Source: an uncultured delta proteobacterium (GTDB taxonomy: Bacteria; Myxococcota; UBA727; VGSZ01). Taken from it: a DNA stretch of 64,000 nucleotides. The notes beneath the pieces are model-generated. The model searched no databases, was not told the origin of the DNA, and saw only the letters and a program-made list of their open reading frames with translations. Where the stretch lies: contig CAVZJB010000005.1 in NCBI GenBank assembly GCA_963775425.1, forward strand, positions 512,001-576,000, in the 5' to 3' direction. A program made the translations under genes and the position numbers. Shown here piece by piece: positions 1 through 64,000 of this stretch (the first letter of the stretch is position 1; each line of letters opens with the position of its first letter).

Positions 1-2253
1 CAGGCGCGCGCGCAGTGAATCCGCGAGCGCCACGAAGCGGCCCGGGGCCACCGGCACGTAGCGCCGCCCCGCGCGCACGGCCTCGAGCATCGCCGCGAGG
101 CTCAGCACCTCCTCGTCGTCGCCGTCGCCCACGGTGGCCGCGCCGTCGACCGCGAGCCACTCGTGCACCGTGCGGACCCCGAGCCGGAGCGCCCCGGCCG
201 ACGCACGCCCCATGACCGACAAGCGCGCTGCGCGCTCCTTCCACTCGACGACGACGTCGTCCCGCTCGGCGGCGAGCGCCTGCAAGCGCTCGACGAGGGC
301 GAGCGACGCGTCCGGCTCGACGGCCACGAAGGTCCACTCGTCCTCGACGGCGGCGCCTTCGAGCGGCAACAAATCGCGCACGGCGAGCGCCCGCTCACGC
401 TCGGCGGCGTCGTCGCGCACCGCGCGCGCGCGCCGGCCGTCGACGAGCCCGCTCACCTCGAGCGGTCCTTCGCCCGGCGACAGCAGCGCGCCGTGCATGA
501 GCGGCCGGTGCCCGATGCGCACGCGCAGCGCCCCGAAGCCGGCGGCGGTGCGCGACTCTTCGACGAGCGCCGCGGCGGCGCCCTCGGAGCCGGGGCCGTC
601 AGGCGGCGCCGCGGGCAGCGCGCCGGCGGCTGAGGGCTCGAGGGCGAGGCGGATGAAGACGCGCGGGTCGGCGTCGACGAGGTCGCCGCGCAAGGACGGT
701 GACAGCTCGAGGGGCAGCTCCGGGCCGCCGCCGGCGACGGCGTCCGCGAGCGCGTGCACCTCGTCCTTGGCCTCCGCGGGGATGACGTCGACGCGCGCGA
801 GGGTGCCGGCGACGTCGAGGATGGCGCGCGGGACGCGCGCGGCGACAATCTCGCGCCTGTCGGCGCGCTCCTCGACCCAGATGGCCGCGGGCGTGTGGCG
901 GAGCGCCGCCGGGTCGAGCTCGAGGTCGCCGGCGATGACGGCGACGCCGTAGCCGTCCGCGCGATCGCGCAGCGCCACCCGCGCATCCTCGCTGCGCACC
1001 GTCCACGGCGCGTCGCGCGAGGGCGCAAAGACCAGCGGGTGTCCGGCGAGCTCGCGCAGGCACTCCTCGTCGCCGATGCCGCGCGCGACGACGAGCCGCG
1101 CCACGCGCCGGTCGTGCTCACCGGCGCCGTGGCCGCCCTCGACCACCGACTGCGCCGACACCCGCGTGCCCTTGGTGTACCCGCCCTTCTTCGTGCGCTT
1201 CTGCGCGTAGGGCTCCACGCGCGCGCGACCGAAGTGGGCGTCGACCACCCAGACCACGCGCTCTTCGCGCTCGGCGCCCGCGGGCTTGTCGGCGCCCGCC
1301 ATGCGGCGCAGCGCGGCGAGCAGCTCGGCGTGCCGTGGGCGGAACCACTCCTCGACGTGTCGCAGCAGGCGCGGTGGGGGCTCGTTGACGATGTGCAGAG
1401 CGGCGACGAGCGTGCGCACGGCGACGGCGCGGGCGTGCTCGTCCCCGCCGGCGCCGAAGACGTCGCCGCCGCCGCGGAGCTCGACCTTCAGCGCGCGCGC
1501 GACCCGTACGCGGCAGGACAGCCACGACGGAAAGCTCCTGTCGAGGACGACGCCCTCGTCGTCGAGGCGCAGCGAGTGGAGCTCCCCCGGCCCGCTGAAC
1601 AGGGCGTCGGCGCTCCTGACACCGTGCGCGTCGAGCGCCGCGAGGATCTCCAGGCAGCGCGCGCGCCGCTCGTCGGACAACGGCCCCTCGCACAGCAGCG
1701 GCGGCGGCCAGGGCGCCGCGCGCCGGGCCGCGGCGATGGCGGCCTCCACCTCGAGGACGTCGGCGACGAGCTCGATGCAATCGTCCATCAGCGCCTGGAG
1801 CGGAGCGCCGAGCCTGTCGGGGGCGATGGCGGCGGCGCCGACGTGCCCGAGCGTGCGCCCGACGGCGGCGGCGGCGCTCTCGCCGAGCACGGCGGCGAGG
1901 CCGTGCTCCACGGCGAAGCGCGTGACGGCGGCGGGCAGCGCGCGGCCGACCCGCGGCGCGGGCAGCGGCGGCCCGTCGAGGAGCGCGGCGAGAGCACGGG
2001 CGACGTAGACGCCTTCGCCCTGCCTGCCGACACCGAACGCGGGGTGCCGCGGCAGGTCGGCGAGGCAGACGCCGAGCACCTTGCTCGTGCTCCACAACAG
2101 CTCCGCCGCCGCCGGCGAGTGGCGAAGCCCGTGGAGCGCGAGCGCGCGCAGGGGGAGCGTGGCCACGTCGTCACGGCCTTCGGCCTGCGCGCGTCGCACC
2201 GCGGCGCCCACGGCATCGTCGAAGCCGAGCCCCATGAAGGCGGGATGCCGCAC
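1..2253 (-). CDS. Probable SNF2-family helicase, N-terminal part (runs off left edge)
   Basis: Not in ORF track (no in-window stop). Read manually from GTG 2253 (or ATG 2235) toward base 1; no stop seen. Contains EPYAQKRTKKGGYTKGTRVS, VVVEWKE and EWLAVDG...RRYVPVAPGRFVALADSLRARL, typical of the region preceding bacterial SNF2 ATPase domains. Helicase motifs are not in the window. Confidence 0.6.
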   Translation of the reverse strand, partial: MRHPAFMGLGFDDAVGAAVRRAQAEGRDDVATLPLRALALHGLRHSPAAAELLWSTSKVLGVCLADLPRHPAFGVGRQGEGVYVARALAALLDGPPLPAPRVGRALPAAVTRFAVEHGLAAVLGESAAAAVGRTLGHVGAAAIAPDRLGAPLQALMDDCIELVADVLEVEAAIAAARRAAPWPPPLLCEGPLSDERRARCLEILAALDAHGVRSADALFSGPGELHSLRLDDEGVVLDRSFPSWLSCRVRVARALKVELRGGGDVFGAGGDEHARAVAVRTLVAALHIVNEPPPRLLRHVEEWFRPRHAELLAALRRMAGADKPAGAEREERVVWVVDAHFGRARVEPYAQKRTKKGGYTKGTRVSAQSVVEGGHGAGEHDRRVARLVVARGIGDEECLRELAGHPLVFAPSRDAPWTVRSEDARVALRDRADGYGVAVIAGDLELDPAALRHTPAAIWVEERADRREIVAARVPRAILDVAGTLARVDVIPAEAKDEVHALADAVAGGGPELPLELSPSLRGDLVDADPRVFIRLALEPSAAGALPAAPPDGPGSEGAAAALVEESRTAAGFGALRVRIGHRPLMHGALLSPGEGPLEVSGLVDGRRARAVRDDAAERERALAVRDLLPLEGAAVEDEWTFVAVEPDASLALVERLQALAAERDDVVVEWKERAARLSVMGRASAGALRLGVRTVHEWLAVDGAATVGDGDDEEVLSLAAMLEAVRAGRRYVPVAPGRFVALADSLRARL

Positions 2254-2305
2254 TTGACCCGAGGCTTCAACGGGTGCCCTCCTGGGCAGGCGCCGCGCCG
2301 GGCCG

Positions 2306-3256
2306 CTATCCGCCCTGCGCCTCCGCCCACGGCATCGTCGCCGTGGAGCCGCCGCCGCCGCCGCGCGCGTCGACGGCGACGACGCCGACGTCGACGCCGG
2401 CGTGCCGCGCGCGGAACGAAGCGAGCGCCTGGTCGACGGCGGCCTGCGCGGAGAGCCCGCCGGCCATGGCGTCATGCACGCGCAGGGAGACCATGTCCTG
2501 CCAGATGGCCTCGCCGACGCCGGTGGCGGCGACGGCGCCGGCGGGGCCGACGTACAGGCCCGCGCCGGGGATGGGCGTGTCGCCCACGCGGCCACGGATG
2601 GCGCACCAGATGCCGCCCGTCGACGACGCCAACGCGAACGCCCCGCCCGCGTCGCGCACGGCGACGCCGACGGTGTCGCACGCGCCGCGCGGCGGACGAG
2701 CCGCCGCGCCACGCATCGGGTCCCCAGGCTCGACGTCGCCGGGGCCGCCGTCGCCGGCGGCGACGTCGCGCCAGATGCGCGGGTCGACGCCGCCGTAGAG
2801 CGTCCGCCAGCGCGGCTCGTTGTCCAGGTTCTTCATGCGCGCCGCGTGTCGCGCGCGCTGCGCGTCCGAGATCGGCAGCGCGGGCTCGAGGCCGAGGCGC
2901 GCGGCGAGCTCGTCGCCGCCGGGGCCGGCGATGAGCATGTGCGGCGAGTCGTACACGGCGCGCGCGAGCTTGACGGGGTTCTTCCAGCCCTCGACGACGG
3001 CCACGGCGCCGAAGCCAGCGGCGTCCATCACGCTCGCGTCGAGCTGCGCCTTGCCGTCGAGCCGGAGCACCGCCCCGGTGCCGGCGTTCATGCGCGGATC
3101 GTCCTCGAGGACGACGCAGCCGGCTACGGCCGCGTCGAGCGCCGAAGCCCCGCGCGCGAGCGCCTCGAGCGCGGCGGCGCACGCGCGCTCGCAGCCGTCT
3201 TTCACCTCGGGGACGTTGCCGGCGCCGCCGTGGGCGACGACCAATGGGGGGGACAT
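2306..3256 (-). CDS. iaaA: Isoaspartyl peptidase / plant-type L-asparaginase (Ntn hydrolase)
   Basis: HGGAG, DTVG (autocleavage Thr), STGG, GRVGDTPIPGAG, TGVGE motifs. Confidence 0.9.
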   Translation of the reverse strand: MSPPLVVAHGGAGNVPEVKDGCERACAAALEALARGASALDAAVAGCVVLEDDPRMNAGTGAVLRLDGKAQLDASVMDAAGFGAVAVVEGWKNPVKLARAVYDSPHMLIAGPGGDELAARLGLEPALPISDAQRARHAARMKNLDNEPRWRTLYGGVDPRIWRDVAAGDGGPGDVEPGDPMRGAAARPPRGACDTVGVAVRDAGGAFALASSTGGIWCAIRGRVGDTPIPGAGLYVGPAGAVAATGVGEAIWQDMVSLRVHDAMAGGLSAQAAVDQALASFRARHAGVDVGVVAVDARGGGGGSTATMPWAEAQGG

Positions 3257-3311
3257 CAGCGACGCATACGTCCGCGCGGCGGCGGAGAAAAGCGTCCGCC
3301 GGCGGGACCGT

Positions 3312-5627
3312 TCAGCTCTCGATGAGCGCGCGCACCCGCCGCAACAATTCGTCCAGATCGAACGGCTTCTGCAGCGAGCGCCCGCGGATGCGCTCGTCGT
3401 GCTCGCTCCGTTCGAAGGCGTAACCGCTGGCGAAGAGGTAGCGCACCCCGGGCCGCAGCTCCTGCATACGCGTGAGGGTGGCGGGCCCGCCGCCGTTGGG
3501 CATCACCACGTCGAGCAAGACCAGCGCGATGTCGTCATGCCGCGCGAACAGCTCGAGCGCCTCGGCGCCGCTCTTTGCGGTGAGCACCCGATAGCCGGCG
3601 CCCTCGAGGACGCGGACCGAGATGCGGCGCGCGATCTCGTCGTCGTCGGCGACCAGCAGCAGCTCGTCGCCGCTCACCCTGCGCTCCGGCGGCCCCTTGT
3701 CCGGCGCGGGAGCGCCGCGGCTCACCGGCAGAAAAGCCCGAAACGCGCTCCCCTGGCCCGGCGCGGTCTGGAAGTCGATGCGTCCACCGTGTTGGTGCAC
3801 CACGCCATGGACCGTTGCCAGGCCGAGGCCCGTCCCGCGACCGAGCTCCTTCGTGGTGAAGAACGGCTCGAAGACGTGCGCCGCCACGTCCGGCGTCATC
3901 CCGCAGCCCGTGTCGCTCACGCGAATGCACACGTGCGGTCCGGCCGCGGCGTCGTCGACGGGATCCGCCGGCAGCTCCACGAAGGAGCTCTCGATGACGA
4001 CCTTGCCGCCGTTCGGCATGGCGTCGCTCGCGTTCACCGCCAGGTTCATCACCACCTGCTCGAGCTGACCGCGATCGACGTACACGGTGGTGTCGGCGCC
4101 GGCGCCCGCCAGGAGCTCGATCTCCACGTCGGCGCGCGTGACGCGGCGCAGGAGCTTCACGATCTCACGGAGGAGGTCGTCGACGACGAGGTACTCGCGC
4201 TCGAGCATCTGCCGGCGTGAGAACGCGAGGATCTGCCGGGTGAGGTCGGCGGCGTGCTCGCCGGCGAGGCGGATTTGATCGAGGTCCTCGCGCTGCTCCG
4301 GATCGGTGATGCGTGACGCGAGCAGCGACGTGTTGCCCAGGATGCCGAGGAGCAGGTTGTTGAAGTCGTGGGCGACGCCGGCGGCGAGGCGGCCGATGGC
4401 CTCGAGCCTGTGCGCCTTGCGCAGGTGGTCCTCGGCGAGCACGCGCTCGGTGATGTCGCGGTTGTTGATGACCACGCCGCCGACCGCGGGATCGGAGATG
4501 AAGTTCGTCATGGTGACGTCGTGCCAGCGCCAGGTGCCGTCGTTGTGGCGCAGGCGCAGGTCGAGGCGCCGAACGCACGCGTCCTCGGCCGCGACCTCTC
4601 GCAGCAGCGCGCGCGCGCCCTCGACGTCGTCCGGGTGCATGCGGAGGAACATCGAGGTTTCGAGGCGCTCTTCGTGCGGGATGCCGAGGAGCGACACCCG
4701 TGAATTCGCAAAACGGATGACGCCATTCGCGTCGACGATGAGGACGCTGGAACCGCTGCGCTCGGTGAGCGCGCGAAAGCGGCGCTCGTTGCGGGCGAGC
4801 TCTTCGCGCAGCGCGTGCTGCTCGGTGATGTCGCGATGGTTGACCACCGCGATCTCGTCGCCGCCGGGCGGCAGCCGCGCCGAGCGCCCGTCCACCACCC
4901 GCCACGCGCCGCTCTTGTGGCGCACGCGGATGGCGTCGGTCTGGCCCGAGCCCTCCTCCAGGCACCGCCCGAACGCCGCTGTCGTCCTCGTCACGTCATC
5001 GGGGTGCACGAGGCGAAGGAGGGACTCTCCGATGAGCTCGGCCGGGGTGAGTCCCGTGATGCGGGTGAGGCCCGGGTTCGCGTAGAGCGTGTTTCCCTCG
5101 GCGTCGACGGTGAATATGCCGTCGTTCATGCTCTCTGCGAGCGTGCGGAACCGGGTCTCGCTGAGGGCGAGCGCCTCTTCGGCATCGACGCCCTCCGTGA
5201 CGTCGCGCGCGAACAAGAGCGTGCCGTGGATGCCGGCGATGCGCCGCGCGTCCACGGAGCGGACCTCGATGACGCGAGACTCCCCGTCGCGGCGGCGGGT
5301 CCGCACGCGCAGCGATGTCCCGGCGGGGGGCGGCACGCGGGCGTCCCCCTCGGCGGCCATCACGTCGGCGACGTTCGCGCCCACGATCTCCGACGCGGGA
5401 AGGCCGAGCACCTGCTCGGCGCAGCCGTTGACATAGCCGATCTTGCCGTTCGGGCCGACGAGCGTCACCAGCATCGGGCAGCAATCGAGAGCGGCGCGCG
5501 CCTCGGACGGGAGCTCGCACGATGTCGTGTCGTGGCCGCGCGCCATGCGCGGACCGTACATCGGATCGCTCCGCTCTTCGGCTTCCCCCTGTTGCCGTAC
5601 GACCGATGTGCGAGCGCCGCGCCTCAT
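3312..5627 (-). CDS. Hybrid sensor histidine kinase: 3 PAS + HisKA/HATPase + receiver (true start probably ~5547-5562)
   Basis: Three PAS-like segments, GVAHDFNNLL H-box, NLAVNASDAM, FEPFFTTKELGRGTGLGL, C-terminal LVLLDVVMP receiver. Confidence 0.92.
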   Translation of the reverse strand: MRRGARTSVVRQQGEAEERSDPMYGPRMARGHDTTSCELPSEARAALDCCPMLVTLVGPNGKIGYVNGCAEQVLGLPASEIVGANVADVMAAEGDARVPPPAGTSLRVRTRRRDGESRVIEVRSVDARRIAGIHGTLLFARDVTEGVDAEEALALSETRFRTLAESMNDGIFTVDAEGNTLYANPGLTRITGLTPAELIGESLLRLVHPDDVTRTTAAFGRCLEEGSGQTDAIRVRHKSGAWRVVDGRSARLPPGGDEIAVVNHRDITEQHALREELARNERRFRALTERSGSSVLIVDANGVIRFANSRVSLLGIPHEERLETSMFLRMHPDDVEGARALLREVAAEDACVRRLDLRLRHNDGTWRWHDVTMTNFISDPAVGGVVINNRDITERVLAEDHLRKAHRLEAIGRLAAGVAHDFNNLLLGILGNTSLLASRITDPEQREDLDQIRLAGEHAADLTRQILAFSRRQMLEREYLVVDDLLREIVKLLRRVTRADVEIELLAGAGADTTVYVDRGQLEQVVMNLAVNASDAMPNGGKVVIESSFVELPADPVDDAAAGPHVCIRVSDTGCGMTPDVAAHVFEPFFTTKELGRGTGLGLATVHGVVHQHGGRIDFQTAPGQGSAFRAFLPVSRGAPAPDKGPPERRVSGDELLLVADDDEIARRISVRVLEGAGYRVLTAKSGAEALELFARHDDIALVLLDVVMPNGGGPATLTRMQELRPGVRYLFASGYAFERSEHDERIRGRSLQKPFDLDELLRRVRALIES

Positions 5628-5647
5628 GTGCGCTCGATAACAGCGGC

Positions 5648-6679
5648 ATGCAGACGCACTCCCCCGTCAAGCGCCTCCACAACGACATCCACGCGCTGAA
5701 GAACGCGCAGCACGCCAAGGGCCACGACAAGGCCGAGCTCAAGCGCGACACGCGAACGCTCAAGACCGACAAGCGGCAGGCCCAGCACCTCCACGACCGC
5801 TTCGAGAAGAACAAGGACGCGCTCAACAAGGACCGAAAGCGGCTCCACACGCTGCACGATCACGAAAAGACGAAGCTCCAGGCCCTCGAGGCGCGCCGCG
5901 CCGACGTGCAGCGCCGCTACGACGCGAGCGTGGATCCGCTCACGGGCCAGGGCGACGTCGGGCTCCAGACGCAGCTCGCGGCGCTCGATCAGGACATCGC
6001 CGGCGTGCACGCGCGCCTCGATCCGCGCATCCAGACCGCCACGGGTGACAGGGACGCCCTCAAGCAGGTCCTCGACCGCCAGCGGCTCGCGCTCAAGCAG
6101 GATCACCACGCCGTGCAGCGCGACAGCCGTGCGGTGAAGCAGGACAACAAGGCGCTCGCCCATGACGCCCAGCGCGTGAAGAGCCATCGCGCGCGGGCCA
6201 TGCATGACCTCCGGCCTGCCGAGTACAAGATGGGCCTCAAGGGCACCAACGCCGCGCGCAAGGACCTGGGCCTCAAGCCGGTCAAGCACGTGATCCGGCC
6301 GGGCGTCGCGAACGTCGTCGGCGGACAGGTGGGCAAGTGGATCGCCGAGGCGCAGACCGTCTTGAAGCAGCACGGCGTGCCGCTGTCGAAGATGAACGCC
6401 CACGACATCGCGACGATCATCAAGTTCGAGTCGGGCGGGAACCCGCGCGCGGTCAACAACTGGGACTCGAACGCCGCCGCGGGACATCCTTCGGAGGGCT
6501 TGATGCAGACCATCGGCCCCACCTTCGACGCGTACAAGCTGCACGGCCACGGGCACATCCTGAACCCGGTGGACAACATCATCGCCGGCGTCCGCTACGC
6601 AATCTCGCGCTACGGGAGCATCTCCAACGTGCCCGGCATCCAGGCGGTGCACGCCGGGGGCAGCTACGTCGGCTACTGA
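5648..6679 (+). CDS. Coiled-coil protein with C-terminal lytic transglycosylase (SLT-like) domain
   Basis: ATG 5648; charged helical N-terminus; IIKFESGGNPRAVNNWDSNA...GLMQTI...NPVDNIIAGVRYAISRYG with catalytic ES and GLMQ motifs. Confidence 0.85.
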   Translation: MQTHSPVKRLHNDIHALKNAQHAKGHDKAELKRDTRTLKTDKRQAQHLHDRFEKNKDALNKDRKRLHTLHDHEKTKLQALEARRADVQRRYDASVDPLTGQGDVGLQTQLAALDQDIAGVHARLDPRIQTATGDRDALKQVLDRQRLALKQDHHAVQRDSRAVKQDNKALAHDAQRVKSHRARAMHDLRPAEYKMGLKGTNAARKDLGLKPVKHVIRPGVANVVGGQVGKWIAEAQTVLKQHGVPLSKMNAHDIATIIKFESGGNPRAVNNWDSNAAAGHPSEGLMQTIGPTFDAYKLHGHGHILNPVDNIIAGVRYAISRYGSISNVPGIQAVHAGGSYVGY

Positions 6680-6840
6680 GCCTCGTGGGGCGTGCCCTCG
6701 TCACGAGGGGGGCTGTCCCTCCCCGCATCCGGGCGCGCCGAAGCGGGGTCGCACTTTCTCCTATCGCGCCCGCCACGGTTGACCTCGAAGCGACGACGAG
6801 CGAGAACATTGGGCCGCCTCTTTTCGTGCGAGGTCACCCC

Positions 6841-9800
6841 ATGCCTTTTCGCCGTCTCCATGTCTTCACCCTTTTGAGCGCCGCCGCCCTGGCCGTGGCC
6901 TCCGCGGGGTGCAGCGAAAAGATCGAGGAGAAGCAAGCCCAGCTCGGCGGCTCCTGCCTCGGCTGCCACACCGGCATCACGGACATCCATCCCCAGTTCG
7001 CGCTCGCCTGCGTCGACTGCCACGGCGGTCACGACGACGTGCCGCTGCCCGCCGTGGTGGACGTGCGCGACCAGGAGCTGTTGAAGGCGAGCCACGTGCT
7101 GCCGCTGGATCCCGAGATGTGGTGGCCCAACGGCATCGACGACAACGGCGACGGCCGGGTGGACGAGCAGGGCGAGTTCTTCGACGGCCGCGTCGTCGAC
7201 CAGGACGGCAACGCCGGCCTCGCCGAAGGGCGCCAGGCGCCGCGCTTCGAGTTCGACAGCGAGATCAACCGCGACCTGAACTACCTGCGCTTCATCAACC
7301 CGGGTGATCTGCGCGTCGCCGAGGTGAGCTGCGGCGGCCACAACAAGAACGCCAATGCGGCCATGGTCTGCCACGCCGAGACCGTCTACGACGTCCGCCG
7401 CTCCATCATGGCGACCAACGCCGGCGTCTCCGCCGGCGCCCTCTACGGCAACGCCCAGCTCCCCACGGCCGCCGACTACGGCAGCGCCTTCGCGCAGTCG
7501 CAGGTGGGCCAGGACTTCGACGCGCGCAACCCGCGCATCGGCCGCGCCGCCTACACGTTCAACTACGAGGCCATGGACGCGAACTACGACCCCGTGTCCA
7601 ACACCTTCGATCACGATGGGCTGCTCGCGGCGGCCAAGGCCAACCTCGATCCCGACGACGACCTCTACGAGGCCACCGCGGGCGCCGTCAGCGACGACGG
7701 CAGCGCCAAGGACCCGTTCGGCAACCCGCTGGATCCGGGCCCCGGCCTCACCCGCACCGGCAACCAGCTCAAGTTCTTCAATCCGACGGACAAGACCAAC
7801 AACCGCGCCATCGACGTCCTCGAGTACATCGGCAACGGCGCCAACCGCACCTTCCCCCCGCCGGGCACGGGCATCGAGCTGCGCCTCCAGAAGATCCTCG
7901 AGGGCCTCGGCGTCGCGCGCCAGAGCCCCATCCGCAACGCCATCCCCAACGACGGCAAGCCCATCATCAACCCTGTGGACGCGGCGCTGCGCAGCTTCCG
8001 CGCGTACCACGTGCTGAACTTCATGTCGCCGAGCGACAACTTCGGCTTCAAGGACTTCACCACGTCGCCCAACGAGGACGATCCGCCGCCCAACGATCCC
8101 AACGACGTCGAGCTCCAGAACAACAACAACCCGTTCGGGCGCTTCCTGTCGTCAGGCTGCACGTCCTGCCACGTCGAGTACGCCAAGGACGGGCACAACG
8201 AGGAGCCCATCGATCGCACTGTGGCGGACAACGGGCGCCAGCCCGAGACCGCGCTGCCCTTCGGCATCCGCCAGGACCTCGGCCAGCGCGCCTATGCCAA
8301 GCGCCACGAGATCAAGACGGCCGTGCAGCTCAACACCTGCGCGCAGTGCCACGGCTTCGTCACCCGCGTCGACTACGCCGCCGAGGGCAAGTTCGAGCTC
8401 GAGGTCGACTTCACCAACCTCTCGCAGGTGCAGACCATCGGGCCCTTCACGTTCTCCACGCCCAAGACCGCGTGCGTGAACGTGTTCGACAACCTCGCCC
8501 ACTACAAGGACGGCAAGATCCTGAACGAGGGCGAGGGCGTCAGCGAGGATCTCAACAACAACGGTGAGCTCGACGAGGGCGAGGACAAGAACAACAACGG
8601 CTGCCTCGACATCCCCAATCGCGTCGCCCGCAGCGACGCCTTCGACGGGCGCCAGTCCAAGCTCATCTACGGAGGCGCCAACGGCTCGGTCCACCTGCAG
8701 GACATCCACATCGAGGAGGGCATGGCCTGCAGCGACTGCCACGTCACCTCGGTGCACGGCGACTCCAACCTGTACACGCGCAATTGGGACGCGGAGCCCA
8801 TGGAGTGCGAGGACTGCCACGGCACCTCGTACGCCAAGGCCAAGCTCATCTCGTCGGGCCCCAACGGCGGCGACAAGTTCACCGACCCCGTGTGGAACAC
8901 GCCGTTCGGCAAGCCCTGGTTCGAGGAGAAGGACGGCAAGATCATCGAGCACAGCCGCACGCAGGCGGGCCTCGAGTGGGAGGTCGCCCAGCTCGTCGAC
9001 GAGAAGGTCGGCGACGCCAAGACGGCGTACGCCAAGTACGCCCACGAGCAGCCGGCGGAGACCATCCCCAATCCAGGTCGTGAGCAGGAGGCGCGCGCCT
9101 TCGCCCACATGCAGGAGGCGGGTAAGCCCGGCGGCCTCGAGTGCTACTCCTGCCACTCCTCGTGGCAGCCCAACTGCCTCACGTGCCACCTCAAGATGGA
9201 CGTGGGCAAGGCCAAGCAGGAGATCTGGTGGGGTGACGACGACGAGTCTGAGATCTTCTTCCAGCTCTTCAGCTACACGCGCTCGCCCTTCTACCTGGGC
9301 CGCGGCGGCGACGTCGAAGGCAACCGCATCTCGACGTACCGCTCCACCATGCAGACGCACCTGACGGTCACCGCCACCGTCGGCAACCAGGGCTTCACCC
9401 TGCTCGACAACGCCATGGTCGCGTCCAACCAGCACCTGAGCTCGATGGTGTCGAACCCGTACTTCCCGCATACGGTGCGCGTCACCGAGACCAAGTCGTG
9501 CGCGCGCTGCCACACGCTCGAGGACGAGCAGGGACGCATCGAGAACGATCACCTCATCACGGAGGCCACGGGCCAGGGCTCGGGCCGCTACATGAACCTC
9601 GGCGATTGGGGCCTGGTGGCCACCACCAACGGCTTCCAGCAGATCGATCTCAAGGCCGAGGGCGGCACGTTCAACGCGCAGGCCAAGGCCCCCGGGATCA
9701 CCTTCCCCGGCTTCGACTTCTCCGACGTCAACCCGCGCCACGCGGACTTCCTCGTGGGCAACGCCACTGACGTGGCCATGCTCCGCGGCGTCGCCTTCGA

Positions 9801-11172
9801 GGACGGCAGCTCCGACCTCGCCGACGTCGCCATCGTGGCGCACAGCGGCGGCGTCTCCATGGTCGACGTCACCGGTCGCGACAACGTGGGCCTGCCGCCC
9901 ACGGAGATCGCGCGCGTGGACTCGCTCGGCCCGGTGGTCTCCGTCGACGTCATCGACACGGCCGCTTCGCAGTCCAAGCGCTTCGTCGCGGTGACGGACG
10001 AGGAGCTGTGCACCATCGACTTCACGAACGCCCTGCAGACCGACACGGTGGCGCCCGTCATCGACGCCGACGCCGGTCAAGAGGGCGACGACGGCGGCGT
10101 GGTGGACGCGGGCGTGGACGGCTTCCTCCAGGGCACGCGCATCGTCGGCTGCCTGCCGCACGGCCTCGACGCCGTCACCCGCGTCAAGCTCCACGGCCGC
10201 TTCGCGGTGGTGGCGCACAGCCGCGGCGTGACGCTGTTCCAGCTCGCGGACAGCGACGACGCGGCGGTGGTGGACCCCGGCGCGCCGCTGGCCGCCATCG
10301 CGACCTTCGAGACCACGCACCCGGCGCTCGACGTCGAGACCTCCGGCCGCTTCATGTACGTGGCCACGGGCCTCGGCGGCGTGGAGACCTTCGACATGGG
10401 CCCCTTCGTCTACCCGCTGTTCGATCAGGACAGCCACGATCCCCTCCAGGGCAGCACGGCGCGCGTCTCCCAGGCGCTCACCAACCAGCAGCAGGAGGCG
10501 GACACGCGCGGCATCGCCGTCTTCGGCAGCCGGCTGCTCGTGGCCGACGGCAAGAACGGCCTGCGCATCCTCGACATGGCGGTGCCCGCCAATCCGCGGC
10601 TCGAGCGCACCATCCGCGACGTCGCGGGCCAGGCGCCCATCGATCAGGCCACGGCGGTGGTGGTGGGGACGGAGACGGTGCGCAACTACGCGCTCGTCGC
10701 CGACGGCTCCCACGGCATCCGCGCGGTGAACATCACGCCGTCCACGGACCTGCGCCTGCAGCTCAAGGACGCGCTCGATCCGGCCAAGCGGGACGCCACC
10801 CGCGGCTTCCGGCTCTCCGAGGAGCGCTGGGACCCGCTCACGCCGTTCGACCCGAAGAACACGACGCCCAAGGTCTTCACCTACGCGACCAACGGGAACG
10901 CGGTCGCGTTGGCCAAGGGCCTGGCCTTCGACAACATCGCGGACAAGAGCGGCAGGCAGCTCCGGGACGGCTGGAGCATCGGCTCCACGACCCTGGATGA
11001 AGCCACCATCGCCAGAATGCGATCGGTGATCGTCAAAGAGGTCCAAGGTACGGTAGACATCTCCGGTGACGGCCTCGGATGCGTCGTGCGCGCAGGCGAC
11101 GAAAACGATGTGGCCAGGGACCCGGAGGATCAGAACCGATGCCTTCCTGTTCAGTCTCGAGGCGGCGAGTGA
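6841..11172 (+). CDS. Large multiheme c-type cytochrome lipoprotein (9 CxxCH + one CX12CH) with C-terminal LVIVD-like beta-propeller
   Basis: ATG 6841, lipobox LAVASAGC; CLGCH, CVDCH, CTSCH, CAQCH, CSDCH, CEDCH, CYSCH, CLTCH, CARCH; repeats FMYVATGLGGVETFD, LLVADGKNGLRILD, YALVADGSHGIRAVN; DxNxxG loops. Confidence 0.88.
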   Translation: MPFRRLHVFTLLSAAALAVASAGCSEKIEEKQAQLGGSCLGCHTGITDIHPQFALACVDCHGGHDDVPLPAVVDVRDQELLKASHVLPLDPEMWWPNGIDDNGDGRVDEQGEFFDGRVVDQDGNAGLAEGRQAPRFEFDSEINRDLNYLRFINPGDLRVAEVSCGGHNKNANAAMVCHAETVYDVRRSIMATNAGVSAGALYGNAQLPTAADYGSAFAQSQVGQDFDARNPRIGRAAYTFNYEAMDANYDPVSNTFDHDGLLAAAKANLDPDDDLYEATAGAVSDDGSAKDPFGNPLDPGPGLTRTGNQLKFFNPTDKTNNRAIDVLEYIGNGANRTFPPPGTGIELRLQKILEGLGVARQSPIRNAIPNDGKPIINPVDAALRSFRAYHVLNFMSPSDNFGFKDFTTSPNEDDPPPNDPNDVELQNNNNPFGRFLSSGCTSCHVEYAKDGHNEEPIDRTVADNGRQPETALPFGIRQDLGQRAYAKRHEIKTAVQLNTCAQCHGFVTRVDYAAEGKFELEVDFTNLSQVQTIGPFTFSTPKTACVNVFDNLAHYKDGKILNEGEGVSEDLNNNGELDEGEDKNNNGCLDIPNRVARSDAFDGRQSKLIYGGANGSVHLQDIHIEEGMACSDCHVTSVHGDSNLYTRNWDAEPMECEDCHGTSYAKAKLISSGPNGGDKFTDPVWNTPFGKPWFEEKDGKIIEHSRTQAGLEWEVAQLVDEKVGDAKTAYAKYAHEQPAETIPNPGREQEARAFAHMQEAGKPGGLECYSCHSSWQPNCLTCHLKMDVGKAKQEIWWGDDDESEIFFQLFSYTRSPFYLGRGGDVEGNRISTYRSTMQTHLTVTATVGNQGFTLLDNAMVASNQHLSSMVSNPYFPHTVRVTETKSCARCHTLEDEQGRIENDHLITEATGQGSGRYMNLGDWGLVATTNGFQQIDLKAEGGTFNAQAKAPGITFPGFDFSDVNPRHADFLVGNATDVAMLRGVAFEDGSSDLADVAIVAHSGGVSMVDVTGRDNVGLPPTEIARVDSLGPVVSVDVIDTAASQSKRFVAVTDEELCTIDFTNALQTDTVAPVIDADAGQEGDDGGVVDAGVDGFLQGTRIVGCLPHGLDAVTRVKLHGRFAVVAHSRGVTLFQLADSDDAAVVDPGAPLAAIATFETTHPALDVETSGRFMYVATGLGGVETFDMGPFVYPLFDQDSHDPLQGSTARVSQALTNQQQEADTRGIAVFGSRLLVADGKNGLRILDMAVPANPRLERTIRDVAGQAPIDQATAVVVGTETVRNYALVADGSHGIRAVNITPSTDLRLQLKDALDPAKRDATRGFRLSEERWDPLTPFDPKNTTPKVFTYATNGNAVALAKGLAFDNIADKSGRQLRDGWSIGSTTLDEATIARMRSVIVKEVQGTVDISGDGLGCVVRAGDENDVARDPEDQNRCLPVQSRGGE

Positions 11173-12890
11173 AGCTCGCGACCCCGGCCGCCGCCCTGTT
11201 TCTCCTCGTGGGAACGGTGGCGGCGGCGAGGGCGGACGCGCAGACAGTCGATGCGTCCGTAGTTCCCACCTATGTGGACAGCGTGCAGCGCGGCCTTCGC
11301 CTGCGCATGGACCTGTGGGGTCGTGAGGCCCTGATCGGCAACCCCGATCCGCCGGTCCAGCTCATCGTCCCGGATGTCGTCAACGAGAAGAACGACACGG
11401 ACGTGGGCGGCATGGTGATCCTGGGCTGGGACAGGCCCTTCGGCGTCCCGCTGACCACCGATCTCATGGGCGACGTCACGAGCGACATCGGCGGTGACTC
11501 GCCGGTGAGCCCGTTCCTCGACGACACGAGCGTCGCGCCCAAGGCCCACATCTATTCGGCGTTCATCGGGCTGTCGGGGGCGCCGGGCGAGGCGCTCGAG
11601 CCGTTCAAGCTCAACATCGGCCGCATGACACAGGTGAGCGAGTCCCCGATCACCTACGACGGCATCTCCACCGGCGTGAACCTCAAGTTCCCCAAGCTCG
11701 GCTTCCTGAACGCCAAGGTCTGGGGCGGCCTCGACGCGCCCCAGCACCTCGCCGCCGATCCCTTCTCCCGCACCGACGCCAAGTACTACCAGGAGCAGTA
11801 CCAGGACCTCTCCGGCTTCGTGTCGCCCACCGGCGGCAAGGAGATCGTTCGCAGCCCGCTCGACTTCAACGCCGACGGCACCCAGGACCCGAACCTCAAC
11901 GCGGTGTTCGGTCTCGACGTCGAGGGCCGCTTCGCGGGCGTCGGCTTCACGCTCACGCACACCTCCATGCCTGCCGCGGGCAGCATCGTCACAGACGAGG
12001 AGAACAACGTGTTCCTGCCGCTCCAGCGCACCACGCTCGAGGGCAGCTACGGTGACGACAGCGATCTGTTGTCATGGATGGTGGCGGCGGACCTGAAGGC
12101 GTCGGACTTCCTGCCGCGCTCCACCGCGCTCAAGGGCGACGTCCTCACCGGCGACGGCACCACCCGCATCGGCGGCAACGTGACGTACCAGTTCCTCGAC
12201 GACATCTGCGCCTACGACTGCACCTTCCGCGCGTTCGACCCCGCCAACAACATCGATCAGGTCCCCGATCAAGGCGCGGTGCTCACCAACGATCAGGTGG
12301 AGGCGGCGCGGGTGCACGATCAGATCCGCCACCTCAACATCGGACCGGCCAAGCCCAACATCGCCCTCGTCGTCGATGCCGAGCGCCAGCTCCCCGCGGG
12401 CTTCACCGCCCTGTTGCGGGGCCGGGTGCGCCAGCACTTCAACGCGGCCGACCTCGATTACTTCCGCACCAACGTCTACGAGGCGGGCGCGGGGGCGAGC
12501 TGGTCCACGGGCCTCGCGCTCGAGGTCGGCACCGAGGTCTACGGTGGCGCCCTCGACTCCGGCGCCGCCGCGGACAAGGGGCTCGACTACACCCTCGTTC
12601 AGGAAGGGATCACCTCCTACGTCGAGAATCGCACCTGGGTCCGCACCGTCCTTCTGGAGGGGAAGCTGTCGAACCTGGCCGAGGCCTTCGTGCGCAGAGA
12701 GGACATCCAGACCAAGGCGCTCGTCGCCTCCGGCCAGTGGAGCGGCGCCTTCGCCGACACGCTGCGCTACGACGTCATCGACTTCTGGTCCGTCTCCGCC
12801 CGGCTCGACGCGGATGCGCTGTCGCCGGTCGACACGCTGAACGGCTCGGGGTACCTCGGGGCCCTGGTGGCGACCTCACTCAAGTTCTGA
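11169..12890 (+). CDS. Probable outer-membrane beta-barrel (porin-like) protein
   Basis: GTG overlaps upstream TGA; signal peptide MKLATPAAALFLLVGTVAAARADA; alternating amphipathic strands; C-terminal ...LGALVATSLKF ending in Phe; sits between multiheme genes. Confidence 0.7.
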   Translation: MKLATPAAALFLLVGTVAAARADAQTVDASVVPTYVDSVQRGLRLRMDLWGREALIGNPDPPVQLIVPDVVNEKNDTDVGGMVILGWDRPFGVPLTTDLMGDVTSDIGGDSPVSPFLDDTSVAPKAHIYSAFIGLSGAPGEALEPFKLNIGRMTQVSESPITYDGISTGVNLKFPKLGFLNAKVWGGLDAPQHLAADPFSRTDAKYYQEQYQDLSGFVSPTGGKEIVRSPLDFNADGTQDPNLNAVFGLDVEGRFAGVGFTLTHTSMPAAGSIVTDEENNVFLPLQRTTLEGSYGDDSDLLSWMVAADLKASDFLPRSTALKGDVLTGDGTTRIGGNVTYQFLDDICAYDCTFRAFDPANNIDQVPDQGAVLTNDQVEAARVHDQIRHLNIGPAKPNIALVVDAERQLPAGFTALLRGRVRQHFNAADLDYFRTNVYEAGAGASWSTGLALEVGTEVYGGALDSGAAADKGLDYTLVQEGITSYVENRTWVRTVLLEGKLSNLAEAFVRREDIQTKALVASGQWSGAFADTLRYDVIDFWSVSARLDADALSPVDTLNGSGYLGALVATSLKF

Positions 12891-12912
12891 ACTCTCTCTT
12901 TCGGATGACGCC

Positions 12913-13908
12913 GTGAACCTGCGATCGCTCGCCCCCCTCGGACTCTCCCTGGCAGTCGCCGCCACGTGCGCCGGCGTGGGCGTCGCGTTCGCCGCCCACG
13001 CGGCGCCCCCCGCGCCGCCGCCGGCCGCGCCGCCGCCGCCGGCGGCCACGGGCAACGGCCCGCCCACGGGGATGAACCTCATCGACACCTCGAGCCCCTT
13101 CGACCACGACGTCCACCTGAACCCCGCCAAGATGGGCGGCAAGAAGATGGGCTGCGAGTCCTGCCACAAGATGGTGAACAAGGACGGCACCTGCCCCAAG
13201 CAGGAGGTGCGGTTCCCCGAGCACGACGCCTGCCAGGCGTGCCACACGGCGAACTTCTATACGCAGCCGCTCACCATCTGCACCAACTGCCACAAGGCCA
13301 ACATCTTCCAGAAGCGGCCGCCGCTGCGCGAGCTGACCCGGCAGGTCACGCCGCGCAAGGCGGAGTTCTCGCACCGAAGCCACCTCGATGCGAAGAAGGG
13401 CACGGACTGCACCTCGTGCCACTCGGTGCTCAGGGGCGGCCTCGTCATCGGGCACCCGAGCCACCCGAACTGCTGCCAGTGCCACTCGGGCCCCGGGCTC
13501 AACGGCAAGATCGCCGAGCCGCACATGAACAAGTGCGGCTCCTGCCATGACACGGCGAAGAACGCCGGGCGTCCGCCGTCCACCATCCACGACTTCAGCC
13601 ACAAGATGCACCGCGAAGACCCGCGTACGCATACGTCGGTGGCGTGCCAGCAGTGCCACATCAACATGGTCCAGGCCACGACGCTGCGGCAGATCCGCAT
13701 CCCGCCGATGCCCGTGTGCCTGCAGTGCCATGACGGCTCCGATCCGAACAAGCCGAACCCCAAGAACCCGGCGTGGAGCGGCACGGGCGCGTTCAACTTC
13801 ACCGCGTGCCTGAAGTGCCACCTCCCGGGCAGCATCCAGAACCGCCCGCTGCCTCCGGGCCACCCGGGGGCTCCCACCGCTCCCACCGAGGCGGGGGCCA
13901 ACCCATGA
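12913..13908 (+). CDS. Periplasmic nonaheme cytochrome c (three c7-like triheme units)
   Basis: Signal peptide; 9 CxxCH (CESCH, CQACH, CTNCH, CTSCH, CCQCH, CGSCH, CQQCH, CLQCH, CLKCH), each triplet preceded by F[DS]HxxH. Confidence 0.9.
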   Translation: MNLRSLAPLGLSLAVAATCAGVGVAFAAHAAPPAPPPAAPPPPAATGNGPPTGMNLIDTSSPFDHDVHLNPAKMGGKKMGCESCHKMVNKDGTCPKQEVRFPEHDACQACHTANFYTQPLTICTNCHKANIFQKRPPLRELTRQVTPRKAEFSHRSHLDAKKGTDCTSCHSVLRGGLVIGHPSHPNCCQCHSGPGLNGKIAEPHMNKCGSCHDTAKNAGRPPSTIHDFSHKMHREDPRTHTSVACQQCHINMVQATTLRQIRIPPMPVCLQCHDGSDPNKPNPKNPAWSGTGAFNFTACLKCHLPGSIQNRPLPPGHPGAPTAPTEAGANP

Positions 13909-15950
13909 GTGCCGCTGTCTTCCGCCGCCGCGTCCGCGCGGCGCTGCCCTTCGCCGGTCTCGCGGTCCTCGTCGTCGCCGGCGCGCTCGTGGTGAACGGG
14001 GCCATGGCCACCGAGCGCCACAAGGTCGAGGACGGCGAGACCGTCGAGGCCATCGCGCAGGCGATGTACGGCGATCCCGGCAAGGCCGCCATCGTCCGCG
14101 CGGCGAACAAGATCCCCGACGGCGAGCAGCCGGCGGTGGGCGCGTTCCTCAAGATCCCCGGGCCGCTGATCCACACGGTGCAGGCCGGTGAGAACCTGCA
14201 GAAGGTCGCCGACCGCTTCCTCTCCGGCGAGGGCGGCGCGGCCATCATCGCCGAGGCCAACGGTCTCGCGGCCAACGCGCACTTGAAGCCCGGCCAGGTG
14301 CTGACGGTGCCGGCCGAGGTGGAGCTGCGCACCAAGGGCAAGTCCGCGGAGGACATCGCCACCGCGCTCCTCGGCGACGCGCACCTCGGCGCGCGCATCC
14401 GCCGCTACAACGGCGTCGCCGACGGCGGGAAGCTGCCCGCCAAGATCTACGTGCCCCTCGTCGGCATCGAGCCGCTCGGCGCGCCCGGCGCCGTCGCGGT
14501 CGCGCCCGCCGCGCCTGCGCCTGCGCCCACGCCGGCGCCGCCGACGGCGCCCGCGCCCGTCCCCGCCGCGCCGGTCCCCGCCGCGCCGGTCCCCGCGCCG
14601 GCCGCGCCTGCACCGGCGGCGCCTGCGCCCGCGGCGCCTGCTCCCGCGGCGCCTGCTCCGGCGGCGCCGGCCCCGCTGCGCCGGCGGCTCCGGCCCCCGC
14701 GGCCCGCGCCCGCGCCCGCGCCCGTGCCCGCGCCCGTGCCCGCGATGTCGCCTGCGATGGGCGGCCCGATCGATCTCACGATGCCGGTCACGGGCAAGCG
14801 CGCCACGCTCGCGGGCTTCTCGCACGCGCTGCACACGCCGCTGCAGATCGGCGGCAAGCCCGTCGGCTGCCTCGTGTGCCACGAGCGCGTGTCGCCGGAG
14901 TCCGTCGAGCACAAGGCGCCGTCCAAGGACAACTGCATGCTCTGCCACAAGGTGAGCGACGACATGCCGGCGCAGCTTCGCAAGGGACAGATCAAGCGGC
15001 TGCCGCTGCCGATGAACCACGAGCTGCACGTCGGGCAGAACGGCCTCGACTGCATCATCTGCCATCGCAACGAGCCCGAGCGGGCGCTCGGCATCATCAC
15101 CAACGGCCACGCGGCCTGCACCGTCTGCCACAACGCCAACGGCGGAAAGACGCCGTACGTCGGCGGCGACCCCGAGGGCGCGATGTGCACGCAGTGCCAC
15201 GGCACCGTCGAGCAGGTCGACGAGGGCAACGAGCACACCAAGTACCTGCGCGCGCACCTGATGCGTCCCGTGGGCCGCGTGGGCGACGTGAGCTTCACGC
15301 ACATGACGCACGCGGCGTTCTCCGAGAGCGGCGCGCCGGGCAGCGGTCCCGCCATCGACTGCAAGACCTGCCACGTCGACGCGTACACGGCAGAGCGCAA
15401 GGAAGACATCTCCAAGGTGCAGATGCAGGGCTGCCTCGAGTGCCACCGCGAGGCGAACGCGGTGGGGCTTCAGCCGCCGCAGTCGTGCAACGGCTGCCAC
15501 CTCTATCTGCGTCGCGGCGAGATGCCGATCAACCAGCTCACGCTCAAGAAGCCCATCGACCACACGCCGTTCTTCCGACGTCACCACGCCGACGCGGCGC
15601 GCGACAACGCGCCCCTATGCGCGTCGTGCCACGTGGGCTCCGACGGCGCGGACGGTAGCCGCTGCGACACCTGCCACATGACGATGAAGCCGCGCGATCA
15701 CACCGCCGGCTTCCGCGACAAGGTGCATGGGCGGGAGTCGCAGATCGATCCTGCGCGTTGCCAGGTCTGTCACCGCGCCGAGCGCTGCGAGAGCTGCCAC
15801 CGAGAAGTGCCCAAGAGCCACTTCCCGCTGAACGTCTGGGTCGACAAGGGTCTCCACGGCTCGCGCGGCCGCCTCGAGATGGGCGCATGCCTCACCTGCC
15901 ACCGCTTCGAGACCACCTGCCAGCGTTGCCACACCGCCGTCGCCAAGTAG
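13905..15950 (+). CDS. 3xLysM + Pro/Ala linker + 14-heme cytochrome c
   Basis: ATGA overlap with upstream gene; N-terminal signal/TM; LysM-like HKVEDGETVEAIA, HTVQAGENLQKVA and a degenerate third; 14 CxxCH. Confidence 0.88.
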   Translation: MSAAVFRRRVRAALPFAGLAVLVVAGALVVNGAMATERHKVEDGETVEAIAQAMYGDPGKAAIVRAANKIPDGEQPAVGAFLKIPGPLIHTVQAGENLQKVADRFLSGEGGAAIIAEANGLAANAHLKPGQVLTVPAEVELRTKGKSAEDIATALLGDAHLGARIRRYNGVADGGKLPAKIYVPLVGIEPLGAPGAVAVAPAAPAPAPTPAPPTAPAPVPAAPVPAAPVPAPAAPAPAAPAPAAPAPAAPAPAAPAPLRRRLRPPRPAPAPAPVPAPVPAMSPAMGGPIDLTMPVTGKRATLAGFSHALHTPLQIGGKPVGCLVCHERVSPESVEHKAPSKDNCMLCHKVSDDMPAQLRKGQIKRLPLPMNHELHVGQNGLDCIICHRNEPERALGIITNGHAACTVCHNANGGKTPYVGGDPEGAMCTQCHGTVEQVDEGNEHTKYLRAHLMRPVGRVGDVSFTHMTHAAFSESGAPGSGPAIDCKTCHVDAYTAERKEDISKVQMQGCLECHREANAVGLQPPQSCNGCHLYLRRGEMPINQLTLKKPIDHTPFFRRHHADAARDNAPLCASCHVGSDGADGSRCDTCHMTMKPRDHTAGFRDKVHGRESQIDPARCQVCHRAERCESCHREVPKSHFPLNVWVDKGLHGSRGRLEMGACLTCHRFETTCQRCHTAVAK

Positions 15951-15971
15951 GGCGGGGGCTCGTCCCCCGCC
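15951..15971 (+). terminator. GC hairpin after cytochrome operon (possible terminator)
   Basis: GGCGGGGG-CTCGT-CCCCCGCC, perfect 8-bp stem right after the stop; no U-tract. Confidence 0.35.
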
Positions 15972-15979
15972 TCGCGACC

Positions 15980-16303
15980 CCGGCGCCATGGCCAACGCCG
16001 GCGCCATGGCCAACGCCGGCGCCATGGCCAACGCCGTCGCCGTGGCCAACGCCGGCGCCATGGCCAACGCGGGCGCCGCTGGCGCTGCCGGCGCCGTGGC
16101 AAACGCCGGCGTCGCCGCCGACGCCGGCGCCGTGGCCAACGCGGCGCATCGCCAACGCCGGCGCCATGGCCCACGCCGGCGTCATGGCCCACGCCGGCGC
16201 CGTGGCCCACGCCGGCGCCGCCCGCGCTGCCGGCGCCGTGGCCCACGCCGGCGCCGCGGCCCACGCCGGCGCTGCCGGCGCCGTGGCCCACGCCGGCGCC
16301 GCC
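15980..16303 (+). repeat. Degenerate 18-bp tandem repeat (GCCGGCGCC[A/G]TGGCC[A/C]AC)
   Basis: About 17 degenerate units encoding AGAMAN/AGAVAH, with a frame slip near 16141-16150. Confidence 0.85.
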
Positions 16304-18526
16304 GTGAGCCGCCGGCGCTTCGTCATCCTCGTCGTCGCGGCGCCTCTGGCCGCGGCGGCGTTGGCCACGGCGGCGCTCGGCGTCACGGGGACCGGGCTCG
16401 CGGCCACGCCCGAGCTTCATCGCGATCTCGTCTTCGCCGCCGGCCACCCCGACACGCTCGACTACCGGCATGACGATCCCTCCGCCTACAGCATCTGGCT
16501 GCCCTCGGACGTCTTCGTCCACCGCGCCCTCCGCGACGGCGAGCTCCCGCTGTGGGACCCCGCCGACGGCGGCGGCTTCTCTCCCGTGCGCCGCCTCTAC
16601 CCCGGCGCGCTCCATCCGCTGCGCGCGCTCGCCGCCCTCGTCCCGGAGCCGCAGGCGTCGAGCTTCGTCGTGCTCCTCGCGCTCGCGCTCGCCTTCGCCG
16701 GCGCCGCCCTCTGGCTCGAGCGCCTCACCGCTTCCCGCGCCGCGGCCCTCGTCGGCGCCGGCGCGTTCGCGTGCTCGGCGCACATGCTCTCGGGCCTGCA
16801 GCTCAATCTCCCGCTCGTCTACGCCCACGTCCCGTGGCTGGCCCTCGCCCTCGATCGCCTGCTCGACGACGACGCGGGCGCCGGCGCCACCTTCGCCGCC
16901 GCCGCGCTGACGGCGAGCCTCGCCGCGTCGGGGCACCCCGGCTGCGCGCTGTGTGCGGGCGTGGCGGCGGCGAGCGCCGTCGCCGGCCGCCCGCCGCCGC
17001 AGGGGGGCCCCGCGCGCGGCGGCCGCCGGGGCTGGGCGCGCGTGACGGCCGCGCTCGTCGCGGGCGCGCTGCTCGCCGCGCCGGCATGGCTGCCGTTCCT
17101 CGGAGAGCTGCGCGACGCCTACACGTACAAGGCCGGCTCCGCTTTCGCCCACAGCTACGCCCCGTTCCTGTGGCGCGCGTGGCCCTCGCTGTTGCTCGCC
17201 GTCGTCGCCGGCGACGCGGGCCCGTGGGGCGATCACTTCCACGCGTACGGCTGGCTCGGCCCGGCCGTGGTGGCGCTCGCGATGATCGGCGCGGGGGTCG
17301 CCTGGAGGCGGGGAGGCCGCCGGCTGCTCGTCTGGCTCGTCGTGGCGTTCCTCTTTTGTGTCCCGGGTCCGTGGATGCGCGTGGTGCAGGACCTGCCCGG
17401 CCTGGCGCAGGTGAAGGTCTGGTACCTCTACACGTGGCTCGTGTTCGCCGCCGCCACCGCCGCCGCCGTGGGCTTCGCCGCGCTCGCGGCCCGCGTGCCG
17501 CTCCTGCGCCGGCCCGTCGTCGTCGGCGCCGTCGCGCTCTTGTTGTCGTCGACGTCGGCGGCGCGCATGGCCGTGTGGATCAAGCCCCACGACGCCGCGC
17601 TCGTGCCGGCGAGCGCCGCGCTGGCCGCGCTGGCGTCGGCGCAATCGTCGTCGTCGCCGGCGTCCGGGCCCGTTCGGCTCGTCGGGCCGCCGGGCCAGGC
17701 GCACCTGCCGAACCTGGCGTCCATCACCGGGATCGACGACGTGCGTGTGCACGGACCGACGCTGTCACGCCGCTACACCGAGTGGATGCGCTGCATCGAC
17801 CCCGACATCCTCCGCCGCGCGTTCCCCACCACGCGCATGACGCCGCTCGTGGACCACCCGCTGTTGAAGAGCTTCGCCGTCGGTTACGCGATCGAGCCCC
17901 TGGTGCCGCCGGCGTCCGAGTGGAAGGTGGCGGAGGACGCGGCGCCTGACGGCGCGTCGCGGATCACGCCACGCGGCCCGCTCGACCTCGTCGTCGACGA
18001 CGGCTTCGTGCGCTTGTGGCGGATCCCCGGCGCGCGTGCGCGGGTGTCGGGCGCGCGGCCGCTCTCGCTGGTCGGCGTCGAGGCCGACGCGCTCGCGACG
18101 CTCTCTCGCGCGCCGCCGGACGCGGCCGACACGCGCGACGTCGTGGAGACCTCCGGCCTCGACGCCGCGGGGCGCGCGTCGCTCGAAGCCATGGCGGCCG
18201 CGCCGGGCGCGCTGACGGTCACGCGCTCTTCGCGGCCGAGCCGGCGCCGCCTCGAGGTCGACGTCGATGCCGCGGCGCCGACGTTGGTGGTGATCGCCGA
18301 GCTGTACGAGGCCGGGTGGAGCGCCACCGTCGACGGGCGCCCGGCGCCGGTGGTGCCGGTGAACCTGGTGGCGCGCGGGATCCCGGTGCCCGCCGGGCCT
18401 CACCGGGTGCAGATGCGGTACCTGCCGCCGTTGTTCCTCGCGGGCTGCGCCTCGTCGCTGTCGACCCTGGCCGTGCTCGTGGGGCTCGTCCTGGCGGCGC
18501 GCCGTCTTCGTCGCCGTCACCGGTGA
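16304..18526 (+). CDS. YfhO-family / GT-C-like integral membrane protein (start uncertain)
   Basis: GELPLWDP...GG motif, many TM helices, C-terminal LVVIAELYEAGWSATVDGRPAPVVPVNLVARGIPVPAGPHRVQMRYLPP. Confidence 0.75.
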   Translation: MSRRRFVILVVAAPLAAAALATAALGVTGTGLAATPELHRDLVFAAGHPDTLDYRHDDPSAYSIWLPSDVFVHRALRDGELPLWDPADGGGFSPVRRLYPGALHPLRALAALVPEPQASSFVVLLALALAFAGAALWLERLTASRAAALVGAGAFACSAHMLSGLQLNLPLVYAHVPWLALALDRLLDDDAGAGATFAAAALTASLAASGHPGCALCAGVAAASAVAGRPPPQGGPARGGRRGWARVTAALVAGALLAAPAWLPFLGELRDAYTYKAGSAFAHSYAPFLWRAWPSLLLAVVAGDAGPWGDHFHAYGWLGPAVVALAMIGAGVAWRRGGRRLLVWLVVAFLFCVPGPWMRVVQDLPGLAQVKVWYLYTWLVFAAATAAAVGFAALAARVPLLRRPVVVGAVALLLSSTSAARMAVWIKPHDAALVPASAALAALASAQSSSSPASGPVRLVGPPGQAHLPNLASITGIDDVRVHGPTLSRRYTEWMRCIDPDILRRAFPTTRMTPLVDHPLLKSFAVGYAIEPLVPPASEWKVAEDAAPDGASRITPRGPLDLVVDDGFVRLWRIPGARARVSGARPLSLVGVEADALATLSRAPPDAADTRDVVETSGLDAAGRASLEAMAAAPGALTVTRSSRPSRRRLEVDVDAAAPTLVVIAELYEAGWSATVDGRPAPVVPVNLVARGIPVPAGPHRVQMRYLPPLFLAGCASSLSTLAVLVGLVLAARRLRRRHR

Positions 18527-18554
18527 GCGCGGCGCGCCCACGCCGCCGCTCGCG

Positions 18555-20105
18555 TCAGGGCTTCGCGGCGTCGGGGTGCATCATGGTCGCGTCGAACACG
18601 CCGCGGTCTGGGGGCGGCGCTTCGGGCGGCGGGTGGAAGTCGAGGGCGCAGCCGAGCCGGCGCGCCTTGTCGACGTCCATCATGACGACGTGCGGCTGCT
18701 TCCACGTCGGGTACAGGGACAGGTTCACCTCGCGGCTGCCGAACACGCGCTGAAACAAGAACGGGTCGCCGCCGTGCCACTTCCACGGGTGCTGAAGCTC
18801 GGTGGTGAGGGCGATGACGGAGCGCGTCTCGGCCGTCGGCGCCGCCACCACGTTCGGGCGCGCCTTGCCGTCGAGGCCGCGCAGCGCCTCCCGCACGGCC
18901 GGCGACACGAGGAAGGTCTCGTCGGGGCGGCGGTCGAGATACGAGGCAATCTCCTCGACCGGCGCGCTGGACTTGTTGGCCGCGACCGTCTGCGCGGCGA
19001 AGGCCAGGTAGCCCGCGTCGACGACGACGACGATGACGAGAGGAGCGGCGAGCACGCGAAACCGCCCCGCCGCCGCCGCCGCCGCGCACGCCAGGAGCGG
19101 CACGAGCGGCAGGAAGTTGCGCACGATGAAGGTCGGCTGAACGAGGAACAGCCCGAGCAGCGCCGCGGCGAGCACGAGCGGCGCCGCGCGCGCCGGCGCC
19201 GCCCGCACCGCGGGGACCGCCAGCGCGAGGCCGGCCAGCGCACACGCGAGCACCACCAGGGATCCGACGACGAACGGCGAAGCCGCGCAGCAGGCGAACC
19301 AACGCACGAGGTGGAACACCATGTCGAAGAACCCGTCGACGCCGTAGCCGGCGGCGCCACCGCCATAGATGCGCGATTGGTAGCGGAGCGCGGCGACGAC
19401 GAGCTGCGGCTCGACGACGGCGCCGGGCGTGACGACGACGAACGCCGCCAGGCACGCGCCGCCGGCGATCAGCAGCCGCTTGAAGCGCGGCGCCATGAGG
19501 AGCGCCGCCAGCGCGACGGAGAGCGCGACGAGCCCCAGGGTGTACTTGGTGGACGCCGCCATGCCGCCGAAGATCGCGGCGACGACGAGATCGCGCGTGC
19601 GCCCCTCGGGCCGGGCGGCGAACGCCAGCGACGTCGTCAACAGGAGCGTGCCGAGGGCGTCCGGCGCGATGTAGCGGGCGTGCGTCGCGAATTCGAACGA
19701 CGTGCCGGCGAGCGCCGCGGCGAGCGCCGCCACCAGCGGCCGGCTGCCGAGCGCGCGCGCGAGCGCCGCGGTGGCCACGGGCGTGAAGGCGGTGACGACG
19801 ATGAGCACCGCGCGGATCTCGAGGAAGAAGCGGTGGTACTCGGGGCGCGACGTGAGCCCCAACAGGAACGGCGACGCCGTGGCCGCGATGACGTCGAAGA
19901 TCGCCATCGGGTAGCCGTAGGTGCGCGGGAGCGGCACGTGGTTTTCCACGGCCCACATGAAGGTCCACACGTTGGTGGGCTCGTCCCAGTTCCCGCCGCC
20001 GATATCGAGGCCGACGAGCCCCGTCACGGCGAGCCAGGCGACCACCGCCGCGACCGCGACGCGCGCGAGCGACGCCTCGCGCCGTTGCCAATCGCCGGAG
20101 AGCAC
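18555..20105 (-). CDS. GT-C (ArnT/PMT, GT39/GT83-like) membrane glycosyltransferase
   Basis: NWDEP loop after first TM, YGYP, ARYIAPDAL, GMAASTKY motifs, multiple TMs; start estimated at GTG 20105. Confidence 0.7.
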   Translation of the reverse strand: MLSGDWQRREASLARVAVAAVVAWLAVTGLVGLDIGGGNWDEPTNVWTFMWAVENHVPLPRTYGYPMAIFDVIAATASPFLLGLTSRPEYHRFFLEIRAVLIVVTAFTPVATAALARALGSRPLVAALAAALAGTSFEFATHARYIAPDALGTLLLTTSLAFAARPEGRTRDLVVAAIFGGMAASTKYTLGLVALSVALAALLMAPRFKRLLIAGGACLAAFVVVTPGAVVEPQLVVAALRYQSRIYGGGAAGYGVDGFFDMVFHLVRWFACCAASPFVVGSLVVLACALAGLALAVPAVRAAPARAAPLVLAAALLGLFLVQPTFIVRNFLPLVPLLACAAAAAAGRFRVLAAPLVIVVVVDAGYLAFAAQTVAANKSSAPVEEIASYLDRRPDETFLVSPAVREALRGLDGKARPNVVAAPTAETRSVIALTTELQHPWKWHGGDPFLFQRVFGSREVNLSLYPTWKQPHVVMMDVDKARRLGCALDFHPPPEAPPPDRGVFDATMMHPDAAKP

Positions 20106-20184
20106 GTCCCCGAGGATGCCCGCCCGGGCGTCGGAAAACAAACCACGTTGTCGCGCCCGAGGCCGCCGCAGTAGGCTGGCCGCA

Positions 20185-21627
20185 ATGACCGACGTCTCCG
20201 ACGAGTGGACGGCGCTTCTCAAGGCCATCCCCTTCCTCTCCGCGCTCCCGGAAAAGACCCTGAAGGACAGGGTCATCCTCGGAAAGATCCCGCAGGCCGA
20301 GGTGCCCGCCTCCCTCGTCGAGGTAGGCGACGGCGAGCTGGTGATCCGCGAGGGGGACTTCGGCGACACCTTCTACGTCATCGTCAACGGCACCTTCGTC
20401 GTCGAGGTGTGGAACGACGACGGCGTCGCCGTCGAGGTCACGCGCATCGGCCGCGGCTCCTACTTCGGTGAGCTCGCCATGATCGGCCGCGGCATGCGCG
20501 CGGCGTCGGTGAAGGCGGTCGGCGCGGGCGCGCAGGTGCTCGAGATCTACAAGGGCCCGTTCGACCGCATCATCAAGGACGACAAGACCAACTCGGTGAA
20601 GAACGCGCTCGAGGCCATCTACGCGCGGCGCACCATCGAGAAGTTCGTGCGTGACAACGAGTACCTGCGCGAGCTGTCCGAGGTCGACAAGAAGCTGATC
20701 GTCGACACCGGCAAGCTTCACCGCGTGGAGGCCTTCCACGACGTGTACAAGGCCGGTGATCCGCCCAAGAGCTTCTACCTCGTGCGCCAGGGCTTCCTGA
20801 AGGTGTGGCGCATGGAGGGCGAGGTGGAGAGCATCCTCGCCTACCTGCGCGACAAGGACTTCTTCGGCGACCTCGAGCTCGTCGAGGGGCGCCAGCGCAC
20901 GGCCACGGTGACGTCGATGGAGCCGGTTGAGCTCGTGGAGCTGCCGCGCTCGGTGTTCGCCGGCATCTACCAGCGCTACCCCGACCTCATCAAATCGTTC
21001 CGCCGCTACGAGCTCGACCGCCGCGCCGAGCTGCCGCAGTTGTCGAGCAAGACCGGCATGATGTTCGTCAAGGACCTCATCGAGTCCGGCATGGGCCAGG
21101 CGCGCTCGGCGCTCATCATCAACATGGACCTGTGCACCCGCTGCGGCAATTGCGTGCAGGCGTGCAGCGACCTCCACGACGGGTACTCGCGGCTCATCCG
21201 CCGCGGCAAGAAGCTCACCCACCGTGACGACGGCGGCGGCCTCGAGAACCTCTTCTTCCCGAACTCCTGCGTGCATTGCCGCACGCCCGACTGCATGGCC
21301 GGCTGCCCCGTCGGCTCCATCGCGCGCGACAAGGACGGCGAGGTCTACATCAAGGACTTCTGCGTCGGCTGCGGCGCGTGCGCCAAGGGCTGCGAGTTCG
21401 GCAACATCTCGATGGTGGTCGCCAAGAACGCCGACGGCACCGAGAAGAAGATGGCCGGCAGCAACAAGGTCGTGCGCAAGGCCTCCAAGTGCGACATCTG
21501 CAAGGGCTACGAGCAAGCCAACTGCGTCTACAACTGCCCGCAGGGCGCCATCATCCGCATCGACCCCAACGAGTACTTCGAGGAGCTCCACCGCACGGTG
21601 GACATCGTCTCGATGGCGCAGGGCTGA
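20185..21627 (+). CDS. Tandem cNMP-binding domains fused to a DmsB/NrfC-like 4x[4Fe-4S] ferredoxin
   Basis: ATG 20185; FGELAMIGRGMRAASV and FFGDLELVEGRQRTATV cassettes; CTRCGNCVQAC, CVHCRTPDCMAGCP, CVGCGACAKGC, KCDIC...NCVYNCP; no signal peptide. Confidence 0.9.
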   Translation: MTDVSDEWTALLKAIPFLSALPEKTLKDRVILGKIPQAEVPASLVEVGDGELVIREGDFGDTFYVIVNGTFVVEVWNDDGVAVEVTRIGRGSYFGELAMIGRGMRAASVKAVGAGAQVLEIYKGPFDRIIKDDKTNSVKNALEAIYARRTIEKFVRDNEYLRELSEVDKKLIVDTGKLHRVEAFHDVYKAGDPPKSFYLVRQGFLKVWRMEGEVESILAYLRDKDFFGDLELVEGRQRTATVTSMEPVELVELPRSVFAGIYQRYPDLIKSFRRYELDRRAELPQLSSKTGMMFVKDLIESGMGQARSALIINMDLCTRCGNCVQACSDLHDGYSRLIRRGKKLTHRDDGGGLENLFFPNSCVHCRTPDCMAGCPVGSIARDKDGEVYIKDFCVGCGACAKGCEFGNISMVVAKNADGTEKKMAGSNKVVRKASKCDICKGYEQANCVYNCPQGAIIRIDPNEYFEELHRTVDIVSMAQG

Positions 21628-21677
21628 GGCCCGGCTGCCGGCGACCTCACGCCGGCGCTCCGCGGTAGCATCGGCGC

Positions 21678-23990
21678 ATGCGCGCCCCCGCCCTCTTCGT
21701 CATCGCCGCCGCGTTGGGCTCCCTCGCGGGCGGCTGCTCCTCGTGCGGCGCGCCCGCGGCGTCGGACGCCGGCCCGGGCGGCGGCGAGGGCGAAGGGGAA
21801 GGCGAAGGCGAAGGAGAGGGCGACGTCGACGCCGGGACCCCCGACGCCGGGCCGCAAGACGCGGGCCCGCCCAATCCGAACGCCGTGGGCCTCGACGCGC
21901 GCCCGTCGAACCCCACGTGCCTCGCGCAGGACCGGCCGCCCACGGGGAGCACCGTCGACTTCGAGGAGCCCTGGCCCGAGCTGAACGTCGTCTCGCCGGT
22001 CTTCATGCTCCAGGAGCCCGGCACCACGACGATGTACGTCGTGCAGCGCGGCGGGAAGGTGGTGCGCTTCGACAAGGCCGACGCCGCCGTCACAAACCCC
22101 GAGGTCTTCGCGGACATCACGGCGAACGTGCAGGCCAACGACGTCGGCAACGACGAGCGCGGTCTCCTGGGCATGGCCTTCCATCCGGACTGGCCGCAGG
22201 TGCAGGAGGTCTTTTTGAGCTACACCGGCTTCGGCGCCGGCGGCGCCCTCGTGGACCGCGTGTCGCGCTTCACGCTCGCGGCCGACGGCACCGTCGACGT
22301 CGGCAGCGAGCAGATCCTCCTCGACACCGCCGACTTCGCCGGCAACCACAACGGCGGGATGATCGCGTTTTCGCCCACGGACGCCTGCCGCGGCTGCCTG
22401 TACTACGGCGACGGCGACGGCGGGCAGGCCGACGACCCGCACCAAAACGGCCAGTCCGGGCAGACGCACCTCGCCAAGATCCTGCGCATCGACATCGACA
22501 GGACCGACCCGGGCCTCCCCTACGCCATCCCGCCGGACAACCCGTTCGTCGACGACGCCGACTTCCTCCCCGAGATCTACGCGTACGGGGTGCGCAACCC
22601 GTGGCGCTGGAGCTTCGACCGCGACAGCGGCGACCTCTGGGTCGGCGACGTCGGGCAGGGCGCCGTGGAGGAGGTCGACAAGATCCTCGCCGGCGGCAAC
22701 TACGGCTGGGACATCCTCGAGGGCGACCAGTGCCACGAGCAGACGTCGGGGAGCTGCAATCAGGGCGGCTTCGAGGCGCCCATCACCACGTACACCCACG
22801 CCGGCGGCCGCAACGCGATCGTCGGCGGCTACGTCTACCGGGGCAGCGCCATGCCCGCGCTCGTGGGCACGTATTTGTTCGCGGACTTCGGCACCGGTGA
22901 GATCTTCGCGCTGTTCTTCGACACCCAGGGCAACGCGGCGCCGCAGCGCGTGGGCGACTCGCCGAACAACATCGCGAGCTTCGCCGAGGACGCCGACGGC
23001 GAGCTCTACGTCCTCGACCACGCCACCGGCATCGTTCGCAAGCTCGTAGCTGCGGGCCCGCAGCCGCCGGACAACTTCCCGCGTCTGCTGTCGCAGACCG
23101 GGTGCGTCGACCCGGCCGACCCGGCGGCGCCGGCGGGCGGGCTCATCCCGTACGGGGTCAACCATGTCCTGTGGTCCGACGGCGCCGTGAAGGAGCGCTT
23201 CATGGGCCTGCCCGACGGGCTGAAGGCCACCATCCTCGACGACGGCGACATCGACTTCCCCGTGGGCACGGTCCTGATGAAGACCTTCAAGGTCGGCGGC
23301 GTGCGCGTGGAGACGCGGCTGTTGATGCACCACGACGACGGCGACTGGGGCGGCTACACCTACGAGTGGAACGACGCCGGCACCGACGCCACCCTGCTGC
23401 CGCCGGCAGGCAAGATCAAGGCGCTGCCAAACGGCCAGCTCTGGACGTACCCGTCGCGCAACGGCTGCCTCGCCTGCCACACCGCCGCCGCGCACCGCGC
23501 GCTCGGTCCCGAGGTGGCGCAGCTCAACGGCGGCTTCGTCTATCCCGACGGCCGCTTCGCGAACCAGCTCCATACCCTCGACGCCATCGGCGTGCTCGAC
23601 GCGCCGCTGCCGGGCGCCCTGGCGGACCTGCCGGCGTTCCCGCCCGTCGACGACGCCGCGGCGTCGCCCGAGGCCGTGGCGCGGGCGTACCTGCACGTGA
23701 ACTGCTCCATCTGCCATCGCCCGGGCGGCATCGGCGTCGCCGACACGGACTGGCGCTTCACCACGGCGTTTCAGGACATGGCCTTGTGCAACGCCGAGCC
23801 CACCGAGGGTGACCTCGGCGTCGCCGGCGCCAAGCGCCTCGTCCCCGGAGACCCCGCGCGCTCCCTCATCTCGCTGCGCATGAAGCGTTTGGGCGCCGGC
23901 CGCATGCCGCTCCTCGGCAGCGTCGTCGTGGACCCCCAGGGCACCGCGGCCATCGACCGTTGGATCACGTCGCTGTCGTCATGTCCCTGA
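21678..23990 (+). CDS. PQQ-dependent glucose/sorbosone dehydrogenase lipoprotein fused to a diheme c domain (SO2930/HNE_0200-like)
   Basis: Lipobox LAGGC, (GE)n linker, ERGLLGMAFHP, NHNGG, YAYGVRNPWRWSFD, DVGQGAVEEV; C-terminal LWSDGAVKERF, FPVGTVLMKTF, ETRLL, CLACH, CSICH. Confidence 0.85.
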   Translation: MRAPALFVIAAALGSLAGGCSSCGAPAASDAGPGGGEGEGEGEGEGEGDVDAGTPDAGPQDAGPPNPNAVGLDARPSNPTCLAQDRPPTGSTVDFEEPWPELNVVSPVFMLQEPGTTTMYVVQRGGKVVRFDKADAAVTNPEVFADITANVQANDVGNDERGLLGMAFHPDWPQVQEVFLSYTGFGAGGALVDRVSRFTLAADGTVDVGSEQILLDTADFAGNHNGGMIAFSPTDACRGCLYYGDGDGGQADDPHQNGQSGQTHLAKILRIDIDRTDPGLPYAIPPDNPFVDDADFLPEIYAYGVRNPWRWSFDRDSGDLWVGDVGQGAVEEVDKILAGGNYGWDILEGDQCHEQTSGSCNQGGFEAPITTYTHAGGRNAIVGGYVYRGSAMPALVGTYLFADFGTGEIFALFFDTQGNAAPQRVGDSPNNIASFAEDADGELYVLDHATGIVRKLVAAGPQPPDNFPRLLSQTGCVDPADPAAPAGGLIPYGVNHVLWSDGAVKERFMGLPDGLKATILDDGDIDFPVGTVLMKTFKVGGVRVETRLLMHHDDGDWGGYTYEWNDAGTDATLLPPAGKIKALPNGQLWTYPSRNGCLACHTAAAHRALGPEVAQLNGGFVYPDGRFANQLHTLDAIGVLDAPLPGALADLPAFPPVDDAAASPEAVARAYLHVNCSICHRPGGIGVADTDWRFTTAFQDMALCNAEPTEGDLGVAGAKRLVPGDPARSLISLRMKRLGAGRMPLLGSVVVDPQGTAAIDRWITSLSSCP

Positions 23991-24158
23991 GCGCCGTGAA
24001 GCGGGCAGGCGCGGTCGCGTTCGCCCCGGCGCTCGCGGCGGCCCTTGGGGCGCGAGGCGGCCCGGGGCGCGCCGGCGCCGGTGCCGTCGTCCCACATCGA
24101 CGTTCCTTCGGGCGGCAGGGTCGACTTCGAGGGGGAGATCAGGGATAACGGGCCCCCG

Positions 24159-25085
24159 ATGGCAAGCACGACAGCACCCGCCCCTGCCGCGCCGCTGAAG
24201 CCGAAGAGCAGCAAGAAGCTCTCCGACAAGACACTCAAGGAGCGCGCGTTCCGCTGGGACAAGCTCGCCGCGTGGCTCGCGGCGTTCTTCGCCCTGGCCG
24301 CCGTCTGCGGCCTGTGGGCGCTCTCCAAGTACGTCCTCGACGCGCCGTCGCGGGGCGGGCGCGGCACCGGCGGCGACACCATCGTCGGCTACACCCTCGC
24401 GGGCATCACCCTCATCCTCTACGGCGTCGTCGCCGCGTACTCGTGGCGCCACAAGCGGCGCCGGCAGAAGCGCGCGATGACCCGGGTCTGGATGGAGGTG
24501 CACCTGGCGTTCGGCATGGTCGCCGGCGTCACGGCCATCCTCCACTCGGGCCCCAAGCTCGGGGCGCCCATCCACGGCGCGTTCCTCATCGCCTGGGAGC
24601 TCCTCATCCTCACGGGCATCGTCGGCAAGCTCATCAGCGTCTACGTGCCGCGCCGGCTCACGCGCATCGAGGACGAGGCCCTGCTGGTGGAGGACGTGGC
24701 CGAGCGCCAGAAGGCCATGCGCCTCGAGATCGAGCAGCTCCTCACGGACTGCGACGACAAGCTGGTGCACATCGTCAACGACGTCATCCCCAAGAAGATC
24801 AAGGCGCCCGACTGGTACGGCAAGCGCCGCATGAAGCGCCACGACGTCGTGGAGAGCGTCTACAAGGCCATCGACGGCGAGGGCATGCTCGCCCGCGGCG
24901 AGGTCCCCGCCGACAAGAAGGACTGGCTCAAGCGCATGATCACGTGCCTGGTCGAGGAGGAGTTCCTCGATCGCATGCTCACCTACCACTACGTGCTGCG
25001 CGCGTGGGTGCCCGTCCACGTGGCGCTCACCACGCTGTGCTTCCCCTGGCTCATCTTCCACGTCGTCAGCGTGTTCTTGATCTAG
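24159..25085 (+). CDS. Inner-membrane protein, probable diheme cytochrome b (ferric-reductase-like TM domain)
   Basis: About 5 TM helices; two H-X13-H pairs inside helices (HLAFGMVAGVTAILH, HVALTTLCFPWLIFH). Confidence 0.7.
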   Translation: MASTTAPAPAAPLKPKSSKKLSDKTLKERAFRWDKLAAWLAAFFALAAVCGLWALSKYVLDAPSRGGRGTGGDTIVGYTLAGITLILYGVVAAYSWRHKRRRQKRAMTRVWMEVHLAFGMVAGVTAILHSGPKLGAPIHGAFLIAWELLILTGIVGKLISVYVPRRLTRIEDEALLVEDVAERQKAMRLEIEQLLTDCDDKLVHIVNDVIPKKIKAPDWYGKRRMKRHDVVESVYKAIDGEGMLARGEVPADKKDWLKRMITCLVEEEFLDRMLTYHYVLRAWVPVHVALTTLCFPWLIFHVVSVFLI

Positions 25086-25095
25086 AGGTCCACCG

Positions 25096-28000
25096 ATGTT
25101 CTGCCTGAAGGTCGTCGACGGACTGTCTGCCGGTATCGAGATCCTGCTCAAGCAGGGAGGCACCACCACCGTCGGCCGCGCCGAGGACGCCGACGGTCAG
25201 ATCGAAGACGGCCTGTGCTCCGGCAAGCACTTCGAGATCGAGTGGACGGCGGCGGGGATGATCATCAAGGACCTCGGGTCCTTGAACGGCGTCTTCGTCA
25301 ACGGCGAGCGCGTCCGCGAAAACCGCCAGGTCAAGCGCGGCGACTTCATCCAGGCCGGGACCACGCTGATGGAGATCGCCGTCAGCTCGGGCAACGTCGA
25401 GGTCAAGGTCAGCGAGCGCGAGCCGGCCATCAGCGGCAAGGCCACGATGATGATGGACGCGGCGGCGGTGCAGGACGCCATCGCGCGCACCCGCGCCCAG
25501 GCGCGCGTGAAGGCCAAGGAGCTCAACCGCACCGTCATCAAGACGCAGATGATGACCAAGGCCGAGATCGCCAAGCTGATGACCGATCAGCCGGTGAGCA
25601 AGGCCAAGACCATGGTCCTGCAGGCGCTCCCGCCGGAGATCCTCGCGGGCACCAACAACGCCGGCCTGGCCATCCTGCAGAAGCTCCTCGCCGACGTCAC
25701 GCCCGACAACCCCACCGTGTGCGTGGTCAAGAAGGGCGCGTCCATCACGCCCTACGCCAAGAGCGTCATCACGCTCGGCCGTGACGCGCGCAACGACATC
25801 CCGCTCATCAGCGACGACGTCTCCGGCAGCCACGCCCGCATCGTGAAGGAGCCGTCGGGGCGCTTCGAGGTCATCGACGAGGGCTCCACCAACGGCACCT
25901 TCGTCAACGGCAAGCGCGTCGTGCGCCAGTACCTGCAAAACGGCGACACCATCCAGCTCGGCCAGTGGACCGGGCCCGTGGCGCTCTCTGCCGGGCGCAT
26001 GGCCATGGAGCTCAACCGCGAGGGCGTCTCCGTCAAGGACGACAAGGGCGTCATCAAGGTCCTCAAGGTCGGCGACGAGGGCGCCAAGGAGTGGGACCCG
26101 CTTCTGCGTGAAGCCGTGCGCGCGCCGATGCTCGTCAAGAGCGACCGTGGCGAGAAGTTCAAGAAGAAGAAGAAGGGCAAGAGCGCCGACGACATCGCGT
26201 TCCGCGCCACCGGTGACGTCCAGCGCGGGGCGATGAAGAGCCGGCTCGCGTGGGCCGGCGTCCTGACGTCGCCGATCGTCATCGCGCTGTTCTTCGGCGG
26301 CTACTTCGTCGTCTCGCTGCTGCACAAGGGCTCCACCTTCGATGCGCTCTCCCCGGGCGCCATCACCAACGCGCACGCGAGCGAGACGTTCATCGCCAAG
26401 GCCAAGGAGGCGGCGTCGGCGGAGAACAAGTTCGGCGGTCACACCACCTGCTTCGCGTGCCACCCCGGGCTCAACCGCGAGGTGACGGACACCGCCTGCT
26501 CGAGCTGCCACTCCCAGGTACCGACGTCGACGCACACCGAGGTGGGGCTCACCTGCTTCGACTGTCACGGCGAGCACAACGGCCGCAACTTCTCGCCGAC
26601 GGCGCAGGCGCGGCTCGGCTGCGTCGGCTGCCACCAGGGCGACCCGCACGCGCGCCTCTTCGACAAGGGCGAGGGGAAGAAGGCGCGGGCCAAGGCGCCG
26701 GTGATCACGCAGGCGCAGCTCAACATCGACAAGGCCGAGGTGCACGAGAAGCACTTCAACATCGAGGGGCGCTGCGTCGCGTGCCACGCCGTCGCCGAGG
26801 GTGCGACGGCGCTGACCAGCCCGGAGGAGATCGCCAAGCAAGCGCGCAAGTCGTGCGGCATCTGCCACGCCGCCACCGACCCGCAGCCCGACGAGTGCGT
26901 GCGTTGCCACGTGCAGCACCCGAAGGACGCCGCGCTCGTCGAGTTCCTGAAGGCGCAGCCCACCAACGAAGACGACATCAAGCAGGCGCGCATCGATCCC
27001 GGCACCGTGCCCATCTTCCTCGCGCTCGCCTTCGGCATGACGCTGCCGCTCGTGCTCGCGGCGGTGGTCAAGCCGAAGCCGAAGCAGAAGAAGGAGCAGG
27101 TCGTCGAGGAGAAGGCGGGCGCCAAGCCTGCGGGCGCTCCCGCCGGCGCCGCGCCGCCTCCGCCCGGCCCGCCGGGCGCGCCGCCGCCCCCTCCCGGGGC
27201 GCGGGCTCCGGGGCCACCTCCCCCGCCACCGGGCGGGGCGCCGCCGCCTCCGCCGCCGGGCGGGGCGCCGCCGCCGCCGCCGCCACCGGGCGGGCGCGCG
27301 GCGCCGCCGCCGCCTCCGCCGCCGGGCGGCATGGCGCCGCCTCCGCCGCCTCCGCCGGGGGGCGCGCCGCCGCCGCCGCCTCCGCCGCCGGGGGGCCGCG
27401 TCGCGCCGCCGCCTCCGCCGCCGCCCGGCGGGGTCCCCGCGCCGCCGCCGCCGCCCGGTGGCGTGCCGCCTCCGCCTCCGCCCCCGGGAGGGATGGCGCC
27501 GCCTCCGCCTCCGCCGCCGGGCGGTGTGCCGCCTCCGCCCCCTCGTGCCGCGCCGCCGCCTCCCCCGGGAGTCCCGCCGCCGCCGCCGCCCCCCGGAGGC
27601 CCGCCGCCGCCGCCGCCCGCCGCGGCCCGGCCAGCGCCCGCGGCGCCGCCGCCTCCGCCCCCGCCCGCCGCGGTGGCGCCTCCGCCGCCTCCTGCGGCGC
27701 GGCCGGCGCCGCCGCCGCCACCCCCTCCCGCCGCGCGGCCAGCGCCGCCTCCGCCGCCTCCCGCGGCGCGGCCGGCGCCTCCACCGCCGCCGCCGGCAGC
27801 CGCACCTCCGCCGCCGGCGCCCCGGCCGGTGGCGCCGGCGCCGGTGCCCGCGCCTCCTCCGCCGGCTCCGGTGGTGCGCGCGGGGACCAAGGCCGCGATG
27901 CAGATCCCGGCACAGCCCGCCCCGGTGCCGGCGCAGCCCGCGGTGCGCGCGGGGACCAAGGCCGCGATGCAGATCCCCGACCCGCGCCAGGCGCCACAGC

Positions 28001-28227
28001 CGCCACAGCCGCCGCAGCAGGGGCAGCCGCCGCCACAGCAGCCGCCACCGCAGGGGCAGTTCCGCAACCCGACGACGGCCAAGGGGACGATGCTCGGGAC
28101 CATGCCCGTCGTCGACGAGGACATGATCCGGCGCGCCCAGCAGCAGATCAACCAGGGCAAGCCCGGCACGCAGGTCTCCGGCAAGGGCGGCGCCGCGCCG
28201 CTGCCGCCGGACAAGGACAAGAAGTAG
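25096..28227 (+). CDS. 2xFHA - TM - heptaheme cytochrome c - TM - polyproline tail protein
   Basis: Two FHA domains (GR, SxxH, DxGSxNGxFVNG); TM LAWAGVLTSPIVIALFFGGYFVV; 7 CxxCH; second TM VPIFLALAFGMTLPLVLAAVV; long Pro-rich tail with PnGG repeats. Confidence 0.88.
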   Translation: MFCLKVVDGLSAGIEILLKQGGTTTVGRAEDADGQIEDGLCSGKHFEIEWTAAGMIIKDLGSLNGVFVNGERVRENRQVKRGDFIQAGTTLMEIAVSSGNVEVKVSEREPAISGKATMMMDAAAVQDAIARTRAQARVKAKELNRTVIKTQMMTKAEIAKLMTDQPVSKAKTMVLQALPPEILAGTNNAGLAILQKLLADVTPDNPTVCVVKKGASITPYAKSVITLGRDARNDIPLISDDVSGSHARIVKEPSGRFEVIDEGSTNGTFVNGKRVVRQYLQNGDTIQLGQWTGPVALSAGRMAMELNREGVSVKDDKGVIKVLKVGDEGAKEWDPLLREAVRAPMLVKSDRGEKFKKKKKGKSADDIAFRATGDVQRGAMKSRLAWAGVLTSPIVIALFFGGYFVVSLLHKGSTFDALSPGAITNAHASETFIAKAKEAASAENKFGGHTTCFACHPGLNREVTDTACSSCHSQVPTSTHTEVGLTCFDCHGEHNGRNFSPTAQARLGCVGCHQGDPHARLFDKGEGKKARAKAPVITQAQLNIDKAEVHEKHFNIEGRCVACHAVAEGATALTSPEEIAKQARKSCGICHAATDPQPDECVRCHVQHPKDAALVEFLKAQPTNEDDIKQARIDPGTVPIFLALAFGMTLPLVLAAVVKPKPKQKKEQVVEEKAGAKPAGAPAGAAPPPPGPPGAPPPPPGARAPGPPPPPPGGAPPPPPPGGAPPPPPPPGGRAAPPPPPPPGGMAPPPPPPPGGAPPPPPPPPGGRVAPPPPPPPGGVPAPPPPPGGVPPPPPPPGGMAPPPPPPPGGVPPPPPRAAPPPPPGVPPPPPPPGGPPPPPPAAARPAPAAPPPPPPPAAVAPPPPPAARPAPPPPPPPAARPAPPPPPPAARPAPPPPPPAAAPPPPAPRPVAPAPVPAPPPPAPVVRAGTKAAMQIPAQPAPVPAQPAVRAGTKAAMQIPDPRQAPQPPQPPQQGQPPPQQPPPQGQFRNPTTAKGTMLGTMPVVDEDMIRRAQQQINQGKPGTQVSGKGGAAPLPPDKDKK

Positions 28228-28340
28228 CGCTCGGCGGAGCACGCTCGCCGGCCCGCCGGAGCTGGGCCCGCCGGCGGGGATCCGGCCGCGCTCAGAAGAC
28301 GTGCGCCGCGCCTGCAGGCAGAGCGAACGAGCCACCATTC

Positions 28341-28400
28341 GCAACCTGATGGTTGCACACGTCCACAGAGGCGGCTACGCAGGCGTAACCAGGAGGTTGC
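28341..28400 (+). promoter_or_regulatory. Two palindromic ArsR-type operator candidates
   Basis: GCAACC-TGAT-GGTTGC (28341-28356) and GTAACC-AGGA-GGTTGC (28385-28400, overlapping the RBS) upstream of the SRPBCC-ArsR pair. Confidence 0.65.
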
Positions 28401-28402
28401 AC

Positions 28403-28921
28403 ATGTCTGCCCCGACCCCCAGCGATCGCATCGAGAAGGTCGTCACCCTCAACGCGCCCGTGTCGCGCGTGTGGCGCGCCGTCGCCGACAGCGCCGAATT
28501 CGGGCGCTGGTTCGGGGTGACGCTCGGCGGCCCGTTCGTCGAGGGGCGCGCCCTGCGCGGCACGTTCACGGGCGAGCTCCCGGTCGACGCCATCGCGTCA
28601 CAGCAGCGCGCGCTCGGCCTGCCGCCGTCGCCGGTGAGGACGCCGCCCGCCGTGTTCTGCACCGTGGAGCGCGTCGAGCCGGAGCGCGCTCTCGCGTTTC
28701 GCTGGATCCCGTACGGCATCGACGCCGCCGTCGACCCCGCCCACGAGCCCACGACGCTCGTGGAATTCCGTCTCGAGGCCGTCCCCGAGGGCACGCGGCT
28801 CACCATCACGGAGTCGGGCTTCGACAAGGTCCCGGAGCACCGGCGCCGGCGTGCCTTCCTCATGAACGACGCCGGCTGGGCCGAGCAGGCGAAGAACATC
28901 GCGCGCCATGTCGAGGGCTGA
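28403..28921 (+). CDS. SRPBCC/AHA1-like protein
   Basis: DRIEKVVTLNAPVSRVWRAVADSAEFGRWFG, TTLVEFRLE, GTRLTITESGFD; AGGAGG RBS. Confidence 0.88.
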   Translation: MSAPTPSDRIEKVVTLNAPVSRVWRAVADSAEFGRWFGVTLGGPFVEGRALRGTFTGELPVDAIASQQRALGLPPSPVRTPPAVFCTVERVEPERALAFRWIPYGIDAAVDPAHEPTTLVEFRLEAVPEGTRLTITESGFDKVPEHRRRRAFLMNDAGWAEQAKNIARHVEG

Positions 28922-29261
28922 GCGTCGAGCCGAACGCGTCGCCGACGCCGCGGCGGTGTTCTGCGCGCTCGGCGACGACACGCGCTTGTCGCTCGTGACC
29001 ACCCTGGCAGACGGGATCGCGCGGACGGCGACGCAGCTCGCCGGCGGTGCGCCCATCTCCCGCCAGGCGGTGATGAAGCACCTGAAGGTCCTCGAGGCCG
29101 CGCGGCTCGTGCGCCGGGTCCCCGAGGGGCGCGCGGTGCTCTACGGGCTCGACGTCGAACGCATCGACGACGCGGGCGCCTTCCTCCACGGCATCTCCGC
29201 GGGCTGGGACCGCGCCATCGCTCGGCTGCGGCGCCTCGTCGAGGACGAGCGGGACCCGTAG
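28908..29261 (+). CDS. ArsR/SmtB-family transcriptional regulator
   Basis: VFCALGDDTRLSLV...ISRQAVMKHLKVLEAARLVRR..EGR winged HTH. Confidence 0.88.
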   Translation: MSRAERRAERVADAAAVFCALGDDTRLSLVTTLADGIARTATQLAGGAPISRQAVMKHLKVLEAARLVRRVPEGRAVLYGLDVERIDDAGAFLHGISAGWDRAIARLRRLVEDERDP

Positions 29262-29301
29262 GCCCCGCGCAGTCGCCACACGCGGCGACGCGGCCGCGGC
29301 G

Positions 29302-30633
29302 TCAGGCGGACTTCACGAGCTCCACGATCGCCTGCACCGCGCCCGTCACCGCCCCGAGCGCGCCCGCCCCCTCGCCGCCGATCTGCGTGATCCTCATCTC
29401 GCCGATGTGGCCGCCGACGGCGCCGGCGAGCTCCGGCAGCTTCTCTGCGAGCTTCAGGCGCGCCGCGGCCTCCACCGTCGTCACCCGCGCTTGCGCCATC
29501 GCCTGCGCCACCGCCGCGCTGCCCTCGCCCTCGAGGCGCACGAGATCCGCTTCCGCGCGCCGCTCGTCGACGTGGATCGCGAGCTCGGCGCGCGCGAGGT
29601 CCGCGCGGCGCGCCGCCGCCTCCGCGAGCGCCGCGAACGACGCGAGCTGCGCCTCCGCCTCGATCTTCTTGAGCTCTTCGAGGCGCGTCTTGCGTTTGGT
29701 CTCCGCCTCGCGCTCGGCGAGCACGATCTCCTGCTTCTTTCGCTCGAGCGCCGCCTTCTCGACCAGCTTGGCCTCCTCGAGCTCGCGCTGCACCTGCGCC
29801 CGCCGCAGCTCGTCGGCGCGACGGATCTCGAGCTCCTGCTGCGCGAGCTCCTGCTTGCGCGCGGCGACGACGAGGGCGGCCTGGATGCGCGCCTCCTCGA
29901 TGGCCCGATTGCACGCCGCTTCGCGCGCCGTGATCTCCTTTTCGGCCTCGGCGCGGGCTTCGCGGGCGCTGCGGTCGAGGGCGGCGCGGTAGGGCGCCTG
30001 CATCTGCGCGAAGACGGCGTCGGACAGGACGCGCACCTCCTGGATCTCGATGGTGTCGACGACGATGCCCCAGCCCTGGTCGGTGGCGTCGTCGATGCGC
30101 CCGTCGCCGCCCACCACCGGCGCCACCTCCTTCAGGAGCTCCTGGGCGAGGGCGACCTTCCGCTTCTGCAAACAGTCGTCGAGGCCGAGGTTGGCGATGA
30201 GCCGGCGCGCGCCGCCCACGAACATCGACGTGAGCGTCTCCTCGAGCTTCTCCTGCGCGCGCTCCGGGTAGCTGAAGTTGAGCACGCGGTAGGCGATCAG
30301 CGGGTCGGCGATGCGGTAGACGGCGAGGCCGGTGACCTCGATGCCCACGCGCTCGACGGTGACCTGGTCGGCGCGGAAGCGGAGCCGCTGCAGCGACGTC
30401 GGGATCACGGCGACCGAGTCCCACGGGAGCTTGAAGCACGTCGCGCCCTGGCCGCTCGAGCGCGTGCGCACGCGGCCCTGTCGCACGTGGACGAGGAACT
30501 CCGAGGGCTTTGCCGACACGAAGCCCCACCGCTTGGTCTTCGCGGGGTCCTCGACGGGGCGCCCCTCGCGCCAGCCCGTGCGCTCCTTGGGCCGCTCGGT
30601 CACGTGGATGTGCGTCGTCGCTGCCTTGTTCAT
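29302..30633 (-). CDS. SPFH/band-7 (flotillin-like) protein
   Basis: ATG 30633 with GGAGG RBS; AKPSEFLVH, DQVTVERVGIEVTGLAVYRIADP, GWGIVVDTIEIQEV, then Ala/Glu-rich coiled coil. Confidence 0.85.
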   Translation of the reverse strand: MNKAATTHIHVTERPKERTGWREGRPVEDPAKTKRWGFVSAKPSEFLVHVRQGRVRTRSSGQGATCFKLPWDSVAVIPTSLQRLRFRADQVTVERVGIEVTGLAVYRIADPLIAYRVLNFSYPERAQEKLEETLTSMFVGGARRLIANLGLDDCLQKRKVALAQELLKEVAPVVGGDGRIDDATDQGWGIVVDTIEIQEVRVLSDAVFAQMQAPYRAALDRSAREARAEAEKEITAREAACNRAIEEARIQAALVVAARKQELAQQELEIRRADELRRAQVQRELEEAKLVEKAALERKKQEIVLAEREAETKRKTRLEELKKIEAEAQLASFAALAEAAARRADLARAELAIHVDERRAEADLVRLEGEGSAAVAQAMAQARVTTVEAAARLKLAEKLPELAGAVGGHIGEMRITQIGGEGAGALGAVTGAVQAIVELVKSA

Positions 30634-30658
30634 CGCCACCTCCTGGCACCCGCTCTCC

Positions 30659-31021
30659 ATGGCGCGTGCCACGGGGCGCGCCGCGCGGCACCGCGTCCGC
30701 ATCCCGCCCACGCCGCGCCGCCTGCTCCGAAGCGGAGCAGGCGCTTGCGCCGTCCTCGCGCAGCTCGGGCGCGGCGCGCAGTCGATCAGCGCTCTCGCGG
30801 CGGCGTTCGACATGACGCTCACGGGCGTGAAGAAGCACGTCCGCGTCCTCGAAGACGCAGGCCTGGTGACGACGGAGAAGGCCGGCCGCGTCCGCACCTG
30901 CCGGCTCGGTCCGCGCCGGCTCGAGGACGAGACGGCGTTCATCGAGGCGTACAGAGAGACGCTCGAGGACAACCTCGATCGCCTCGGCGGGCTGCTCGAG
31001 CGCACACGGAAGAGGCGATGA
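30659..31021 (+). CDS. ArsR-family regulator with apparently damaged N-terminus
   Basis: Clear HTH half (SISALAAAFDMTLTGVKKHVRVLEDAGLVTTEKAGRVRTC), but the usual F-x-ALADPTR helix 1 is missing. Confidence 0.6.
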   Translation: MARATGRAARHRVRIPPTPRRLLRSGAGACAVLAQLGRGAQSISALAAAFDMTLTGVKKHVRVLEDAGLVTTEKAGRVRTCRLGPRRLEDETAFIEAYRETLEDNLDRLGGLLERTRKRR

Positions 31022-31566
31022 CGACGACGGAGACCCTGCACGTCGGCACACCCGCCGAGCGCGAGATCCGCGTCGAGCGCACGTTCCACGCGGCCCGCGA
31101 CCGCGTCTGGCGCGCGCAGCGCGAGCGGTGCGCGGCGGCGCGAGCGGTGCGCGGCGGCGCGGCGGCGCGAGCGGTGCGCGGCGGCGCGAGCGGTGCGCGG
31201 CGGCGCTCGGCGCGAGCGGTGCGCGGCGGCGCGAGCGGTGGGCGGCGGCGCGAGCGGTGCGCGGCGGCGCTCGGCGCGAGCGGTGCGCGGCGGCGCGAGC
31301 GGTGCGCGGCGGCGCTCAACGCGAGCGGTGCGCGGCGGCGCGAGCGGTGCGAGCGGTGCGCGGCGGCGCTCGGCGCGAGCGGTGCGCGGCGGCGCTCGGC
31401 GCGAGCGGTGCGCGGCGGCGCTCGGCGCGAGCCGTGCGCGGCGGCGCGCGGCGCACGTCGACGACGGCTGGTGACGCTCCGCCGTCGAGGAGACGGGCGA
31501 ACGACCGACGGCTACCGCGACGATGCTGCGTTGTCCGGAAACCGGGGTGCTCCGGCGATGCGTTGA
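31018..31566 (+). pseudogene. SRPBCC/AHA1 remnant interrupted by a tandem repeat
   Basis: First 33 aa (MTTTETLHVGTPAEREIRVERTFHAARDRVWRA) are a typical AHA1 N-terminus; the sequence then turns into a 19/26-bp repeat array. Confidence 0.7.
31121..31450 (+). repeat. Tandem repeat GCGAGCGGTGCGCGGCGGC(GCTCGGC)
   Basis: About 15 units of mostly 19 or 26 bp, no unique spacers. Confidence 0.9.
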
Positions 31567-31611
31567 TGCATCGCGGGCCCGCGCACGGCGAAACCTCGAT
31601 TGGAGGTGGCT

Positions 31612-32520
31612 ATGAAGCGCGGGTGGCTCGTCGGTTTGTTCTTCGTCGTTTCGTGTGGGCACGAGGTGCTCGATCCCCAGCCACAGCGCGCCCCCACCGA
31701 CACCGGTGATCCCGGCTCGCAGGGCCCCGTCACGGGCCAGCAAAACGCCCCTGCCCCGAACGACTCCGGCGATCTCCCCGCGTGCGCGGCCGACGAGTGC
31801 GTCGCCGGCGACGGCTACTGCGACGTCGGCTTCTGCGCCGGGTGCGACGCCGACGCCGACTGCGACGGCACCGACCCCGGCGCGGATCCGGGCGACCTCC
31901 CGGCATGCACCGCGGACGACTGCGTCGCCGGCGACGGCTTGTGTGACGTGGGCTTCTGCGCCGAATGCAGCACCGACCCCGACTGCGACGACGCGGGGAC
32001 CACCGACCCCACGGACCCGGGCGATCTCCCGGCGTGCACCGCCGACGACTGCGTCGCCGGCGACGGCTTGTGCGACGTGGGCTTCTGCGCCGAATGCAGC
32101 GCCGACCCCGACTGCGACGGCGCCACCGACCCCGGCACCGACCCCGGCACCGACTTGCCGGCGTGCCAGGCGGACGAGTGCGTCGCGGGTGACGGCTACT
32201 GCGACGTCGGCTACTGCGACTGCGCCGCCGACGCCGACTGCAGCGACGCGCCCCCGGACGACCTGCCCGCCTGCGCGGCCGACGAGTGCGTCGACGGGGA
32301 CGGCTTGTGCGACGTGGGCTTCTGCGACTGCGCCGCCGACTCCGACTGCACCGACGCCGGCAACGGCGATTGCGGCGGCGGCGGCGGCGGCGGCACGGGC
32401 GGCGGCGGCGGCGGCGGGACCGGCGGCCTGCCTTCCTGCCCCGACGACTACTGCGTCGCCGGCGACGGCTTCTGCGACGTCGGCGCCTGCGCCGAGTGCA
32501 CCGCCGACCCCGACTGCTGA
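31612..32520 (+). CDS. Cys/Asp-rich lipoprotein with six 6-Cys repeats
   Basis: GGAGG RBS, lipobox FFVVSC; six units of LPxCxxDxCVxGDGxCDVGxC(x)xCxxDxDC. Confidence 0.82.
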   Translation: MKRGWLVGLFFVVSCGHEVLDPQPQRAPTDTGDPGSQGPVTGQQNAPAPNDSGDLPACAADECVAGDGYCDVGFCAGCDADADCDGTDPGADPGDLPACTADDCVAGDGLCDVGFCAECSTDPDCDDAGTTDPTDPGDLPACTADDCVAGDGLCDVGFCAECSADPDCDGATDPGTDPGTDLPACQADECVAGDGYCDVGYCDCAADADCSDAPPDDLPACAADECVDGDGLCDVGFCDCAADSDCTDAGNGDCGGGGGGGTGGGGGGGTGGLPSCPDDYCVAGDGFCDVGACAECTADPDC

Positions 32521-32556
32521 CGTGCGCGCCTGCTCGTGGCGCCGTAGGATGGCGAC

Positions 32557-33672
32557 GTGGTGGACCTCGTCACGCTCGCCATCCCGTTTTTCTTCCTGGG
32601 GATGCTCGTCGAGCTCATCGTCGGGAGAGTGCGCAAGCGGCCGGTGTTTCGCGGGCCCGACGTCGCCGCCAATCTGGCGCTCGGCACCATGCAGACGCTG
32701 GTGGGCGTCGTCGGCGGCGTCGTCATCATCGGCGGCTACCAGTGGATTTGGACGCACGCGCGACTGAGCACCATCCACGACGACAATGCGGTCGCGTGGG
32801 TGGTGCTCTTCGTTGGACTGGATTTCCTCTATTATTGGTTTCACCGGGCCGCCCACCGAATCAACATCGCGTGGGCGTCGCACGCGCCGCACCACTCGAG
32901 CGAGGACTTCAATCTGGCGGTGGCGCTGCGGCAGGGGCCGCTGCAGCCGTTCATATCCCACGTCTTCTATCTGCCGCTCGCGTTCGCCGGCTTTCCCCTC
33001 GCGATGTTCGCGGTGGTCGGCAGCATCAACACCATCATCCAGTTCTGGGTGCACACCGAGCTCGTCGGAAAGCTCGGGCCGCTCGAGTGGATCTTCAACA
33101 CGCCCTCGCACCATCGCGTGCACCACGGCTGCAACGGTCGCTACATCGACCGCAACCACGGCGGTGTCTTCATCGTGTGGGATCGGCTCTTCGGCACCTT
33201 CGAGCCCGAGGCGGACCGCCCGGTGTACGGCACGGTCAAGCAGCTCACGACATGGAACCCGCTTGCCGCCGCCGTCGCCCCGTTCGTCGACATCGCCCGG
33301 CTCGCGCGGCGCGCGCCCCGCTTGCGGGACAAGCTGCTCGTGTGGCTGAAGCCGCCGGAGTGGGTGCCGCCGGGCGTGAGCATCGAGGTCCCCGACGTCG
33401 TGGTGCGCCCGCGCTTCGACGCGCGCCCGTCGCCGGCGGCGTCGCGCTACGTGACGCCGATGTTCATCGTCACGCTCCTGGCCGTCGTGGGATTCCTGTT
33501 CTTCGGCGCGTCGCACATGAGCACGAGCGGCGTGTGGCTCACGGCTGTCTGGCTCACGGTGTCGTTCGCGAGCCTGGGCGCGCTCCTCGACGGCCGCGCA
33601 TGGGCGAAGCCCCTCGAGGTCGCGCGCCTGCTGGCGGTCCTGCCGCTCGCGGCCGCGATGTTCGCCGCGTGA
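32557..33672 (+). CDS. Sterol desaturase family, alkylglycerol monooxygenase (AGMO)-like
   Basis: His boxes YYWFHRAAH, WASHAPHHSSE, FWVHTE, NTPSHHRVHHG; plus ALRQ and IVWDRLFGTF. Confidence 0.85.
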   Translation: MVDLVTLAIPFFFLGMLVELIVGRVRKRPVFRGPDVAANLALGTMQTLVGVVGGVVIIGGYQWIWTHARLSTIHDDNAVAWVVLFVGLDFLYYWFHRAAHRINIAWASHAPHHSSEDFNLAVALRQGPLQPFISHVFYLPLAFAGFPLAMFAVVGSINTIIQFWVHTELVGKLGPLEWIFNTPSHHRVHHGCNGRYIDRNHGGVFIVWDRLFGTFEPEADRPVYGTVKQLTTWNPLAAAVAPFVDIARLARRAPRLRDKLLVWLKPPEWVPPGVSIEVPDVVVRPRFDARPSPAASRYVTPMFIVTLLAVVGFLFFGASHMSTSGVWLTAVWLTVSFASLGALLDGRAWAKPLEVARLLAVLPLAAAMFAA

Positions 33673-33680
33673 GCTCGGCG

Positions 33681-33890
33681 TCAGCCGTCGCCCGCGCCTG
33701 TTCCCGTGTGCGGGGGCCACACGCCCGGCGGGCAGGGCTTCACGGCGTCGAGCGGGCGCACGACGAAGCCGAGCCGCACATAGAGCAGCACCCGCACCGA
33801 CGGGACGCCGTCGACGTCGAGCAGGCGCTCGACGCGACAGACGCCGAGCGCGGGCTCCGCGGGAATGACGACGAGGTCGCCGGGCTTCAC
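33681..33890 (-). CDS. Small hypothetical protein (Tudor/SH3-like)
   Basis: GTG overlaps the upstream stop (GTGA); MKPGDLVVIPAEPALGVCRVERL pattern. Confidence 0.5.
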   Translation of the reverse strand: MKPGDLVVIPAEPALGVCRVERLLDVDGVPSVRVLLYVRLGFVVRPLDAVKPCPPGVWPPHTGTGAGDG

Positions 33891-34753
33891 TTGCCCTTCT
33901 TGAGCGTCACCTTGTCGAGCGAGACCTTGACCTCGTTCTGGATGCCGGGCTGGTGCTTGCAGCCGGCGGCGAGCAGGGAGTCGAACAGGCCCTTGCGGAT
34001 GACGGAGCCGGTGGCCTTCTCGATGTCGAACTGCGCCGGGGCCGTGCTCTTGACCTCGATGGTGTCGCCCTTCTTCTCGGCGGTCACGGGGAAGCTGACG
34101 GGGATCTCGACGGAGTCCCACAACACGAGCTTGCCGTTGACCGTGCCTTCGACGCTCTTGCCCTCCTTGGGCGTGGCCGCGTCACCCTCGACGCCGTCGA
34201 GGACGAGGCCGGCCTTGGTGACGCCGCTTTGCAGCTTGGCCGAGAGCGTCTTCCACACGCCCTCGACGGCGGTCTTGTGCGCGGCGTCGGCGAAGGGCGC
34301 GGCGCCGAAGAAGGCCTGAACGACGTTGGCGTCGCGAACGGGGTTGCCGGCGCCGTCCTTGCTCACGGTGGCGAGCTTGGTGAGGTCGACGGTGAACACG
34401 CCCTTCTTGCTCTTTGCGTCGTACGCGCCGGCGGCGGCCCCGGAGAGCTTGCCGGTGATGGGGCCGGCGGAGTTGCTGACGATGGTGAAGGAGACGTCGG
34501 TGCCCGTGGGGTCGACCGTCCAGGTGGTCTTGCCCTTGGGGGCCTCGGGGATCTTGTGCGCGCCCGGCGCGATGCCCGCGGGCTCGGGCTGTGGGGGCGT
34601 CGCCGGCGGCGCAGGCGTCGGCGTCGCGGGCGGCGTCGCGGGCGCGGGCGCCGGGGCCGGCGCCGGGGGCGCGGCCGGCTCCGTCTTGGGGCAGGCCGCC
34701 GAAGTGACGACGCAGAGCGAGAAGGCGAGGGCGAGGGGTGCGATGCGCAGCAT
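33887..34753 (-). CDS. YceI-like lipoprotein
   Basis: Lipobox TSAAC, Pro/Ala linker, TWTVDPTGTDVSFTI...ITGKL...FTVDLTKL...NPVRD. Confidence 0.6.
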   Translation of the reverse strand: MLRIAPLALAFSLCVVTSAACPKTEPAAPPAPAPAPAPATPPATPTPAPPATPPQPEPAGIAPGAHKIPEAPKGKTTWTVDPTGTDVSFTIVSNSAGPITGKLSGAAAGAYDAKSKKGVFTVDLTKLATVSKDGAGNPVRDANVVQAFFGAAPFADAAHKTAVEGVWKTLSAKLQSGVTKAGLVLDGVEGDAATPKEGKSVEGTVNGKLVLWDSVEIPVSFPVTAEKKGDTIEVKSTAPAQFDIEKATGSVIRKGLFDSLLAAGCKHQPGIQNEVKVSLDKVTLKKGK

Positions 34754-34854
34754 GTCGGAAGTCCTTCTGTGAGACGCTCGAGATAGATCGCTTTTGGTGA
34801 TGACGAAAGCGCGATAAGCAGTGGTGCTCACCGTGGTTTTTTTCCGGAGCCGAA

Positions 34855-35502
34855 ATGCCCCGCGTCGTCGTCGCCGATGATCACCCAATCTTCTTGAAGG
34901 GCCTCGTCGAGGTCCTCGAAGACGCGGGTTTCGACGTCGTGGGCCAGGCAAATGACGGCGAGCGCCTGTTGGCGTTGGTGCGCGAGCATCGCCCCGACCT
35001 CGCCGTCATCGACATCTCCATGCCCGTGCTCGACGGCCTGGCGGTGCTGCGTCGAGCGCGCGAGGAGAACGTCGAATGCACCTTCGTCGTGCTCTCGCTT
35101 CACGACGAGAAGGCCACGGTGAAGGCGGCGCTCACGCTCGGTGCGCGCGCGTACGTCAAGAAGGCCAACGCCACCGAAGAGATCATCGAAGCGGCGCGGG
35201 CGGCGCTCTCCGGCAGCACGTGGACGAGCCCCGACGACGAAGGCGGCGCCGGCGCGCCGGTGACGTCATTCGAGCGCCTCACCCCCGCCGAGCTGCGCGT
35301 GATGATTCTGCTCGCGGACAACATGACGAGCCCGCAGATCGCCGAGCGCCTCGGCCTCTCGGTGCGCACCGTGCAGAACCACCGCGCGCACATTTGCGAG
35401 AAGCTCCTGCTGAGTGGAAGCCATCGCTTGTTGCAGCTCGCGCTCGAGAACAAGGACCGCATCCAGGTCCTGCTGCGCGCGCAGGACGCGACCTCCACGT
35501 AG
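34855..35502 (+). CDS. NarL/LuxR-family response regulator
   Basis: VVVADDHP, DISMPVLDG receiver; LTPAELRVM...LGLSVRTVQNHRAHICEKL HTH. Confidence 0.92.
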   Translation: MPRVVVADDHPIFLKGLVEVLEDAGFDVVGQANDGERLLALVREHRPDLAVIDISMPVLDGLAVLRRAREENVECTFVVLSLHDEKATVKAALTLGARAYVKKANATEEIIEAARAALSGSTWTSPDDEGGAGAPVTSFERLTPAELRVMILLADNMTSPQIAERLGLSVRTVQNHRAHICEKLLLSGSHRLLQLALENKDRIQVLLRAQDATST

Positions 35503-35636
35503 CGCGAATCGAGTCGGGACCGCGCTCGCTCGGCGTGCGCGCCGCGCTCCGGTCGGCATGAGCAGTCGTTCTCATTGAGTCGTGCCCGAGACGTGTTAAC
35601 GGCGCACTCCACCGTGCTCGCACAAGGAGTGCTCGA

Positions 35637-36278
35637 ATGAAGAAGCTCTGCGTCTTCTGCGCCGCCCTCGGCCTCGTCGCCGCCGCCGGTTGCAAGACCA
35701 CCACCAACAGCATTCGCGTCCCCCGCATCGGCGTGGTCGCGCAGGATCTCGAGCGCAATGAATACGTCGTGCTCGGGAACGCCGAGGGCGAGTCCTGCGT
35801 CGAGCAGAGCTGCTGGTTCGGCTTCTTTTGCTCCGTGAAGGACGACGCGGGCAACAGCATCAACGTCGTCGACGACAACGGCGTCGAGCTGCTCGGTGCG
35901 GGGCTCGGCTCGAGCGACGACGTCGCCTACGTCGCCGAGGATCGCGCGATGTACGGTGCGCTGCAGAAGCAGAAGGACGCCGACGCGGTGTTCACGCCGC
36001 GAAAGACCATGGAGCTCGAGACGAAGTCCGTGTTCGTCAACTCGAGCATCAAGGCGTGCGTGCACGTGTTCGGAAAGAGCGTGCGCATCAAGACCGACGA
36101 GGAGCTGGCAGCGGGCTCGGCCGCCGCCGCGCCGCCGCCGCCGCCGCCGCCGCCGTCCGCGGCGCCGCCGCCGTCCGCGGAGCCGCCGCCGCCCGCGCCC
36201 GCGCAGACGGCGCCTCCTCCGTCCGCGACGCCGCCCGCGGAGCCGCCGCCTCCCGCCCCGACGCCCTCGAACGGCTGA
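35637..36278 (+). CDS. Hypothetical lipoprotein (paralog of next gene)
   Basis: Lipobox AAAGC; EYVVLGNAEGESCVEQSC, AMYGAL...DADAVFTPR; Pro-rich tail. Confidence 0.75.
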   Translation: MKKLCVFCAALGLVAAAGCKTTTNSIRVPRIGVVAQDLERNEYVVLGNAEGESCVEQSCWFGFFCSVKDDAGNSINVVDDNGVELLGAGLGSSDDVAYVAEDRAMYGALQKQKDADAVFTPRKTMELETKSVFVNSSIKACVHVFGKSVRIKTDEELAAGSAAAAPPPPPPPPSAAPPPSAEPPPPAPAQTAPPPSATPPAEPPPPAPTPSNG

Positions 36279-36309
36279 GCCCCTCACCGACCTCACAGGA
36301 GAAATCCCC

Positions 36310-36837
36310 ATGACGCACCCAAAGACCGTCGCCCTCTGCGCCGTCGCGCTCGCCTTCACGGCCGCGTGCGGCACCACCAGGATCGCCACCATCCCGGGCA
36401 TGGACATCACCACGCGGCTCGGCCGCGCCGACTACGTCGTGCTCGGCACCGCCACGGGCCAGGCCTGCGCGGAGGAGAGCTGCTTCCTCGGGAGCTGCAG
36501 CAAGAAGGCGAGCGTCGCCGGCGAGGAGCTCCTCGACGGCCGCTCCGAGTCGGAGAGCCTGCGCAACGCGCGCACGGCCAAGGTGGACCTCGGACCGCTG
36601 GCGTTCCTGTTCGGCACCGGCGGCGGCGGAACGAGCGGCAAGAACATCGCCAAGAGCATCGCGATGTACAAAGCCATCGCGTCCATCCCCGAAGCCGACG
36701 CCATGCTGAGCCCGCGCTACGACGTGGAGACCTCGGAGGACACCGTGCCGTTCATCTCGCGCACGGTGAAGTCCTGCGTCACCGTCCGTGGCAAGGCCGT
36801 GCACATCAAGTCCGACGAGGAGATGGCCCGCAAGTGA
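36310..36837 (+). CDS. Hypothetical lipoprotein (paralog of previous gene)
   Basis: AGGAG RBS, lipobox FTAAC; DYVVLGTATGQACAEESC, AMYKAI...EADAMLSPR, CVTVRGKAVHIKSDEE. Confidence 0.75.
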   Translation: MTHPKTVALCAVALAFTAACGTTRIATIPGMDITTRLGRADYVVLGTATGQACAEESCFLGSCSKKASVAGEELLDGRSESESLRNARTAKVDLGPLAFLFGTGGGGTSGKNIAKSIAMYKAIASIPEADAMLSPRYDVETSEDTVPFISRTVKSCVTVRGKAVHIKSDEEMARK

Positions 36838-36846
36838 GCCTGTGGG

Positions 36847-37983
36847 TCACACCAGGCTGCGCGCGATGATCTCTTTCATGATCTCGGTGGTGCCGCCGTA
36901 GATGCGCTGCACCCGGGCGTCGAGGTACGCCTTGGCGATGGGGTACTCCATCATGTAGCCGTAGCCGCCGAAGAGCTGCAGGCAGCCGTCCACCACGCGC
37001 CCGAGCATCTCACTGCACCAGTACTTCGCCATCGACGCCTCGACGGTGAGGTTCTCTTCCTTCTCGAGGCGGCGGATGCAGTCGTCGACGAACGTTTCGC
37101 CGAGCTTCTGCTCGGTGGCCATCTCGGCCAGGCGGAACTTGGTGTTCTGGAACGCCGAGATCGGCTTGCCGAAGGCCTTGCGGTCCTTCACGTAGTCGAT
37201 GGTGGTCTCGAGGCACGCGGCGGCGCCGGCCACCGAGGCGATGGCGATGACCATGCGCTCCTGCGCGAGCTGCTTCATCAGGTAGATGAAGCCCTGGCCG
37301 CGCTCGCCGATCAGCATGCCCTTGGGCACGCGGCAGTCCTCGAAGTGCATCTCCGAGGTGTCCTGCGCGTGCATGCCGATCTTCTCGAGGCGCTTGCCGC
37401 GCACGAAGCCCTTGGCGTCCGACGGCACGACGATGAGCGATTGTGTGGACCAGCCGTCGCCCTCCTCGGTGCGCGCGACGACGATGGTGAGGTCGCAGAG
37501 CTGGCCGTTGCTGATGAAGGTCTTGCTGCCGTTGATGACCCACTCGTCGCCGTCGAGCACCGCCTTGGTCTTGATGCCCTGCAGATCGCTGCCCGTGCCC
37601 GGCTCGCTCATGGCGATGGCGCCGATGAGCTTGCCGGAGGCCATGCCGGGCAGGAAGCGCTGCTTCAGCTCGTCGGTGCCGAAGTTCTCGATGTACGGCG
37701 CGACGATGTCCGAGTGCAAAGAGAACGCGACGCCGGAGGCGTGGGCGCGGGAGATCTCCTCCTGGACGACGGCGGCGTAGCGAAACGGCAGGCCGCTGCC
37801 GCCGTAGTCCGGCGACTGCGGGATGCAGAGGAAGCCGGCCGCGCCCGCCTTCTCCCACAGCGCGCGCGGGACCACGCCGTCGCGCTCCCACTGCGGGTGA
37901 AACGGCTTCACCTCCTTTTCGAAGAACTTGCGGACGGAGTCGCGAAAGGCGCGGAGGTCGTCGTCGTACATGGACTCGTGCAT
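36847..37983 (-). CDS. Acyl-CoA dehydrogenase (long-chain type)
   Basis: AIAMSEPGTGSDLQG, NGSKTFISNG, RKAFGKPISAFQN, LQLFGGYGYMMEY, IYGGTTEIMK. Confidence 0.95.
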   Translation of the reverse strand: MHESMYDDDLRAFRDSVRKFFEKEVKPFHPQWERDGVVPRALWEKAGAAGFLCIPQSPDYGGSGLPFRYAAVVQEEISRAHASGVAFSLHSDIVAPYIENFGTDELKQRFLPGMASGKLIGAIAMSEPGTGSDLQGIKTKAVLDGDEWVINGSKTFISNGQLCDLTIVVARTEEGDGWSTQSLIVVPSDAKGFVRGKRLEKIGMHAQDTSEMHFEDCRVPKGMLIGERGQGFIYLMKQLAQERMVIAIASVAGAAACLETTIDYVKDRKAFGKPISAFQNTKFRLAEMATEQKLGETFVDDCIRRLEKEENLTVEASMAKYWCSEMLGRVVDGCLQLFGGYGYMMEYPIAKAYLDARVQRIYGGTTEIMKEIIARSLV

Positions 37984-38000
37984 GAGCCCTTGGTAGCGAC

Positions 38001-38020
38001 GATTGACATTTGTGTCAATC
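38001..38020. promoter_or_regulatory. Palindrome TTGAC-N6-GTCAA (copy 1)
   Basis: GATTGACATTTGTGTCAATC just upstream of the acyl-CoA dehydrogenase start; same motif twice at the fadI/fadE divergent promoter. Confidence 0.7.
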
Positions 38021-38638
38021 CGCCGTGTCGCCGCCCCAGAACGCCGCGGCGCGGCGCCGCACCAGCTCCGCCTCGATCGTCGGATCCATGGTGCCGAGGG
38101 CCCGCTGCTCGAGGAGGTCGAACCAGGGGAGCGCGCGCGTCTCGGTGGCGAGGCGGCGGACGAGCTCGTCGGTCTTGCCGATGACCTTGGCGGGAACGCC
38201 GCCGACGATGGTGCCCTCGGGCACGTCGCGGGTGACGATGGCGCCGGCCGCGACGATGGCGCGAGGGCCGATGGTGACGCCGCCGAGGACGACGGCGTTG
38301 TAGCCGATGAAGACGTCGTCCTTGATGTCGATCTTGCCGACGCCCTCGAGCCGGACGCCGTACGCCCGCTCGAGGACGCTGACGCTGCCGTCGTGCCCGA
38401 TGAGGGCGCACTTGCTGAGGACGACGTTGTTGCCGATGCGCACGTAGGCCGGATCGGTGATCTCGACGCCGGGCAGGATCATGACGTCGTCGCCGATGGC
38501 GGCGAGGCGGCCGTGGCGCCGCATCCAGTCGGCGTGGTCGACGCCGTCGTGGTGGTAGAGGCGGCGGTACACGCGGTAGCCGATGCCGTGCTCGATCGAG
38601 AGCTTGCGAAGGTAGGGACGAAGTGCGCGCCGGATCAC
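38015..38638 (-). CDS. Hexapeptide-repeat (LbH) acyltransferase
   Basis: [61 protein letters not shown]; start estimated at GTG 38638. Confidence 0.85.
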
Positions 38639-38699
38639 AGGTGTGCAGCCTACCGCCCCGAGGCGACAACCGCGCGCGCCGGGCCGTCGTACCCCCCAC

Positions 38700-39419
38700 A
38701 TGACGACAGCCATCGACGCCTCCGAGCACCCCCACACGGGGGCGCACCGCCTCTTCGAGGCCTTCGGCATCGCGGCGGCGGCGGCGCTCCTCACGGGGAT
38801 CTCGCTGCGTACCGGCCGCGCCATCGTGGACGCACCGCGCCTGTCCTTCATCGCCGCGGGCGCGGCGCTCGCGGGCGTGGTCCTCGCGGACCTCTTCAGC
38901 GGCGTCGTCCACTGGGCCTTCGATCGCTACGGCGGCGAGGACACGCCGATCATCGGCGCGAGCTTCGTGAGGCCCTTTCGCCTGCACCACACGGATCCCG
39001 GCGACATCCTGCGCCACGGCTTCCTCGAGACCAACGGCAACACGTCGCTGGCGGTGGTGGTCCCGCTCTCGCTCCTGTTCGCGCTGCCCGTGTCGCGACC
39101 CGCCGGCCTGTTCGCGGTGGTGGCGCTGGCGACGGCGAGCCTGCTCGCCGTGCTCACCAACCAGCTCCACAAGTGGGCCCACGACGACGACCCGCCGGCG
39201 CTCGTCGCGCTGCTGCAGCGCTGCCACGTGATCCTCCCGCGCGATCACCACGCGCTGCACCACGCTCACCCGCACGAGACGCACTACTGCATCACCACCG
39301 GTTGGCTGAACGCCACGCTCGCAGGCGCGTGGCCCGCGCTCGAGCGAGCGCTCGCGCGCTGCGGCGTCGCCGCGCACCGGGACGCAGGCGCGCCGTCAGT
39401 CGAGCTTGAGGCCGACTGA
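38700..39419 (+). CDS. carF: Plasmanylethanolamine desaturase CarF/TMEM189 (FAD4-like) family
   Basis: [45 protein letters not shown]. Confidence 0.85.
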
Positions 39420-42400
39420 GACGCTCAACGACGGTCCCTCGCCGCTTCGCTCGAGGACCTTGTCCCCTTGCGTGAGGAGCGTCTCTCCGGCGAGGAGGTT
39501 CGCGGCCTTGGCGCTCAAGGAGAGGTTCCAGGGGAGGTCCTGCACGACGACGACATCGAGCTCGTGGAAGGGTTGTTCGTAGACGTCGGGCGCGCCGAGC
39601 ACGCCGACGTCGCGGATGCGCGCGCCGAAGACGTTGTACAGCACGGTGACGCTGCTGCCGTCGCGCTGCCAGCCGGCCTGCGCGTTCAGCACCCACGGAG
39701 ACTGGCCGGCCAGGGGGCGCGTCGTCGACGTCTGGACGCCGCCGTCCGGCAACTGCACCTGCGACCAGATGAGGGCGGCGTTGCCGCCGACGAAGAACGC
39801 GTCGAGCAACGGCGTCACGCGGCCGAGACCGGCGCGGGCCTCCAGCTCGGCGCCGGCGTTGACGGCGGAGTCGGCGTTGTCCCACGTGACGGCTTGGTCG
39901 GAGCCGGGCGTGATGACCTCCTCGATGGGGTTTTGAAAGCGCTTGGCGAACAGCGCCACCGACAGCGTCTCGGTGGGCGAGGGGTACCACTCGAAGCGCG
40001 CGTCGAGGTGCGCGATGGACGCGGACACGAGGTCCGCGTTGCCGTGGCGCGAGCGCCCCGCCGTGACGTCGGTGAACACCGCGGGTGACAGCTCGCGCAG
40101 CTCGGGGCGCGAGACGGTGAGCGCGCCGGCCACGCGCAACTGCATGTCGTCGGCGAACTCCCAGGTGAGCCCCGCGCTCGGCAGGACGTCGACGGAGTCG
40201 AGGTTCGCGAGCGCGGGCGTGGCGTCGGCGTTGAACAGCTCGAAGGTCTTCACGCCGATGTGCGACGCCTCGACGCGCGCGCCTGCCGACAGCATGAGGT
40301 CGAACGGGAGCGGGACGTCGGCGAGGGCGTAGGTGGATCCGATGAGCGAGAGCCCCTCGTAGTTGTCCGTCTTGCGCGTGGATTCGCTGAGGACGAAGCC
40401 GCCCGGGCCGATGTTGTCCGGCGTGAAGACCTCGTCGGCGTCGCGCTTGCGGACGTCCGCGGTGCCGACGGACTCGCCCTTGAAGAGGAACTTGAAGCGT
40501 CGTGTGTCGGCCGAGCGGCTCTTGGTGGTGAGGCCGATGCCGGTCTTGACGTCACCGTCCTCGAGCAAGGGCACCTTCCAGCTCAGCTCGGCGTCGTGGC
40601 TCTGGTCCATCAACGTCGAGTACAGGCGCTGGTTGCCCTCGGGACGGTCGGAGAGCAGCAGCGCGCCGCTGTTGGGGTCGCGGTCGTAGCGGGTCTCCCT
40701 CTGGTCGGGCTCGTCGCGGAGGGCGACGGCGTAGGCATAGCGCCACGACAGCGTGGAGGAGAGCCACGGCAGATCGTGCTCGCCCGAGAGCCGCTCGGAG
40801 AAGAGCGTGCGCTCCGTCCAGTCGATGCGGGTGGCGCGGACGTCGGCGCCGACGTCGCGGTCGAACCCGGAGAGCAGCCGCGCGTCGTCGTCGGTGACGC
40901 GCTGGAGGAACGTGGTGCACTGGAGCGCGAGGCCGGCGGCCTCGAGGCCGGTGCCGAGGAGGCCGCCGAGGCGAACGTTGCGGTCGACGCCCTCGACGGT
41001 GGCGTCCTCGAGGGGGGCGAGCGCGCCGCCGGTGCCGACGGCGTACTTGTGGTGCTCCTCGTCGCTGCGGGTCCAGTCCTGGGCCCAGGACGCGGAGCCG
41101 ATGACGCCGAGCCGGGCGCCGAAGAGGTCGAAGCGGTCGCCGAAGCCGACGCCGAGCGACGCCGAAGGGGGCACCGCCTCGCGGGTGGTGTCCCAGGTGC
41201 GCGGGAGGCTCTCGCCGAGGCGCTCGAGCTCGGCGGGGGCGTACCCGCCGGGGACGAGGGTGCTCTTCTCGGCCAGGGGCCCGCGGGCGGAGGCGGCGAC
41301 GAGGCCGGCGGGCATCGCGCGGGCGCCGTCGTCCACGCCGAGGAAGTCGAGGCCGCCGCCCTGGGCCCGGGGCCCCGGAGCGAGAGTGGTCCCGAGCGTG
41401 CCTGCGAGACTTCCATGAATATCGAAGTATGGCTTCTCCGGGATGCGGCGGCTCTGGAGGAGCACGGCGCCGCCGCCGAAGTCGCCCGGGAGGTCCGGCG
41501 ACCAGGTCTTTTGGACGACGACGCTCGAGAGCGCTCCGGCGGGGAACATGTCGAGGGGGACCACGCGGCGCTCGGGCTCGGGGGACGGCAAGGTGGCGCC
41601 GTCGAGGAGCGTCGACGAGTAGCGCTCGCCGAGGCCGCGCACGTAGACGTACTTGCCGCCGACGACGGTGAGGCCGGTGGCGCGCTTGAGCGCGGCTGCG
41701 GCGTCGGCGTCGCCGGAGCGCCGCATCTGATCGCTCCCGATGACCTCGACCACCTGATGCTCTTCGCGTTTGACGTCGACGGAGGCGGCGAGGGCGCCCT
41801 CGATGTACGGCGCGTGGACCACGAGCTCGTCCAGCTCGGACGCCGCGGGCACGAGCTCGACGCGCAGCGCGGCGGCGCTCGCGGGCACCTCGACGACGCG
41901 GGGGGCCGAGCGCGGGTGGATGAACGAGAGGCTCGCCGGGCCCGCGGGGAGGGCGGCGCTCAGGTGGCCGGCGCCGTCGGTGACGCCGAGGGCGCCGCCG
42001 CCCTGGAGGTAACAGCGCACCTCGGGGAGGGCGGCGCCGTCGAGCGCATTGACGACGGTGAGGACGACGCTCCTGGTCTGGGATGACCCTACGACGCTCG
42101 CGCGATTATCGGACTGAGGGGCGTCGGCGGGGTCCGCGCCGGGCGCGTCGATGGTGACGCCGCAGCCGGCGGGCCCCGATCGCACGGTCGCGATGACGTC
42201 TGCGACCTGGCCCGGGCCGACGCGGACCCGCACCTGCGCCCGGCACCCGCCGCGCACCTCCGGCGTCTCGGGCGCCTCGACCACGAGCAGGTGGGCGCCC
42301 GCGTCGACGTCGAGGACCGCGCGTCCGTCGAGGTCCGTCACGCGCCCGGTGCCGCCGTCCGCATGAACGACGAGGGCCGCGGGGCGCCCCTCGCCGTCGA

Positions 42401-42533
42401 ACGCGACCACCGAGATGACGGCCCGCGCGTCGTCGCGCGCCGCGTCCTCGCCGGACGCGTGGGCGGCGGGCTCACGCGCCGCGTCCGCCGCCGCCGGCGT
42501 CGCCGCGGCCGCGAGCGCGAAGAGGGCCGTCAT
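39396..42533 (-). CDS. TonB-dependent outer-membrane receptor with N-terminal extension
   Basis: Plug DAAAALKRATGLTVVGGKYVYVRGLGERYSSTLLDG...PLDMFP, beta-barrel strands, C-terminal AANLL...LSVSVGLKL. Confidence 0.9.
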   Translation of the reverse strand: MTALFALAAAATPAAADAAREPAAHASGEDAARDDARAVISVVAFDGEGRPAALVVHADGGTGRVTDLDGRAVLDVDAGAHLLVVEAPETPEVRGGCRAQVRVRVGPGQVADVIATVRSGPAGCGVTIDAPGADPADAPQSDNRASVVGSSQTRSVVLTVVNALDGAALPEVRCYLQGGGALGVTDGAGHLSAALPAGPASLSFIHPRSAPRVVEVPASAAALRVELVPAASELDELVVHAPYIEGALAASVDVKREEHQVVEVIGSDQMRRSGDADAAAALKRATGLTVVGGKYVYVRGLGERYSSTLLDGATLPSPEPERRVVPLDMFPAGALSSVVVQKTWSPDLPGDFGGGAVLLQSRRIPEKPYFDIHGSLAGTLGTTLAPGPRAQGGGLDFLGVDDGARAMPAGLVAASARGPLAEKSTLVPGGYAPAELERLGESLPRTWDTTREAVPPSASLGVGFGDRFDLFGARLGVIGSASWAQDWTRSDEEHHKYAVGTGGALAPLEDATVEGVDRNVRLGGLLGTGLEAAGLALQCTTFLQRVTDDDARLLSGFDRDVGADVRATRIDWTERTLFSERLSGEHDLPWLSSTLSWRYAYAVALRDEPDQRETRYDRDPNSGALLLSDRPEGNQRLYSTLMDQSHDAELSWKVPLLEDGDVKTGIGLTTKSRSADTRRFKFLFKGESVGTADVRKRDADEVFTPDNIGPGGFVLSESTRKTDNYEGLSLIGSTYALADVPLPFDLMLSAGARVEASHIGVKTFELFNADATPALANLDSVDVLPSAGLTWEFADDMQLRVAGALTVSRPELRELSPAVFTDVTAGRSRHGNADLVSASIAHLDARFEWYPSPTETLSVALFAKRFQNPIEEVITPGSDQAVTWDNADSAVNAGAELEARAGLGRVTPLLDAFFVGGNAALIWSQVQLPDGGVQTSTTRPLAGQSPWVLNAQAGWQRDGSSVTVLYNVFGARIRDVGVLGAPDVYEQPFHELDVVVVQDLPWNLSLSAKAANLLAGETLLTQGDKVLERSGEGPSLSVSVGLKLD

Positions 42534-43705
42534 CAGCGCGCGCACGGTCCCGTCCCTTCCCGGCAGACCGCGATGGCCGCGCGCAGGTCGGTCGCGCGCT
42601 CGAACCACGTGTCGCCGCCGACGCCGTCGAGCAGCGCGCTCGCGCGCTCGTCGTCACCTGTTTGGAAGTGCGCGTACGCCAGCGCGTACCGCACGGCGTC
42701 GTCGCTCACGAGCCCCGCGCGCGCGAGGCGCGGCTCCAGCGCCAGCGCGCGATCCCATTCGCGTCCGTCGACGAGGATCGCCAGGCGTTGGCGCAGGCGA
42801 GCGCCCGTGTCGGCGACGACGGCGTTGTCTTCCAGCGCCGCGCGCCGGTCCCCGGCCGAGCGCAACAGCTCCGCGGCGTCCGCGGACCTCGCCGGCGCGA
42901 GCAGCGCGCAGCGCTGCGCCGTGAGCGCCGCCAGCCGCGGCCGCGCCTCCATGCGCATCGCCAGCGCACAGAAGCGCGCGTCGTCCGGGAAGCGCGCGAG
43001 GCCCGCGTCCACCAGCAGCTCCGCCGCCGCCGTCGCCGTCGCCCGCAGCGACGACGCCAGCGCAGCGAGCTCGTCGGCGTCGAGCGCGGCGGCGACGTCG
43101 CGCGCGTCGTCTTCGTCGTCGAGCCCCGCGCCGCAGAGGAGCCGCAGCCGCTCCGCGCGCAGCCGCGTCGTCGCGTGCGCCGCGATGCCGGCGTTCAAGT
43201 CATCGACGGCGCGCGCGAGGTTCCCCGCGCGCTTGTCGCAGTCCGCCTGCACGAGCACCGCCTTGTCGTCGACGTGCACGGCGTCACCTGCCCGGGAAAG
43301 CGCGGCGAGCGCCGCCTCGCAGCGGCCCGCGGCGCGCTCTGCCGTGCCCAGCGCGATCTCCATGCTCGTCGACAGCGCCGCGCCGCTGTTCTGCGCCGCC
43401 GCCTGCGCCGCGCGCAGGGGCGCCGCCGCCTCCGCGTCGCGGCCCACCGCGAGGAGGGCGAGCCCCTGTAGGCGCGCGCGGCGGAACGCGTGTCGCGCCG
43501 CGGGCGGGTCCGCGACACGCCCGAGCGCATCGAGCGCCGTCTTGGCGTCGCCGTGGGCGAGCGCCTCCTCGGCCTGCGCGAGCGCGAGCTCGTCGTGCGC
43601 GTCGGGCGCCGGCGCGTGGTGCCGCCGCGCGAGCGCCGGCGCGGTCCACAGCGCAACGACGAGCGCGACGGCGAGGGAGCTTCGTCGGGCGGCGATCGTG
43701 CTCAT
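42533..43705 (-). CDS. Periplasmic TPR-like protein of the TonB operon
   Basis: Signal peptide, Ala/Leu helical repeats, VRYALAYAHFQTGD; overlaps both neighbours. Confidence 0.65.
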   Translation of the reverse strand: MSTIAARRSSLAVALVVALWTAPALARRHHAPAPDAHDELALAQAEEALAHGDAKTALDALGRVADPPAARHAFRRARLQGLALLAVGRDAEAAAPLRAAQAAAQNSGAALSTSMEIALGTAERAAGRCEAALAALSRAGDAVHVDDKAVLVQADCDKRAGNLARAVDDLNAGIAAHATTRLRAERLRLLCGAGLDDEDDARDVAAALDADELAALASSLRATATAAAELLVDAGLARFPDDARFCALAMRMEARPRLAALTAQRCALLAPARSADAAELLRSAGDRRAALEDNAVVADTGARLRQRLAILVDGREWDRALALEPRLARAGLVSDDAVRYALAYAHFQTGDDERASALLDGVGGDTWFERATDLRAAIAVCREGTGPCAR

Positions 43706-44757
43706 GCGTGATCCAGCGTGAAGCGAATGACCTGCCGCACCCAGGCCTGCGTCGGGCGCCCGGCGGCGGTGGCCGGCTCGAAGGAGAACCGGCGCGCGGC
43801 GGCGACGGCGGCGTCGTCGAACACGCCCGGGGGGTCGGCGTCGAGCACGCGGACGTCGCGCACCTGGCCGCGCTCGTCGACGAGGAGCTGGAGCACCACG
43901 CGCCCCTCGAGGCCCTTGTGTCGCGCGCTCGCAGGGTACTGCGGCGCCGCTCGCGACAGCGCGCGAGGAGGGCGCGGCGGCTCCTTGGGCTGCGCTTGTT
44001 CGTCGTCGGGCGGCGCCGGAGGAGCGAGGGCGCCGATCCCGCCGAAGCCGCCCGCGGCGTCGCCGTCCCCGCCGCCGTCGCCCGCCGCGTCCGCGAAGAA
44101 GCTCGGGGCGAACGACGGCGCCGCCGGGGCCGGCGCCAAAGACGGCGCGGCGGCGCGACGCGTCGCCTTCGGCGGTGGCGGCGGCGCCAGGGGCGGATCT
44201 TCCGGCGGGAGCTCTTCGCTCGGCGCGATGGCCATGGCCATGGTGGTGGCGTGCGCGCGCTGCGGGCGGCGCGTCAGCGACCAGGCGCCGAACGCGAGGT
44301 GCGCGAGGAGCGCGCCCGTCAGCGCCACGGCGACGAGCCGCAGCGCGCGGACGAGCCCGCGCTTTTCGCCGACGATGTGGTCCGCGGAGATGACCGCGGG
44401 CGCAGCCGGAGCGCCGCTTCGGTCGCGCGGGGCGGCGCCGCACGCCTGCAGCGCCCGCAGCCGGCGGCGCAGGCGCTCGTCCGTCGAGGGAAAGGCGCGC
44501 AGCGGACCGGCGTCGCGCGCGAGGGGGCGCGGCCGCCGATCCGCGGACGCGTCGAACGCGCCCGCTTCGGACGTCGCCGCGCGCGAGGCCTCGGCGACGG
44601 CGGCGGCGGGGATGCGCAGGCGCGGCCAACCGGCGACGCGCGGGCGCGCGCGGCGCAGGCCGGACGCGGGCGCGGCGTCCCGGCTCGCCGGCATCTTCAG
44701 CCGGAGCACGACGACGCCCGTCGGGCGGGTCGCGCGGTCGTCGGGGGCGCGGCTCAC
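43702..44757 (-). CDS. tonB: Energy transducer TonB (start uncertain)
   Basis: TM with His (ALLAHLAF), Pro-rich linker, PQYPASARHKGLEGRVVLQLLVDERGQV...FDDAAVAAARRFSFEPA. Confidence 0.8.
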   Translation of the reverse strand: MSRAPDDRATRPTGVVVLRLKMPASRDAAPASGLRRARPRVAGWPRLRIPAAAVAEASRAATSEAGAFDASADRRPRPLARDAGPLRAFPSTDERLRRRLRALQACGAAPRDRSGAPAAPAVISADHIVGEKRGLVRALRLVAVALTGALLAHLAFGAWSLTRRPQRAHATTMAMAIAPSEELPPEDPPLAPPPPPKATRRAAAPSLAPAPAAPSFAPSFFADAAGDGGGDGDAAGGFGGIGALAPPAPPDDEQAQPKEPPRPPRALSRAAPQYPASARHKGLEGRVVLQLLVDERGQVRDVRVLDADPPGVFDDAAVAAARRFSFEPATAAGRPTQAWVRQVIRFTLDHA

Positions 44758-45950
44758 GCCGTCCTCGCCGCCCGCGCGGCGGCGACGAGGCGCAGGGCGC
44801 CGCGCTCGAGGACGACTTTGAGGCGCTCGCCCGCGCCGCGCGTGAGCACCCACAGAGCGGCCGCGGGGACGCCGAGGAGGAACGGCAGCGCCGCGCCGGC
44901 GGGGTGCGGGGCGGGCCCGAAGCACGCGGCGGCCGCGAGGGCCAGCGCGGAGAGCGCGGAGGCGACGAAGACCCGCTCGCGCCGGTCGACGCGCGCGCCC
45001 TCGTCGAGGAGCGCGTCGCCCGCTTCGTCGAGGACGGCGTCGTCGTCCGCGGCGCGCGCGGCGGCGGCCACGGTGGCGGCGAGGGCGGCCCCGGCCCGGC
45101 CGGCGGCGCGGCACACGACCTCGGCGGTGGCGGTGTCGCCGACCTCGACGAGACGGACCGCGCGGGCGAGCACGGCGTTCGCGCGCTTCTTGTCGCGAAC
45201 GAGCAGGACGAGGTGCGCCGCGCCGAGGAGCACCGAGAGGAGCGCGAGCGCGCCGGCCCCCGCGCCGAACGGACCTCCCGCGCGGGCGACGAGGCCGGGC
45301 GCCTCGTCCGCGGCGAGGGCGCGCGCGGGGCTCGACAACAAGAGCGGGAGCGGGCCGTCGCCGTCGACGAACGCGCGCGCGTCGGCGGTGTCGGCGCCCT
45401 CCACCACCTGCGGCGGCGCATCGCCGAGCGACGCCAGCGGGCCGGCGGCGTGGGCGGCGGCGCCCACGCGCGCGACGTGCCCCACTTCGAGAATCCTTCC
45501 AGTGACGAAGTCACCGTCCGCGGAGAAGAACCCGCTGTCCATCGCGCGCGTCCGGGACCCGCGCTCGACGTCTTTGGCGGCGGCGGCGAGGACGGCCTCG
45601 AGGTCGCCGTCGGCGTGCACGCCGCGCTTTGCCAGGGCGGCCTTGAGGGAGCGCACGGCGGGGACGAGCGACGCGTCGTCGACGGCGCCGGCCCGCTCGA
45701 GCTCGGAGATCCGGGCGGCGATGCCGTCGGTCCTCGCGCGCTCCGCGACGAGCGTGGCCTCGAGGCCGGCCAGCTTGGCGCGCTCGGCGGCGGCGCGCGC
45801 GGCGCTCTCCTTGTCGACGTCGACCTTGGCGGCGCGCAGCGCGTCGCGCTCGGCCTCGAGCAGCGCGATCTCCCTCTTGTAGGCGGTCGCGAGCGACGGC
45901 GCGTGCGCCGGGCTCGGCGCGGCGGCGAGGAGCATGGCGAGGACGATCAT
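44754..45950 (-). CDS. TtpC-like MotA/TolQ/ExbB-related protein, degenerate
   Basis: Signal, coiled coil (AYKREIALLEAERDAL), FFSADG, C-terminal TM helices; the canonical ExbB PLLGLLGTV motif is absent. Confidence 0.55.
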   Translation of the reverse strand: MIVLAMLLAAAPSPAHAPSLATAYKREIALLEAERDALRAAKVDVDKESAARAAAERAKLAGLEATLVAERARTDGIAARISELERAGAVDDASLVPAVRSLKAALAKRGVHADGDLEAVLAAAAKDVERGSRTRAMDSGFFSADGDFVTGRILEVGHVARVGAAAHAAGPLASLGDAPPQVVEGADTADARAFVDGDGPLPLLLSSPARALAADEAPGLVARAGGPFGAGAGALALLSVLLGAAHLVLLVRDKKRANAVLARAVRLVEVGDTATAEVVCRAAGRAGAALAATVAAAARAADDDAVLDEAGDALLDEGARVDRRERVFVASALSALALAAAACFGPAPHPAGAALPFLLGVPAAALWVLTRGAGERLKVVLERGALRLVAAARAARTA

Positions 45951-46804
45951 GGCTGCACCTCCGCGGGAGCGGCCTGCGCTTGCGTGGGGGGCGACGACGG
46001 CGTGGGCGGGGCACGGCCCGCGGCGCGCGCGTCGTCGTCGATTGGAGGGAGCGCCGGCCGCGGGACGAGGACGACGCCCTCGCGCGTGGCGGAGCGGAAC
46101 GCGGCGAAGAGCACGTCGGCGCGCGCGCGGTCGTCGGGGGCGGCGAACGGGCGCCACTCGACATCGCCGTTGGGCAGGCGGTGGGCGGCGCCGCTCAGGC
46201 CCGCCTTGGTGCGAAAGAGCATCGCCGCGGTGCCGAGGCGGATGACGTCGGCGACCATGCGCTTGCTCTCGACGACGATGGGGGCGCGTGCGCGCTCCGT
46301 CGAGCGCGACAGATCGATCTCGGCCGACAGGACCTGCTCGAGCGCCTCCACCGCGTGCGCGGGCCCCTCGGCGTCGAGCGCGCGATCGACGTCGTCGATG
46401 CGGGCGAGGCGCTCGCGCGTGCGATACGGGATGCCGCCCGACACCGACGCGCGCAGCCGCGCGAGGACGCGGCGCACCGGCGCCTTGGCGGCGTCGGCGG
46501 CGGTGGCGCGCGCGGCGCTCTTGTCGGAGAGCTGCGTGCGCTTCTCTTCGAGCTGTGCGGCGAGGAGGCGCGCGCTCTCGAGGTCACCCTCGAGCTGCGT
46601 GCGCCTCCGCGCGGCCGCCAACCGCCCCTCCCGCGCCTCCGCGCGCGCCGCCTCGACGTCGGCGGAGAGCCCGTCGACCTCGGCGCGGAGCGCGGACAGC
46701 GTCTTTCCGAGCGCGACGAGCTCGGCGTCGTCGCTCGCGTGCGCGGGCCACGCCCAGGTGACGAGGACCGCGACGGCGATGCAGATGCGGTGGAGGTGGG
46801 TCAT
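45947..46804 (-). CDS. DUF3450-like coiled-coil periplasmic protein
   Basis: Signal, coiled coil, GIPYRTRERLARI, VIRLGTAAMLFRT; position typical of extended TonB operons. Confidence 0.65.
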   Translation of the reverse strand: MTHLHRICIAVAVLVTWAWPAHASDDAELVALGKTLSALRAEVDGLSADVEAARAEAREGRLAAARRRTQLEGDLESARLLAAQLEEKRTQLSDKSAARATAADAAKAPVRRVLARLRASVSGGIPYRTRERLARIDDVDRALDAEGPAHAVEALEQVLSAEIDLSRSTERARAPIVVESKRMVADVIRLGTAAMLFRTKAGLSGAAHRLPNGDVEWRPFAAPDDRARADVLFAAFRSATREGVVLVPRPALPPIDDDARAAGRAPPTPSSPPTQAQAAPAEVQP

Positions 46805-46811
46805 GGCTTCC

Positions 46812-48152
46812 TCAGTTCTGCGCGTAGTCGGTCCAGCCCGCGGTCCAGTCGTCCGCCGCGTCCGCCCCGCAGGCCCCGCGGAACGACACGTTGTCGAAGA
46901 ACGGATCCGCGGGGACCACCCCGCCGGTGGCGGCGAGCGAGCCGGGCTGCGCGCGCCAATCGGGCGCGGTCTTGCTGGTGACGTCGACGAGCCCGGGGTC
47001 GCCCGCGGTGTTGCCGGCGTTGTCCTGGAGCAGGAAGTCGCTGAGCACGAAGGGGTCGCCGGCGGCGTCGTCGGCGAGGGTGTCGCAGTCGAACACGCTG
47101 TTGGACACCGTGGTGTTGCCGGTGAGCGCGCCGCCGCTCTTGGCGACGTCGAAGGTGGTGCCGTCGTCCATGTTGAAGCAGCTCTTGTTGAAGCCGACGA
47201 CGACGATGTTCTCGAGCGTGGCCTCGGTGCCGCGGCGCAGCAGGATGCCGTCGCCGCCGGCGTCGGAGACGGGCGCGCCGATCAGGGTGACGTTGGAGAT
47301 GGTCGGGTGCGAGATCGGCGTGATCTCGAAGTTCGCTTCGTTGTTGTCCGCTTCGATGCCGTTGTTGCCGATGTTCTCGTACTGCTGCGAGACCACGAAC
47401 TGCGCCTTGCCGGTCCAGCCGAAGGTCCAATCGATGTTGTCGTCGCCGATGCCGGTGCAGACCACGTGCTTCACGTTCACGGTGCCGCCGAAGAACTCGA
47501 TGCAGTCGTCGGCGACCATGTGCGCCTGGATGTGATCCACCACGGTGCCGTCGCCGACGCCCTGGAACGCGAAGCCGTTCAGCTCGTTTTCGTCGTCGAT
47601 GAGCGCGCCGCCGAACTCCACGCGGACGAAGCGCAGGACGCCGCTGTCGTCGTGGGCGTCGCCGCCGCCGTAGGTGCCGGTGCCGGCCTCGCCGAGCAGC
47701 GTGCACGGATCTCCGGTGCAGCCGTTCACGGGGGCCTGGCCGTTGAGGACGATGCCGCCCCAGTCGGTGGGGGCGCGCGCGCCCGGATCCTTCGCCGACG
47801 TGAAGACGATGGGCGCGTCGGCGGTGCCGTCGGCGACGATCTTGCTGCCGCGCGTGATCAGCAGGAACGAGAGTGACGATGTATCGCCGAAGATCTGCGT
47901 GCCCGGCTCGATGGTGAGCACGCTCGGGGCCTTGGCAGGATCCGTGTCGTCGCCGACGAAGACGCCGCCCTTGAGGACCCACTTCTTGTCGGCGGTGAAC
48001 GTCGTGTCGGCGAGGATGGGGCCGGTGACGGTGCAGACGTCGCCCTCGCACGCGAAGCCGCCGGTGGGCGGTGTGACCTCGGGGCCGGGGCACGCCGTGA
48101 AGCCCGCAGGCAGCGCGAGCGCGAGGATCAGCTTCTTGATGTCGATGTGCAT
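46812..48152 (-). CDS. Beta-helix-like lipoprotein partner of the TonB receptor
   Basis: GGGAG RBS, lipobox GFTAC; ITRGSKIVADGTADAPIVFTS, DWGGIVLNGQAP, SGVLRFVRVEFGG, DDCIEFFGG, GIEADN. Confidence 0.75.
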   Translation of the reverse strand: MHIDIKKLILALALPAGFTACPGPEVTPPTGGFACEGDVCTVTGPILADTTFTADKKWVLKGGVFVGDDTDPAKAPSVLTIEPGTQIFGDTSSLSFLLITRGSKIVADGTADAPIVFTSAKDPGARAPTDWGGIVLNGQAPVNGCTGDPCTLLGEAGTGTYGGGDAHDDSGVLRFVRVEFGGALIDDENELNGFAFQGVGDGTVVDHIQAHMVADDCIEFFGGTVNVKHVVCTGIGDDNIDWTFGWTGKAQFVVSQQYENIGNNGIEADNNEANFEITPISHPTISNVTLIGAPVSDAGGDGILLRRGTEATLENIVVVGFNKSCFNMDDGTTFDVAKSGGALTGNTTVSNSVFDCDTLADDAAGDPFVLSDFLLQDNAGNTAGDPGLVDVTSKTAPDWRAQPGSLAATGGVVPADPFFDNVSFRGACGADAADDWTAGWTDYAQN

Positions 48153-48368
48153 GTGACTCCCTGTTGTGAAACCTGGCGGTTTTGTCGCCACGGTTCGTGC
48201 CGGTCGTGTGTCAGCAGCGCAAAGCTTCCGTTGCGTTGCCGCGATCGAACGTCACAGCGGTGTGTCAGCGGCGCGGCGGCGCGGTGCTACCGCGCCGCCG
48301 TCGCACTTCATGCACGTGTCAGGCCCGCGAGGCGACGCGGGCGAGGAGCCGGCCGCGCCGGCCCCGAT

Positions 48369-50681
48369 TCAGCTCCGGGCGTGGAACTTCTCGCCGCGCT
48401 TGGCCTTCTCCACGAGGAGGTCCGCCGGCTTGAAGCGCTTTCCGTAGCGAGCGGCGAAGCGCTCGAGCGTGGCCACCACCGCGGAGGCGCCGACGGTGTC
48501 GACGTAGCGGAAGGGTCCGCCCTTGGTCGGCGGGAAGCCGAGGCCGAAGACCGCGCCGACGTCGCCGTCGACCGGGCTCTCGAGGATGCCCTCCTGAAGG
48601 CACTGCACCGCCTCGTTCACCATGCGCAGGCCGATCCTCTCCTGCAGCTCGGCGAAGTCGCTCTCCGAGAGCTTCTTCGTCCCCGGCTTCACGCCGTGCT
48701 TGGCGAGGATCTCGATGGCGCCCGGGTTCAAGGGCTTGCCGCCCTTCTTGCCCGCGCCCATGGCCTTCTCCACGAGGTGGCGCGCCTTCTCCACGGCGCT
48801 CTCCTTGTGGTCCTTGTCGTAGAGGAAGAAGCCCTTGCCGGCCTTCCTGCCGATGAAGCCGGCCTTCACGAGCTCGTCGAGCGTGGTGCGATCGCGCGGC
48901 CCGAAGCGCGGCTCGAAGAACGGCGCCATGTCCTTGGACACGTGCGCCGCGACGTCGATGCCGACCTCGTCGAGGAGCGTGATGGGACCCACCGGGAAGC
49001 CCCACGCCTTCATGGCCCGGTCGATCTCGTAGAGGTCCACGCCCTCGAGCGCGCACTGCGCCGCCTCGTCCATCAACGGTCCGAGGACGCGCGACGTGTA
49101 GAAGCCGGGGCCGTCCTTCACGACGATCACGGTCTTGCCCTGCTTGATGCCCACGTCCACGGCCATGGCCGCGGCCTCCTTGGAGGTCTTCGGGTGCACG
49201 ATGACCTCGAGCAGTGGCATCTTGGGCACCGGCGAGAAGTAGTGCATGCCGACGATGTTCTCGGGGCGCTTGCTCGCCTCGGCCAGCTTGGTGATCGGCA
49301 GCGCCGACGTGTTGGACGCGATGACGCACTCGGGGCCGACGTGCTCCTCGACCTCCTTGATGATCTTGTGCTTCAGCCCGATGTCCTCGAACACCGCTTC
49401 GATGACGAGGTCACAGCGCTCGAAGCCCTTGTAGTCGGTCTTGGGCACCACCGACGAGAACGTGCGGTCCCGCTCGAAGGTGGTCATCGCCCGCGAGCGC
49501 ACGCGCTTGTCGAGGTCGCCGAAGATGGTCTTCTGCCCGCGCGCCACGGCCTCCACGTTCACGTCCTTCAAGAGCGTGCGCACGCCCTTGGTCACCGTGA
49601 CCTCCGCGATGCCCGCGCCCATCAGGCCGGCGCCGAGCACGCCGACGGTCTGCGCCTGGTGCTTGGGCTTGCCGAAGCGGTTCTTCTTGAGCGCGGTCTG
49701 CGCGAAGAACAGCGAGATGAAGCTCGCCGCCTCCTTGGACATGGCGAGCTCGCCGAAGCGGCGGCTCTCCTCGGCGAGGCCGTGCTCCATCCCCTTGGAG
49801 ACGCCGGCCTCGACGACGTCGATGATGGCGAGCGGCGACGGGTAGAGCCCGCCGGTCTTCTCCATCACCTGCGCGCGCGCCTGACGAAACAGGATGGCGC
49901 GGCCGGCGGGGTTGTCCTCGAGCGCGGCCTCCATGGCGCGCTTGGCCGCCGACTGCTTCGGCTCGCGGCGCGTGAGCGTCCCGTCGATCAGGCGCTTGCA
50001 CACGGTGACGGCAGCGTCCTCGAGGCCGTACGGCACGGTGACGGCGTCGACGAGGCCCATCCGCTTGGCCTTCTGCGCGCGGATGTTCTTGCCGGTGAGC
50101 ATCATGTCGAGCGCGTTCTGCACGCCGACCAACGCGGGCAGGCGCTGGGTGCCGCCGCCGCCGGGGAGGAGGCCGAGCATGACCTCGGGCAGCCCGAGCA
50201 CCGTCTTCGGCTGATCGGTGCAGATGCGGTAGTGGCACGCGAGCGCGATCTCGAGCCCGCCGCCGAGCGCGGCGCCGTTGATGGCGGCCACCACCGGCTT
50301 GCCGCTCTTCTCCATCTTGTCGAGCTGCTCCTGCATGTTGCGCGAGAGGCGCTCCACCTCGTGCGCGGTCTTGCACTTCTGCAGCATGGCGACGTCGGCG
50401 CCCGCGATGAAGTCGGGCTTGCCCGAGATGAGCACGGCGCCCTTGATGGACGGATCGGACTCGACGCGCTCGAACGCCGCCTGCAGGCCGTGCGTGGACG
50501 CCTCGTTCAGCGTGTTCTGTTTCTCGTTGGGCACGTCGAAGGTGATGACGGCGACGCCGCCGTCCCTCACGGTGACGCTGACGGCCTCGGCTTCGATCCT
50601 GCCGCCGATGGTGTTGTTGGTCACGGGAGCCTCGTCGGTGCCCTTGGGCTTCTTGGTGGGCGTGGTGGTCTGCGTGGTCAT
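48369..50681 (-). CDS. fadJ: Fatty acid oxidation complex alpha subunit (enoyl-CoA hydratase/3-hydroxyacyl-CoA dehydrogenase)
   Basis: FIAGAD, ALGGGLEIALAC, LGLPEVMLGLLPG, GAGLMGAGIA, SNTSALPI, GMHYFSPV, VFGLGFPP. Confidence 0.92.
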   Translation of the reverse strand: MTTQTTTPTKKPKGTDEAPVTNNTIGGRIEAEAVSVTVRDGGVAVITFDVPNEKQNTLNEASTHGLQAAFERVESDPSIKGAVLISGKPDFIAGADVAMLQKCKTAHEVERLSRNMQEQLDKMEKSGKPVVAAINGAALGGGLEIALACHYRICTDQPKTVLGLPEVMLGLLPGGGGTQRLPALVGVQNALDMMLTGKNIRAQKAKRMGLVDAVTVPYGLEDAAVTVCKRLIDGTLTRREPKQSAAKRAMEAALEDNPAGRAILFRQARAQVMEKTGGLYPSPLAIIDVVEAGVSKGMEHGLAEESRRFGELAMSKEAASFISLFFAQTALKKNRFGKPKHQAQTVGVLGAGLMGAGIAEVTVTKGVRTLLKDVNVEAVARGQKTIFGDLDKRVRSRAMTTFERDRTFSSVVPKTDYKGFERCDLVIEAVFEDIGLKHKIIKEVEEHVGPECVIASNTSALPITKLAEASKRPENIVGMHYFSPVPKMPLLEVIVHPKTSKEAAAMAVDVGIKQGKTVIVVKDGPGFYTSRVLGPLMDEAAQCALEGVDLYEIDRAMKAWGFPVGPITLLDEVGIDVAAHVSKDMAPFFEPRFGPRDRTTLDELVKAGFIGRKAGKGFFLYDKDHKESAVEKARHLVEKAMGAGKKGGKPLNPGAIEILAKHGVKPGTKKLSESDFAELQERIGLRMVNEAVQCLQEGILESPVDGDVGAVFGLGFPPTKGGPFRYVDTVGASAVVATLERFAARYGKRFKPADLLVEKAKRGEKFHARS

Positions 50682-50698
50682 GGGGATCACCTTCGGCT

Positions 50699-52018
50699 TC
50701 AGCGGGCGGGGGAGGGGTTTTCGAGGAGGATGGCGTTGCCGTGGCCGCCGGCGGCGCAGCCGGTGACGACGGCGAAGCGCTCGCCGGTGACCTCGAGGCG
50801 GCGCGTGGCCGTGGTCAGCAGGCGGCCGCCGGTGGCGCCGAAGGGGTGGCCGATGGAGAGGGAGCCGCCCCACACGTTGATCTTCTCGAGGGGGACGTCG
50901 ACGGCGCCGATCCGGGCGCCCGCGCGCTCCTCGACGAACTTGCGATCGGACAGGAGCTTGAGGTTGGCCACCACCTGCGCCGCGAACGCCTCGTGGATCT
51001 CCCACACGCCGACGTCCTTGGGCGACAGGCCGTTGCGCTCGAGCAGCTTGGGCACCGTGAGCGCGGGGCCCGCGAGCAACTCCTCGAGGGGATCGCCGCC
51101 GGCGTAGACGTAGTCGCGCACGACGCTGCGCGGGGTGAAGCCGAGGCGGTCGGCGGCCTCGCGCGCCATCAGGATGACGGCCGAGCCGCCGTCGGTGAGG
51201 AAGCTCGACGACGCCGCCGTGATGAGGCCGAATTCCTTGTCGAACGCGGGCTTCAGCGTGGCGAGCGTCTCGAGCGTAGAGTCGCCGCGCGGCCCGTCGT
51301 CCTTGGCGACGAGCTCCATGCCCGGCGGCACGGGGACGCTCAGCACCTCGTCGGCGTAGCGGCCCTCCTTGGTGGCGCGGTCGGCGAGCACGTGGCTGCG
51401 CACGGCGAATTCGTCGCTCTCCTTGCGCGTGACGCCGAGGCGCTTGGCCATGCGCTCGCAGCTCTGGCCCATGGTGAGGCCGGTGGAGAACTCCGCCGCC
51501 GACGGGATGTCGGGGATGATGTCGGCGGGCTCGAGCTCCTTGAAGATGTCGAGCCAGGCGGCGGCGCCCCTGGCCTTCTGCATCTTCACGAGCGCCTGGC
51601 GCAGCGCCTTCGACAGGCGGATGGGCGGATCGGAGAGCGACTCGGCGCCGCCGGCGATGCCGACGTCGACGCGGCCGAGGTTGATCTGATCGACCACGGT
51701 GGTGGCGGCGAGGTTGGCGGACACGCACGCGAGCGTGGTGGTGTACGCGGGTGTGGTTACGGGCACGCCGGCGCCGAGCATGCTCTCGCGGGCGATGTTC
51801 GAGGTGCGCGGATCCTGGACCACGGTGCCCATGGCGACGACGTCGACGCTCTTCGGATCCAGGCCGCTCTTGGCGAGCACGCCGGCGATGGCGATGCGGC
51901 CGAGATCGTGGGCCATCAGGTCTTTGAAGGCGCCGTTGCTCTTGCAGAAGGGCGTGCGCGCGCCGTCGACGAAGACGGCCTCGCGGCCGGCGGGGAGGGA
52001 GGGGGGCTTCGTGGTCAT
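50699..52018 (-). CDS. fadI: 3-ketoacyl-CoA thiolase
   Basis: TLACVSAN, HEAFAAQV, GGSLSIGHPFGATG, CAAGGHG. Confidence 0.92.
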   Translation of the reverse strand: MTTKPPSLPAGREAVFVDGARTPFCKSNGAFKDLMAHDLGRIAIAGVLAKSGLDPKSVDVVAMGTVVQDPRTSNIARESMLGAGVPVTTPAYTTTLACVSANLAATTVVDQINLGRVDVGIAGGAESLSDPPIRLSKALRQALVKMQKARGAAAWLDIFKELEPADIIPDIPSAAEFSTGLTMGQSCERMAKRLGVTRKESDEFAVRSHVLADRATKEGRYADEVLSVPVPPGMELVAKDDGPRGDSTLETLATLKPAFDKEFGLITAASSSFLTDGGSAVILMAREAADRLGFTPRSVVRDYVYAGGDPLEELLAGPALTVPKLLERNGLSPKDVGVWEIHEAFAAQVVANLKLLSDRKFVEERAGARIGAVDVPLEKINVWGGSLSIGHPFGATGGRLLTTATRRLEVTGERFAVVTGCAAGGHGNAILLENPSPAR

Positions 52019-52049
52019 CGGATCACCTCGGAGGCAGGCCTACCGATCG

Positions 52050-52154
52050 TTGACTTTCGTGTCAATCGCCTTTGACGCATCGGGTCGAACGCACGCCCGG
52101 TTTCAGCGGGCTTGCCCGACGCGTTGCGTTATGCTAGGTTGACATTCAAGTCAA
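52050..52154. promoter_or_regulatory. Palindrome TTGAC-N6-GTCAA (copies 2 and 3) in divergent promoter
   Basis: TTGACTTTCGTGTCAA 52050-52065 and TTGACATTCAAGTCAA 52139-52154. Confidence 0.7.
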
Positions 52155-52187
52155 ACGTCCTCCTGAAGAAAACGACCGAGGGAAACG

Positions 52188-54008
52188 ATGTCGAACGCGC
52201 CGCACTACAAGTCCAATCTGCGTGACGTCTTCTTCAACCTGTTCGAAGTGCTCGACATCGAGAAGAGCACGCTCGGGCAGGGACAGTTCACGTCCATGGA
52301 CGGCGCGACCGCTCGTGAGATGCTGGTGAACCTCGAGAAGCTGGCCACCAACGAGCTCGCGGCCTCCTTCGTCGAGGGCGATCGCACGCCGCTCAAGCTC
52401 GACGCCGAGGGCAACGTCACGCTGCCCGAGGGGATCAAGAAGTCGCTGGCGGCGTGGTTCGAGGGCGAGTGGCACCGCCTGGAGATCCCCGAGCGGCTCG
52501 ACGGCTACGGCGCGCCGCCGTCGGTGTGTTGGGCGGGCATGGAGCTCACCACCGGCGCCAACCCGGTCACCACGTTCTACCAGTTCGGCTCCTTCGTCTC
52601 GCGCATCGTCGACGCCCTCGGCACCGAGTCGCAGAAGAAGCTCTTCGTGAAGAACGCCATCGAGCGCCGCTGGGGCGGGACCATGCAGCTCACCGAGCCC
52701 AACGCGGGCTCCGACGTCGGCGAAGGCAAGACCAAGGCGCGCCACGTCGAGGGCGACGTCTGGGAGCTCGAAGGCACCAAGTGCTTCATCACCAACGGCG
52801 ACTTCGACTTCGCCGAGAACATCGTGCACCTCGTGCTCGCCCGCCCCGAGGGACACGGCGTCGGCACCAAGGGCCTGTCGCTGTTCATCGTGCCCAAGCT
52901 CCACGTCAACGACGACGGCAGCCTCGGCGAGAGAAACGGCATCAAGGTCGTGTCCATCGAGAAGAAGATGGGCATCAAGGCCTCCGCCACCTGCGTCATG
53001 GAGCTCGGCGGAGACAAGCCCTGCCGCGGCTACCTGATGGGCGAGGTGCACGACGGCATCCGCCAGATGTTCAAGGTCATCGAGCAGGCGCGCATGTCCA
53101 TCGGCGTCAAGTCCATGGCCACGCTGTCGACGGCGTACCTGAACGCGCTCGCGTACGCGAAGGACCGCGTCCAGGGCCCCGACCTGTTGAAGGCGAGCGA
53201 CAAATCCTCGCCGCGCGTGCGCATCATCGAGCACCCCGACGTGCGGCGCATGCTGATGCTGCAGAAGTGCATGGCCGAGGGCATGCGCGCGCTCGTCATG
53301 TACAACGCGGGGCTTCAAGACCAGATCGACATCAAGGGCGGCCACGGCGCGCCCGAGGCGCGCGAGCTCGACAAGCGCAACGATCTCCTGCTCCCGCTCA
53401 TCAAGGGCTTCTGCAGCGAGAAGGCGTACGAGCTGTTGGCGACGTCGCTGCAGGTCTTCGGCGGCTCCGGCTACACGCAGGACTGGCCCATCGAGCAGTA
53501 CATCCGCGACCAGAAGATCGACACGCTCTACGAGGGGACCACGCACATCCAGGCGCTCGACCTCGTCTTCCGCAAGATCGCGCGCGACAACGGCCAGACC
53601 ATGATGACCCTGCTGGGCGAAGTGCAGCAGCTCGCCGAGGGTACCGACGGCGGCGACGAGCTCAAGGGCGAGCGCGAGGCGCTCGCCAAGGCGCTCGGCC
53701 AGCTCCAGGGCATCTTCGGCGTGATGCTCCCGCGCATGGGCGAGTCCCTCTATCACGTCGGCCTGTACGCAAACCGCATCCTCTTCTCGTTCACCGAGGT
53801 GCTGATCGGCTGGCTCTTGCTGAAGCACGCCGTGGTGGCGCTGAAGAAGCTGCCGGAGGCGTCGGTCACGGACAAGCGCTTCTATGAGGGCAAGATCGCG
53901 AGCGCCCGCTTCTACATGAAGGAAGTGCTGCCCGAGGTCGCGCTGCACAAGAAGATCATTGAGGGCGGCGACCTTTCCTTGATGGAGCTGTCCGAAGACG
54001 TCTTCTGA
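52188..54008 (+). CDS. Acyl-CoA dehydrogenase, ~600-aa FadE5-like type
   Basis: GTMQLTEPNAGSDVG, GTKGLSLFIVPK, IEKKMGIKASATC, QVFGGSGY, YEGTTHIQALDL. Confidence 0.93.
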   Translation: MSNAPHYKSNLRDVFFNLFEVLDIEKSTLGQGQFTSMDGATAREMLVNLEKLATNELAASFVEGDRTPLKLDAEGNVTLPEGIKKSLAAWFEGEWHRLEIPERLDGYGAPPSVCWAGMELTTGANPVTTFYQFGSFVSRIVDALGTESQKKLFVKNAIERRWGGTMQLTEPNAGSDVGEGKTKARHVEGDVWELEGTKCFITNGDFDFAENIVHLVLARPEGHGVGTKGLSLFIVPKLHVNDDGSLGERNGIKVVSIEKKMGIKASATCVMELGGDKPCRGYLMGEVHDGIRQMFKVIEQARMSIGVKSMATLSTAYLNALAYAKDRVQGPDLLKASDKSSPRVRIIEHPDVRRMLMLQKCMAEGMRALVMYNAGLQDQIDIKGGHGAPEARELDKRNDLLLPLIKGFCSEKAYELLATSLQVFGGSGYTQDWPIEQYIRDQKIDTLYEGTTHIQALDLVFRKIARDNGQTMMTLLGEVQQLAEGTDGGDELKGEREALAKALGQLQGIFGVMLPRMGESLYHVGLYANRILFSFTEVLIGWLLLKHAVVALKKLPEASVTDKRFYEGKIASARFYMKEVLPEVALHKKIIEGGDLSLMELSEDVF

Positions 54009-54176
54009 GCCGAGCCCGGCGGGCACCGGCAACGTCCACGGCGACGGGTCGTCAGACGTGGGATGAGCCGTCGCGAACGGCACGGCGCCGGGTCGTCAGA
54101 GTCGTCGTCGCTTCGAGCGTCCGGGCGTGAGGCGCCGCGTTGGCGCGGGCGATGCTGCGTCGGCGGCGGAGGCCTC

Positions 54177-54680
54177 ATGCTCTTCCTCGTGTTTCTCGTC
54201 GCCGCCCAGACGGAGCCCGGCTTCGCCGTCACCCCGGGCGAGGGGTCACCGCCGGTCGTGTGGAGCGCAAACGCACACGGGTTGTCCCGCTGGAGCGTCG
54301 AGCTGTCGACGCCGCCCGGGAGGTGCGCGCGCGCGGACGTAGACCTCGAGCCCGGCGGGGGGCACGCGAGCGTGCTGTCCGCGTGTGGCGCGGGGGAGTC
54401 GGGCGCTGTGGAGCTCACCCCGCTCTCGCTCGGTGACGACGTCGCCATCGTCCTGCGCGCGCGCGGCGGCGCCTCGTCGTCGCTCGTGGTGCTCGCGCCG
54501 CTGTGCGGATCCCTGGTGCGCCTCGACCTCGGCACGGACGTGGTGCGCCCGAGCCAGGGCGCGTACGGCCCCGCGCCCTACGACCGCGTGGTGAGCGCGA
54601 CGGCGCACACCATCCGCGTCGTCGGCGCGCAGCCTTCCACCTGGCGCGTGGACGGGTGCGGCTTCCGCCAGGAAGAGTGA
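54177..54680 (+). CDS. Hypothetical exported protein
   Basis: GGAGG RBS, hydrophobic N-terminus, GC3-biased codons. Confidence 0.45.
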   Translation: MLFLVFLVAAQTEPGFAVTPGEGSPPVVWSANAHGLSRWSVELSTPPGRCARADVDLEPGGGHASVLSACGAGESGAVELTPLSLGDDVAIVLRARGGASSSLVVLAPLCGSLVRLDLGTDVVRPSQGAYGPAPYDRVVSATAHTIRVVGAQPSTWRVDGCGFRQEE

Positions 54681-54745
54681 CGCGTCCTTCCGGCCGCGAG
54701 GCCGCCGGATGTGCGCGCGGGGCCACGACGTGGGATTGTCCCCGG

Positions 54746-56752
54746 ATGCCGGTCCGCGGGATCCCCAGGCGCGTGCCCCAGAAGGTGTCGTCGCCGCACG
54801 TCGAGCACGTCGCGCCGCATGTCGCGCCGCACGTCGAGCCGAAGGCCATCGGCGCAGGGCCGGGGCACCGGCCGACGCTCCCGGTCACCGGCAACGACGA
54901 GCCGCGCGATCGGGCGTTCGCGTCGGTGGGCATCCACCCCGCCGGTCACAAGAGCCCCGCGCTCGATCTCGAGGCCATCCTCGCGGCGCCCGAGGATCGC
55001 AGGGACACGCTCCTGTGGCGCTTCATCGGCAACGCCGCGCTGCGCGCGGGCCTCGCGCTCGGCGCGAGCCAGACCCGGCTGCCGGCGTCGCTGACGGTCA
55101 CGAGGCCCGGGCTGCGCATGAGCACCGACGACGGGCGCGTCGTCGTCGTCACGCTCGACGGCGAGACCCGCGCGATCGATACGGTCGCCGCCCACGCCGG
55201 CGACGCCGCCTTCGCCTTGCGCGCGCTCGATCGCGCCCTGGTGCGTGACGGCGAGGTCGACGCCGGCGCCGCCGCGTTCTTCCTGCCGCTGTTCGGCCCC
55301 GACGGCGCCTTCGTGCGCGGACGCGCGCGCGGGCTCCCCGACGACGCCCTGTTCGCGCGCCCCAAGCTCGTGTGCTGGGACTTCAACGGCACCGTCGAGC
55401 GCTTCGACGACGGCCGCACGCGCGCCGATCTCCCGGGCAGCACGGCGTGCCTGCGGCGGCGCGGCGGCGTGTGCGTGCTCACCACGACGATGCGGCCCGA
55501 GAAGCCGGAGCTCTTCCTCGAGAGCCACGGCGTCTCTTTCGTCGCGCACTACGGTGACAAGCAGGTCCGCCCGACGAGCGGGAACAAGGCGTACGCCGGC
55601 GTCGCGCGCGCCCACGGCGTCGATCCCGCGGAGGCCCGGCACGTCATGGCCGTCTTCGGCGACAGCCGGACCGACGCGCCGCAGGACCTGCCCGGCGTGC
55701 TCTTCTTCCACAACGACGCCGCCACGCCCGCGCCCGCCGTCGAGCTGCTCCTCGCGGAGCTCGACCGCCGCGGGCGCGGCTCCCTCGCCGACGGGCTCGT
55801 CGCGCTGCTCGACGGGCTCCCGGCCACCGGGGAGAACAAGCGCGCGTCGGTGGGGCCCGTCTCCTTCGTCGTGGAGCTGAGAGACACCGGCACGCCCGAC
55901 GCGCCGTGCCTCGTCCCCACGGTGCACGAAGTCGCAGTGCACCACACCGTCGACGAGCTCGTCCGCGTGCTCCGGAAGATGCCGCCGCCGAGCAAGCTCG
56001 ACGCGCGCGCGCTCTACCGCCTCGCGCTCGAGGATCTCGCCGACGGCTTCCCCCTCGCGGACGTCCCCGCGGTGCTCCGCGGCGTGGCGGGCCACCGCGG
56101 TGCGCGCGCCGTGCGCGCCGCCGTAAACCGCCGTCTCGCGTGGCACGACGAGGCGACGGCGCGCGCGCGCGAAGAGCTGCTCGACAAGACGCCCCCGTGG
56201 GTGCGCAAGCCCACCGCCGTCGACGACCTCCTGCGCCGGCTGCGCGCGCTCGTCGAGCTCGGCGATCCGGCGCTGGCGTCGCGCGCCCAGGCCGTCGCGC
56301 GCGAGCTCGTCGACGACGCGAGCGCGGCCGAGCGCGACATGCTCGCGTCCATCGCCGCGCACGCGCGCAGCTTGCGCGCGCACGTGAAGAAGGCGCAGAA
56401 GGCGGCGCTGCCGCTGGCGCCGGGGGCGCCGCCGCCGGACCCGCGCATCCCGCTCCTCGAGGCGGTCGCTCGCGACCCCGTGCCGTACGACCCCGAGCGA
56501 CAGGCGCAGCAGATCGAAGCGATCGACGCGATCCTGACGAGCGGCCCGCTCGTCGGGAGCGCGCCGCTCCTCAAGCGCATCCTCGAACGGCTCGACGAGA
56601 AGCTGCCCAAGGAGCGCAAGACCCTCCGCAAGCGCTTCGCCGCGCGCCGCGATCGAGCCGACGAGATCCTGGCTGCGGCCGCCGGCGCCGACGACGTCGC
56701 CGCGCGTACGCCCACCGCGCTCGAGGCGGTGCGCGAGGCGCTCGAGCGCTGA
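54746..56752 (+). CDS. Hypothetical protein with central HAD-like domain
   Basis: LVCWDFNGTV (motif I), LTTT (II), K, VFGDSRTD (IV); helical C-terminus. Confidence 0.6.
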   Translation: MPVRGIPRRVPQKVSSPHVEHVAPHVAPHVEPKAIGAGPGHRPTLPVTGNDEPRDRAFASVGIHPAGHKSPALDLEAILAAPEDRRDTLLWRFIGNAALRAGLALGASQTRLPASLTVTRPGLRMSTDDGRVVVVTLDGETRAIDTVAAHAGDAAFALRALDRALVRDGEVDAGAAAFFLPLFGPDGAFVRGRARGLPDDALFARPKLVCWDFNGTVERFDDGRTRADLPGSTACLRRRGGVCVLTTTMRPEKPELFLESHGVSFVAHYGDKQVRPTSGNKAYAGVARAHGVDPAEARHVMAVFGDSRTDAPQDLPGVLFFHNDAATPAPAVELLLAELDRRGRGSLADGLVALLDGLPATGENKRASVGPVSFVVELRDTGTPDAPCLVPTVHEVAVHHTVDELVRVLRKMPPPSKLDARALYRLALEDLADGFPLADVPAVLRGVAGHRGARAVRAAVNRRLAWHDEATARAREELLDKTPPWVRKPTAVDDLLRRLRALVELGDPALASRAQAVARELVDDASAAERDMLASIAAHARSLRAHVKKAQKAALPLAPGAPPPDPRIPLLEAVARDPVPYDPERQAQQIEAIDAILTSGPLVGSAPLLKRILERLDEKLPKERKTLRKRFAARRDRADEILAAAAGADDVAARTPTALEAVREALER

Positions 56753-56830
56753 AAGGCTGACGAAAAACAAGGCTCGTCGCAGCACTCGGCGAAGCCGCCC
56801 ACAAGGTGGCTCGCCGCGCGGAGTACGTGG
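56749..56830 (+). repeat. Dispersed stem-loop element, copy 1
   Basis: Near-identical to 59431-59506; core GCACTCGGCGAnGCCGCCCACAAGGTGGCTCGCCGCGCGGAGTACGTGG. Confidence 0.8.
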
Positions 56831-56999
56831 TCCGCCCGGTATCGCAGCAGCGCCTCGGGCCCCCCGTGGGCGCCTCGCCGCAGCCGCACGCGACACCGAT
56901 CACGAGCCCTCCGAGCGACACCCAATTCCGCGTCATGAGACCTCCGCCTCGGGGAACGCAAGGGGCGGGCCATGTCGTCGGCGGTGGCGTGCGTGTGGC

Positions 57000-58073
57000 T
57001 CAGCGGCGGCCGCGCAGAGCGAGCCCGCGCGCGGCGGCCGCCGCTTCCACGGGGCGCGCGATGACGACGTCGCGGCCGGCGGCGCGCCCGAGGTGGTGGG
57101 CCGCGTCGACGACGGCGCTCACCCGTGTGGCGGCGAGGCGCGGGTGCTCGCGGCGCACGAAGGCGCGCAGGTCGGCGTCGCCGAGCCACACGAGGCCCTG
57201 CTCCTGCCGCGCCTCGCTCTCCTTGCGCAGCTTGTCGGAGACGCCCGAGACGAAGCCGACGAGGAAGCGCCGCCGATCGGCGCCGCGCAGGCGCTCGTGC
57301 TCGGCGAAGGCGCGCTCGCCGGCGCCGACGAGGAACGCGTAGACCCACTCGGCCATCGCGAGGTTCTCCGCGGTGCCCGACAGCTCGACGACGAACGCTT
57401 CGCGCCCGGCGTCGGGGACGTACGCGCGCGCGATGACCACCTCCACGAAGTAGTGCCGCGCCAGAAGGCCCGCGAGCATCTTCTCGTGCGCCTGCAGGCG
57501 AAAGCGCGGCGCGCCGATGCGGCGCCGGTGATACGCGCGCGCCCCGGCCCGCTCGAGCGCGACCACGTTGTGCTCGAGCATCAAGCGCTGCGCGGCGTTG
57601 GCGGCGGCGTCCGCCTCGTGCGGGTTGTCGCTCGCGGCGAGCGCCAGCAGCTTCTGCACCCGACGCATCACGCGCGCGGCGTCGTCCCCCACGGCGCCGG
57701 TCCCGCCGTCGTCGTCGTCGACCGGCACGCCCGCGGCGCGCGCGTCGATGCCGCGCTGGCGGCACACCTCGGCGAACGCGGGGCCGTGCGCGGTCTCGTC
57801 GAGCACGCCGAGCACCTCGTCGACGTATTGGTGTGCCATCTCGTGCTTCAGCACGCCGCGCACGACGTGCCACGGCTTCTCGCGCGCGAGCGGCAGCGAG
57901 ATGGCCACCGCACGCTCGGCGCGCCGCCACTGGCCGAGGCGCCCCTGCGTGTCCTCGAGCACGAGCACGGGCGGCAGCATGCCGCCGCGAAACAGGGCCG
58001 CGTTCAGCGCGCGCCACTCGCCCTGGAGCGCCTCGAGGAGCAGGGCCTCGAGCTCGTGGGTCCATTCGGTCAC
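57000..58073 (-). CDS. SprT-like (HExxH) + DUF2786 domain protein
   Basis: LNAALF, VLKHEMAHQYV, HGPAF; RVQKLLALAASDNPHEADAAANAAQRLM. Confidence 0.8.
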   Translation of the reverse strand: MTEWTHELEALLLEALQGEWRALNAALFRGGMLPPVLVLEDTQGRLGQWRRAERAVAISLPLAREKPWHVVRGVLKHEMAHQYVDEVLGVLDETAHGPAFAEVCRQRGIDARAAGVPVDDDDGGTGAVGDDAARVMRRVQKLLALAASDNPHEADAAANAAQRLMLEHNVVALERAGARAYHRRRIGAPRFRLQAHEKMLAGLLARHYFVEVVIARAYVPDAGREAFVVELSGTAENLAMAEWVYAFLVGAGERAFAEHERLRGADRRRFLVGFVSGVSDKLRKESEARQEQGLVWLGDADLRAFVRREHPRLAATRVSAVVDAAHHLGRAAGRDVVIARPVEAAAAARGLALRGRR

Positions 58074-58200
58074 CTCGCCGTGATGCCCGATGGAGGCCGC
58101 CGACTCAAGAGCCGCACGGAGGCCGCCGGCTCCGGTGTCTCCCGCCGGCGGCCCGGACGGATCCTTTCGGCGGCGGGGGGCGCGTTCTAGGATCGGGCGG

Positions 58201-59436
58201 ATGGCCGCGAAGCCAAAGGCGCCGTCGGTGACGCTCTCCCTCGGGGGAAACGACGTCGTCGTCTCCCACCCCGAGAAGGTCTACTTCCCACAAGCGAACG
58301 TCACCAAGCTCGAGCTGGTGCAGTACTACGTCGACGTCGCCGAGGGCGCGCTGCGCGGGATCCGCGGACGTCCCATGGTGCTCCGGCGCTTCGTGCACGG
58401 CATCGAGGGCGAGCCCTTCTTCCAAAAGCGCGCGCCGCCCAAGCTCCCGCCGTTCCTGCGCACGGCGCAATTCCGCTACGCCTCCGGCGGCGTCGCCGAC
58501 GAGATCGTGGTCGACGACGTCGCGGGCCTCGCGTGGGTGGTGAACCTCGGCTGCGTCGAGATGCACGCGCACCCGCTGCGCGCCGACGACCTCGAGCACC
58601 CCGACGAGCTGCGCGTCGATCTCGATCCGGTCCCGGGCGTCTCCTTTCGTCAGGTGCTCGACGTCGCCAAGGTGGTGCACGAGGTGCTCGACGACATGGG
58701 GCTCACCGGGTGGCCCAAGACCACGGGCTCCCGCGGCGTGCACGTGTGGGTGCGCATCCAACGGCTCTGGGGCTTCAACGACGTGCGCCGCGCGGGCCTC
58801 GCCATCGCGCGCGAGGTGGAGCGGCGCGCGCCGACCATCGCGACCTCCAGGTGGGCCAAGGAGGAGCGGCACGGCGTCCTCGTCGACTACAACCAGAACG
58901 CCAAGGACCGCACCACCGCCAGCGCATACTCCGTGCGCCCCGTGCCCGACGCGCGCGTGTCCATGCCGCTCACGTGGGAGGAGCTCGACGCGTGCGACCC
59001 CGCGGACTTCACGCTGCGCACGGTGCCCGCGCTCCTCGAAAAAAACGGCGACGCCCACGCCGCCATCGACGAGGAGGTCTTCTCGCTCGACAAGCTCCTC
59101 GAGCTGGCGGACACGCTCGATCCCCCGAAGTCGCGCGGGAAGCGCGCGCCGAAGGAGCGCTTGCCGCTCATCACGGTCGCCCAGGCCAAGCACAAGCCGG
59201 ACGTGCTCGCGGGCCTCGAGCGCTGGAAGGCGCGCTGGCCCCAGGTGTTCGCGCTGCTCGCCGCCGAGGACGTCCTCGTCGACGCCAACCGCGGTCGCTC
59301 CTCCGCGTGGTATCGCGTGCGCATCAACCTCAAGTCGGTGCCGCCGGAGCAGCGGCCGCCGCAGGAGACGCCGGATCCCGACTACGACCCGAGCGACGAC
59401 TGGGCCCGCGTCAAGGACGCCCCGCGCGCGCGCTGA
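58201..59436 (+). CDS. Stand-alone LigD-type primase-polymerase (PolDom)
   Basis: SHPEKVYFP, TKLELVQYY, FFQKRAP, PDELRVDLDP, PKTTGSRGVHV, VDYNQN, SAYSVRP. Confidence 0.9.
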   Translation: MAAKPKAPSVTLSLGGNDVVVSHPEKVYFPQANVTKLELVQYYVDVAEGALRGIRGRPMVLRRFVHGIEGEPFFQKRAPPKLPPFLRTAQFRYASGGVADEIVVDDVAGLAWVVNLGCVEMHAHPLRADDLEHPDELRVDLDPVPGVSFRQVLDVAKVVHEVLDDMGLTGWPKTTGSRGVHVWVRIQRLWGFNDVRRAGLAIAREVERRAPTIATSRWAKEERHGVLVDYNQNAKDRTTASAYSVRPVPDARVSMPLTWEELDACDPADFTLRTVPALLEKNGDAHAAIDEEVFSLDKLLELADTLDPPKSRGKRAPKERLPLITVAQAKHKPDVLAGLERWKARWPQVFALLAAEDVLVDANRGRSSAWYRVRINLKSVPPEQRPPQETPDPDYDPSDDWARVKDAPRAR

Positions 59437-59506
59437 AGGGCTGACGAGCTCGTAGCGGCACTCGGCGACGCCGCCCACAAGGTGGCTCGCCGCGCGGAGT
59501 ACGTGG
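59431..59506 (+). repeat. Dispersed stem-loop element, copy 2
   Basis: Direct-orientation copy of 56749-56830, also starting at a TGA stop. Confidence 0.8.
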
Positions 59507-59705
59507 CGAGGCACGTCGGCGCGCAAGAACCGCTGCAGGTTGTGGGAGACGGCGGGTCCAAGCGGTGTTGTGATCCCGCTCTCAGCGCGCGTGGCGGGCC
59601 GGGTGCGCGCCGACGTGCCTCGACAGAGCGCCGCGGACTTGATCGGGATCATGGTGTGCGCCCGATGCGGGTTCAACGCGGCCCGCGCCCGGGCTATGCG
59701 CGGGC

Positions 59706-61978
<2,273 letters not shown>

Positions 61979-61982
<4 letters not shown>

Positions 61983-62704
61983 TCGCGCTCGCCCTCCTCG
62001 TCGCCGCCGCCGCCGCTCCCAACGAGTCCGACGCGCACCTGATGGTGGAGATCGTCGCCACCGCCGCCCAGCGCGACGGCGTCGAGGTCATCTCGCAAGG
62101 CGACGTCAAGCGCGCCGCCAGCCTCGACGCCGAGCGCCAGCTCGCCGGCGACTGCAGCGAGTCCTGCATGTCGGAGGTGGCCGCGGCCATGGGCGCGCGC
62201 ATGGTCCTCGACGTCACGCTCGGCACCCTCGCCGACGACGTGGTCGCCACCGTCAACCTCTACGACACCGGCGAAGCCAAGAGCCAGCGCCGCGTGGTGC
62301 GCGCCGACAGCGTGCCCGACCTCGTGCCGCTCACCGAGCAGGCGGTGAAGGAGACCGTGGCCGCCGCCACGGCCAGGAAGCCGCCGAGCGCCACGTGGAA
62401 GCTGCTCGTCCTCGACGTCAAGCTGCAGGTCCAGGACCAAGCGCCCCCGCCGGTCCTCGGCATCGCCGGCGGCGTCGCCCTCGGCGCCGGCGTCCTCGCC
62501 GCCGGCGCCGGCGCAATCCTCGACCTCGCGAGCGTCGGCGCCTCCGACGAGGCCAACGCCAAACAGACCCCCGCGGCCCTCGCCGTGCAGCGGCGCGGCG
62601 ACAGCGACGCCCTCGCCACCGGCGCCCTCGTCTCCTACGCCGCCGGCGGCGTGCTCGTCGTCGCCGGCGCCGGCCTCCTCGTGGCCCAGCTCGCCGGGGA
62701 GTGA
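61979..62704 (+). CDS. Hypothetical membrane protein
   Basis: GTGA overlap with upstream gene; CSESCMSEVAAAMGA motif; two C-terminal Gly/Ala-rich hydrophobic helices. Confidence 0.65.
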
Positions 62705-62754
62705 CGCCGGCGCCCACGCCCGCGCGCGGCTTTCGTTGTGCGACGCTCGGCCGG

Positions 62755-64000
62755 CTACCACCGGGCGCGCGGCGGTGATGTGCCGCTCTCGAAGAGCGCG
62801 CGCGCGGCGCGAAACAGCGCGCTCGACGGCGCCGCCGCTCTACGCCAGCTCGCCGCTGGGTCCTCGCCGTGATCGGCGAGCATCTCGGCCCAGAGCGGCT
62901 CGATGAAGGCGTAGGTGACGAAGCGCTCGAGATCGTGAAAGCGGTCGAGGCCGCGCGGGGTGAGAGTGACGAGGCCACCGTCGCCGTGCGCCCAGCCGGC
63001 GGCGACGGCGCCCGACGCGAGCGCGCGGACGAGGCGCGCCGGCGTCGCACCGAACGCGTCGCGCACGGCGCCTACGTCGAGGCGCCCCGCGTACGTCCGC
63101 CAGAAGGCGGCGTACAGCGCGGCGACGGCGGGCGGCAGCGCGAACGCGCGCGCGATCGGCGCGGCGCCGGCCTCGACCCGGGCCAGGTAGGGCTCGAGGG
63201 CGAACTCGTTCACGAGGAAGGAGCGGCCGGTGAAAGACGCGCTCCCCGCGCCGAGGCCGAGGAACAGCGGGCGCGTGATGGAGCTGTACGAGGGGGCCCC
63301 GCGGCGTCCGAAGGTCCACACCGAGCGCCGCTCGTAGCCGTGGGCGGCGGCGAGCGCCTCGGCGCGCGCGAGCGCCGCGTGCTCGAGGCGCGCGGTGTGC
63401 GCAGCCTTGCCGAAGGGCGTGAAGCCGAAGCGCATCAGGGGATAGGCGGAGACCTGCTCGACACCGAACGAGAAGGCGCGCTCGACGTCGTCGAGGAACA
63501 CCTGCTCGTGTGTGGTTGCCACGTCGAAGATGAGGTCGACGTCGACGCACGCGAAGCGGCCGGCCGCGGCCTCCAGCGCGCGCAGGTTGTCCTGCGCGGT
63601 GGTCGGCCGGGCGAGCCGGCGGAGCGCGTCGTCGTCGAAGGACTGGATCCCGAGGCTGACGTGCGTGAAACCCATGCCGCGAAGGACGTCGAGGCGCTCC
63701 GGCGTCGCGTGCGTGGGGAGCACCTCGATGGCGCGCTCTCCGTCGACGCGCAGCGCGCGCAGGGCACGCTCGAGCAGCTCGAGGTGAAGCGTAGGCGTGC
63801 CGCCGCCGACGTAGAGGGACGTGAACGGCCGGCGCATCGCGGCGCCGTACGCCTCGGCCTCGCGGGTCAGCGCCGCGAAGTAGCGCGCCGCCCGCGCGTC
63901 GTCGTCGCGCACCTTGTTGTAGGGGCAGAAGGGACAGATGCGCGTGCAGAACGGCACATGCACGTAGGCGCCAAACGGTCCGGGAAACGCTGCGATGACG
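62755..64000 (-). CDS. HemN-like radical SAM protein (5' end beyond window)
   Basis: AYVHVPFCTRICPFCPY (CxxxCxxC), YVGGGTPT, SLGIQSF, VDLIF, LGLGAGSAS; frame open to the right edge. Confidence 0.88.
   Translation of the reverse strand, partial: VIAAFPGPFGAYVHVPFCTRICPFCPYNKVRDDDARAARYFAALTREAEAYGAAMRRPFTSLYVGGGTPTLHLELLERALRALRVDGERAIEVLPTHATPERLDVLRGMGFTHVSLGIQSFDDDALRRLARPTTAQDNLRALEAAAGRFACVDVDLIFDVATTHEQVFLDDVERAFSFGVEQVSAYPLMRFGFTPFGKAAHTARLEHAALARAEALAAAHGYERRSVWTFGRRGAPSYSSITRPLFLGLGAGSASFTGRSFLVNEFALEPYLARVEAGAAPIARAFALPPAVAALYAAFWRTYAGRLDVGAVRDAFGATPARLVRALASGAVAAGWAHGDGGLVTLTPRGLDRFHDLERFVTYAFIEPLWAEMLADHGEDPAASWRRAAAPSSALFRAARALFESGTSPPRARW

Follow-up and report, generated by a model that had tools for sequence, protein, structure and literature searches.

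The known extracellular electron conduits, Mtr and Pcc, draw their electrons from the quinone pool. We know of no conduit of the Mtr/Pcc type with built-in sensors of second messengers or phosphothreonine. Two described gene clusters come closer to the locus reported here. The ptdABCDEFG operon, a predicted porin-cytochrome cluster found in marine Alphaproteobacteria, Gammaproteobacteria, Nitrospirales and Planctomycetes, includes a cNMP/4Fe-4S subunit (PtdE) and a ferric-reductase-like membrane subunit (bioRxiv 10.1101/2023.11.21.568154). In the 'NHC' cluster of Ferrigenium straubiae, a nonahaem cytochrome with an FHA domain is encoded together with a 5-TM and a [4Fe-4S] protein (bioRxiv 10.64898/2026.01.22.701106). 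Our set is thus not wholly new: both clusters are described relatives, with at most a predicted function. They also make outdated a statement of the first-pass annotation of this DNA, that known conduits carry neither FHA nor cNMP domains.

In the window, i.e. the whole 64-kb stretch of DNA that was analysed, seven conserved genes probably encode a two-part redox system that spans the envelope from the cytoplasm to the outer membrane; we give this reading a probability of roughly 0.55. Five + strand genes of the locus hold 41 CxxCH motifs in their translated open reading frames: nine (6841-11172), nine (12913-13908), 14 (13905-15950), two (21678-23990) and seven (25096-28227). A six-frame count over the window gives 44 CxxCH, of which these 41 lie in frame within the five genes, and 1000 residue shuffles per protein give a mean of 0.002-0.08 motifs and a maximum of two. 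The first-pass tally of 41 CxxCH, four Fe-S cysteine motifs and two H-x13-H pairs is reproduced, positions included.

The same annotation had counted eight genes and left out that they are not contiguous. Seven of them are conserved; the eighth, with GSDH and SO2930-type dihaem domains by Pfam/NCBIfam (21678-23990, + strand, two CxxCH), is not. The series is also interrupted between the LysM cytochrome and cNMP-ferredoxin genes by two unrelated, glycosyltransferase-like genes, a YfhO-like membrane gene (16304-18526, + strand) and a PMT/GT39-like gene (18555-20105, - strand). None of these three genes was found in the clusters of relatives and, as they split the window set, it cannot be one transcript. 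Domains were assigned by Pfam and NCBIfam profile searches of the window proteins; in the window cluster, Pfam detected neither Pyr_redox nor any other obvious donor module.

On the cytoplasmic side, g07 (480 aa; 20185..21627, + strand) joins tandem cNMP-binding domains (Pfam cNMP_binding, 119 bits in two stretches) to a ferredoxin part that matches Fer4 families and contains four [4Fe-4S] cysteine motifs, CxxCxxCxxxC twice and CxxC...CxxxCP twice. Among PDB sequences it matches PKA/PKG regulatory domains (E ~5e-19) and HycB3/NrfC (E 1e-11 to 8e-11); the cNMP part is PKA-R-like, and the ferredoxin part NrfC/HycB-like. Phosphate-binding-cassette motifs, of what we take to be the canonical form, are readable in its translation.

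Protein g09 (308 aa; 24159..25085, + strand) has five TM helices by hydropathy and alignment, a cytoplasmic insert of ~110 aa and four histidines conserved in the alignment: H115 and H129 on TM3, H287 and H301 on TM5, both pairs spaced H-x13-H. Residues R97, W111, H115, H129, G153, G156, L280, W283, H287 and H301 are invariant in 18/18 aligned relatives. g09 itself matches no Pfam or NCBIfam family, and the profile of the cytochrome b-like (cytb-like) family finds nothing meaningful among all PDB sequences (best E 0.18). Its relatives have weak Pfam matches to Ni_hydr_CYTB (9/18, best 4.4e-7), Ferric_reduct (6/18, best 7.7e-6) and DUF4405 (12/18). The hallmark of dihaem cytochromes b and ferric reductases, two histidine pairs on two TM helices, is present family-wide. 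The first-pass label 'diheme-b-like' is in keeping with these invariant histidines and weak family ties, and g09 is a candidate dihaem cytochrome b, its putative haem b binding resting on the conserved histidines and the matches of its relatives.

In ~35 protein clusters of 657-803 aa, the counterparts of g07 and g09 are fused in one chain. The four histidines are invariant in 14/14 of the fused proteins, and g09 aligns to their C-terminus with E 5e-12 and 3e-12. From the fusions and the invariant histidines we infer a redox role for the 5-TM protein. The cytb-like domain, taken alone, is found in 48 of the 151 Myxococcota genomes sampled.

The inner module is completed by g10 (1043 aa; 25096..28227, + strand), whose predicted layout is two cytoplasmic FHA domains (Pfam FHA, 124 bits in two stretches), a TM helix, a periplasmic domain with seven haems by CxxCH count (Pfam c7/c3), a second TM helix and a cytoplasmic tail of ~380 aa, 47% of it proline. 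The FHA motifs GR, SxxH and NG can be read in the translation, presumably in canonical form. This architecture is rare: only 17 of 90 matches in a word-based search reach past the FHA region. In place of the Pro-rich tail, relatives have Fer4 and Pyr_redox (L022) or a second FHA (L038).

Two cytochromes are tentatively assigned to the periplasm. The secreted g03 (331 aa; 12913..13908, + strand), of c7/c3 type by Pfam (Cytochrome_C7, Cytochrom_CIII), keeps 9/9 CxxCH invariant in an alignment of eight sequences and is a candidate periplasmic or barrel-inserted relay. The candidate peptidoglycan-tethered relay g04 (681 aa; 13905..15950, + strand) starts with a membrane anchor or signal, followed by LysM repeats (Pfam LysM, 40.9 bits), a Pro/Ala linker and a domain with 14 haems by CxxCH count (Pfam c7/c3; Mtrc-MtrF_II-IV, 36.3 bits).

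The predicted outer part, which would include these two relays, further comprises g01 and g02. The lipoprotein-like g01 (1443 aa; 6841..11172, + strand) begins with a lipobox-like LAVASAG|C, distributes its nine CxxCH (Pfam Cytochrome_C7) over ~850 aa and ends in an LVIVD beta-propeller region (Pfam LVIVD, 22.8 bits against a cut-off of 20.2), which makes it a candidate outer or surface cytochrome. It has no match among PDB sequences, and our literature search for LVIVD together with multihaem proteins gave only a Tenderiales preprint, which proved unrelated.

Protein g02 (573 aa; 11169..12890, + strand) carries a signal peptide and matches no Pfam or NCBIfam family at E<=0.01; its C-terminal ...ATSxRF is conserved, the terminal F being kept in the alignment. 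The AF2 model, from an 11-row alignment, is of middling confidence (pLDDT 55.7, pTM 0.53), with ~24 long strands and residues 1-131 unmodelled. Outer-membrane barrels are 50/50 among the Foldseek matches listed and membrane barrels 50/50 among the VIA-align matches listed, with Z 10.3-13.7. The MtrB structure 6r2q_B appears among both; its VIA-align score (Z 10.7, 377 residues aligned) is tied with those of many unrelated barrels. AF2, Foldseek and VIA-align thus agree with the first-pass prediction of a barrel, and the models indicate a large outer-membrane one. It is also rare, with 10 representatives among 1.84 billion proteins; P0219, weakly matched, was dropped as a relative, being a repeat protein.

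The barrel-position proteins of three lineages have no detectable mutual homology. Since neither BLASTP nor hhalign relates g02 to those of Kofleriaceae (p598) and Thermoanaerobaculia (p798), we treat the latter two as positional analogues only. The gene beside the g01-like one in Thermoanaerobaculia-type loci encodes a protein with a terminal F or Y in 24 cases out of 25.

Of the 11 genomes of the family, the same eight carry g02, g09 and full-length g10: the three are present in the window's own genus, in genera g2 (1/1) and g4 (6/6), and in none of the genomes of genus g3 (0/3). Genome G007 has, on one contig, g01-g02-g03-g04-g07-[one unrelated ORF]-g09-g10, without the three genes inserted in the window; in G003, g02 through g09 are together with g10 on contig C236. 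Neighbourhoods were counted around 71 loci of cNMP-ferredoxin genes from public genomes, 37 of them with 10 kb on both sides (full-flank loci). L087-L095, which match the ferredoxin part only and belong to unrelated oxidoreductases, were rejected and left out of all counts. A cytb-like gene adjoins the cNMP-ferredoxin gene in 55/64 loci, and a multihaem ORF lies downstream of it in 47/53, 37 of which carry FHA. A presumed fusion of the cytb-like and FHA-haem proteins in L072 was discarded, its cytb match being in a frame other than that of the long ORF. Rearranged, the set recurs in Myxococcota, Acidobacteriota (Thermoanaerobaculia), Nitrospirota (L055, L056), Burkholderiales-type MAGs and others. 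The genes therefore co-occur across genomes and phyla, as expected in the first pass, and similar sets in other phyla, mentioned there, do exist. In the available parts of candidate papers on multihaem proteins of Thermoanaerobaculia and Myxococcota, the features of the set were not found.

These neighbourhoods bear on whether one system or two is encoded. It is possible, if unlikely, that two separate systems lie next to each other and form no continuous conduit, with g07, g09 and g10 feeding a periplasmic process, e.g. N-oxide or oxidant reduction, or MsrQ-like repair, and g01-g04 acting independently. Loci L016-L018 have the inner module without g01-like or barrel genes, together only with a 9-haem protein related to g03 (33-36% identity) that adjoins a fused cNMP-ferredoxin-cytb gene; 17/37 full-flank loci lack a g01-like match; and in G005, as in the fragmented G009, g09 and g10 are on different contigs from g01-g07. 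The related Ferrigenium cluster adjoins nirK (bioRxiv 10.64898/2026.01.22.701106), and a nitrogen-cycle role is raised by the ptd authors (bioRxiv 10.1101/2023.11.21.568154). Against such a separation stand the identical phyletic pattern of g02, g09 and g10 in the family, the position of g07 directly after g04 in G005 and G007, and the linkage of g01-like genes to the inner module. Proteins with 9-10 CxxCH and LVIVD (E 1.4e-23 in L038) are encoded in 20 of the 37 full-flank loci, including 11/11 from Thermoanaerobaculia, and the linkage takes at least four different arrangements (window, L022, L038, L074).

The FAD/NAD(P)H domain Pyr_redox is present in 34/37 full-flank loci. In different lineages it is fused to different subunits: N-terminally to the cNMP-ferredoxin in L038 (Thermoanaerobaculia), C-terminally to the FHA-haem subunit, after Fer4, in L022 (Kofleriaceae), and C-terminally to a TM-4-haem subunit in L043 (Sorangium). 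In two paralogues within the window genome, it is joined directly to the cytb-like domain, each time adjoining a 30-haem cytochrome. These shifting fusions argue for one complex with a real electron input.

Our reading is of a NOX-like, quinone-independent electron export module that feeds a porin-cytochrome-like outer part. In the proposed mechanism g07, with its four [4Fe-4S] clusters and two cNMP-binding domains, would dock on g09 at the cytoplasmic side. g09 would hold two b-type haems, one between H115 and H287 on the cytoplasmic side and one between H129 and H301 on the periplasmic side, and electrons would cross the membrane through it as in ferric-reductase domains of the NOX/FRE/MsrQ type. 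The next carrier would be the heptahaem domain of g10 in the periplasm, held by two TM helices, with the two FHA domains of g10 in the cytoplasm. The LysM-tethered 14-haem g04 and the 9-haem g03 may then form a periplasmic relay to the g02 barrel and g01, an analogue of MtrCAB/Pcc. Such a path supposes physical complexes, continuity of the two parts and a terminal acceptor. Flow is likely outward, with cytoplasmic NAD(P)H or ferredoxin as the reductant and quinones bypassed, and the cNMP and FHA domains would modulate it; the Pkinase genes in 15 of the 37 full-flank loci and the DUF4388-FHA gene of Thermoanaerobaculia-type loci speak for this reading. The first pass had proposed gating by cyclic nucleotides or phosphothreonine and, alternatively, the reporting of external redox state; both are hypotheses.

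The opposite direction appears quite improbable. An extracellular or periplasmic donor such as Fe(II) would then reduce the c-haems, and electrons would reach Fe-S or flavin acceptors in the cytoplasm by way of g09. Consistent with this, the NHC cluster of Ferrigenium, an iron oxidiser, is expressed in all four conditions tested (bioRxiv 10.64898/2026.01.22.701106), a Gallionellaceae pangenome table lists an FHA protein with 10 CXXCH, and there are relatives in Nitrospirota (L055, L056). However, by established bioenergetics such flow is uphill on two counts (inside-negative membrane, low-potential Fe-S/NAD(P)+), no coupling module is seen, and input-type Pyr_redox-Fer4 domains are the commonest partners (34/37 loci). 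There is similarly little chance that the set is mainly a redox sensor whose haems report, with little bulk flow, to FHA, cNMP and Pro-rich cytoplasmic parts: the window variant has FHA and cNMP domains, two of each, and a long tail rich in proline, but no Pyr_redox, and in other lineages Pkinase genes (15/37 full-flank loci) and, in Thermoanaerobaculia-type loci, DUF4388-FHA genes adjoin, yet a sensor needs less than a barrel with 39 CxxCH over four proteins and a ferredoxin that has four [4Fe-4S] motifs, and a flavoprotein dehydrogenase domain is fused in most relatives.

Export by a continuous system, the reading we prefer, would put the haems of the periplasm and the surface in direct connection with a cytoplasmic reductant, under the control of signalling. 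A broader version is tentative: a widespread, quinone-independent 'NOX-plus-wire', in which a cytoplasmic Fe-S chain fed by NAD(P)H or ferredoxin would reduce a new dihaem b family, then membrane-anchored multihaem cytochromes and, in some lineages, by way of a barrel, a surface haem/beta-propeller protein, with flux switched post-translationally by cyclic nucleotides on the Fe-S subunit and by Ser/Thr-kinase marks that the FHA domains read. If true, this would make it the first extracellular electron conduit known to be gated by a second messenger. Metal respiration is not known from many of the carriers (Sorangium, Nitrospirota, iron oxidisers), which counts against the conduit reading, as do the split of the window set and its lack of a donor module. 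Cultured Sorangium strains carry a variant (L043, L045, L053, L085), which makes genetics feasible.

Among known systems, Tmc, Hmc and DsrMKJOP of sulfate reducers likewise combine periplasmic multihaem c, membrane cytochrome b and cytoplasmic Fe-S proteins; in contrast, the b subunit of the window is of another type and there is no CCG-domain protein. Partial NCBIfam matches to HmcA, TmcA, DsrO and QrcA are weak and far below the family cut-offs. NOX/FRE/MsrQ and prokaryotic cytochrome b561 have, like g09 on TM3 and TM5, two histidine pairs on two TM helices, suitably placed for two stacked haems; the proposed uptake of electrons from a cytoplasmic flavin/NAD(P)H module is a further similarity. 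The partner of g09, however, is a poly-ferredoxin and not an FAD/NADPH domain; g09 further differs by its five helices with the cytoplasmic insert and by its predicted output to c-type multihaem proteins.

With MtrCAB and Pcc (OmaB-OmbB-OmcB) the window shares a large outer-membrane barrel beside a periplasmic multihaem cytochrome of ~330 aa and a lipoprotein multihaem cytochrome: in this general porin-cytochrome layout, the g02 gene lies between those of g01 and g03, with nine haems each. g02 matches no MtrB/PioB family in NCBIfam or Pfam and has only the general barrel fold in common with MtrB; compared with MtrA-type decahaem cytochromes, g03 matches generic c7/c3 families only, HmcA, TmcA and QrcA being sub-threshold. 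Unlike MtrCAB/Pcc, the window has a beta-propeller on its candidate surface cytochrome and a predicted feed that is not a quinol dehydrogenase of the CymA, ImcH or CbcL type.

The ptd operon, as described in the available parts of its preprint, has a porin, as the window has a barrel, and the cNMP/4Fe-4S feature of PtdE recurs in g07 with its two cNMP_binding domains and Fer4. Its FAD/NAD(P) oxidoreductase PtdC corresponds to the Pyr_redox of most relatives, whereas the window cluster is without such a gene. FHA, LysM and LVIVD domains are all absent from the ptd operon as described, and the window set has all three; haem counts, compared by description and not by sequence, are 5, 4 and 10 against 9, 9, 14 and 7. 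The closest fit to the ptd description is in the Polyangiaceae/Sorangium loci, which have 5-haem and 4-haem proteins. The Ferrigenium NHC cluster is likened to the window, again by description, through its three-gene inner module (g10, g09 and g07 here), in which a multihaem cytochrome anchored in the membrane has its FHA domain in the cytoplasm. That cytochrome has nine haems, a single FHA and, by prediction, a single TM helix, against seven, two and two in g10, and the available text mentions neither a cNMP domain nor a barrel or an LVIVD cytochrome. To its authors the 5-TM protein is non-redox, and they propose quinone reduction, whereas here the 5-TM protein has four invariant histidines and redox fusions. 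New in our analysis are these histidines, the g07-g09 fusion, the mobile Pyr_redox and the rearranged recurrence across phyla. Altogether, the fusions and invariant histidines join the pieces described in the two preprints, as far as these are available, and suggest a redox role for the 'motif-less' 5-TM protein.

Eight genes on the + strand of the window, whose G+C content is about 72%, encode the proteins studied here. CxxCH motifs occur in five of them: g01 (6841-11172, 1443 aa, 9 motifs), g03 (12913-13908, 331 aa, 9 motifs), g04 (13905-15950, 681 aa, 14 motifs), g08 (21678-23990, 770 aa, 2 motifs) and g10 (25096-28227, 1043 aa, 7 motifs). The others are g02 (11169-12890, 573 aa), g07 (20185-21627, 480 aa), with four [4Fe-4S]-type cysteine motifs, and g09 (24159-25085, 308 aa), with two H-x13-H pairs. 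The count of 41 CxxCH motifs (9+9+14+2+7), four Fe-S motifs and two histidine pairs in the first-pass annotation is reproduced by translation and motif counts. All 41 are in frame, from a total of 44 across the six frames of the window, and residue shuffling of the five proteins leaves at most two per protein. Pfam and NCBIfam recognize LVIVD, LysM, two cNMP_binding, Fer4, GSDH with an SO2930-type dihaem domain, and two FHA domains; neither gives a family for g02 or g09.

All eight genes are present as annotated at first, but they are not contiguous: a YfhO-like gene (16304-18526, + strand) and a PMT/GT39-like gene (18555-20105, - strand), both previously unmentioned, lie between g04 and g07. 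Both are large, encode glycosyltransferase-like membrane proteins and run towards each other. At the edge of this pair, in the gap separating the g04 stop codon from the YfhO-like gene, is an 18-bp tandem repeat (15980-16272, 16.4 copies, 81% match) that would translate, depending on frame, into His/Ala/Gly or Pro/Trp/Thr repeats. The flanks of the cluster are unrelated to it: a PAS histidine kinase, an asparaginase, an SLT-domain protein, an ArsR/AHSA1 pair, β-oxidation genes and a TonB receptor.

Genes g02, g09 and full-length g10 are common to the same 7 of 10 other genomes of the family, and none of them was found in three genomes of genus g3. On a single contig of one relative, G007, the order is g01-g02-g03-g04-g07, one unrelated 320-aa ORF, then g09-g10. 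Directly after g04 comes g07 both there and in a second relative, G005, and the clusters of both are free of the glycosyltransferase-like pair. Counting against tight linkage, g09 and g10 of G005 lie on different contigs from g01-g07, as they do in the fragmented assembly of G009. Since the YfhO-like, PMT-like and g08 genes were not found in the clusters of relatives from the same family, we define the conserved set as seven genes, which leaves out g08 from the eight first described. The lipoprotein-like product of g08 joins a GSDH (PQQ-type sugar dehydrogenase) to a dihaem cytochrome of the SO2930 family, scoring 251.6 bits against TIGR03806, under the cut-off of 313.3. The place it takes between g07 and g09 is variable, being filled by the unrelated ORF in G007.

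In g07, the N-terminal half is similar to the regulatory subunits of PKA/PKG with their tandem cNMP domains (E about 5e-19), and the C-terminal half to the four-cluster ferredoxins HycB and NrfC. A search with g07 returned about 48 clusters of equal length and about 35 of 657-803 aa, at 41-47% identity. The extra C-terminal ~270 aa of the longer relatives align with the whole of g09 (E 5e-12 and 3e-12); the longer proteins are therefore g07-g09 gene fusions. All 14 fused proteins compared keep the four histidines unchanged. So do all 18 aligned g09 domains, which come from MAGs of Myxococcota, Acidobacteriota, Nitrospirota and other groups and in which R97, W111, G153, G156, L280 and W283 are invariant as well. 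In the predicted topology, H115 and H129 lie on TM3, H287 and H301 on TM5. Given the cytoplasmic N-terminus of the fused forms and a basic loop after TM2, H115/H287 would be near the cytoplasmic face and H129/H301 near the periplasmic one. We infer that this is the arrangement expected for two stacked b-haems, presumably comparable to that in NOX/FRD proteins. Of the 18 aligned relatives of g09, 12 weakly match DUF4405, 9 Ni_hydr_CYTB (best 4.4e-7) and 6 Ferric_reduct (best 7.7e-6); g09 of the window has no Pfam match, and the domain matched no solved structure by sequence.

The same genome carries two paralogues, on contigs C11 (160001-180000) and C4 (367001-387000), in which Fer4 and Pyr_redox precede a C-terminal g09-homologous domain (748 and 957 aa; hhalign probability 99.1%, E 5.5e-19). 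Each fusion gene precedes one for a 30-CxxCH cytochrome, and near the C11 copy lie a Ser/Thr kinase and an 819-aa cytochrome with 29 CxxCH. Across the phylum, 48 of 151 sampled genomes have the g09-type domain, mostly within ORFs of 650-1100 aa.

A scan with the fused-protein alignment, run over one genome per species, gave at least 599 matching stretches, of which at least 354 were confirmed as relatives and 80 kept; 71 of these (L016-L086) are true relatives of g07. Loci L087-L095 were dropped as unrelated. Among them, marine alphaproteobacterial contigs (L091, 9192-12958; also L090 and L094) encode a 264-268-aa 5-TM protein with two H-x13-H pairs ahead of a ~990-aa ferredoxin-fused oxidoreductase, matched through the ferredoxin motif only.

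Loci were scored by tblastn and motif counts. A g09-type domain adjoins or is fused in at least 55 of the 64 loci with enough sequence, a lower bound because the fused proteins of Sorangium and Polyangiaceae, present as a 788-aa ORF, are too divergent for tblastn to score. A multihaem ORF follows within 5 kb in 47 of 53 loci, and 37 of those ORFs belong to the FHA-haem type. Flanking sequence of ~10 kb was available on either side of 37 loci; of these loci, 34 contain Pyr_redox, 20 a g01-like haem/LVIVD protein (11 of 11 in Thermoanaerobaculia) and 15 a Ser/Thr kinase.

The association with a g01-like surface-type cytochrome recurs, in rearranged form. The order in Thermoanaerobaculia is [kinase]-DUF4388/FHA-(Pyr_redox+cNMP+Fd)-cytb-(FHA+10 haems+FHA)-HbpS-like-798-aa protein-g01-like. 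The Kofleriaceae/Haliangiales have an operon of g01-like, 7-haem, 16-haem, 598-aa and 15-haem proteins and, divergent from it, (cNMP+Fd+cytb)-(4 FHA+7 haems+Fer4+Pyr_redox). In L016-L018 only a 9-haem gene is divergent from the fused-FHA/7-haem pair; Sorangium and Polyangiaceae combine a kinase, a 5-haem protein, the fused protein and a TM-4-haem-Fer4-Pyr_redox protein. In Thermoanaerobaculia-type loci, the HbpS-like gene (L038, 14663-16513, and homologues) keeps its place after the FHA-decahaem gene and before that of the putative barrel; it encodes a secreted 616-aa protein with two HbpS-like domains of the haem-binding/degrading type, and the window has nothing equivalent. The cytoplasmic tail of g10 (27139-27843), 47% proline and encoded by degenerate 27-69-bp repeats, stands where Kofleriaceae have Fer4+Pyr_redox and Thermoanaerobaculia a second FHA. 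Which subunit carries the Pyr_redox domain thus varies with the lineage; this argues that the subunits concerned act as one complex, with flavin/NAD(P)H input as the usual partner.

Relatives of g02 number just 10 among 1.84 billion representatives, and an 11-row alignment, with a conserved C-terminal ...ATSxRF, gave an AF2 model of ~24 long strands (pLDDT 55.7, pTM 0.53). Of the 72 PDB structures that Foldseek matched at E<=1e-3, the best 50 are all outer-membrane barrels (ushers, LptD, TonB-dependent receptors, porins), MtrB ranking 32nd. A second, independent fold search listed only membrane barrels among its matches (Z 10.3-13.7), with the longest alignments to MtrB (377 residues), FimD and Cir. 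The barrel first proposed for this protein is what the model and both searches point to, as a fold class from which membership of the MtrB family does not follow. The 798-aa and 598-aa proteins at the barrel position elsewhere have no detectable homology to g02; in 24 of 25 members of the 798-aa family the last residue is F or Y, as in outer-membrane proteins.

We propose an electron path in five steps. A cytoplasmic reductant would reduce the four clusters of g07; the two b-haems of g09 would take electrons across the inner membrane to the seven c-haems of g10 in the periplasm; g04, which its LysM part would tether to peptidoglycan, would bridge together with g03 to the g02 barrel, and g01 would act at the surface. 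Outward flow is favoured, since fusions are usually to a flavoprotein of the dehydrogenase type and since outward electron movement runs with the membrane potential. The locus has no Pyr_redox gene to point to the electron donor of the window variant. As read from translations, the cNMP and FHA domains carry what we take to be the usual ligand-contact motifs, which makes regulation by cyclic nucleotide and kinase marks plausible. The envelope-spanning conduit with cNMP and phosphothreonine signalling, as first suggested, is confirmed in its observations and supported in part as an interpretation; we give the conduit model a probability of roughly 55%.

Two preprints each glimpsed part of this kind of system. 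The ptdABCDEFG operon of marine Alpha- and Gammaproteobacteria, Nitrospirales and Planctomycetes encodes a pentahaem protein, a porin, an FAD/NAD(P) oxidoreductase, a tetrahaem protein, a cNMP-binding 4Fe-4S protein, a transmembrane ferric-reductase-like protein and a decahaem protein; its function, in the authors' words, "remains completely unknown" (10.1101/2023.11.21.568154). We judge homology to the Ptd proteins by this published description alone. In Ferrigenium straubiae, an FHA-bearing nonahaem membrane cytochrome, a pairing described there as previously unreported, neighbours a [4Fe-4S] protein and a 5-TM protein with "no matches to redox active motifs", in a cluster expressed in all four conditions (10.64898/2026.01.22.701106). 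A table in a Gallionellaceae pangenome study also lists a "Forkhead-associated protein" with 10 CXXCH (PMC9900912). In the literature searched, we found no published description of the window variant, of g07-g09 fusions or of the histidine pairs. Altogether, the wider system is a predicted, uncharacterised one, within which the window cluster is distinguished by its two FHA domains, LysM-14-haem and LVIVD-9-haem proteins, proline-rich tail and separate g07 and g09 genes.

Follow-up and report, generated by a model that had tools for sequence, protein, structure and literature searches.

Described systems related to the locus

In sulfate reducers, the Tmc, Hmc and DsrMKJOP systems join a periplasmic multihaem c-type cytochrome to two further parts, a b-type cytochrome in the membrane and an FeS protein in the cytoplasm. 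GarA and OdhI are single-FHA metabolic regulators that dock on their own N-terminal pThr; an ETTS-type N-terminal motif belongs to these proteins. CbcL carries nine c-haems and a dihaem-b membrane domain, whereas ImcH has seven haem motifs (PMC6295460), and the linker of Rv1747 from Mycobacterium tuberculosis is phosphorylated by PknF on T152 and T210, phosphomimics of which compact its two FHA domains (PMC8339232). A trio of genes from Ferrigenium straubiae is described in a 2026 preprint; it encodes a nonahaem protein with an FHA domain and one TM helix (NHC), a [4Fe-4S] protein and a protein with five TM helices, and is reported as expressed in all conditions tested (bioRxiv 10.64898/2026.01.22.701106). 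A 10-haem 'Forkhead-associated protein' (cluster 403) is also reported from 27 Gallionellaceae genomes (PMC9900912 / PMC10734462).

Two FHA domains fused to a heptahaem cytochrome

The window, i.e. the whole stretch of 64,000 nt that was analysed (72% GC), contains a 1043-aa reading frame that is open across 25096..28227 (+) and whose GC3 of 0.93 fits a coding frame. From N- to C-terminus, its product comprises FHA1, a linker of ~110 aa, FHA2, TM1, seven CXXCH motifs, TM2 and a Pro-rich tail of 383 aa. Residues 1–670 are matched by 11 metagenomic proteins (coverage 99–100%, identity 52–70%), and the gene is matched at 56–59% identity by six Myxococcota MAG loci (L001–L006). Judged by this recurrence, the FHA-haem fusion is genuine and conserved rather than an assembly artefact.

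The two FHA domains, predicted to be cytoplasmic, are encoded by 25096..25389 (+) (FHA1, aa 1–98; Pfam FHA / Yop-YscD_cpl match 5–95) and 25717..26019 (+) (FHA2, aa 208–308; Pfam FHA match 225–289); PF00498 identifies both (E 2.5e-36, 124 bits, cut-off 20.7) and the FHA1 block is modelled with confidence by AF2 (pLDDT 67–87). The original prediction that both retain the canonical GR, SxxH and NG residues of the pThr pocket holds throughout the family, as G27-R28, S42, H45 and N64-G65 of FHA1 and G228-R229, S243, H246 and N266-G267 of FHA2 are unchanged in 12/12 full-length members. The closest solved relative of FHA1 is the FHA domain of Rv0020c/TB39.8 (FhaA; 3po8, E 3.7e-7), while those of FHA2 are OdhI (2kb3, E 1.3e-8), GarA (6i2q) and the FHA domains of Rv1747. 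Self-docking as in GarA and OdhI is the candidate mechanism originally proposed for the window protein; however, the match to the OdhI model of NCBIfam reaches 79 bits for a cut-off of 200, and the window protein is membrane-bound and devoid of an ETTS-type N-terminal tail.

The linker (aa 99–207; 25390..25716 (+)) is modelled with a pLDDT <50 over residues 99–188. It contains the announced motifs KATMMM, KTQMMT and KTMVL, at positions 115, 149 and 171, and none of T117, M119, M120, T150, T172 and M173 varies among the 12 full-length sequences. These linkers carry 3–4 T-x-[MLIV]-[MLIV] motifs each, versus 0.4–0.8 in composition shuffles, in related sequences that are not independent cases; for the query linker alone, 3 are found where shuffles give 0.77 (p 0.03). 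The enrichment is weak in five distant relatives with two FHA domains, whose T-x-hydrophobic-hydrophobic counts are 0, 1, 2, 0 and 2. The conserved linker Thr are plausible candidate phospho-docking sites for the FHA domains. The Rv1747 module likewise consists of two canonical FHA domains and a disordered linker of ~100 aa with conserved Thr, and tandem-FHA ABC transporters match ~40% of the query (identity 25–27%). Here, in contrast, the effector is a multihaem cytochrome instead of an ABC exporter and no cognate kinase gene lies nearby: the scanned ORFs of the window include no kinase, phosphatase or PP2C gene, and among the related MAG loci a Pkinase gene occurs only at L003, ~6 kb upstream.

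A juxtamembrane segment (aa 309–382; 26020..26241 (+)), predicted to be cytoplasmic, follows FHA2 and includes a basic run and I-A-F-R-A-T372-G-D374-V. K358-K362, S363, D366, I367, T372, D374 and R377 are invariant within the close family, and T372/D374, directly before TM1, are still invariant at 26–51% identity. A regular expression search finds [WFY]-x-x-T-x-D-[LIVMT] ahead of the first CXXCH in 19/38 representative matches, one of them probably spurious. The Thr motifs listed in the original prediction are all present, but T372 ([WF]-x-x-T-x-D-[LVI]), the most widely conserved cytoplasmic Thr, had been left out of it.

Topology and haem domain

Two hydrophobic stretches, ~383–410 and 635–659, are found in the protein. 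The first corresponds to TM1, a predicted signal-anchor (aa ~383–410; 26242..26325 (+); Kyte-Doolittle 19-residue windows >1.6; AF2 helix 364–409), and the second to TM2 (aa 636–659; 27001..27072 (+); hydropathy up to 2.53; AF2 helix 638–657), which is followed by KPKPKQKK. Fourteen K+R, including KKKKKGK, lie in residues 340–385 before TM1 and six in residues 650–675 after TM2; hydropathy and charge counts therefore agree with the proposal of a haem domain set between two TM helices with basic cytoplasmic flanks. Among 32 haem-domain relatives scanned, 20 have N-terminal FHA domains and five run on into Fer4 (ferredoxin) and Pyr_redox (flavin/NAD(P) reductase) domains. Four of these five (P0057, P0066, P0072 and P0073) read FHA(n)-TM-haems-TM-Fer4-Pyr_redox, i.e. 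the fusions that have FHA domains possess a second hydrophobic segment ahead of Fer4-Pyr_redox. Since Fer4 and Pyr_redox, found after the haem domain in five relatives, are cytoplasmic, an in-out-in topology is indicated, and these fusions, the positive-inside charges and the FHA domains before TM1 together place the haem domain in the periplasm, as originally predicted. From its sequence, the protein is an inner-membrane c-type heptahaem cytochrome arranged as an in-out-in hairpin.

The haem domain (aa 411–635; 26326..27000 (+)) contains exactly seven CXXCH motifs (452, 468, 487, 509, 560, 587 and 601); neither CX3CH nor CX4CH occurs in the 1043-aa protein. Seven CXXCH are also found in 17/17 two-FHA members examined and in 22/38 new representative matches. 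The seven motifs together with H427, H480, H494, H518, H550, H553 and H608 are invariant at 26–51% identity, a pattern suggesting seven bis-His haems, each with an invariant candidate distal His. The Pfam models Cytochrome_C7 (PF14522; 33.6 bits, cut-off 24.8) and Cytochrom_c3_2 (PF14537; 30.1 bits, cut-off 25) both match above their cut-offs, and the top match among PDB sequences is cytochrome c7 (3h4n, E 2.8e-4), with which the last three haems (aa ~547–606) align. The domain differs from cytochromes c7/c3 of the PpcA family in that seven haems are carried in ~225 aa, between two TM helices and in fusion with FHA domains. As its AF2 model is unreliable (pLDDT <50), haem packing and a quinone site are beyond judgement.

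The protein could act by itself as a CymA/NapC/NirT- or ImcH-type enzyme that oxidises quinol or reduces quinone, in which a membrane-proximal haem would exchange electrons directly with the quinone pool and the neighbouring 5-TM protein (see below) would be only accessory; this appears quite unlikely. A membrane-anchored periplasmic multihaem domain without signal peptide and weak similarities to NrfH (TIGR03153, E 0.045) and ExtN/ExtO are in its favour, but the NrfH match reaches only 13.8 bits for a cut-off of 134. Furthermore, the invariant candidate distal His for 7/7 haems leave no obvious high-spin quinol-site haem, and the CXXCHxM motif that NrfH has was not seen in the window protein sequence. 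In the Ferrigenium preprint, this function is favoured for the nonahaem protein and an architecture similar to that of CymA and NrfH is argued for (bioRxiv 10.64898/2026.01.22.701106), and ImcH likewise has seven haem motifs; however, the window protein has neither the CX3CH nor the three N-terminal TM helices by which ImcH homologues are marked (PMC6295460). More generally, membrane-anchored periplasmic multihaem c domains are shared with CbcL/CbcBA, ImcH and CymA, inner-membrane cytochromes involved in extracellular electron transfer, whereas the absence of a HydC/FdnI-type domain, the cytoplasmic FHA domains and the FeS partner set the window protein apart. No significant sequence match to these families was seen.

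A 5-TM partner gene and a multihaem neighbourhood

The stop codon of the preceding gene (24159..25085 (+), start set by P0081) lies 10 nt before the ATG of the FHA-haem gene; a GAGG is located 7 nt ahead of this ATG (25096), and the ribosome-binding site overlaps the stop codon. The gene encodes a 308-aa 5-TM protein; 20 sequences all share H115 and H129 (TM3) and H287 and H301 (TM5), and both H-x13-H pairs remain invariant at 18–20% identity. On this protein, the models of Pfam and NCBIfam all stay below their cut-offs, Foldseek against the PDB gives 0 matches at E <= 0.001 and a profile search of PDB sequences none below E 3.5. As family, fold and structure matches are lacking, it is the His pattern that designates it as a putative dihaem b. 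Weak leads are an Atlas match to the cluster 'Ferric reductase like transmembrane component' (score 0.92), Ni_hydr_CYTB in 3/20 members (best E 0.0038) and PepSY_TM in the L004 orthologue (E 6e-4). The profile search with the 5-TM protein reached only Myxococcota/'Deltaproteobacteria' names and one weak Pirellulales match. The two genes are adjacent in 4/7 loci (the window, L001, L005 and, divergently, L004), and the longest contigs are of equal size for three further pairs of FHA-haem and 5-TM homologues (P0005/P0110, P0011/P0136 and P0012/P0159). Together they would give the same pairing of c-haems and dihaem b as CbcL, but as separate subunits.

Farther upstream, 20185..21627 (+) encodes a 480-aa, probably cytoplasmic protein made of two cNMP-binding domains (Pfam cNMP_binding E 1.2e-34) and a four-cluster-type 4Fe-4S ferredoxin (Fer4 families). 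Its PDB matches are PKA/PKG regulatory domains and HycB3, NrfC and PsrB-type FeS subunits, and it shows sub-threshold NCBIfam similarity to DsrO, NrfC, HybA and HmcB. A multihaem cluster (6337..15950 (+); CXXCH counts, N-termini, Pfam) precedes it and includes a 1611-aa ORF with 9 CXXCH, a 603-aa secreted protein of no family, a 9-haem c7-like protein (12913–13908 (+)) with sub-threshold similarity to HmcA, TmcA and QrcA, and a LysM and 14-haem protein (13773–15950 (+)). L001 and L005 preserve both the gene order of this cluster and the synteny of the cNMP-ferredoxin gene, so that the FHA-haem gene accompanies this ferredoxin and 9-, 9- and 14-haem cytochromes in 3/7 loci. None of the tested neighbours was found upstream in L002, L003 and L006; L002 has a small Fer4 gene ~5 kb upstream. 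All six MAG contigs end at the FHA-haem gene and lack downstream context.

The window locus resembles the Ferrigenium trio, as the latter is described, by the association of a cytosolic FHA domain, a TM anchor without signal peptide and a periplasmic multihaem c domain, and by the vicinity of a family-less 5-TM protein and a [4Fe-4S] protein, the 5-TM proteins being likened by description. It differs by two FHA domains and a Thr linker, seven haems instead of 9 or 10, a second TM helix back to the cytoplasm followed by a long Pro-rich tail, two cNMP-binding domains on the ferredoxin, and its host group (Myxococcota versus Gallionellaceae). The three-part logic of Tmc/Hmc/DsrMKJOP is also found, with ferredoxin and 9-haem similarities that are all far below family cut-offs; however, there is no CCG or HdrD-like subunit here, and FHA and cNMP regulatory domains are fused to the redox subunits.

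A proposed regulated transmembrane electron conduit

The original prediction linked phosphorylation to a periplasmic redox domain; this link is kept here as a possibility, but the genomic context had been missed, and the dihaem-b candidate, the cNMP-ferredoxin and the multihaem cluster indicate a role in electron transfer and not one in signalling alone. The reading given about an even chance is that of a transmembrane electron conduit under kinase and cNMP regulation, made up of three parts. The FHA-haem protein would be its periplasm-facing c-haem subunit, the translationally coupled four-His 5-TM protein would be a dihaem b crossing the bilayer, and the cNMP-binding four-cluster ferredoxin would be the cytoplasmic part. 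Electrons might pass in either direction between FeS clusters, haem b and the seven haems c, and be exchanged with the 9-, 14- and 9-haem cytochromes encoded nearby. The FHA domains would put the conduit under Ser/Thr-kinase control by binding pThr on the linker, the juxtamembrane segment, the tail or a partner, which may alter its assembly, clustering or gating, and the cNMP domains of the ferredoxin would provide an additional second-messenger input. The link between haem domain and cytoplasmic FeS protein recurs, as fusions in 5/32 relatives and as gene neighbours in the window, L001 and L005.

Alternatively, the heptahaem could be a transmembrane sensor that reads redox state or a haem ligand and shifts FHA or tail binding through the TM helices, its output being signalling and not bulk electrons. 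No enzymatic domain was detected in the polypeptide by Pfam and NCBIfam scans, FHA domains are signalling modules, the ferredoxin partner has cNMP sensor domains, and T372/D374, the most conserved cytoplasmic element, lies right at the edge of TM1, the point that a conformational signal would reach. Nevertheless, such a sensor is unlikely: electron wires typically have close-packed bis-His haems, of which there are apparently seven here (one per ~32 aa), and the repeated fusion of the haem domain to ferredoxin and flavin/NAD(P) oxidoreductase domains is hard to explain in this way, as is its association with the four-His membrane protein and with cytochromes of 9, 14 and 9 haems.

The Pro-rich tail

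The C-terminal part is predicted to lie in the cytoplasm. It comprises the Pro-rich tail proper (aa 660–984; 27073..28047 (+)) and a conserved C-terminal region (aa 985–1043; 28048..28227 (+)) with KGTMLGTMP (at 996), PGTQVSGKG and PLPPDKDKK before the stop codon. All the motifs noticed initially are found, here as 11 runs of P5-8 followed by GG, KGTMLGTMP and two copies of VRAGTKAAMQIP (at 927 and 950); Pro makes up 63% of residues 676–900. VRAGTKAAMQIP is restricted to the closest relatives, being present twice in P0014 and degenerate in P0003 and P0002.

The tail DNA is an imperfect tandem array (periods 27–33 and 66–69 nt, 64–78% matches) with a GC content of 87–88%. These repeats and the break of the six related MAG contigs, all of which stop 3–344 nt past the match, inside or just before the tails, could suggest an artefact of assembly or annotation, in which the ORF would be chimeric or a GC-rich repeat would have been frameshifted or collapsed, and place the copy number in the window beyond verification. 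Such an artefact is nevertheless hardly credible, as P0002 and P0003 repeat the full architecture with long tail and in-frame C-terminal motif, the fragment P0014 has haem domain, long tail and same motif, GC3 is 0.93 over the entire ORF and the repeats are imperfect.

The tail also bears on a further possibility: like YscD or GltG, with their FHA-TM-periplasmic layout, the protein could be a scaffold that supports a trans-envelope machine, the tail recruiting cytoskeletal or Pro-binding (e.g. GYF, SH3-like) partners and the haems being secondary. Pfam Yop-YscD_cpl on both FHA domains (E 1.3e-21), NCBIfam GltG on FHA2 (E 4.8e-19) and the long PPPPPPPGG array, which presumably resembles poly-Pro ligands, go in this direction. 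However, GltG scores 68 bits for a cut-off of 650, the most conserved residues are haem ligands, and P0012 (23 aa), P0008 (59 aa) and the five distant relatives with two FHA domains that were inspected have a short tail or none, all of which makes a scaffold very unlikely.

The length after TM2 varies from 23 to 383 aa between lineages, so the tail is best viewed as an accessory spacer; the spacer role originally proposed is revised to that of a variable element carrying a short conserved motif. In the electron conduit, it would tether this motif: T-[LMF]-[LMIV]-G-[TNM] is kept in 11/14 family sequences, in frame behind tails of unequal length.

Coding frame and architecture of the FHA-heptahaem protein

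The gene of the FHA-heptahaem protein (25096–28227, + strand) is an ORF of 1043 open codons. With a GC3 of 0.93, for 72% GC in the window overall, it is considered a real coding frame. Pfam detects FHA domains (PF00498) in two stretches of the protein (E 2.5e-36, 124.4 bits for a cut-off of 20.7) and c7/c3-type multihaem domains (PF14522, 33.6 bits for a cut-off of 24.8; PF14537, 30.1 bits for a cut-off of 25). A script search of the whole sequence found exactly seven CXXCH motifs (at positions 452, 468, 487, 509, 560, 587 and 601) and no CX3CH or CX4CH. Hydrophobic segments were located, also by script, at residues ~383–410 (TM1) and ~635–659 (TM2), with 14 Lys and Arg on the N-side of TM1 (340–385) and 6 on the C-side of TM2 (650–675). 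The protein can thus be described as a cytoplasmic N-terminus of ~380 aa, two TM helices and seven haems. These data agree with the original prediction, which had reported two FHA domains, a heptahaem domain and two TM segments flanked by Lys-rich stretches; all the motifs that it quoted are found in the protein. The Gly-Arg, Ser-x-x-His and Asn-Gly residues, which form the phosphothreonine (pThr) pocket of FHA domains, are present in both domains as it had stated (G27/R28, S42, H45 and N64/G65; G228/R229, S243, H246 and N266/G267). The AlphaFold2 model of residues 1–675, built from a 12-sequence alignment of the family, has a mean pLDDT of 51 and is confident for both FHA domains alone.

Homologues, fusions and topology

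With residues 1–670 as query, a word-indexed search retrieved 40 proteins (E ≤ 1e-3), of which 11 (P0002–P0012) share 52–70% identity with the query over 99–100% of its length, and two others, P0013 and P0014, correspond to fragments of proteins of this family. Scanning one genome for each species gave 25 pattern matches, including six confirmed loci (L001–L006), all from Myxococcota, Myxococcales or ‘Deltaproteobacteria’ MAGs (56–59% identity over residues 1–663 to 1–675). It is scarcely conceivable that the ORF is an artefact, given its codon composition and this recurrence; the fusion is no assembly artefact, as the architecture recurs in 11 proteins and at six MAG loci.

An exhaustive phmmer search of 1.84 billion representatives using the TM1-haem-TM2 region yielded 41 proteins at E ≤ 1e-3, three of which were already known from the search with residues 1–670. 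Exactly seven CXXCH are present in 22 of the 38 new relatives, and ten in six others. Domain architectures were determined by a Pfam scan of 32 of the 38 (all but P0058, P0065, P0069, P0070, P0077 and P0078), and between one and three FHA domains were found at the N-terminus of 20 of these 32. Five of the 32 harbour, after the heme domain, a 4Fe-4S ferredoxin and a flavoprotein of the pyridine-nucleotide-disulphide type. Four of these five (P0057, P0066, P0072 and P0073) also have FHA domains and a second hydrophobic segment before the ferredoxin domain, and therefore read FHA(1–3)-TM-haems-TM-4Fe-4S ferredoxin-flavin/NAD(P) oxidoreductase; the fifth (P0067) is of the same kind without FHA. 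All five are single chains (929–1345 aa) in which a cytoplasmic reductase is joined to periplasmic haems. The CXXCH number is seven in three of the fusion proteins and eight in P0066, one of the eight lying within its ferredoxin part. Attachment of c-type haems takes place in the periplasm. As FHA domains, ferredoxins and flavoproteins reside in the cytoplasm, the haems enclosed by the two TM helices are placed in the periplasm, and the fusions fix the predicted topology of the FHA-heptahaem protein. Combined with the charged flanks of the TM segments, they bear out the periplasmic location that had been proposed for the heme domain. Another arrangement is displayed by P0063, a 10-haem relative that has an FHA domain at both termini, the C-terminal one following TM2 and a short Pro/Ala-rich spacer.

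An alignment of residues 340–675 was made with ten relatives, two close and eight distant (26–51% identity). T372, D374, L418, H427, F432, the seven CXXCH, H480, H494, H518, H550, H553, H608 and P635 are invariant at this distance. The seven CXXCH together with the seven other invariant His thus match the requirements of seven bis-His haems. No cytoplasmic residue of the aligned region other than T372 and D374 is invariant.

The FHA domains, the linker and T372

The pThr-pocket residues of FHA1 and FHA2 are invariant in the 12 full-length members. The nearest FHA sequences of solved structure are those of OdhI/GarA and Rv1747 for FHA2 and that of FhaA for FHA1, and tandem-FHA ABC transporters align over ~40% of the FHA-heptahaem query. 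The two domains are separated by a linker (aa 99–207) whose pLDDT is below 50 for residues 99–188 in the AlphaFold2 model. Rv1747 shares this layout, i.e. two FHA domains and a disordered, Thr-bearing linker of ~100 aa, which contains three invariant Thr in the window protein. According to the parts of PMC8339232 consulted, the linker of Rv1747 (~98 residues) lies between its two FHA domains, its T152 and T210 are phosphorylated by PknF and phosphomimics compact the module; for clustering of Rv1747, the same source cites Heinkel et al. The two proteins differ in that Rv1747 sits on an ABC exporter and is phosphorylated by the adjacent STPK PknF, whereas the window protein has no ABC domain according to Pfam. 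No Pkinase was found among the window ORFs scanned. The locus L003 harbours genes encoding a Ser/Thr protein kinase and a hybrid histidine kinase (2852–6865), 3–7 kb upstream of its FHA-heptahaem gene, and a MshEN-domain gene directly upstream on the other strand. This kinase is the only one seen near any member of the family.

In the linker, T117, M119, M120, T150, T172 and M173 are invariant in the 12 full-length members. The motif T-x-[MLIV]-[MLIV] occurs 42 times in 12 close linkers, which are kin, and five times in five distant ones, which are individually not significant, for 8.7 occurrences expected in all from shuffles. The original prediction had proposed that such Thr motifs are kinase targets docking onto the FHA domains of the same protein; this self-docking would have a precise precedent in Rv1747 and some conservation of the Thr residues to support it. 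T372, which was absent from its list, is a better-conserved candidate site than the Thr of the linker. It belongs to a juxtamembrane stretch in which K358–K362, S363, D366, I367, T372, D374 and R377 are invariant in the 12 full-length members, and [WFY]-x-x-T-x-D-[LIVMT] was found before TM1 by regular expression in 19 of the 38 new relatives, one occurrence being probably spurious. Many bacterial FHA domains prefer an aliphatic residue at pT+3, and the sequence T-x-D-[LVI] around T372 fits this preference. The helix leading into TM1 that AlphaFold2 places at T372, with low confidence, would argue against binding by an FHA domain.

The Pro-rich tail

The tail includes 11 Pro5–8-Gly-Gly runs, and Pro accounts for 63% of residues 676–900. 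At the DNA level the array is imperfect (64–78% matches). In P0002 and P0003 the full architecture is extended by a long tail, as is the heme domain in the fragment P0014, and in all three the tail is followed by a C-terminal motif common to the window protein. The tail is therefore considered real and in frame. The contigs of the six loci L001–L006 all stop 3–344 nt past the match, where the Pro-rich tail starts. This indicates that these tails, as GC-rich imperfect repeats, systematically break short-read assemblies, and hence that tail lengths and downstream genes are under-sampled in databases. In the window, the repeat number (27073–28047) is that of the assembly across a break-prone repeat and cannot be verified.

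The number of residues after TM2 ranges from 23 (P0012) and 59 (P0008) up to 383 aa in the window protein, and the five distant two-FHA relatives that were read end shortly after TM2. The tail is thus accessory. A motif T-[LMF]-[LMIV]-G-[TNM] is kept near the C-terminus in 11 of 14 family sequences; together with the tail, it fits a disordered tether that would present a short linear motif. No usable match to residues 895–1043 was obtained in the ESM Atlas. A structural scaffold would be a very unlikely role for the protein as a whole, long as its tail is and conserved as the CXXCH and the other His of its heme domain are.

Relationships with known cytochrome and FHA families

A quinol dehydrogenase acting by itself, similar to CymA or ImcH, would also carry periplasmic c-type haems anchored in the membrane, but the features that define such enzymes, once tested, were lacking in the FHA-heptahaem protein, making this reading unlikely. 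Its score with TIGR03153 is only 13.8 bits for a cut-off of 134.2, which excludes it from NapC/NirT/NrfH/CymA. The members of this group have one N-terminal TM helix and are tetrahaem proteins, whereas the window protein has seven haems and two TM helices, with 380 aa lying in the cytoplasm ahead of TM1. ImcH membership was rejected as well: the window protein has a single TM helix before its haems and no CX3CH or CX4CH, whereas ImcH, as outlined in PMC6295460, has three N-terminal TM helices and an adjoining atypical CX3CH followed by CX2CH motifs. Several NCBIfam equivalogs matched through the FHA domains, all below their cut-offs: GltG (68.3 for 650), TagH (47.2 for 120), FhaB-FipA (97.8 for 125), OdhI (79.2 for 200) and EspA (62.7 for 1400).

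The 5-TM protein and the cNMP-binding ferredoxin

A gene encoding a 308-aa protein with five TM segments (24159–25085, + strand) lies just upstream: its stop codon is followed by 10 nt and by the start codon of the FHA-heptahaem gene, with a GAGG located 7 nt before this ATG. The 5-TM protein contains two pairs of TM His ~13–14 residues apart on two helices. These two H-x13-H pairs, H115 and H129 in TM3 and H287 and H301 in TM5, are invariant in 20 homologues and remain so at 18–20% identity, where few other residues do. Such an arrangement on two helices is the one classically seen for the ligands of a transmembrane dihaem b. The 5-TM protein therefore probably represents an undescribed dihaem-b family; judging from the hydrophobic segments and positive loops, each pair would have one His near each face of the membrane.

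Tools lend weak support to this reading. Ninety-three homologues were found, all unnamed or ‘hypothetical’ save one labelled DUF485. No Pfam or NCBIfam model matches the protein above cut-off, and the 20 members of the alignment give only scattered sub-threshold matches in Pfam, including cytochrome-b561; a sub-threshold PepSY_TM match was obtained with the L004 orthologue. Foldseek found no PDB match at E ≤ 0.001 for the AlphaFold2 model (pLDDT 74), its top matches being TM domains of ABC exporters with meaningless TM-scores (0.12–0.21), and the family profile found nothing below E 3.5 among PDB sequences. In the ESM Atlas, one match (0.92) falls in a cluster called ‘Ferric reductase like transmembrane component’. 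A profile search with the alignment of the 5-TM family retrieved close relatives and five weak matches (E 8e-5 to 6e-4), none of them named Gallionellaceae.

Upstream, a 480-aa protein (20185–21627, + strand) consists of two cNMP-binding domains of the PKA regulatory type followed by a multi-cluster ferredoxin similar to HycB/NrfC/DsrO. On reading the sequence, the Arg of the phosphate-binding cassette appears to be kept in both cassettes. This fusion suggests that an electron-transfer subunit may be controlled by cyclic nucleotides. Still further upstream, three genes encode cytochromes (9, 9 and 14 CXXCH), of which the 14-haem one also has a LysM domain, and another encodes a secreted protein assigned to no family. 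A tetrapeptide, KTLK, considered as a common phospho-motif of the N-terminal tail of the 5-TM protein and of the N-terminus of the ferredoxin protein, was dropped as evidence; in the latter it lies within a helix that cNMP-binding domains ordinarily have at their N-terminus, and it is lost from distant members of the 5-TM family.

According to tblastn, L001 and L005 have the same gene order as the window: large multihaem, unknown protein, 9-haem, LysM-14-haem, cNMP-ferredoxin, 5-TM and FHA-heptahaem. The pair formed by the 5-TM and cNMP-ferredoxin genes is thus found in the window and these two loci, and L004 has the 5-TM gene only, divergently transcribed. None of the genes tested by tblastn was detected upstream of the FHA-heptahaem gene in L002, L003 and L006. 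Within three pairs of FHA-haem and 5-TM homologues (P0005/P0110, P0011/P0136 and P0012/P0159), the longest contigs have the same size, which suggests further linkage. A scan of 19500–29500 detected no promoter-like site and five terminator-like sites for 3.7 expected, which is uninformative.

A related module in Gallionellaceae

In the literature searched by full text, FHA-multihaem fusions were found only in a Gallionellaceae pangenome table and in a 2026 preprint, both of which leave them without function. In a row of the table, a 10-haem cluster named ‘Forkhead-associated protein’ is given for 27 genomes (PMC9900912 / PMC10734462). The preprint describes the FHA-nonahaem cytochrome (NHC) of Ferrigenium straubiae, in which one TM helix accompanies a cytosolic FHA domain and whose gene neighbours encode a 5-TM protein without InterPro match and a [4Fe-4S] protein; its authors consider the combination of FHA and multihaem previously unreported and leave its function open (bioRxiv 10.64898/2026.01.22.701106). 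The window protein has in common with this NHC a cytosolic FHA, a TM anchor, a periplasmic multihaem domain and the lack of a signal peptide, and a 5-TM neighbour of no known family (24159–25085) and a [4Fe-4S] protein (20185–21627) are likewise encoded in the window. This likeness is one of architecture and of gene neighbours by description. As the description of FHA-multihaem, 5-TM and [4Fe-4S] proteins matches, the window appears to hold a Myxococcota variant of the NHC module.

A putative regulated electron conduit

To our knowledge, the crossing of the inner membrane by electrons bound to or coming from multihaem chains is documented for few families (CymA, CbcL, ImcH and the Tmc/Hmc/Dsr complexes), and its post-translational regulation is largely unknown. 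The likeliest reading, at about even odds, makes the FHA-heptahaem protein the c-haem subunit of a regulated transmembrane conduit (FeS / haem-b / haem-c) that would feed or drain a multihaem chain. The presence of FHA domains and periplasmic haems in one chain might also be that of a redox sensor, a role that seems rather unlikely; in five relatives, such haems are fused to a cytoplasmic reductase.

The conduit could be viewed as follows. The 5-TM protein, as a four-His dihaem-b protein, would wire the cNMP-sensing ferredoxin to the FHA-bearing heptahaem cytochrome. Binding of the FHA domains to pThr of the linker (T117, T150, T172), to T372 or to the tail would cluster conduits, as with Rv1747, or uncouple them, and the Pro-rich tail would be a long tether positioning the conduit relative to cytoplasmic partners. 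A doubtful extension of this model is that eukaryote-like Ser/Thr phosphorylation and cyclic nucleotides gate, through these steps, the passage of respiratory electrons through the inner membrane. If true, a module found across Myxococcota and Gallionellaceae, in some cases fused to a flavin/NAD(P) reductase, would represent a novel family of transmembrane electron-transfer complexes subject to regulation. To the module, the window would add a Myxococcota version with an Rv1747-like tandem-FHA part, a conserved four-His membrane partner that is possibly the missing transmembrane step and a cNMP-sensing ferredoxin beside the FHA-heptahaem protein, and the relatives add natural fusions to ferredoxin and flavin reductase. 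Taken as a whole, these additions would provide a concrete and testable model of electron export or import controlled by kinases and second messengers.

Other genes of the window

Compared with L001 and L005, the window has additional YfhO-like, PMT-like and PQQ-type dehydrogenase genes, the latter with a dihaem domain, inserted in the common gene order. The YfhO-like (+ strand) and PMT-like (− strand) genes, resembling membrane glycosyltransferases, are located at 15758–20369 between the LysM-14-haem and ferredoxin genes; they are largely missing from L001 and L005 and the listed starts of their ORFs are probably too long. The dehydrogenase gene (21678–23990, + strand) encodes a beta-propeller of the glucose/sorbosone-dehydrogenase type, with a lipoprotein-like N-terminus, fused to a dihaem cytochrome c domain of the SO2930 family. 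No match to it was found in the two loci L001 and L005, where the equivalent position is bordered by the cNMP-ferredoxin and 5-TM genes. A 1611-aa ORF (6337–11172, + strand) contains, besides 9 CXXCH, an LVIVD repeat and a stretch similar to ExtM; it probably starts later, its listed N-terminus looking non-coding, and its C-terminal third is conserved in L001. A 1472-aa ORF without Pfam match (29302–33720, − strand, GC3 0.81) overlaps three + strand ORFs (GC3 0.92–0.93), including those of an ArsR-like HTH protein and a fatty-acid hydroxylase, and is probably a shadow ORF of high-GC sequence. Downstream (36847–54008), a fatty-acid beta-oxidation set (acyl-CoA dehydrogenases, thiolase and enoyl-CoA hydratase/3-hydroxyacyl-CoA dehydrogenase) is accompanied by a TonB-dependent receptor and a lipid desaturase; all of these appear unrelated to the FHA-heptahaem gene.
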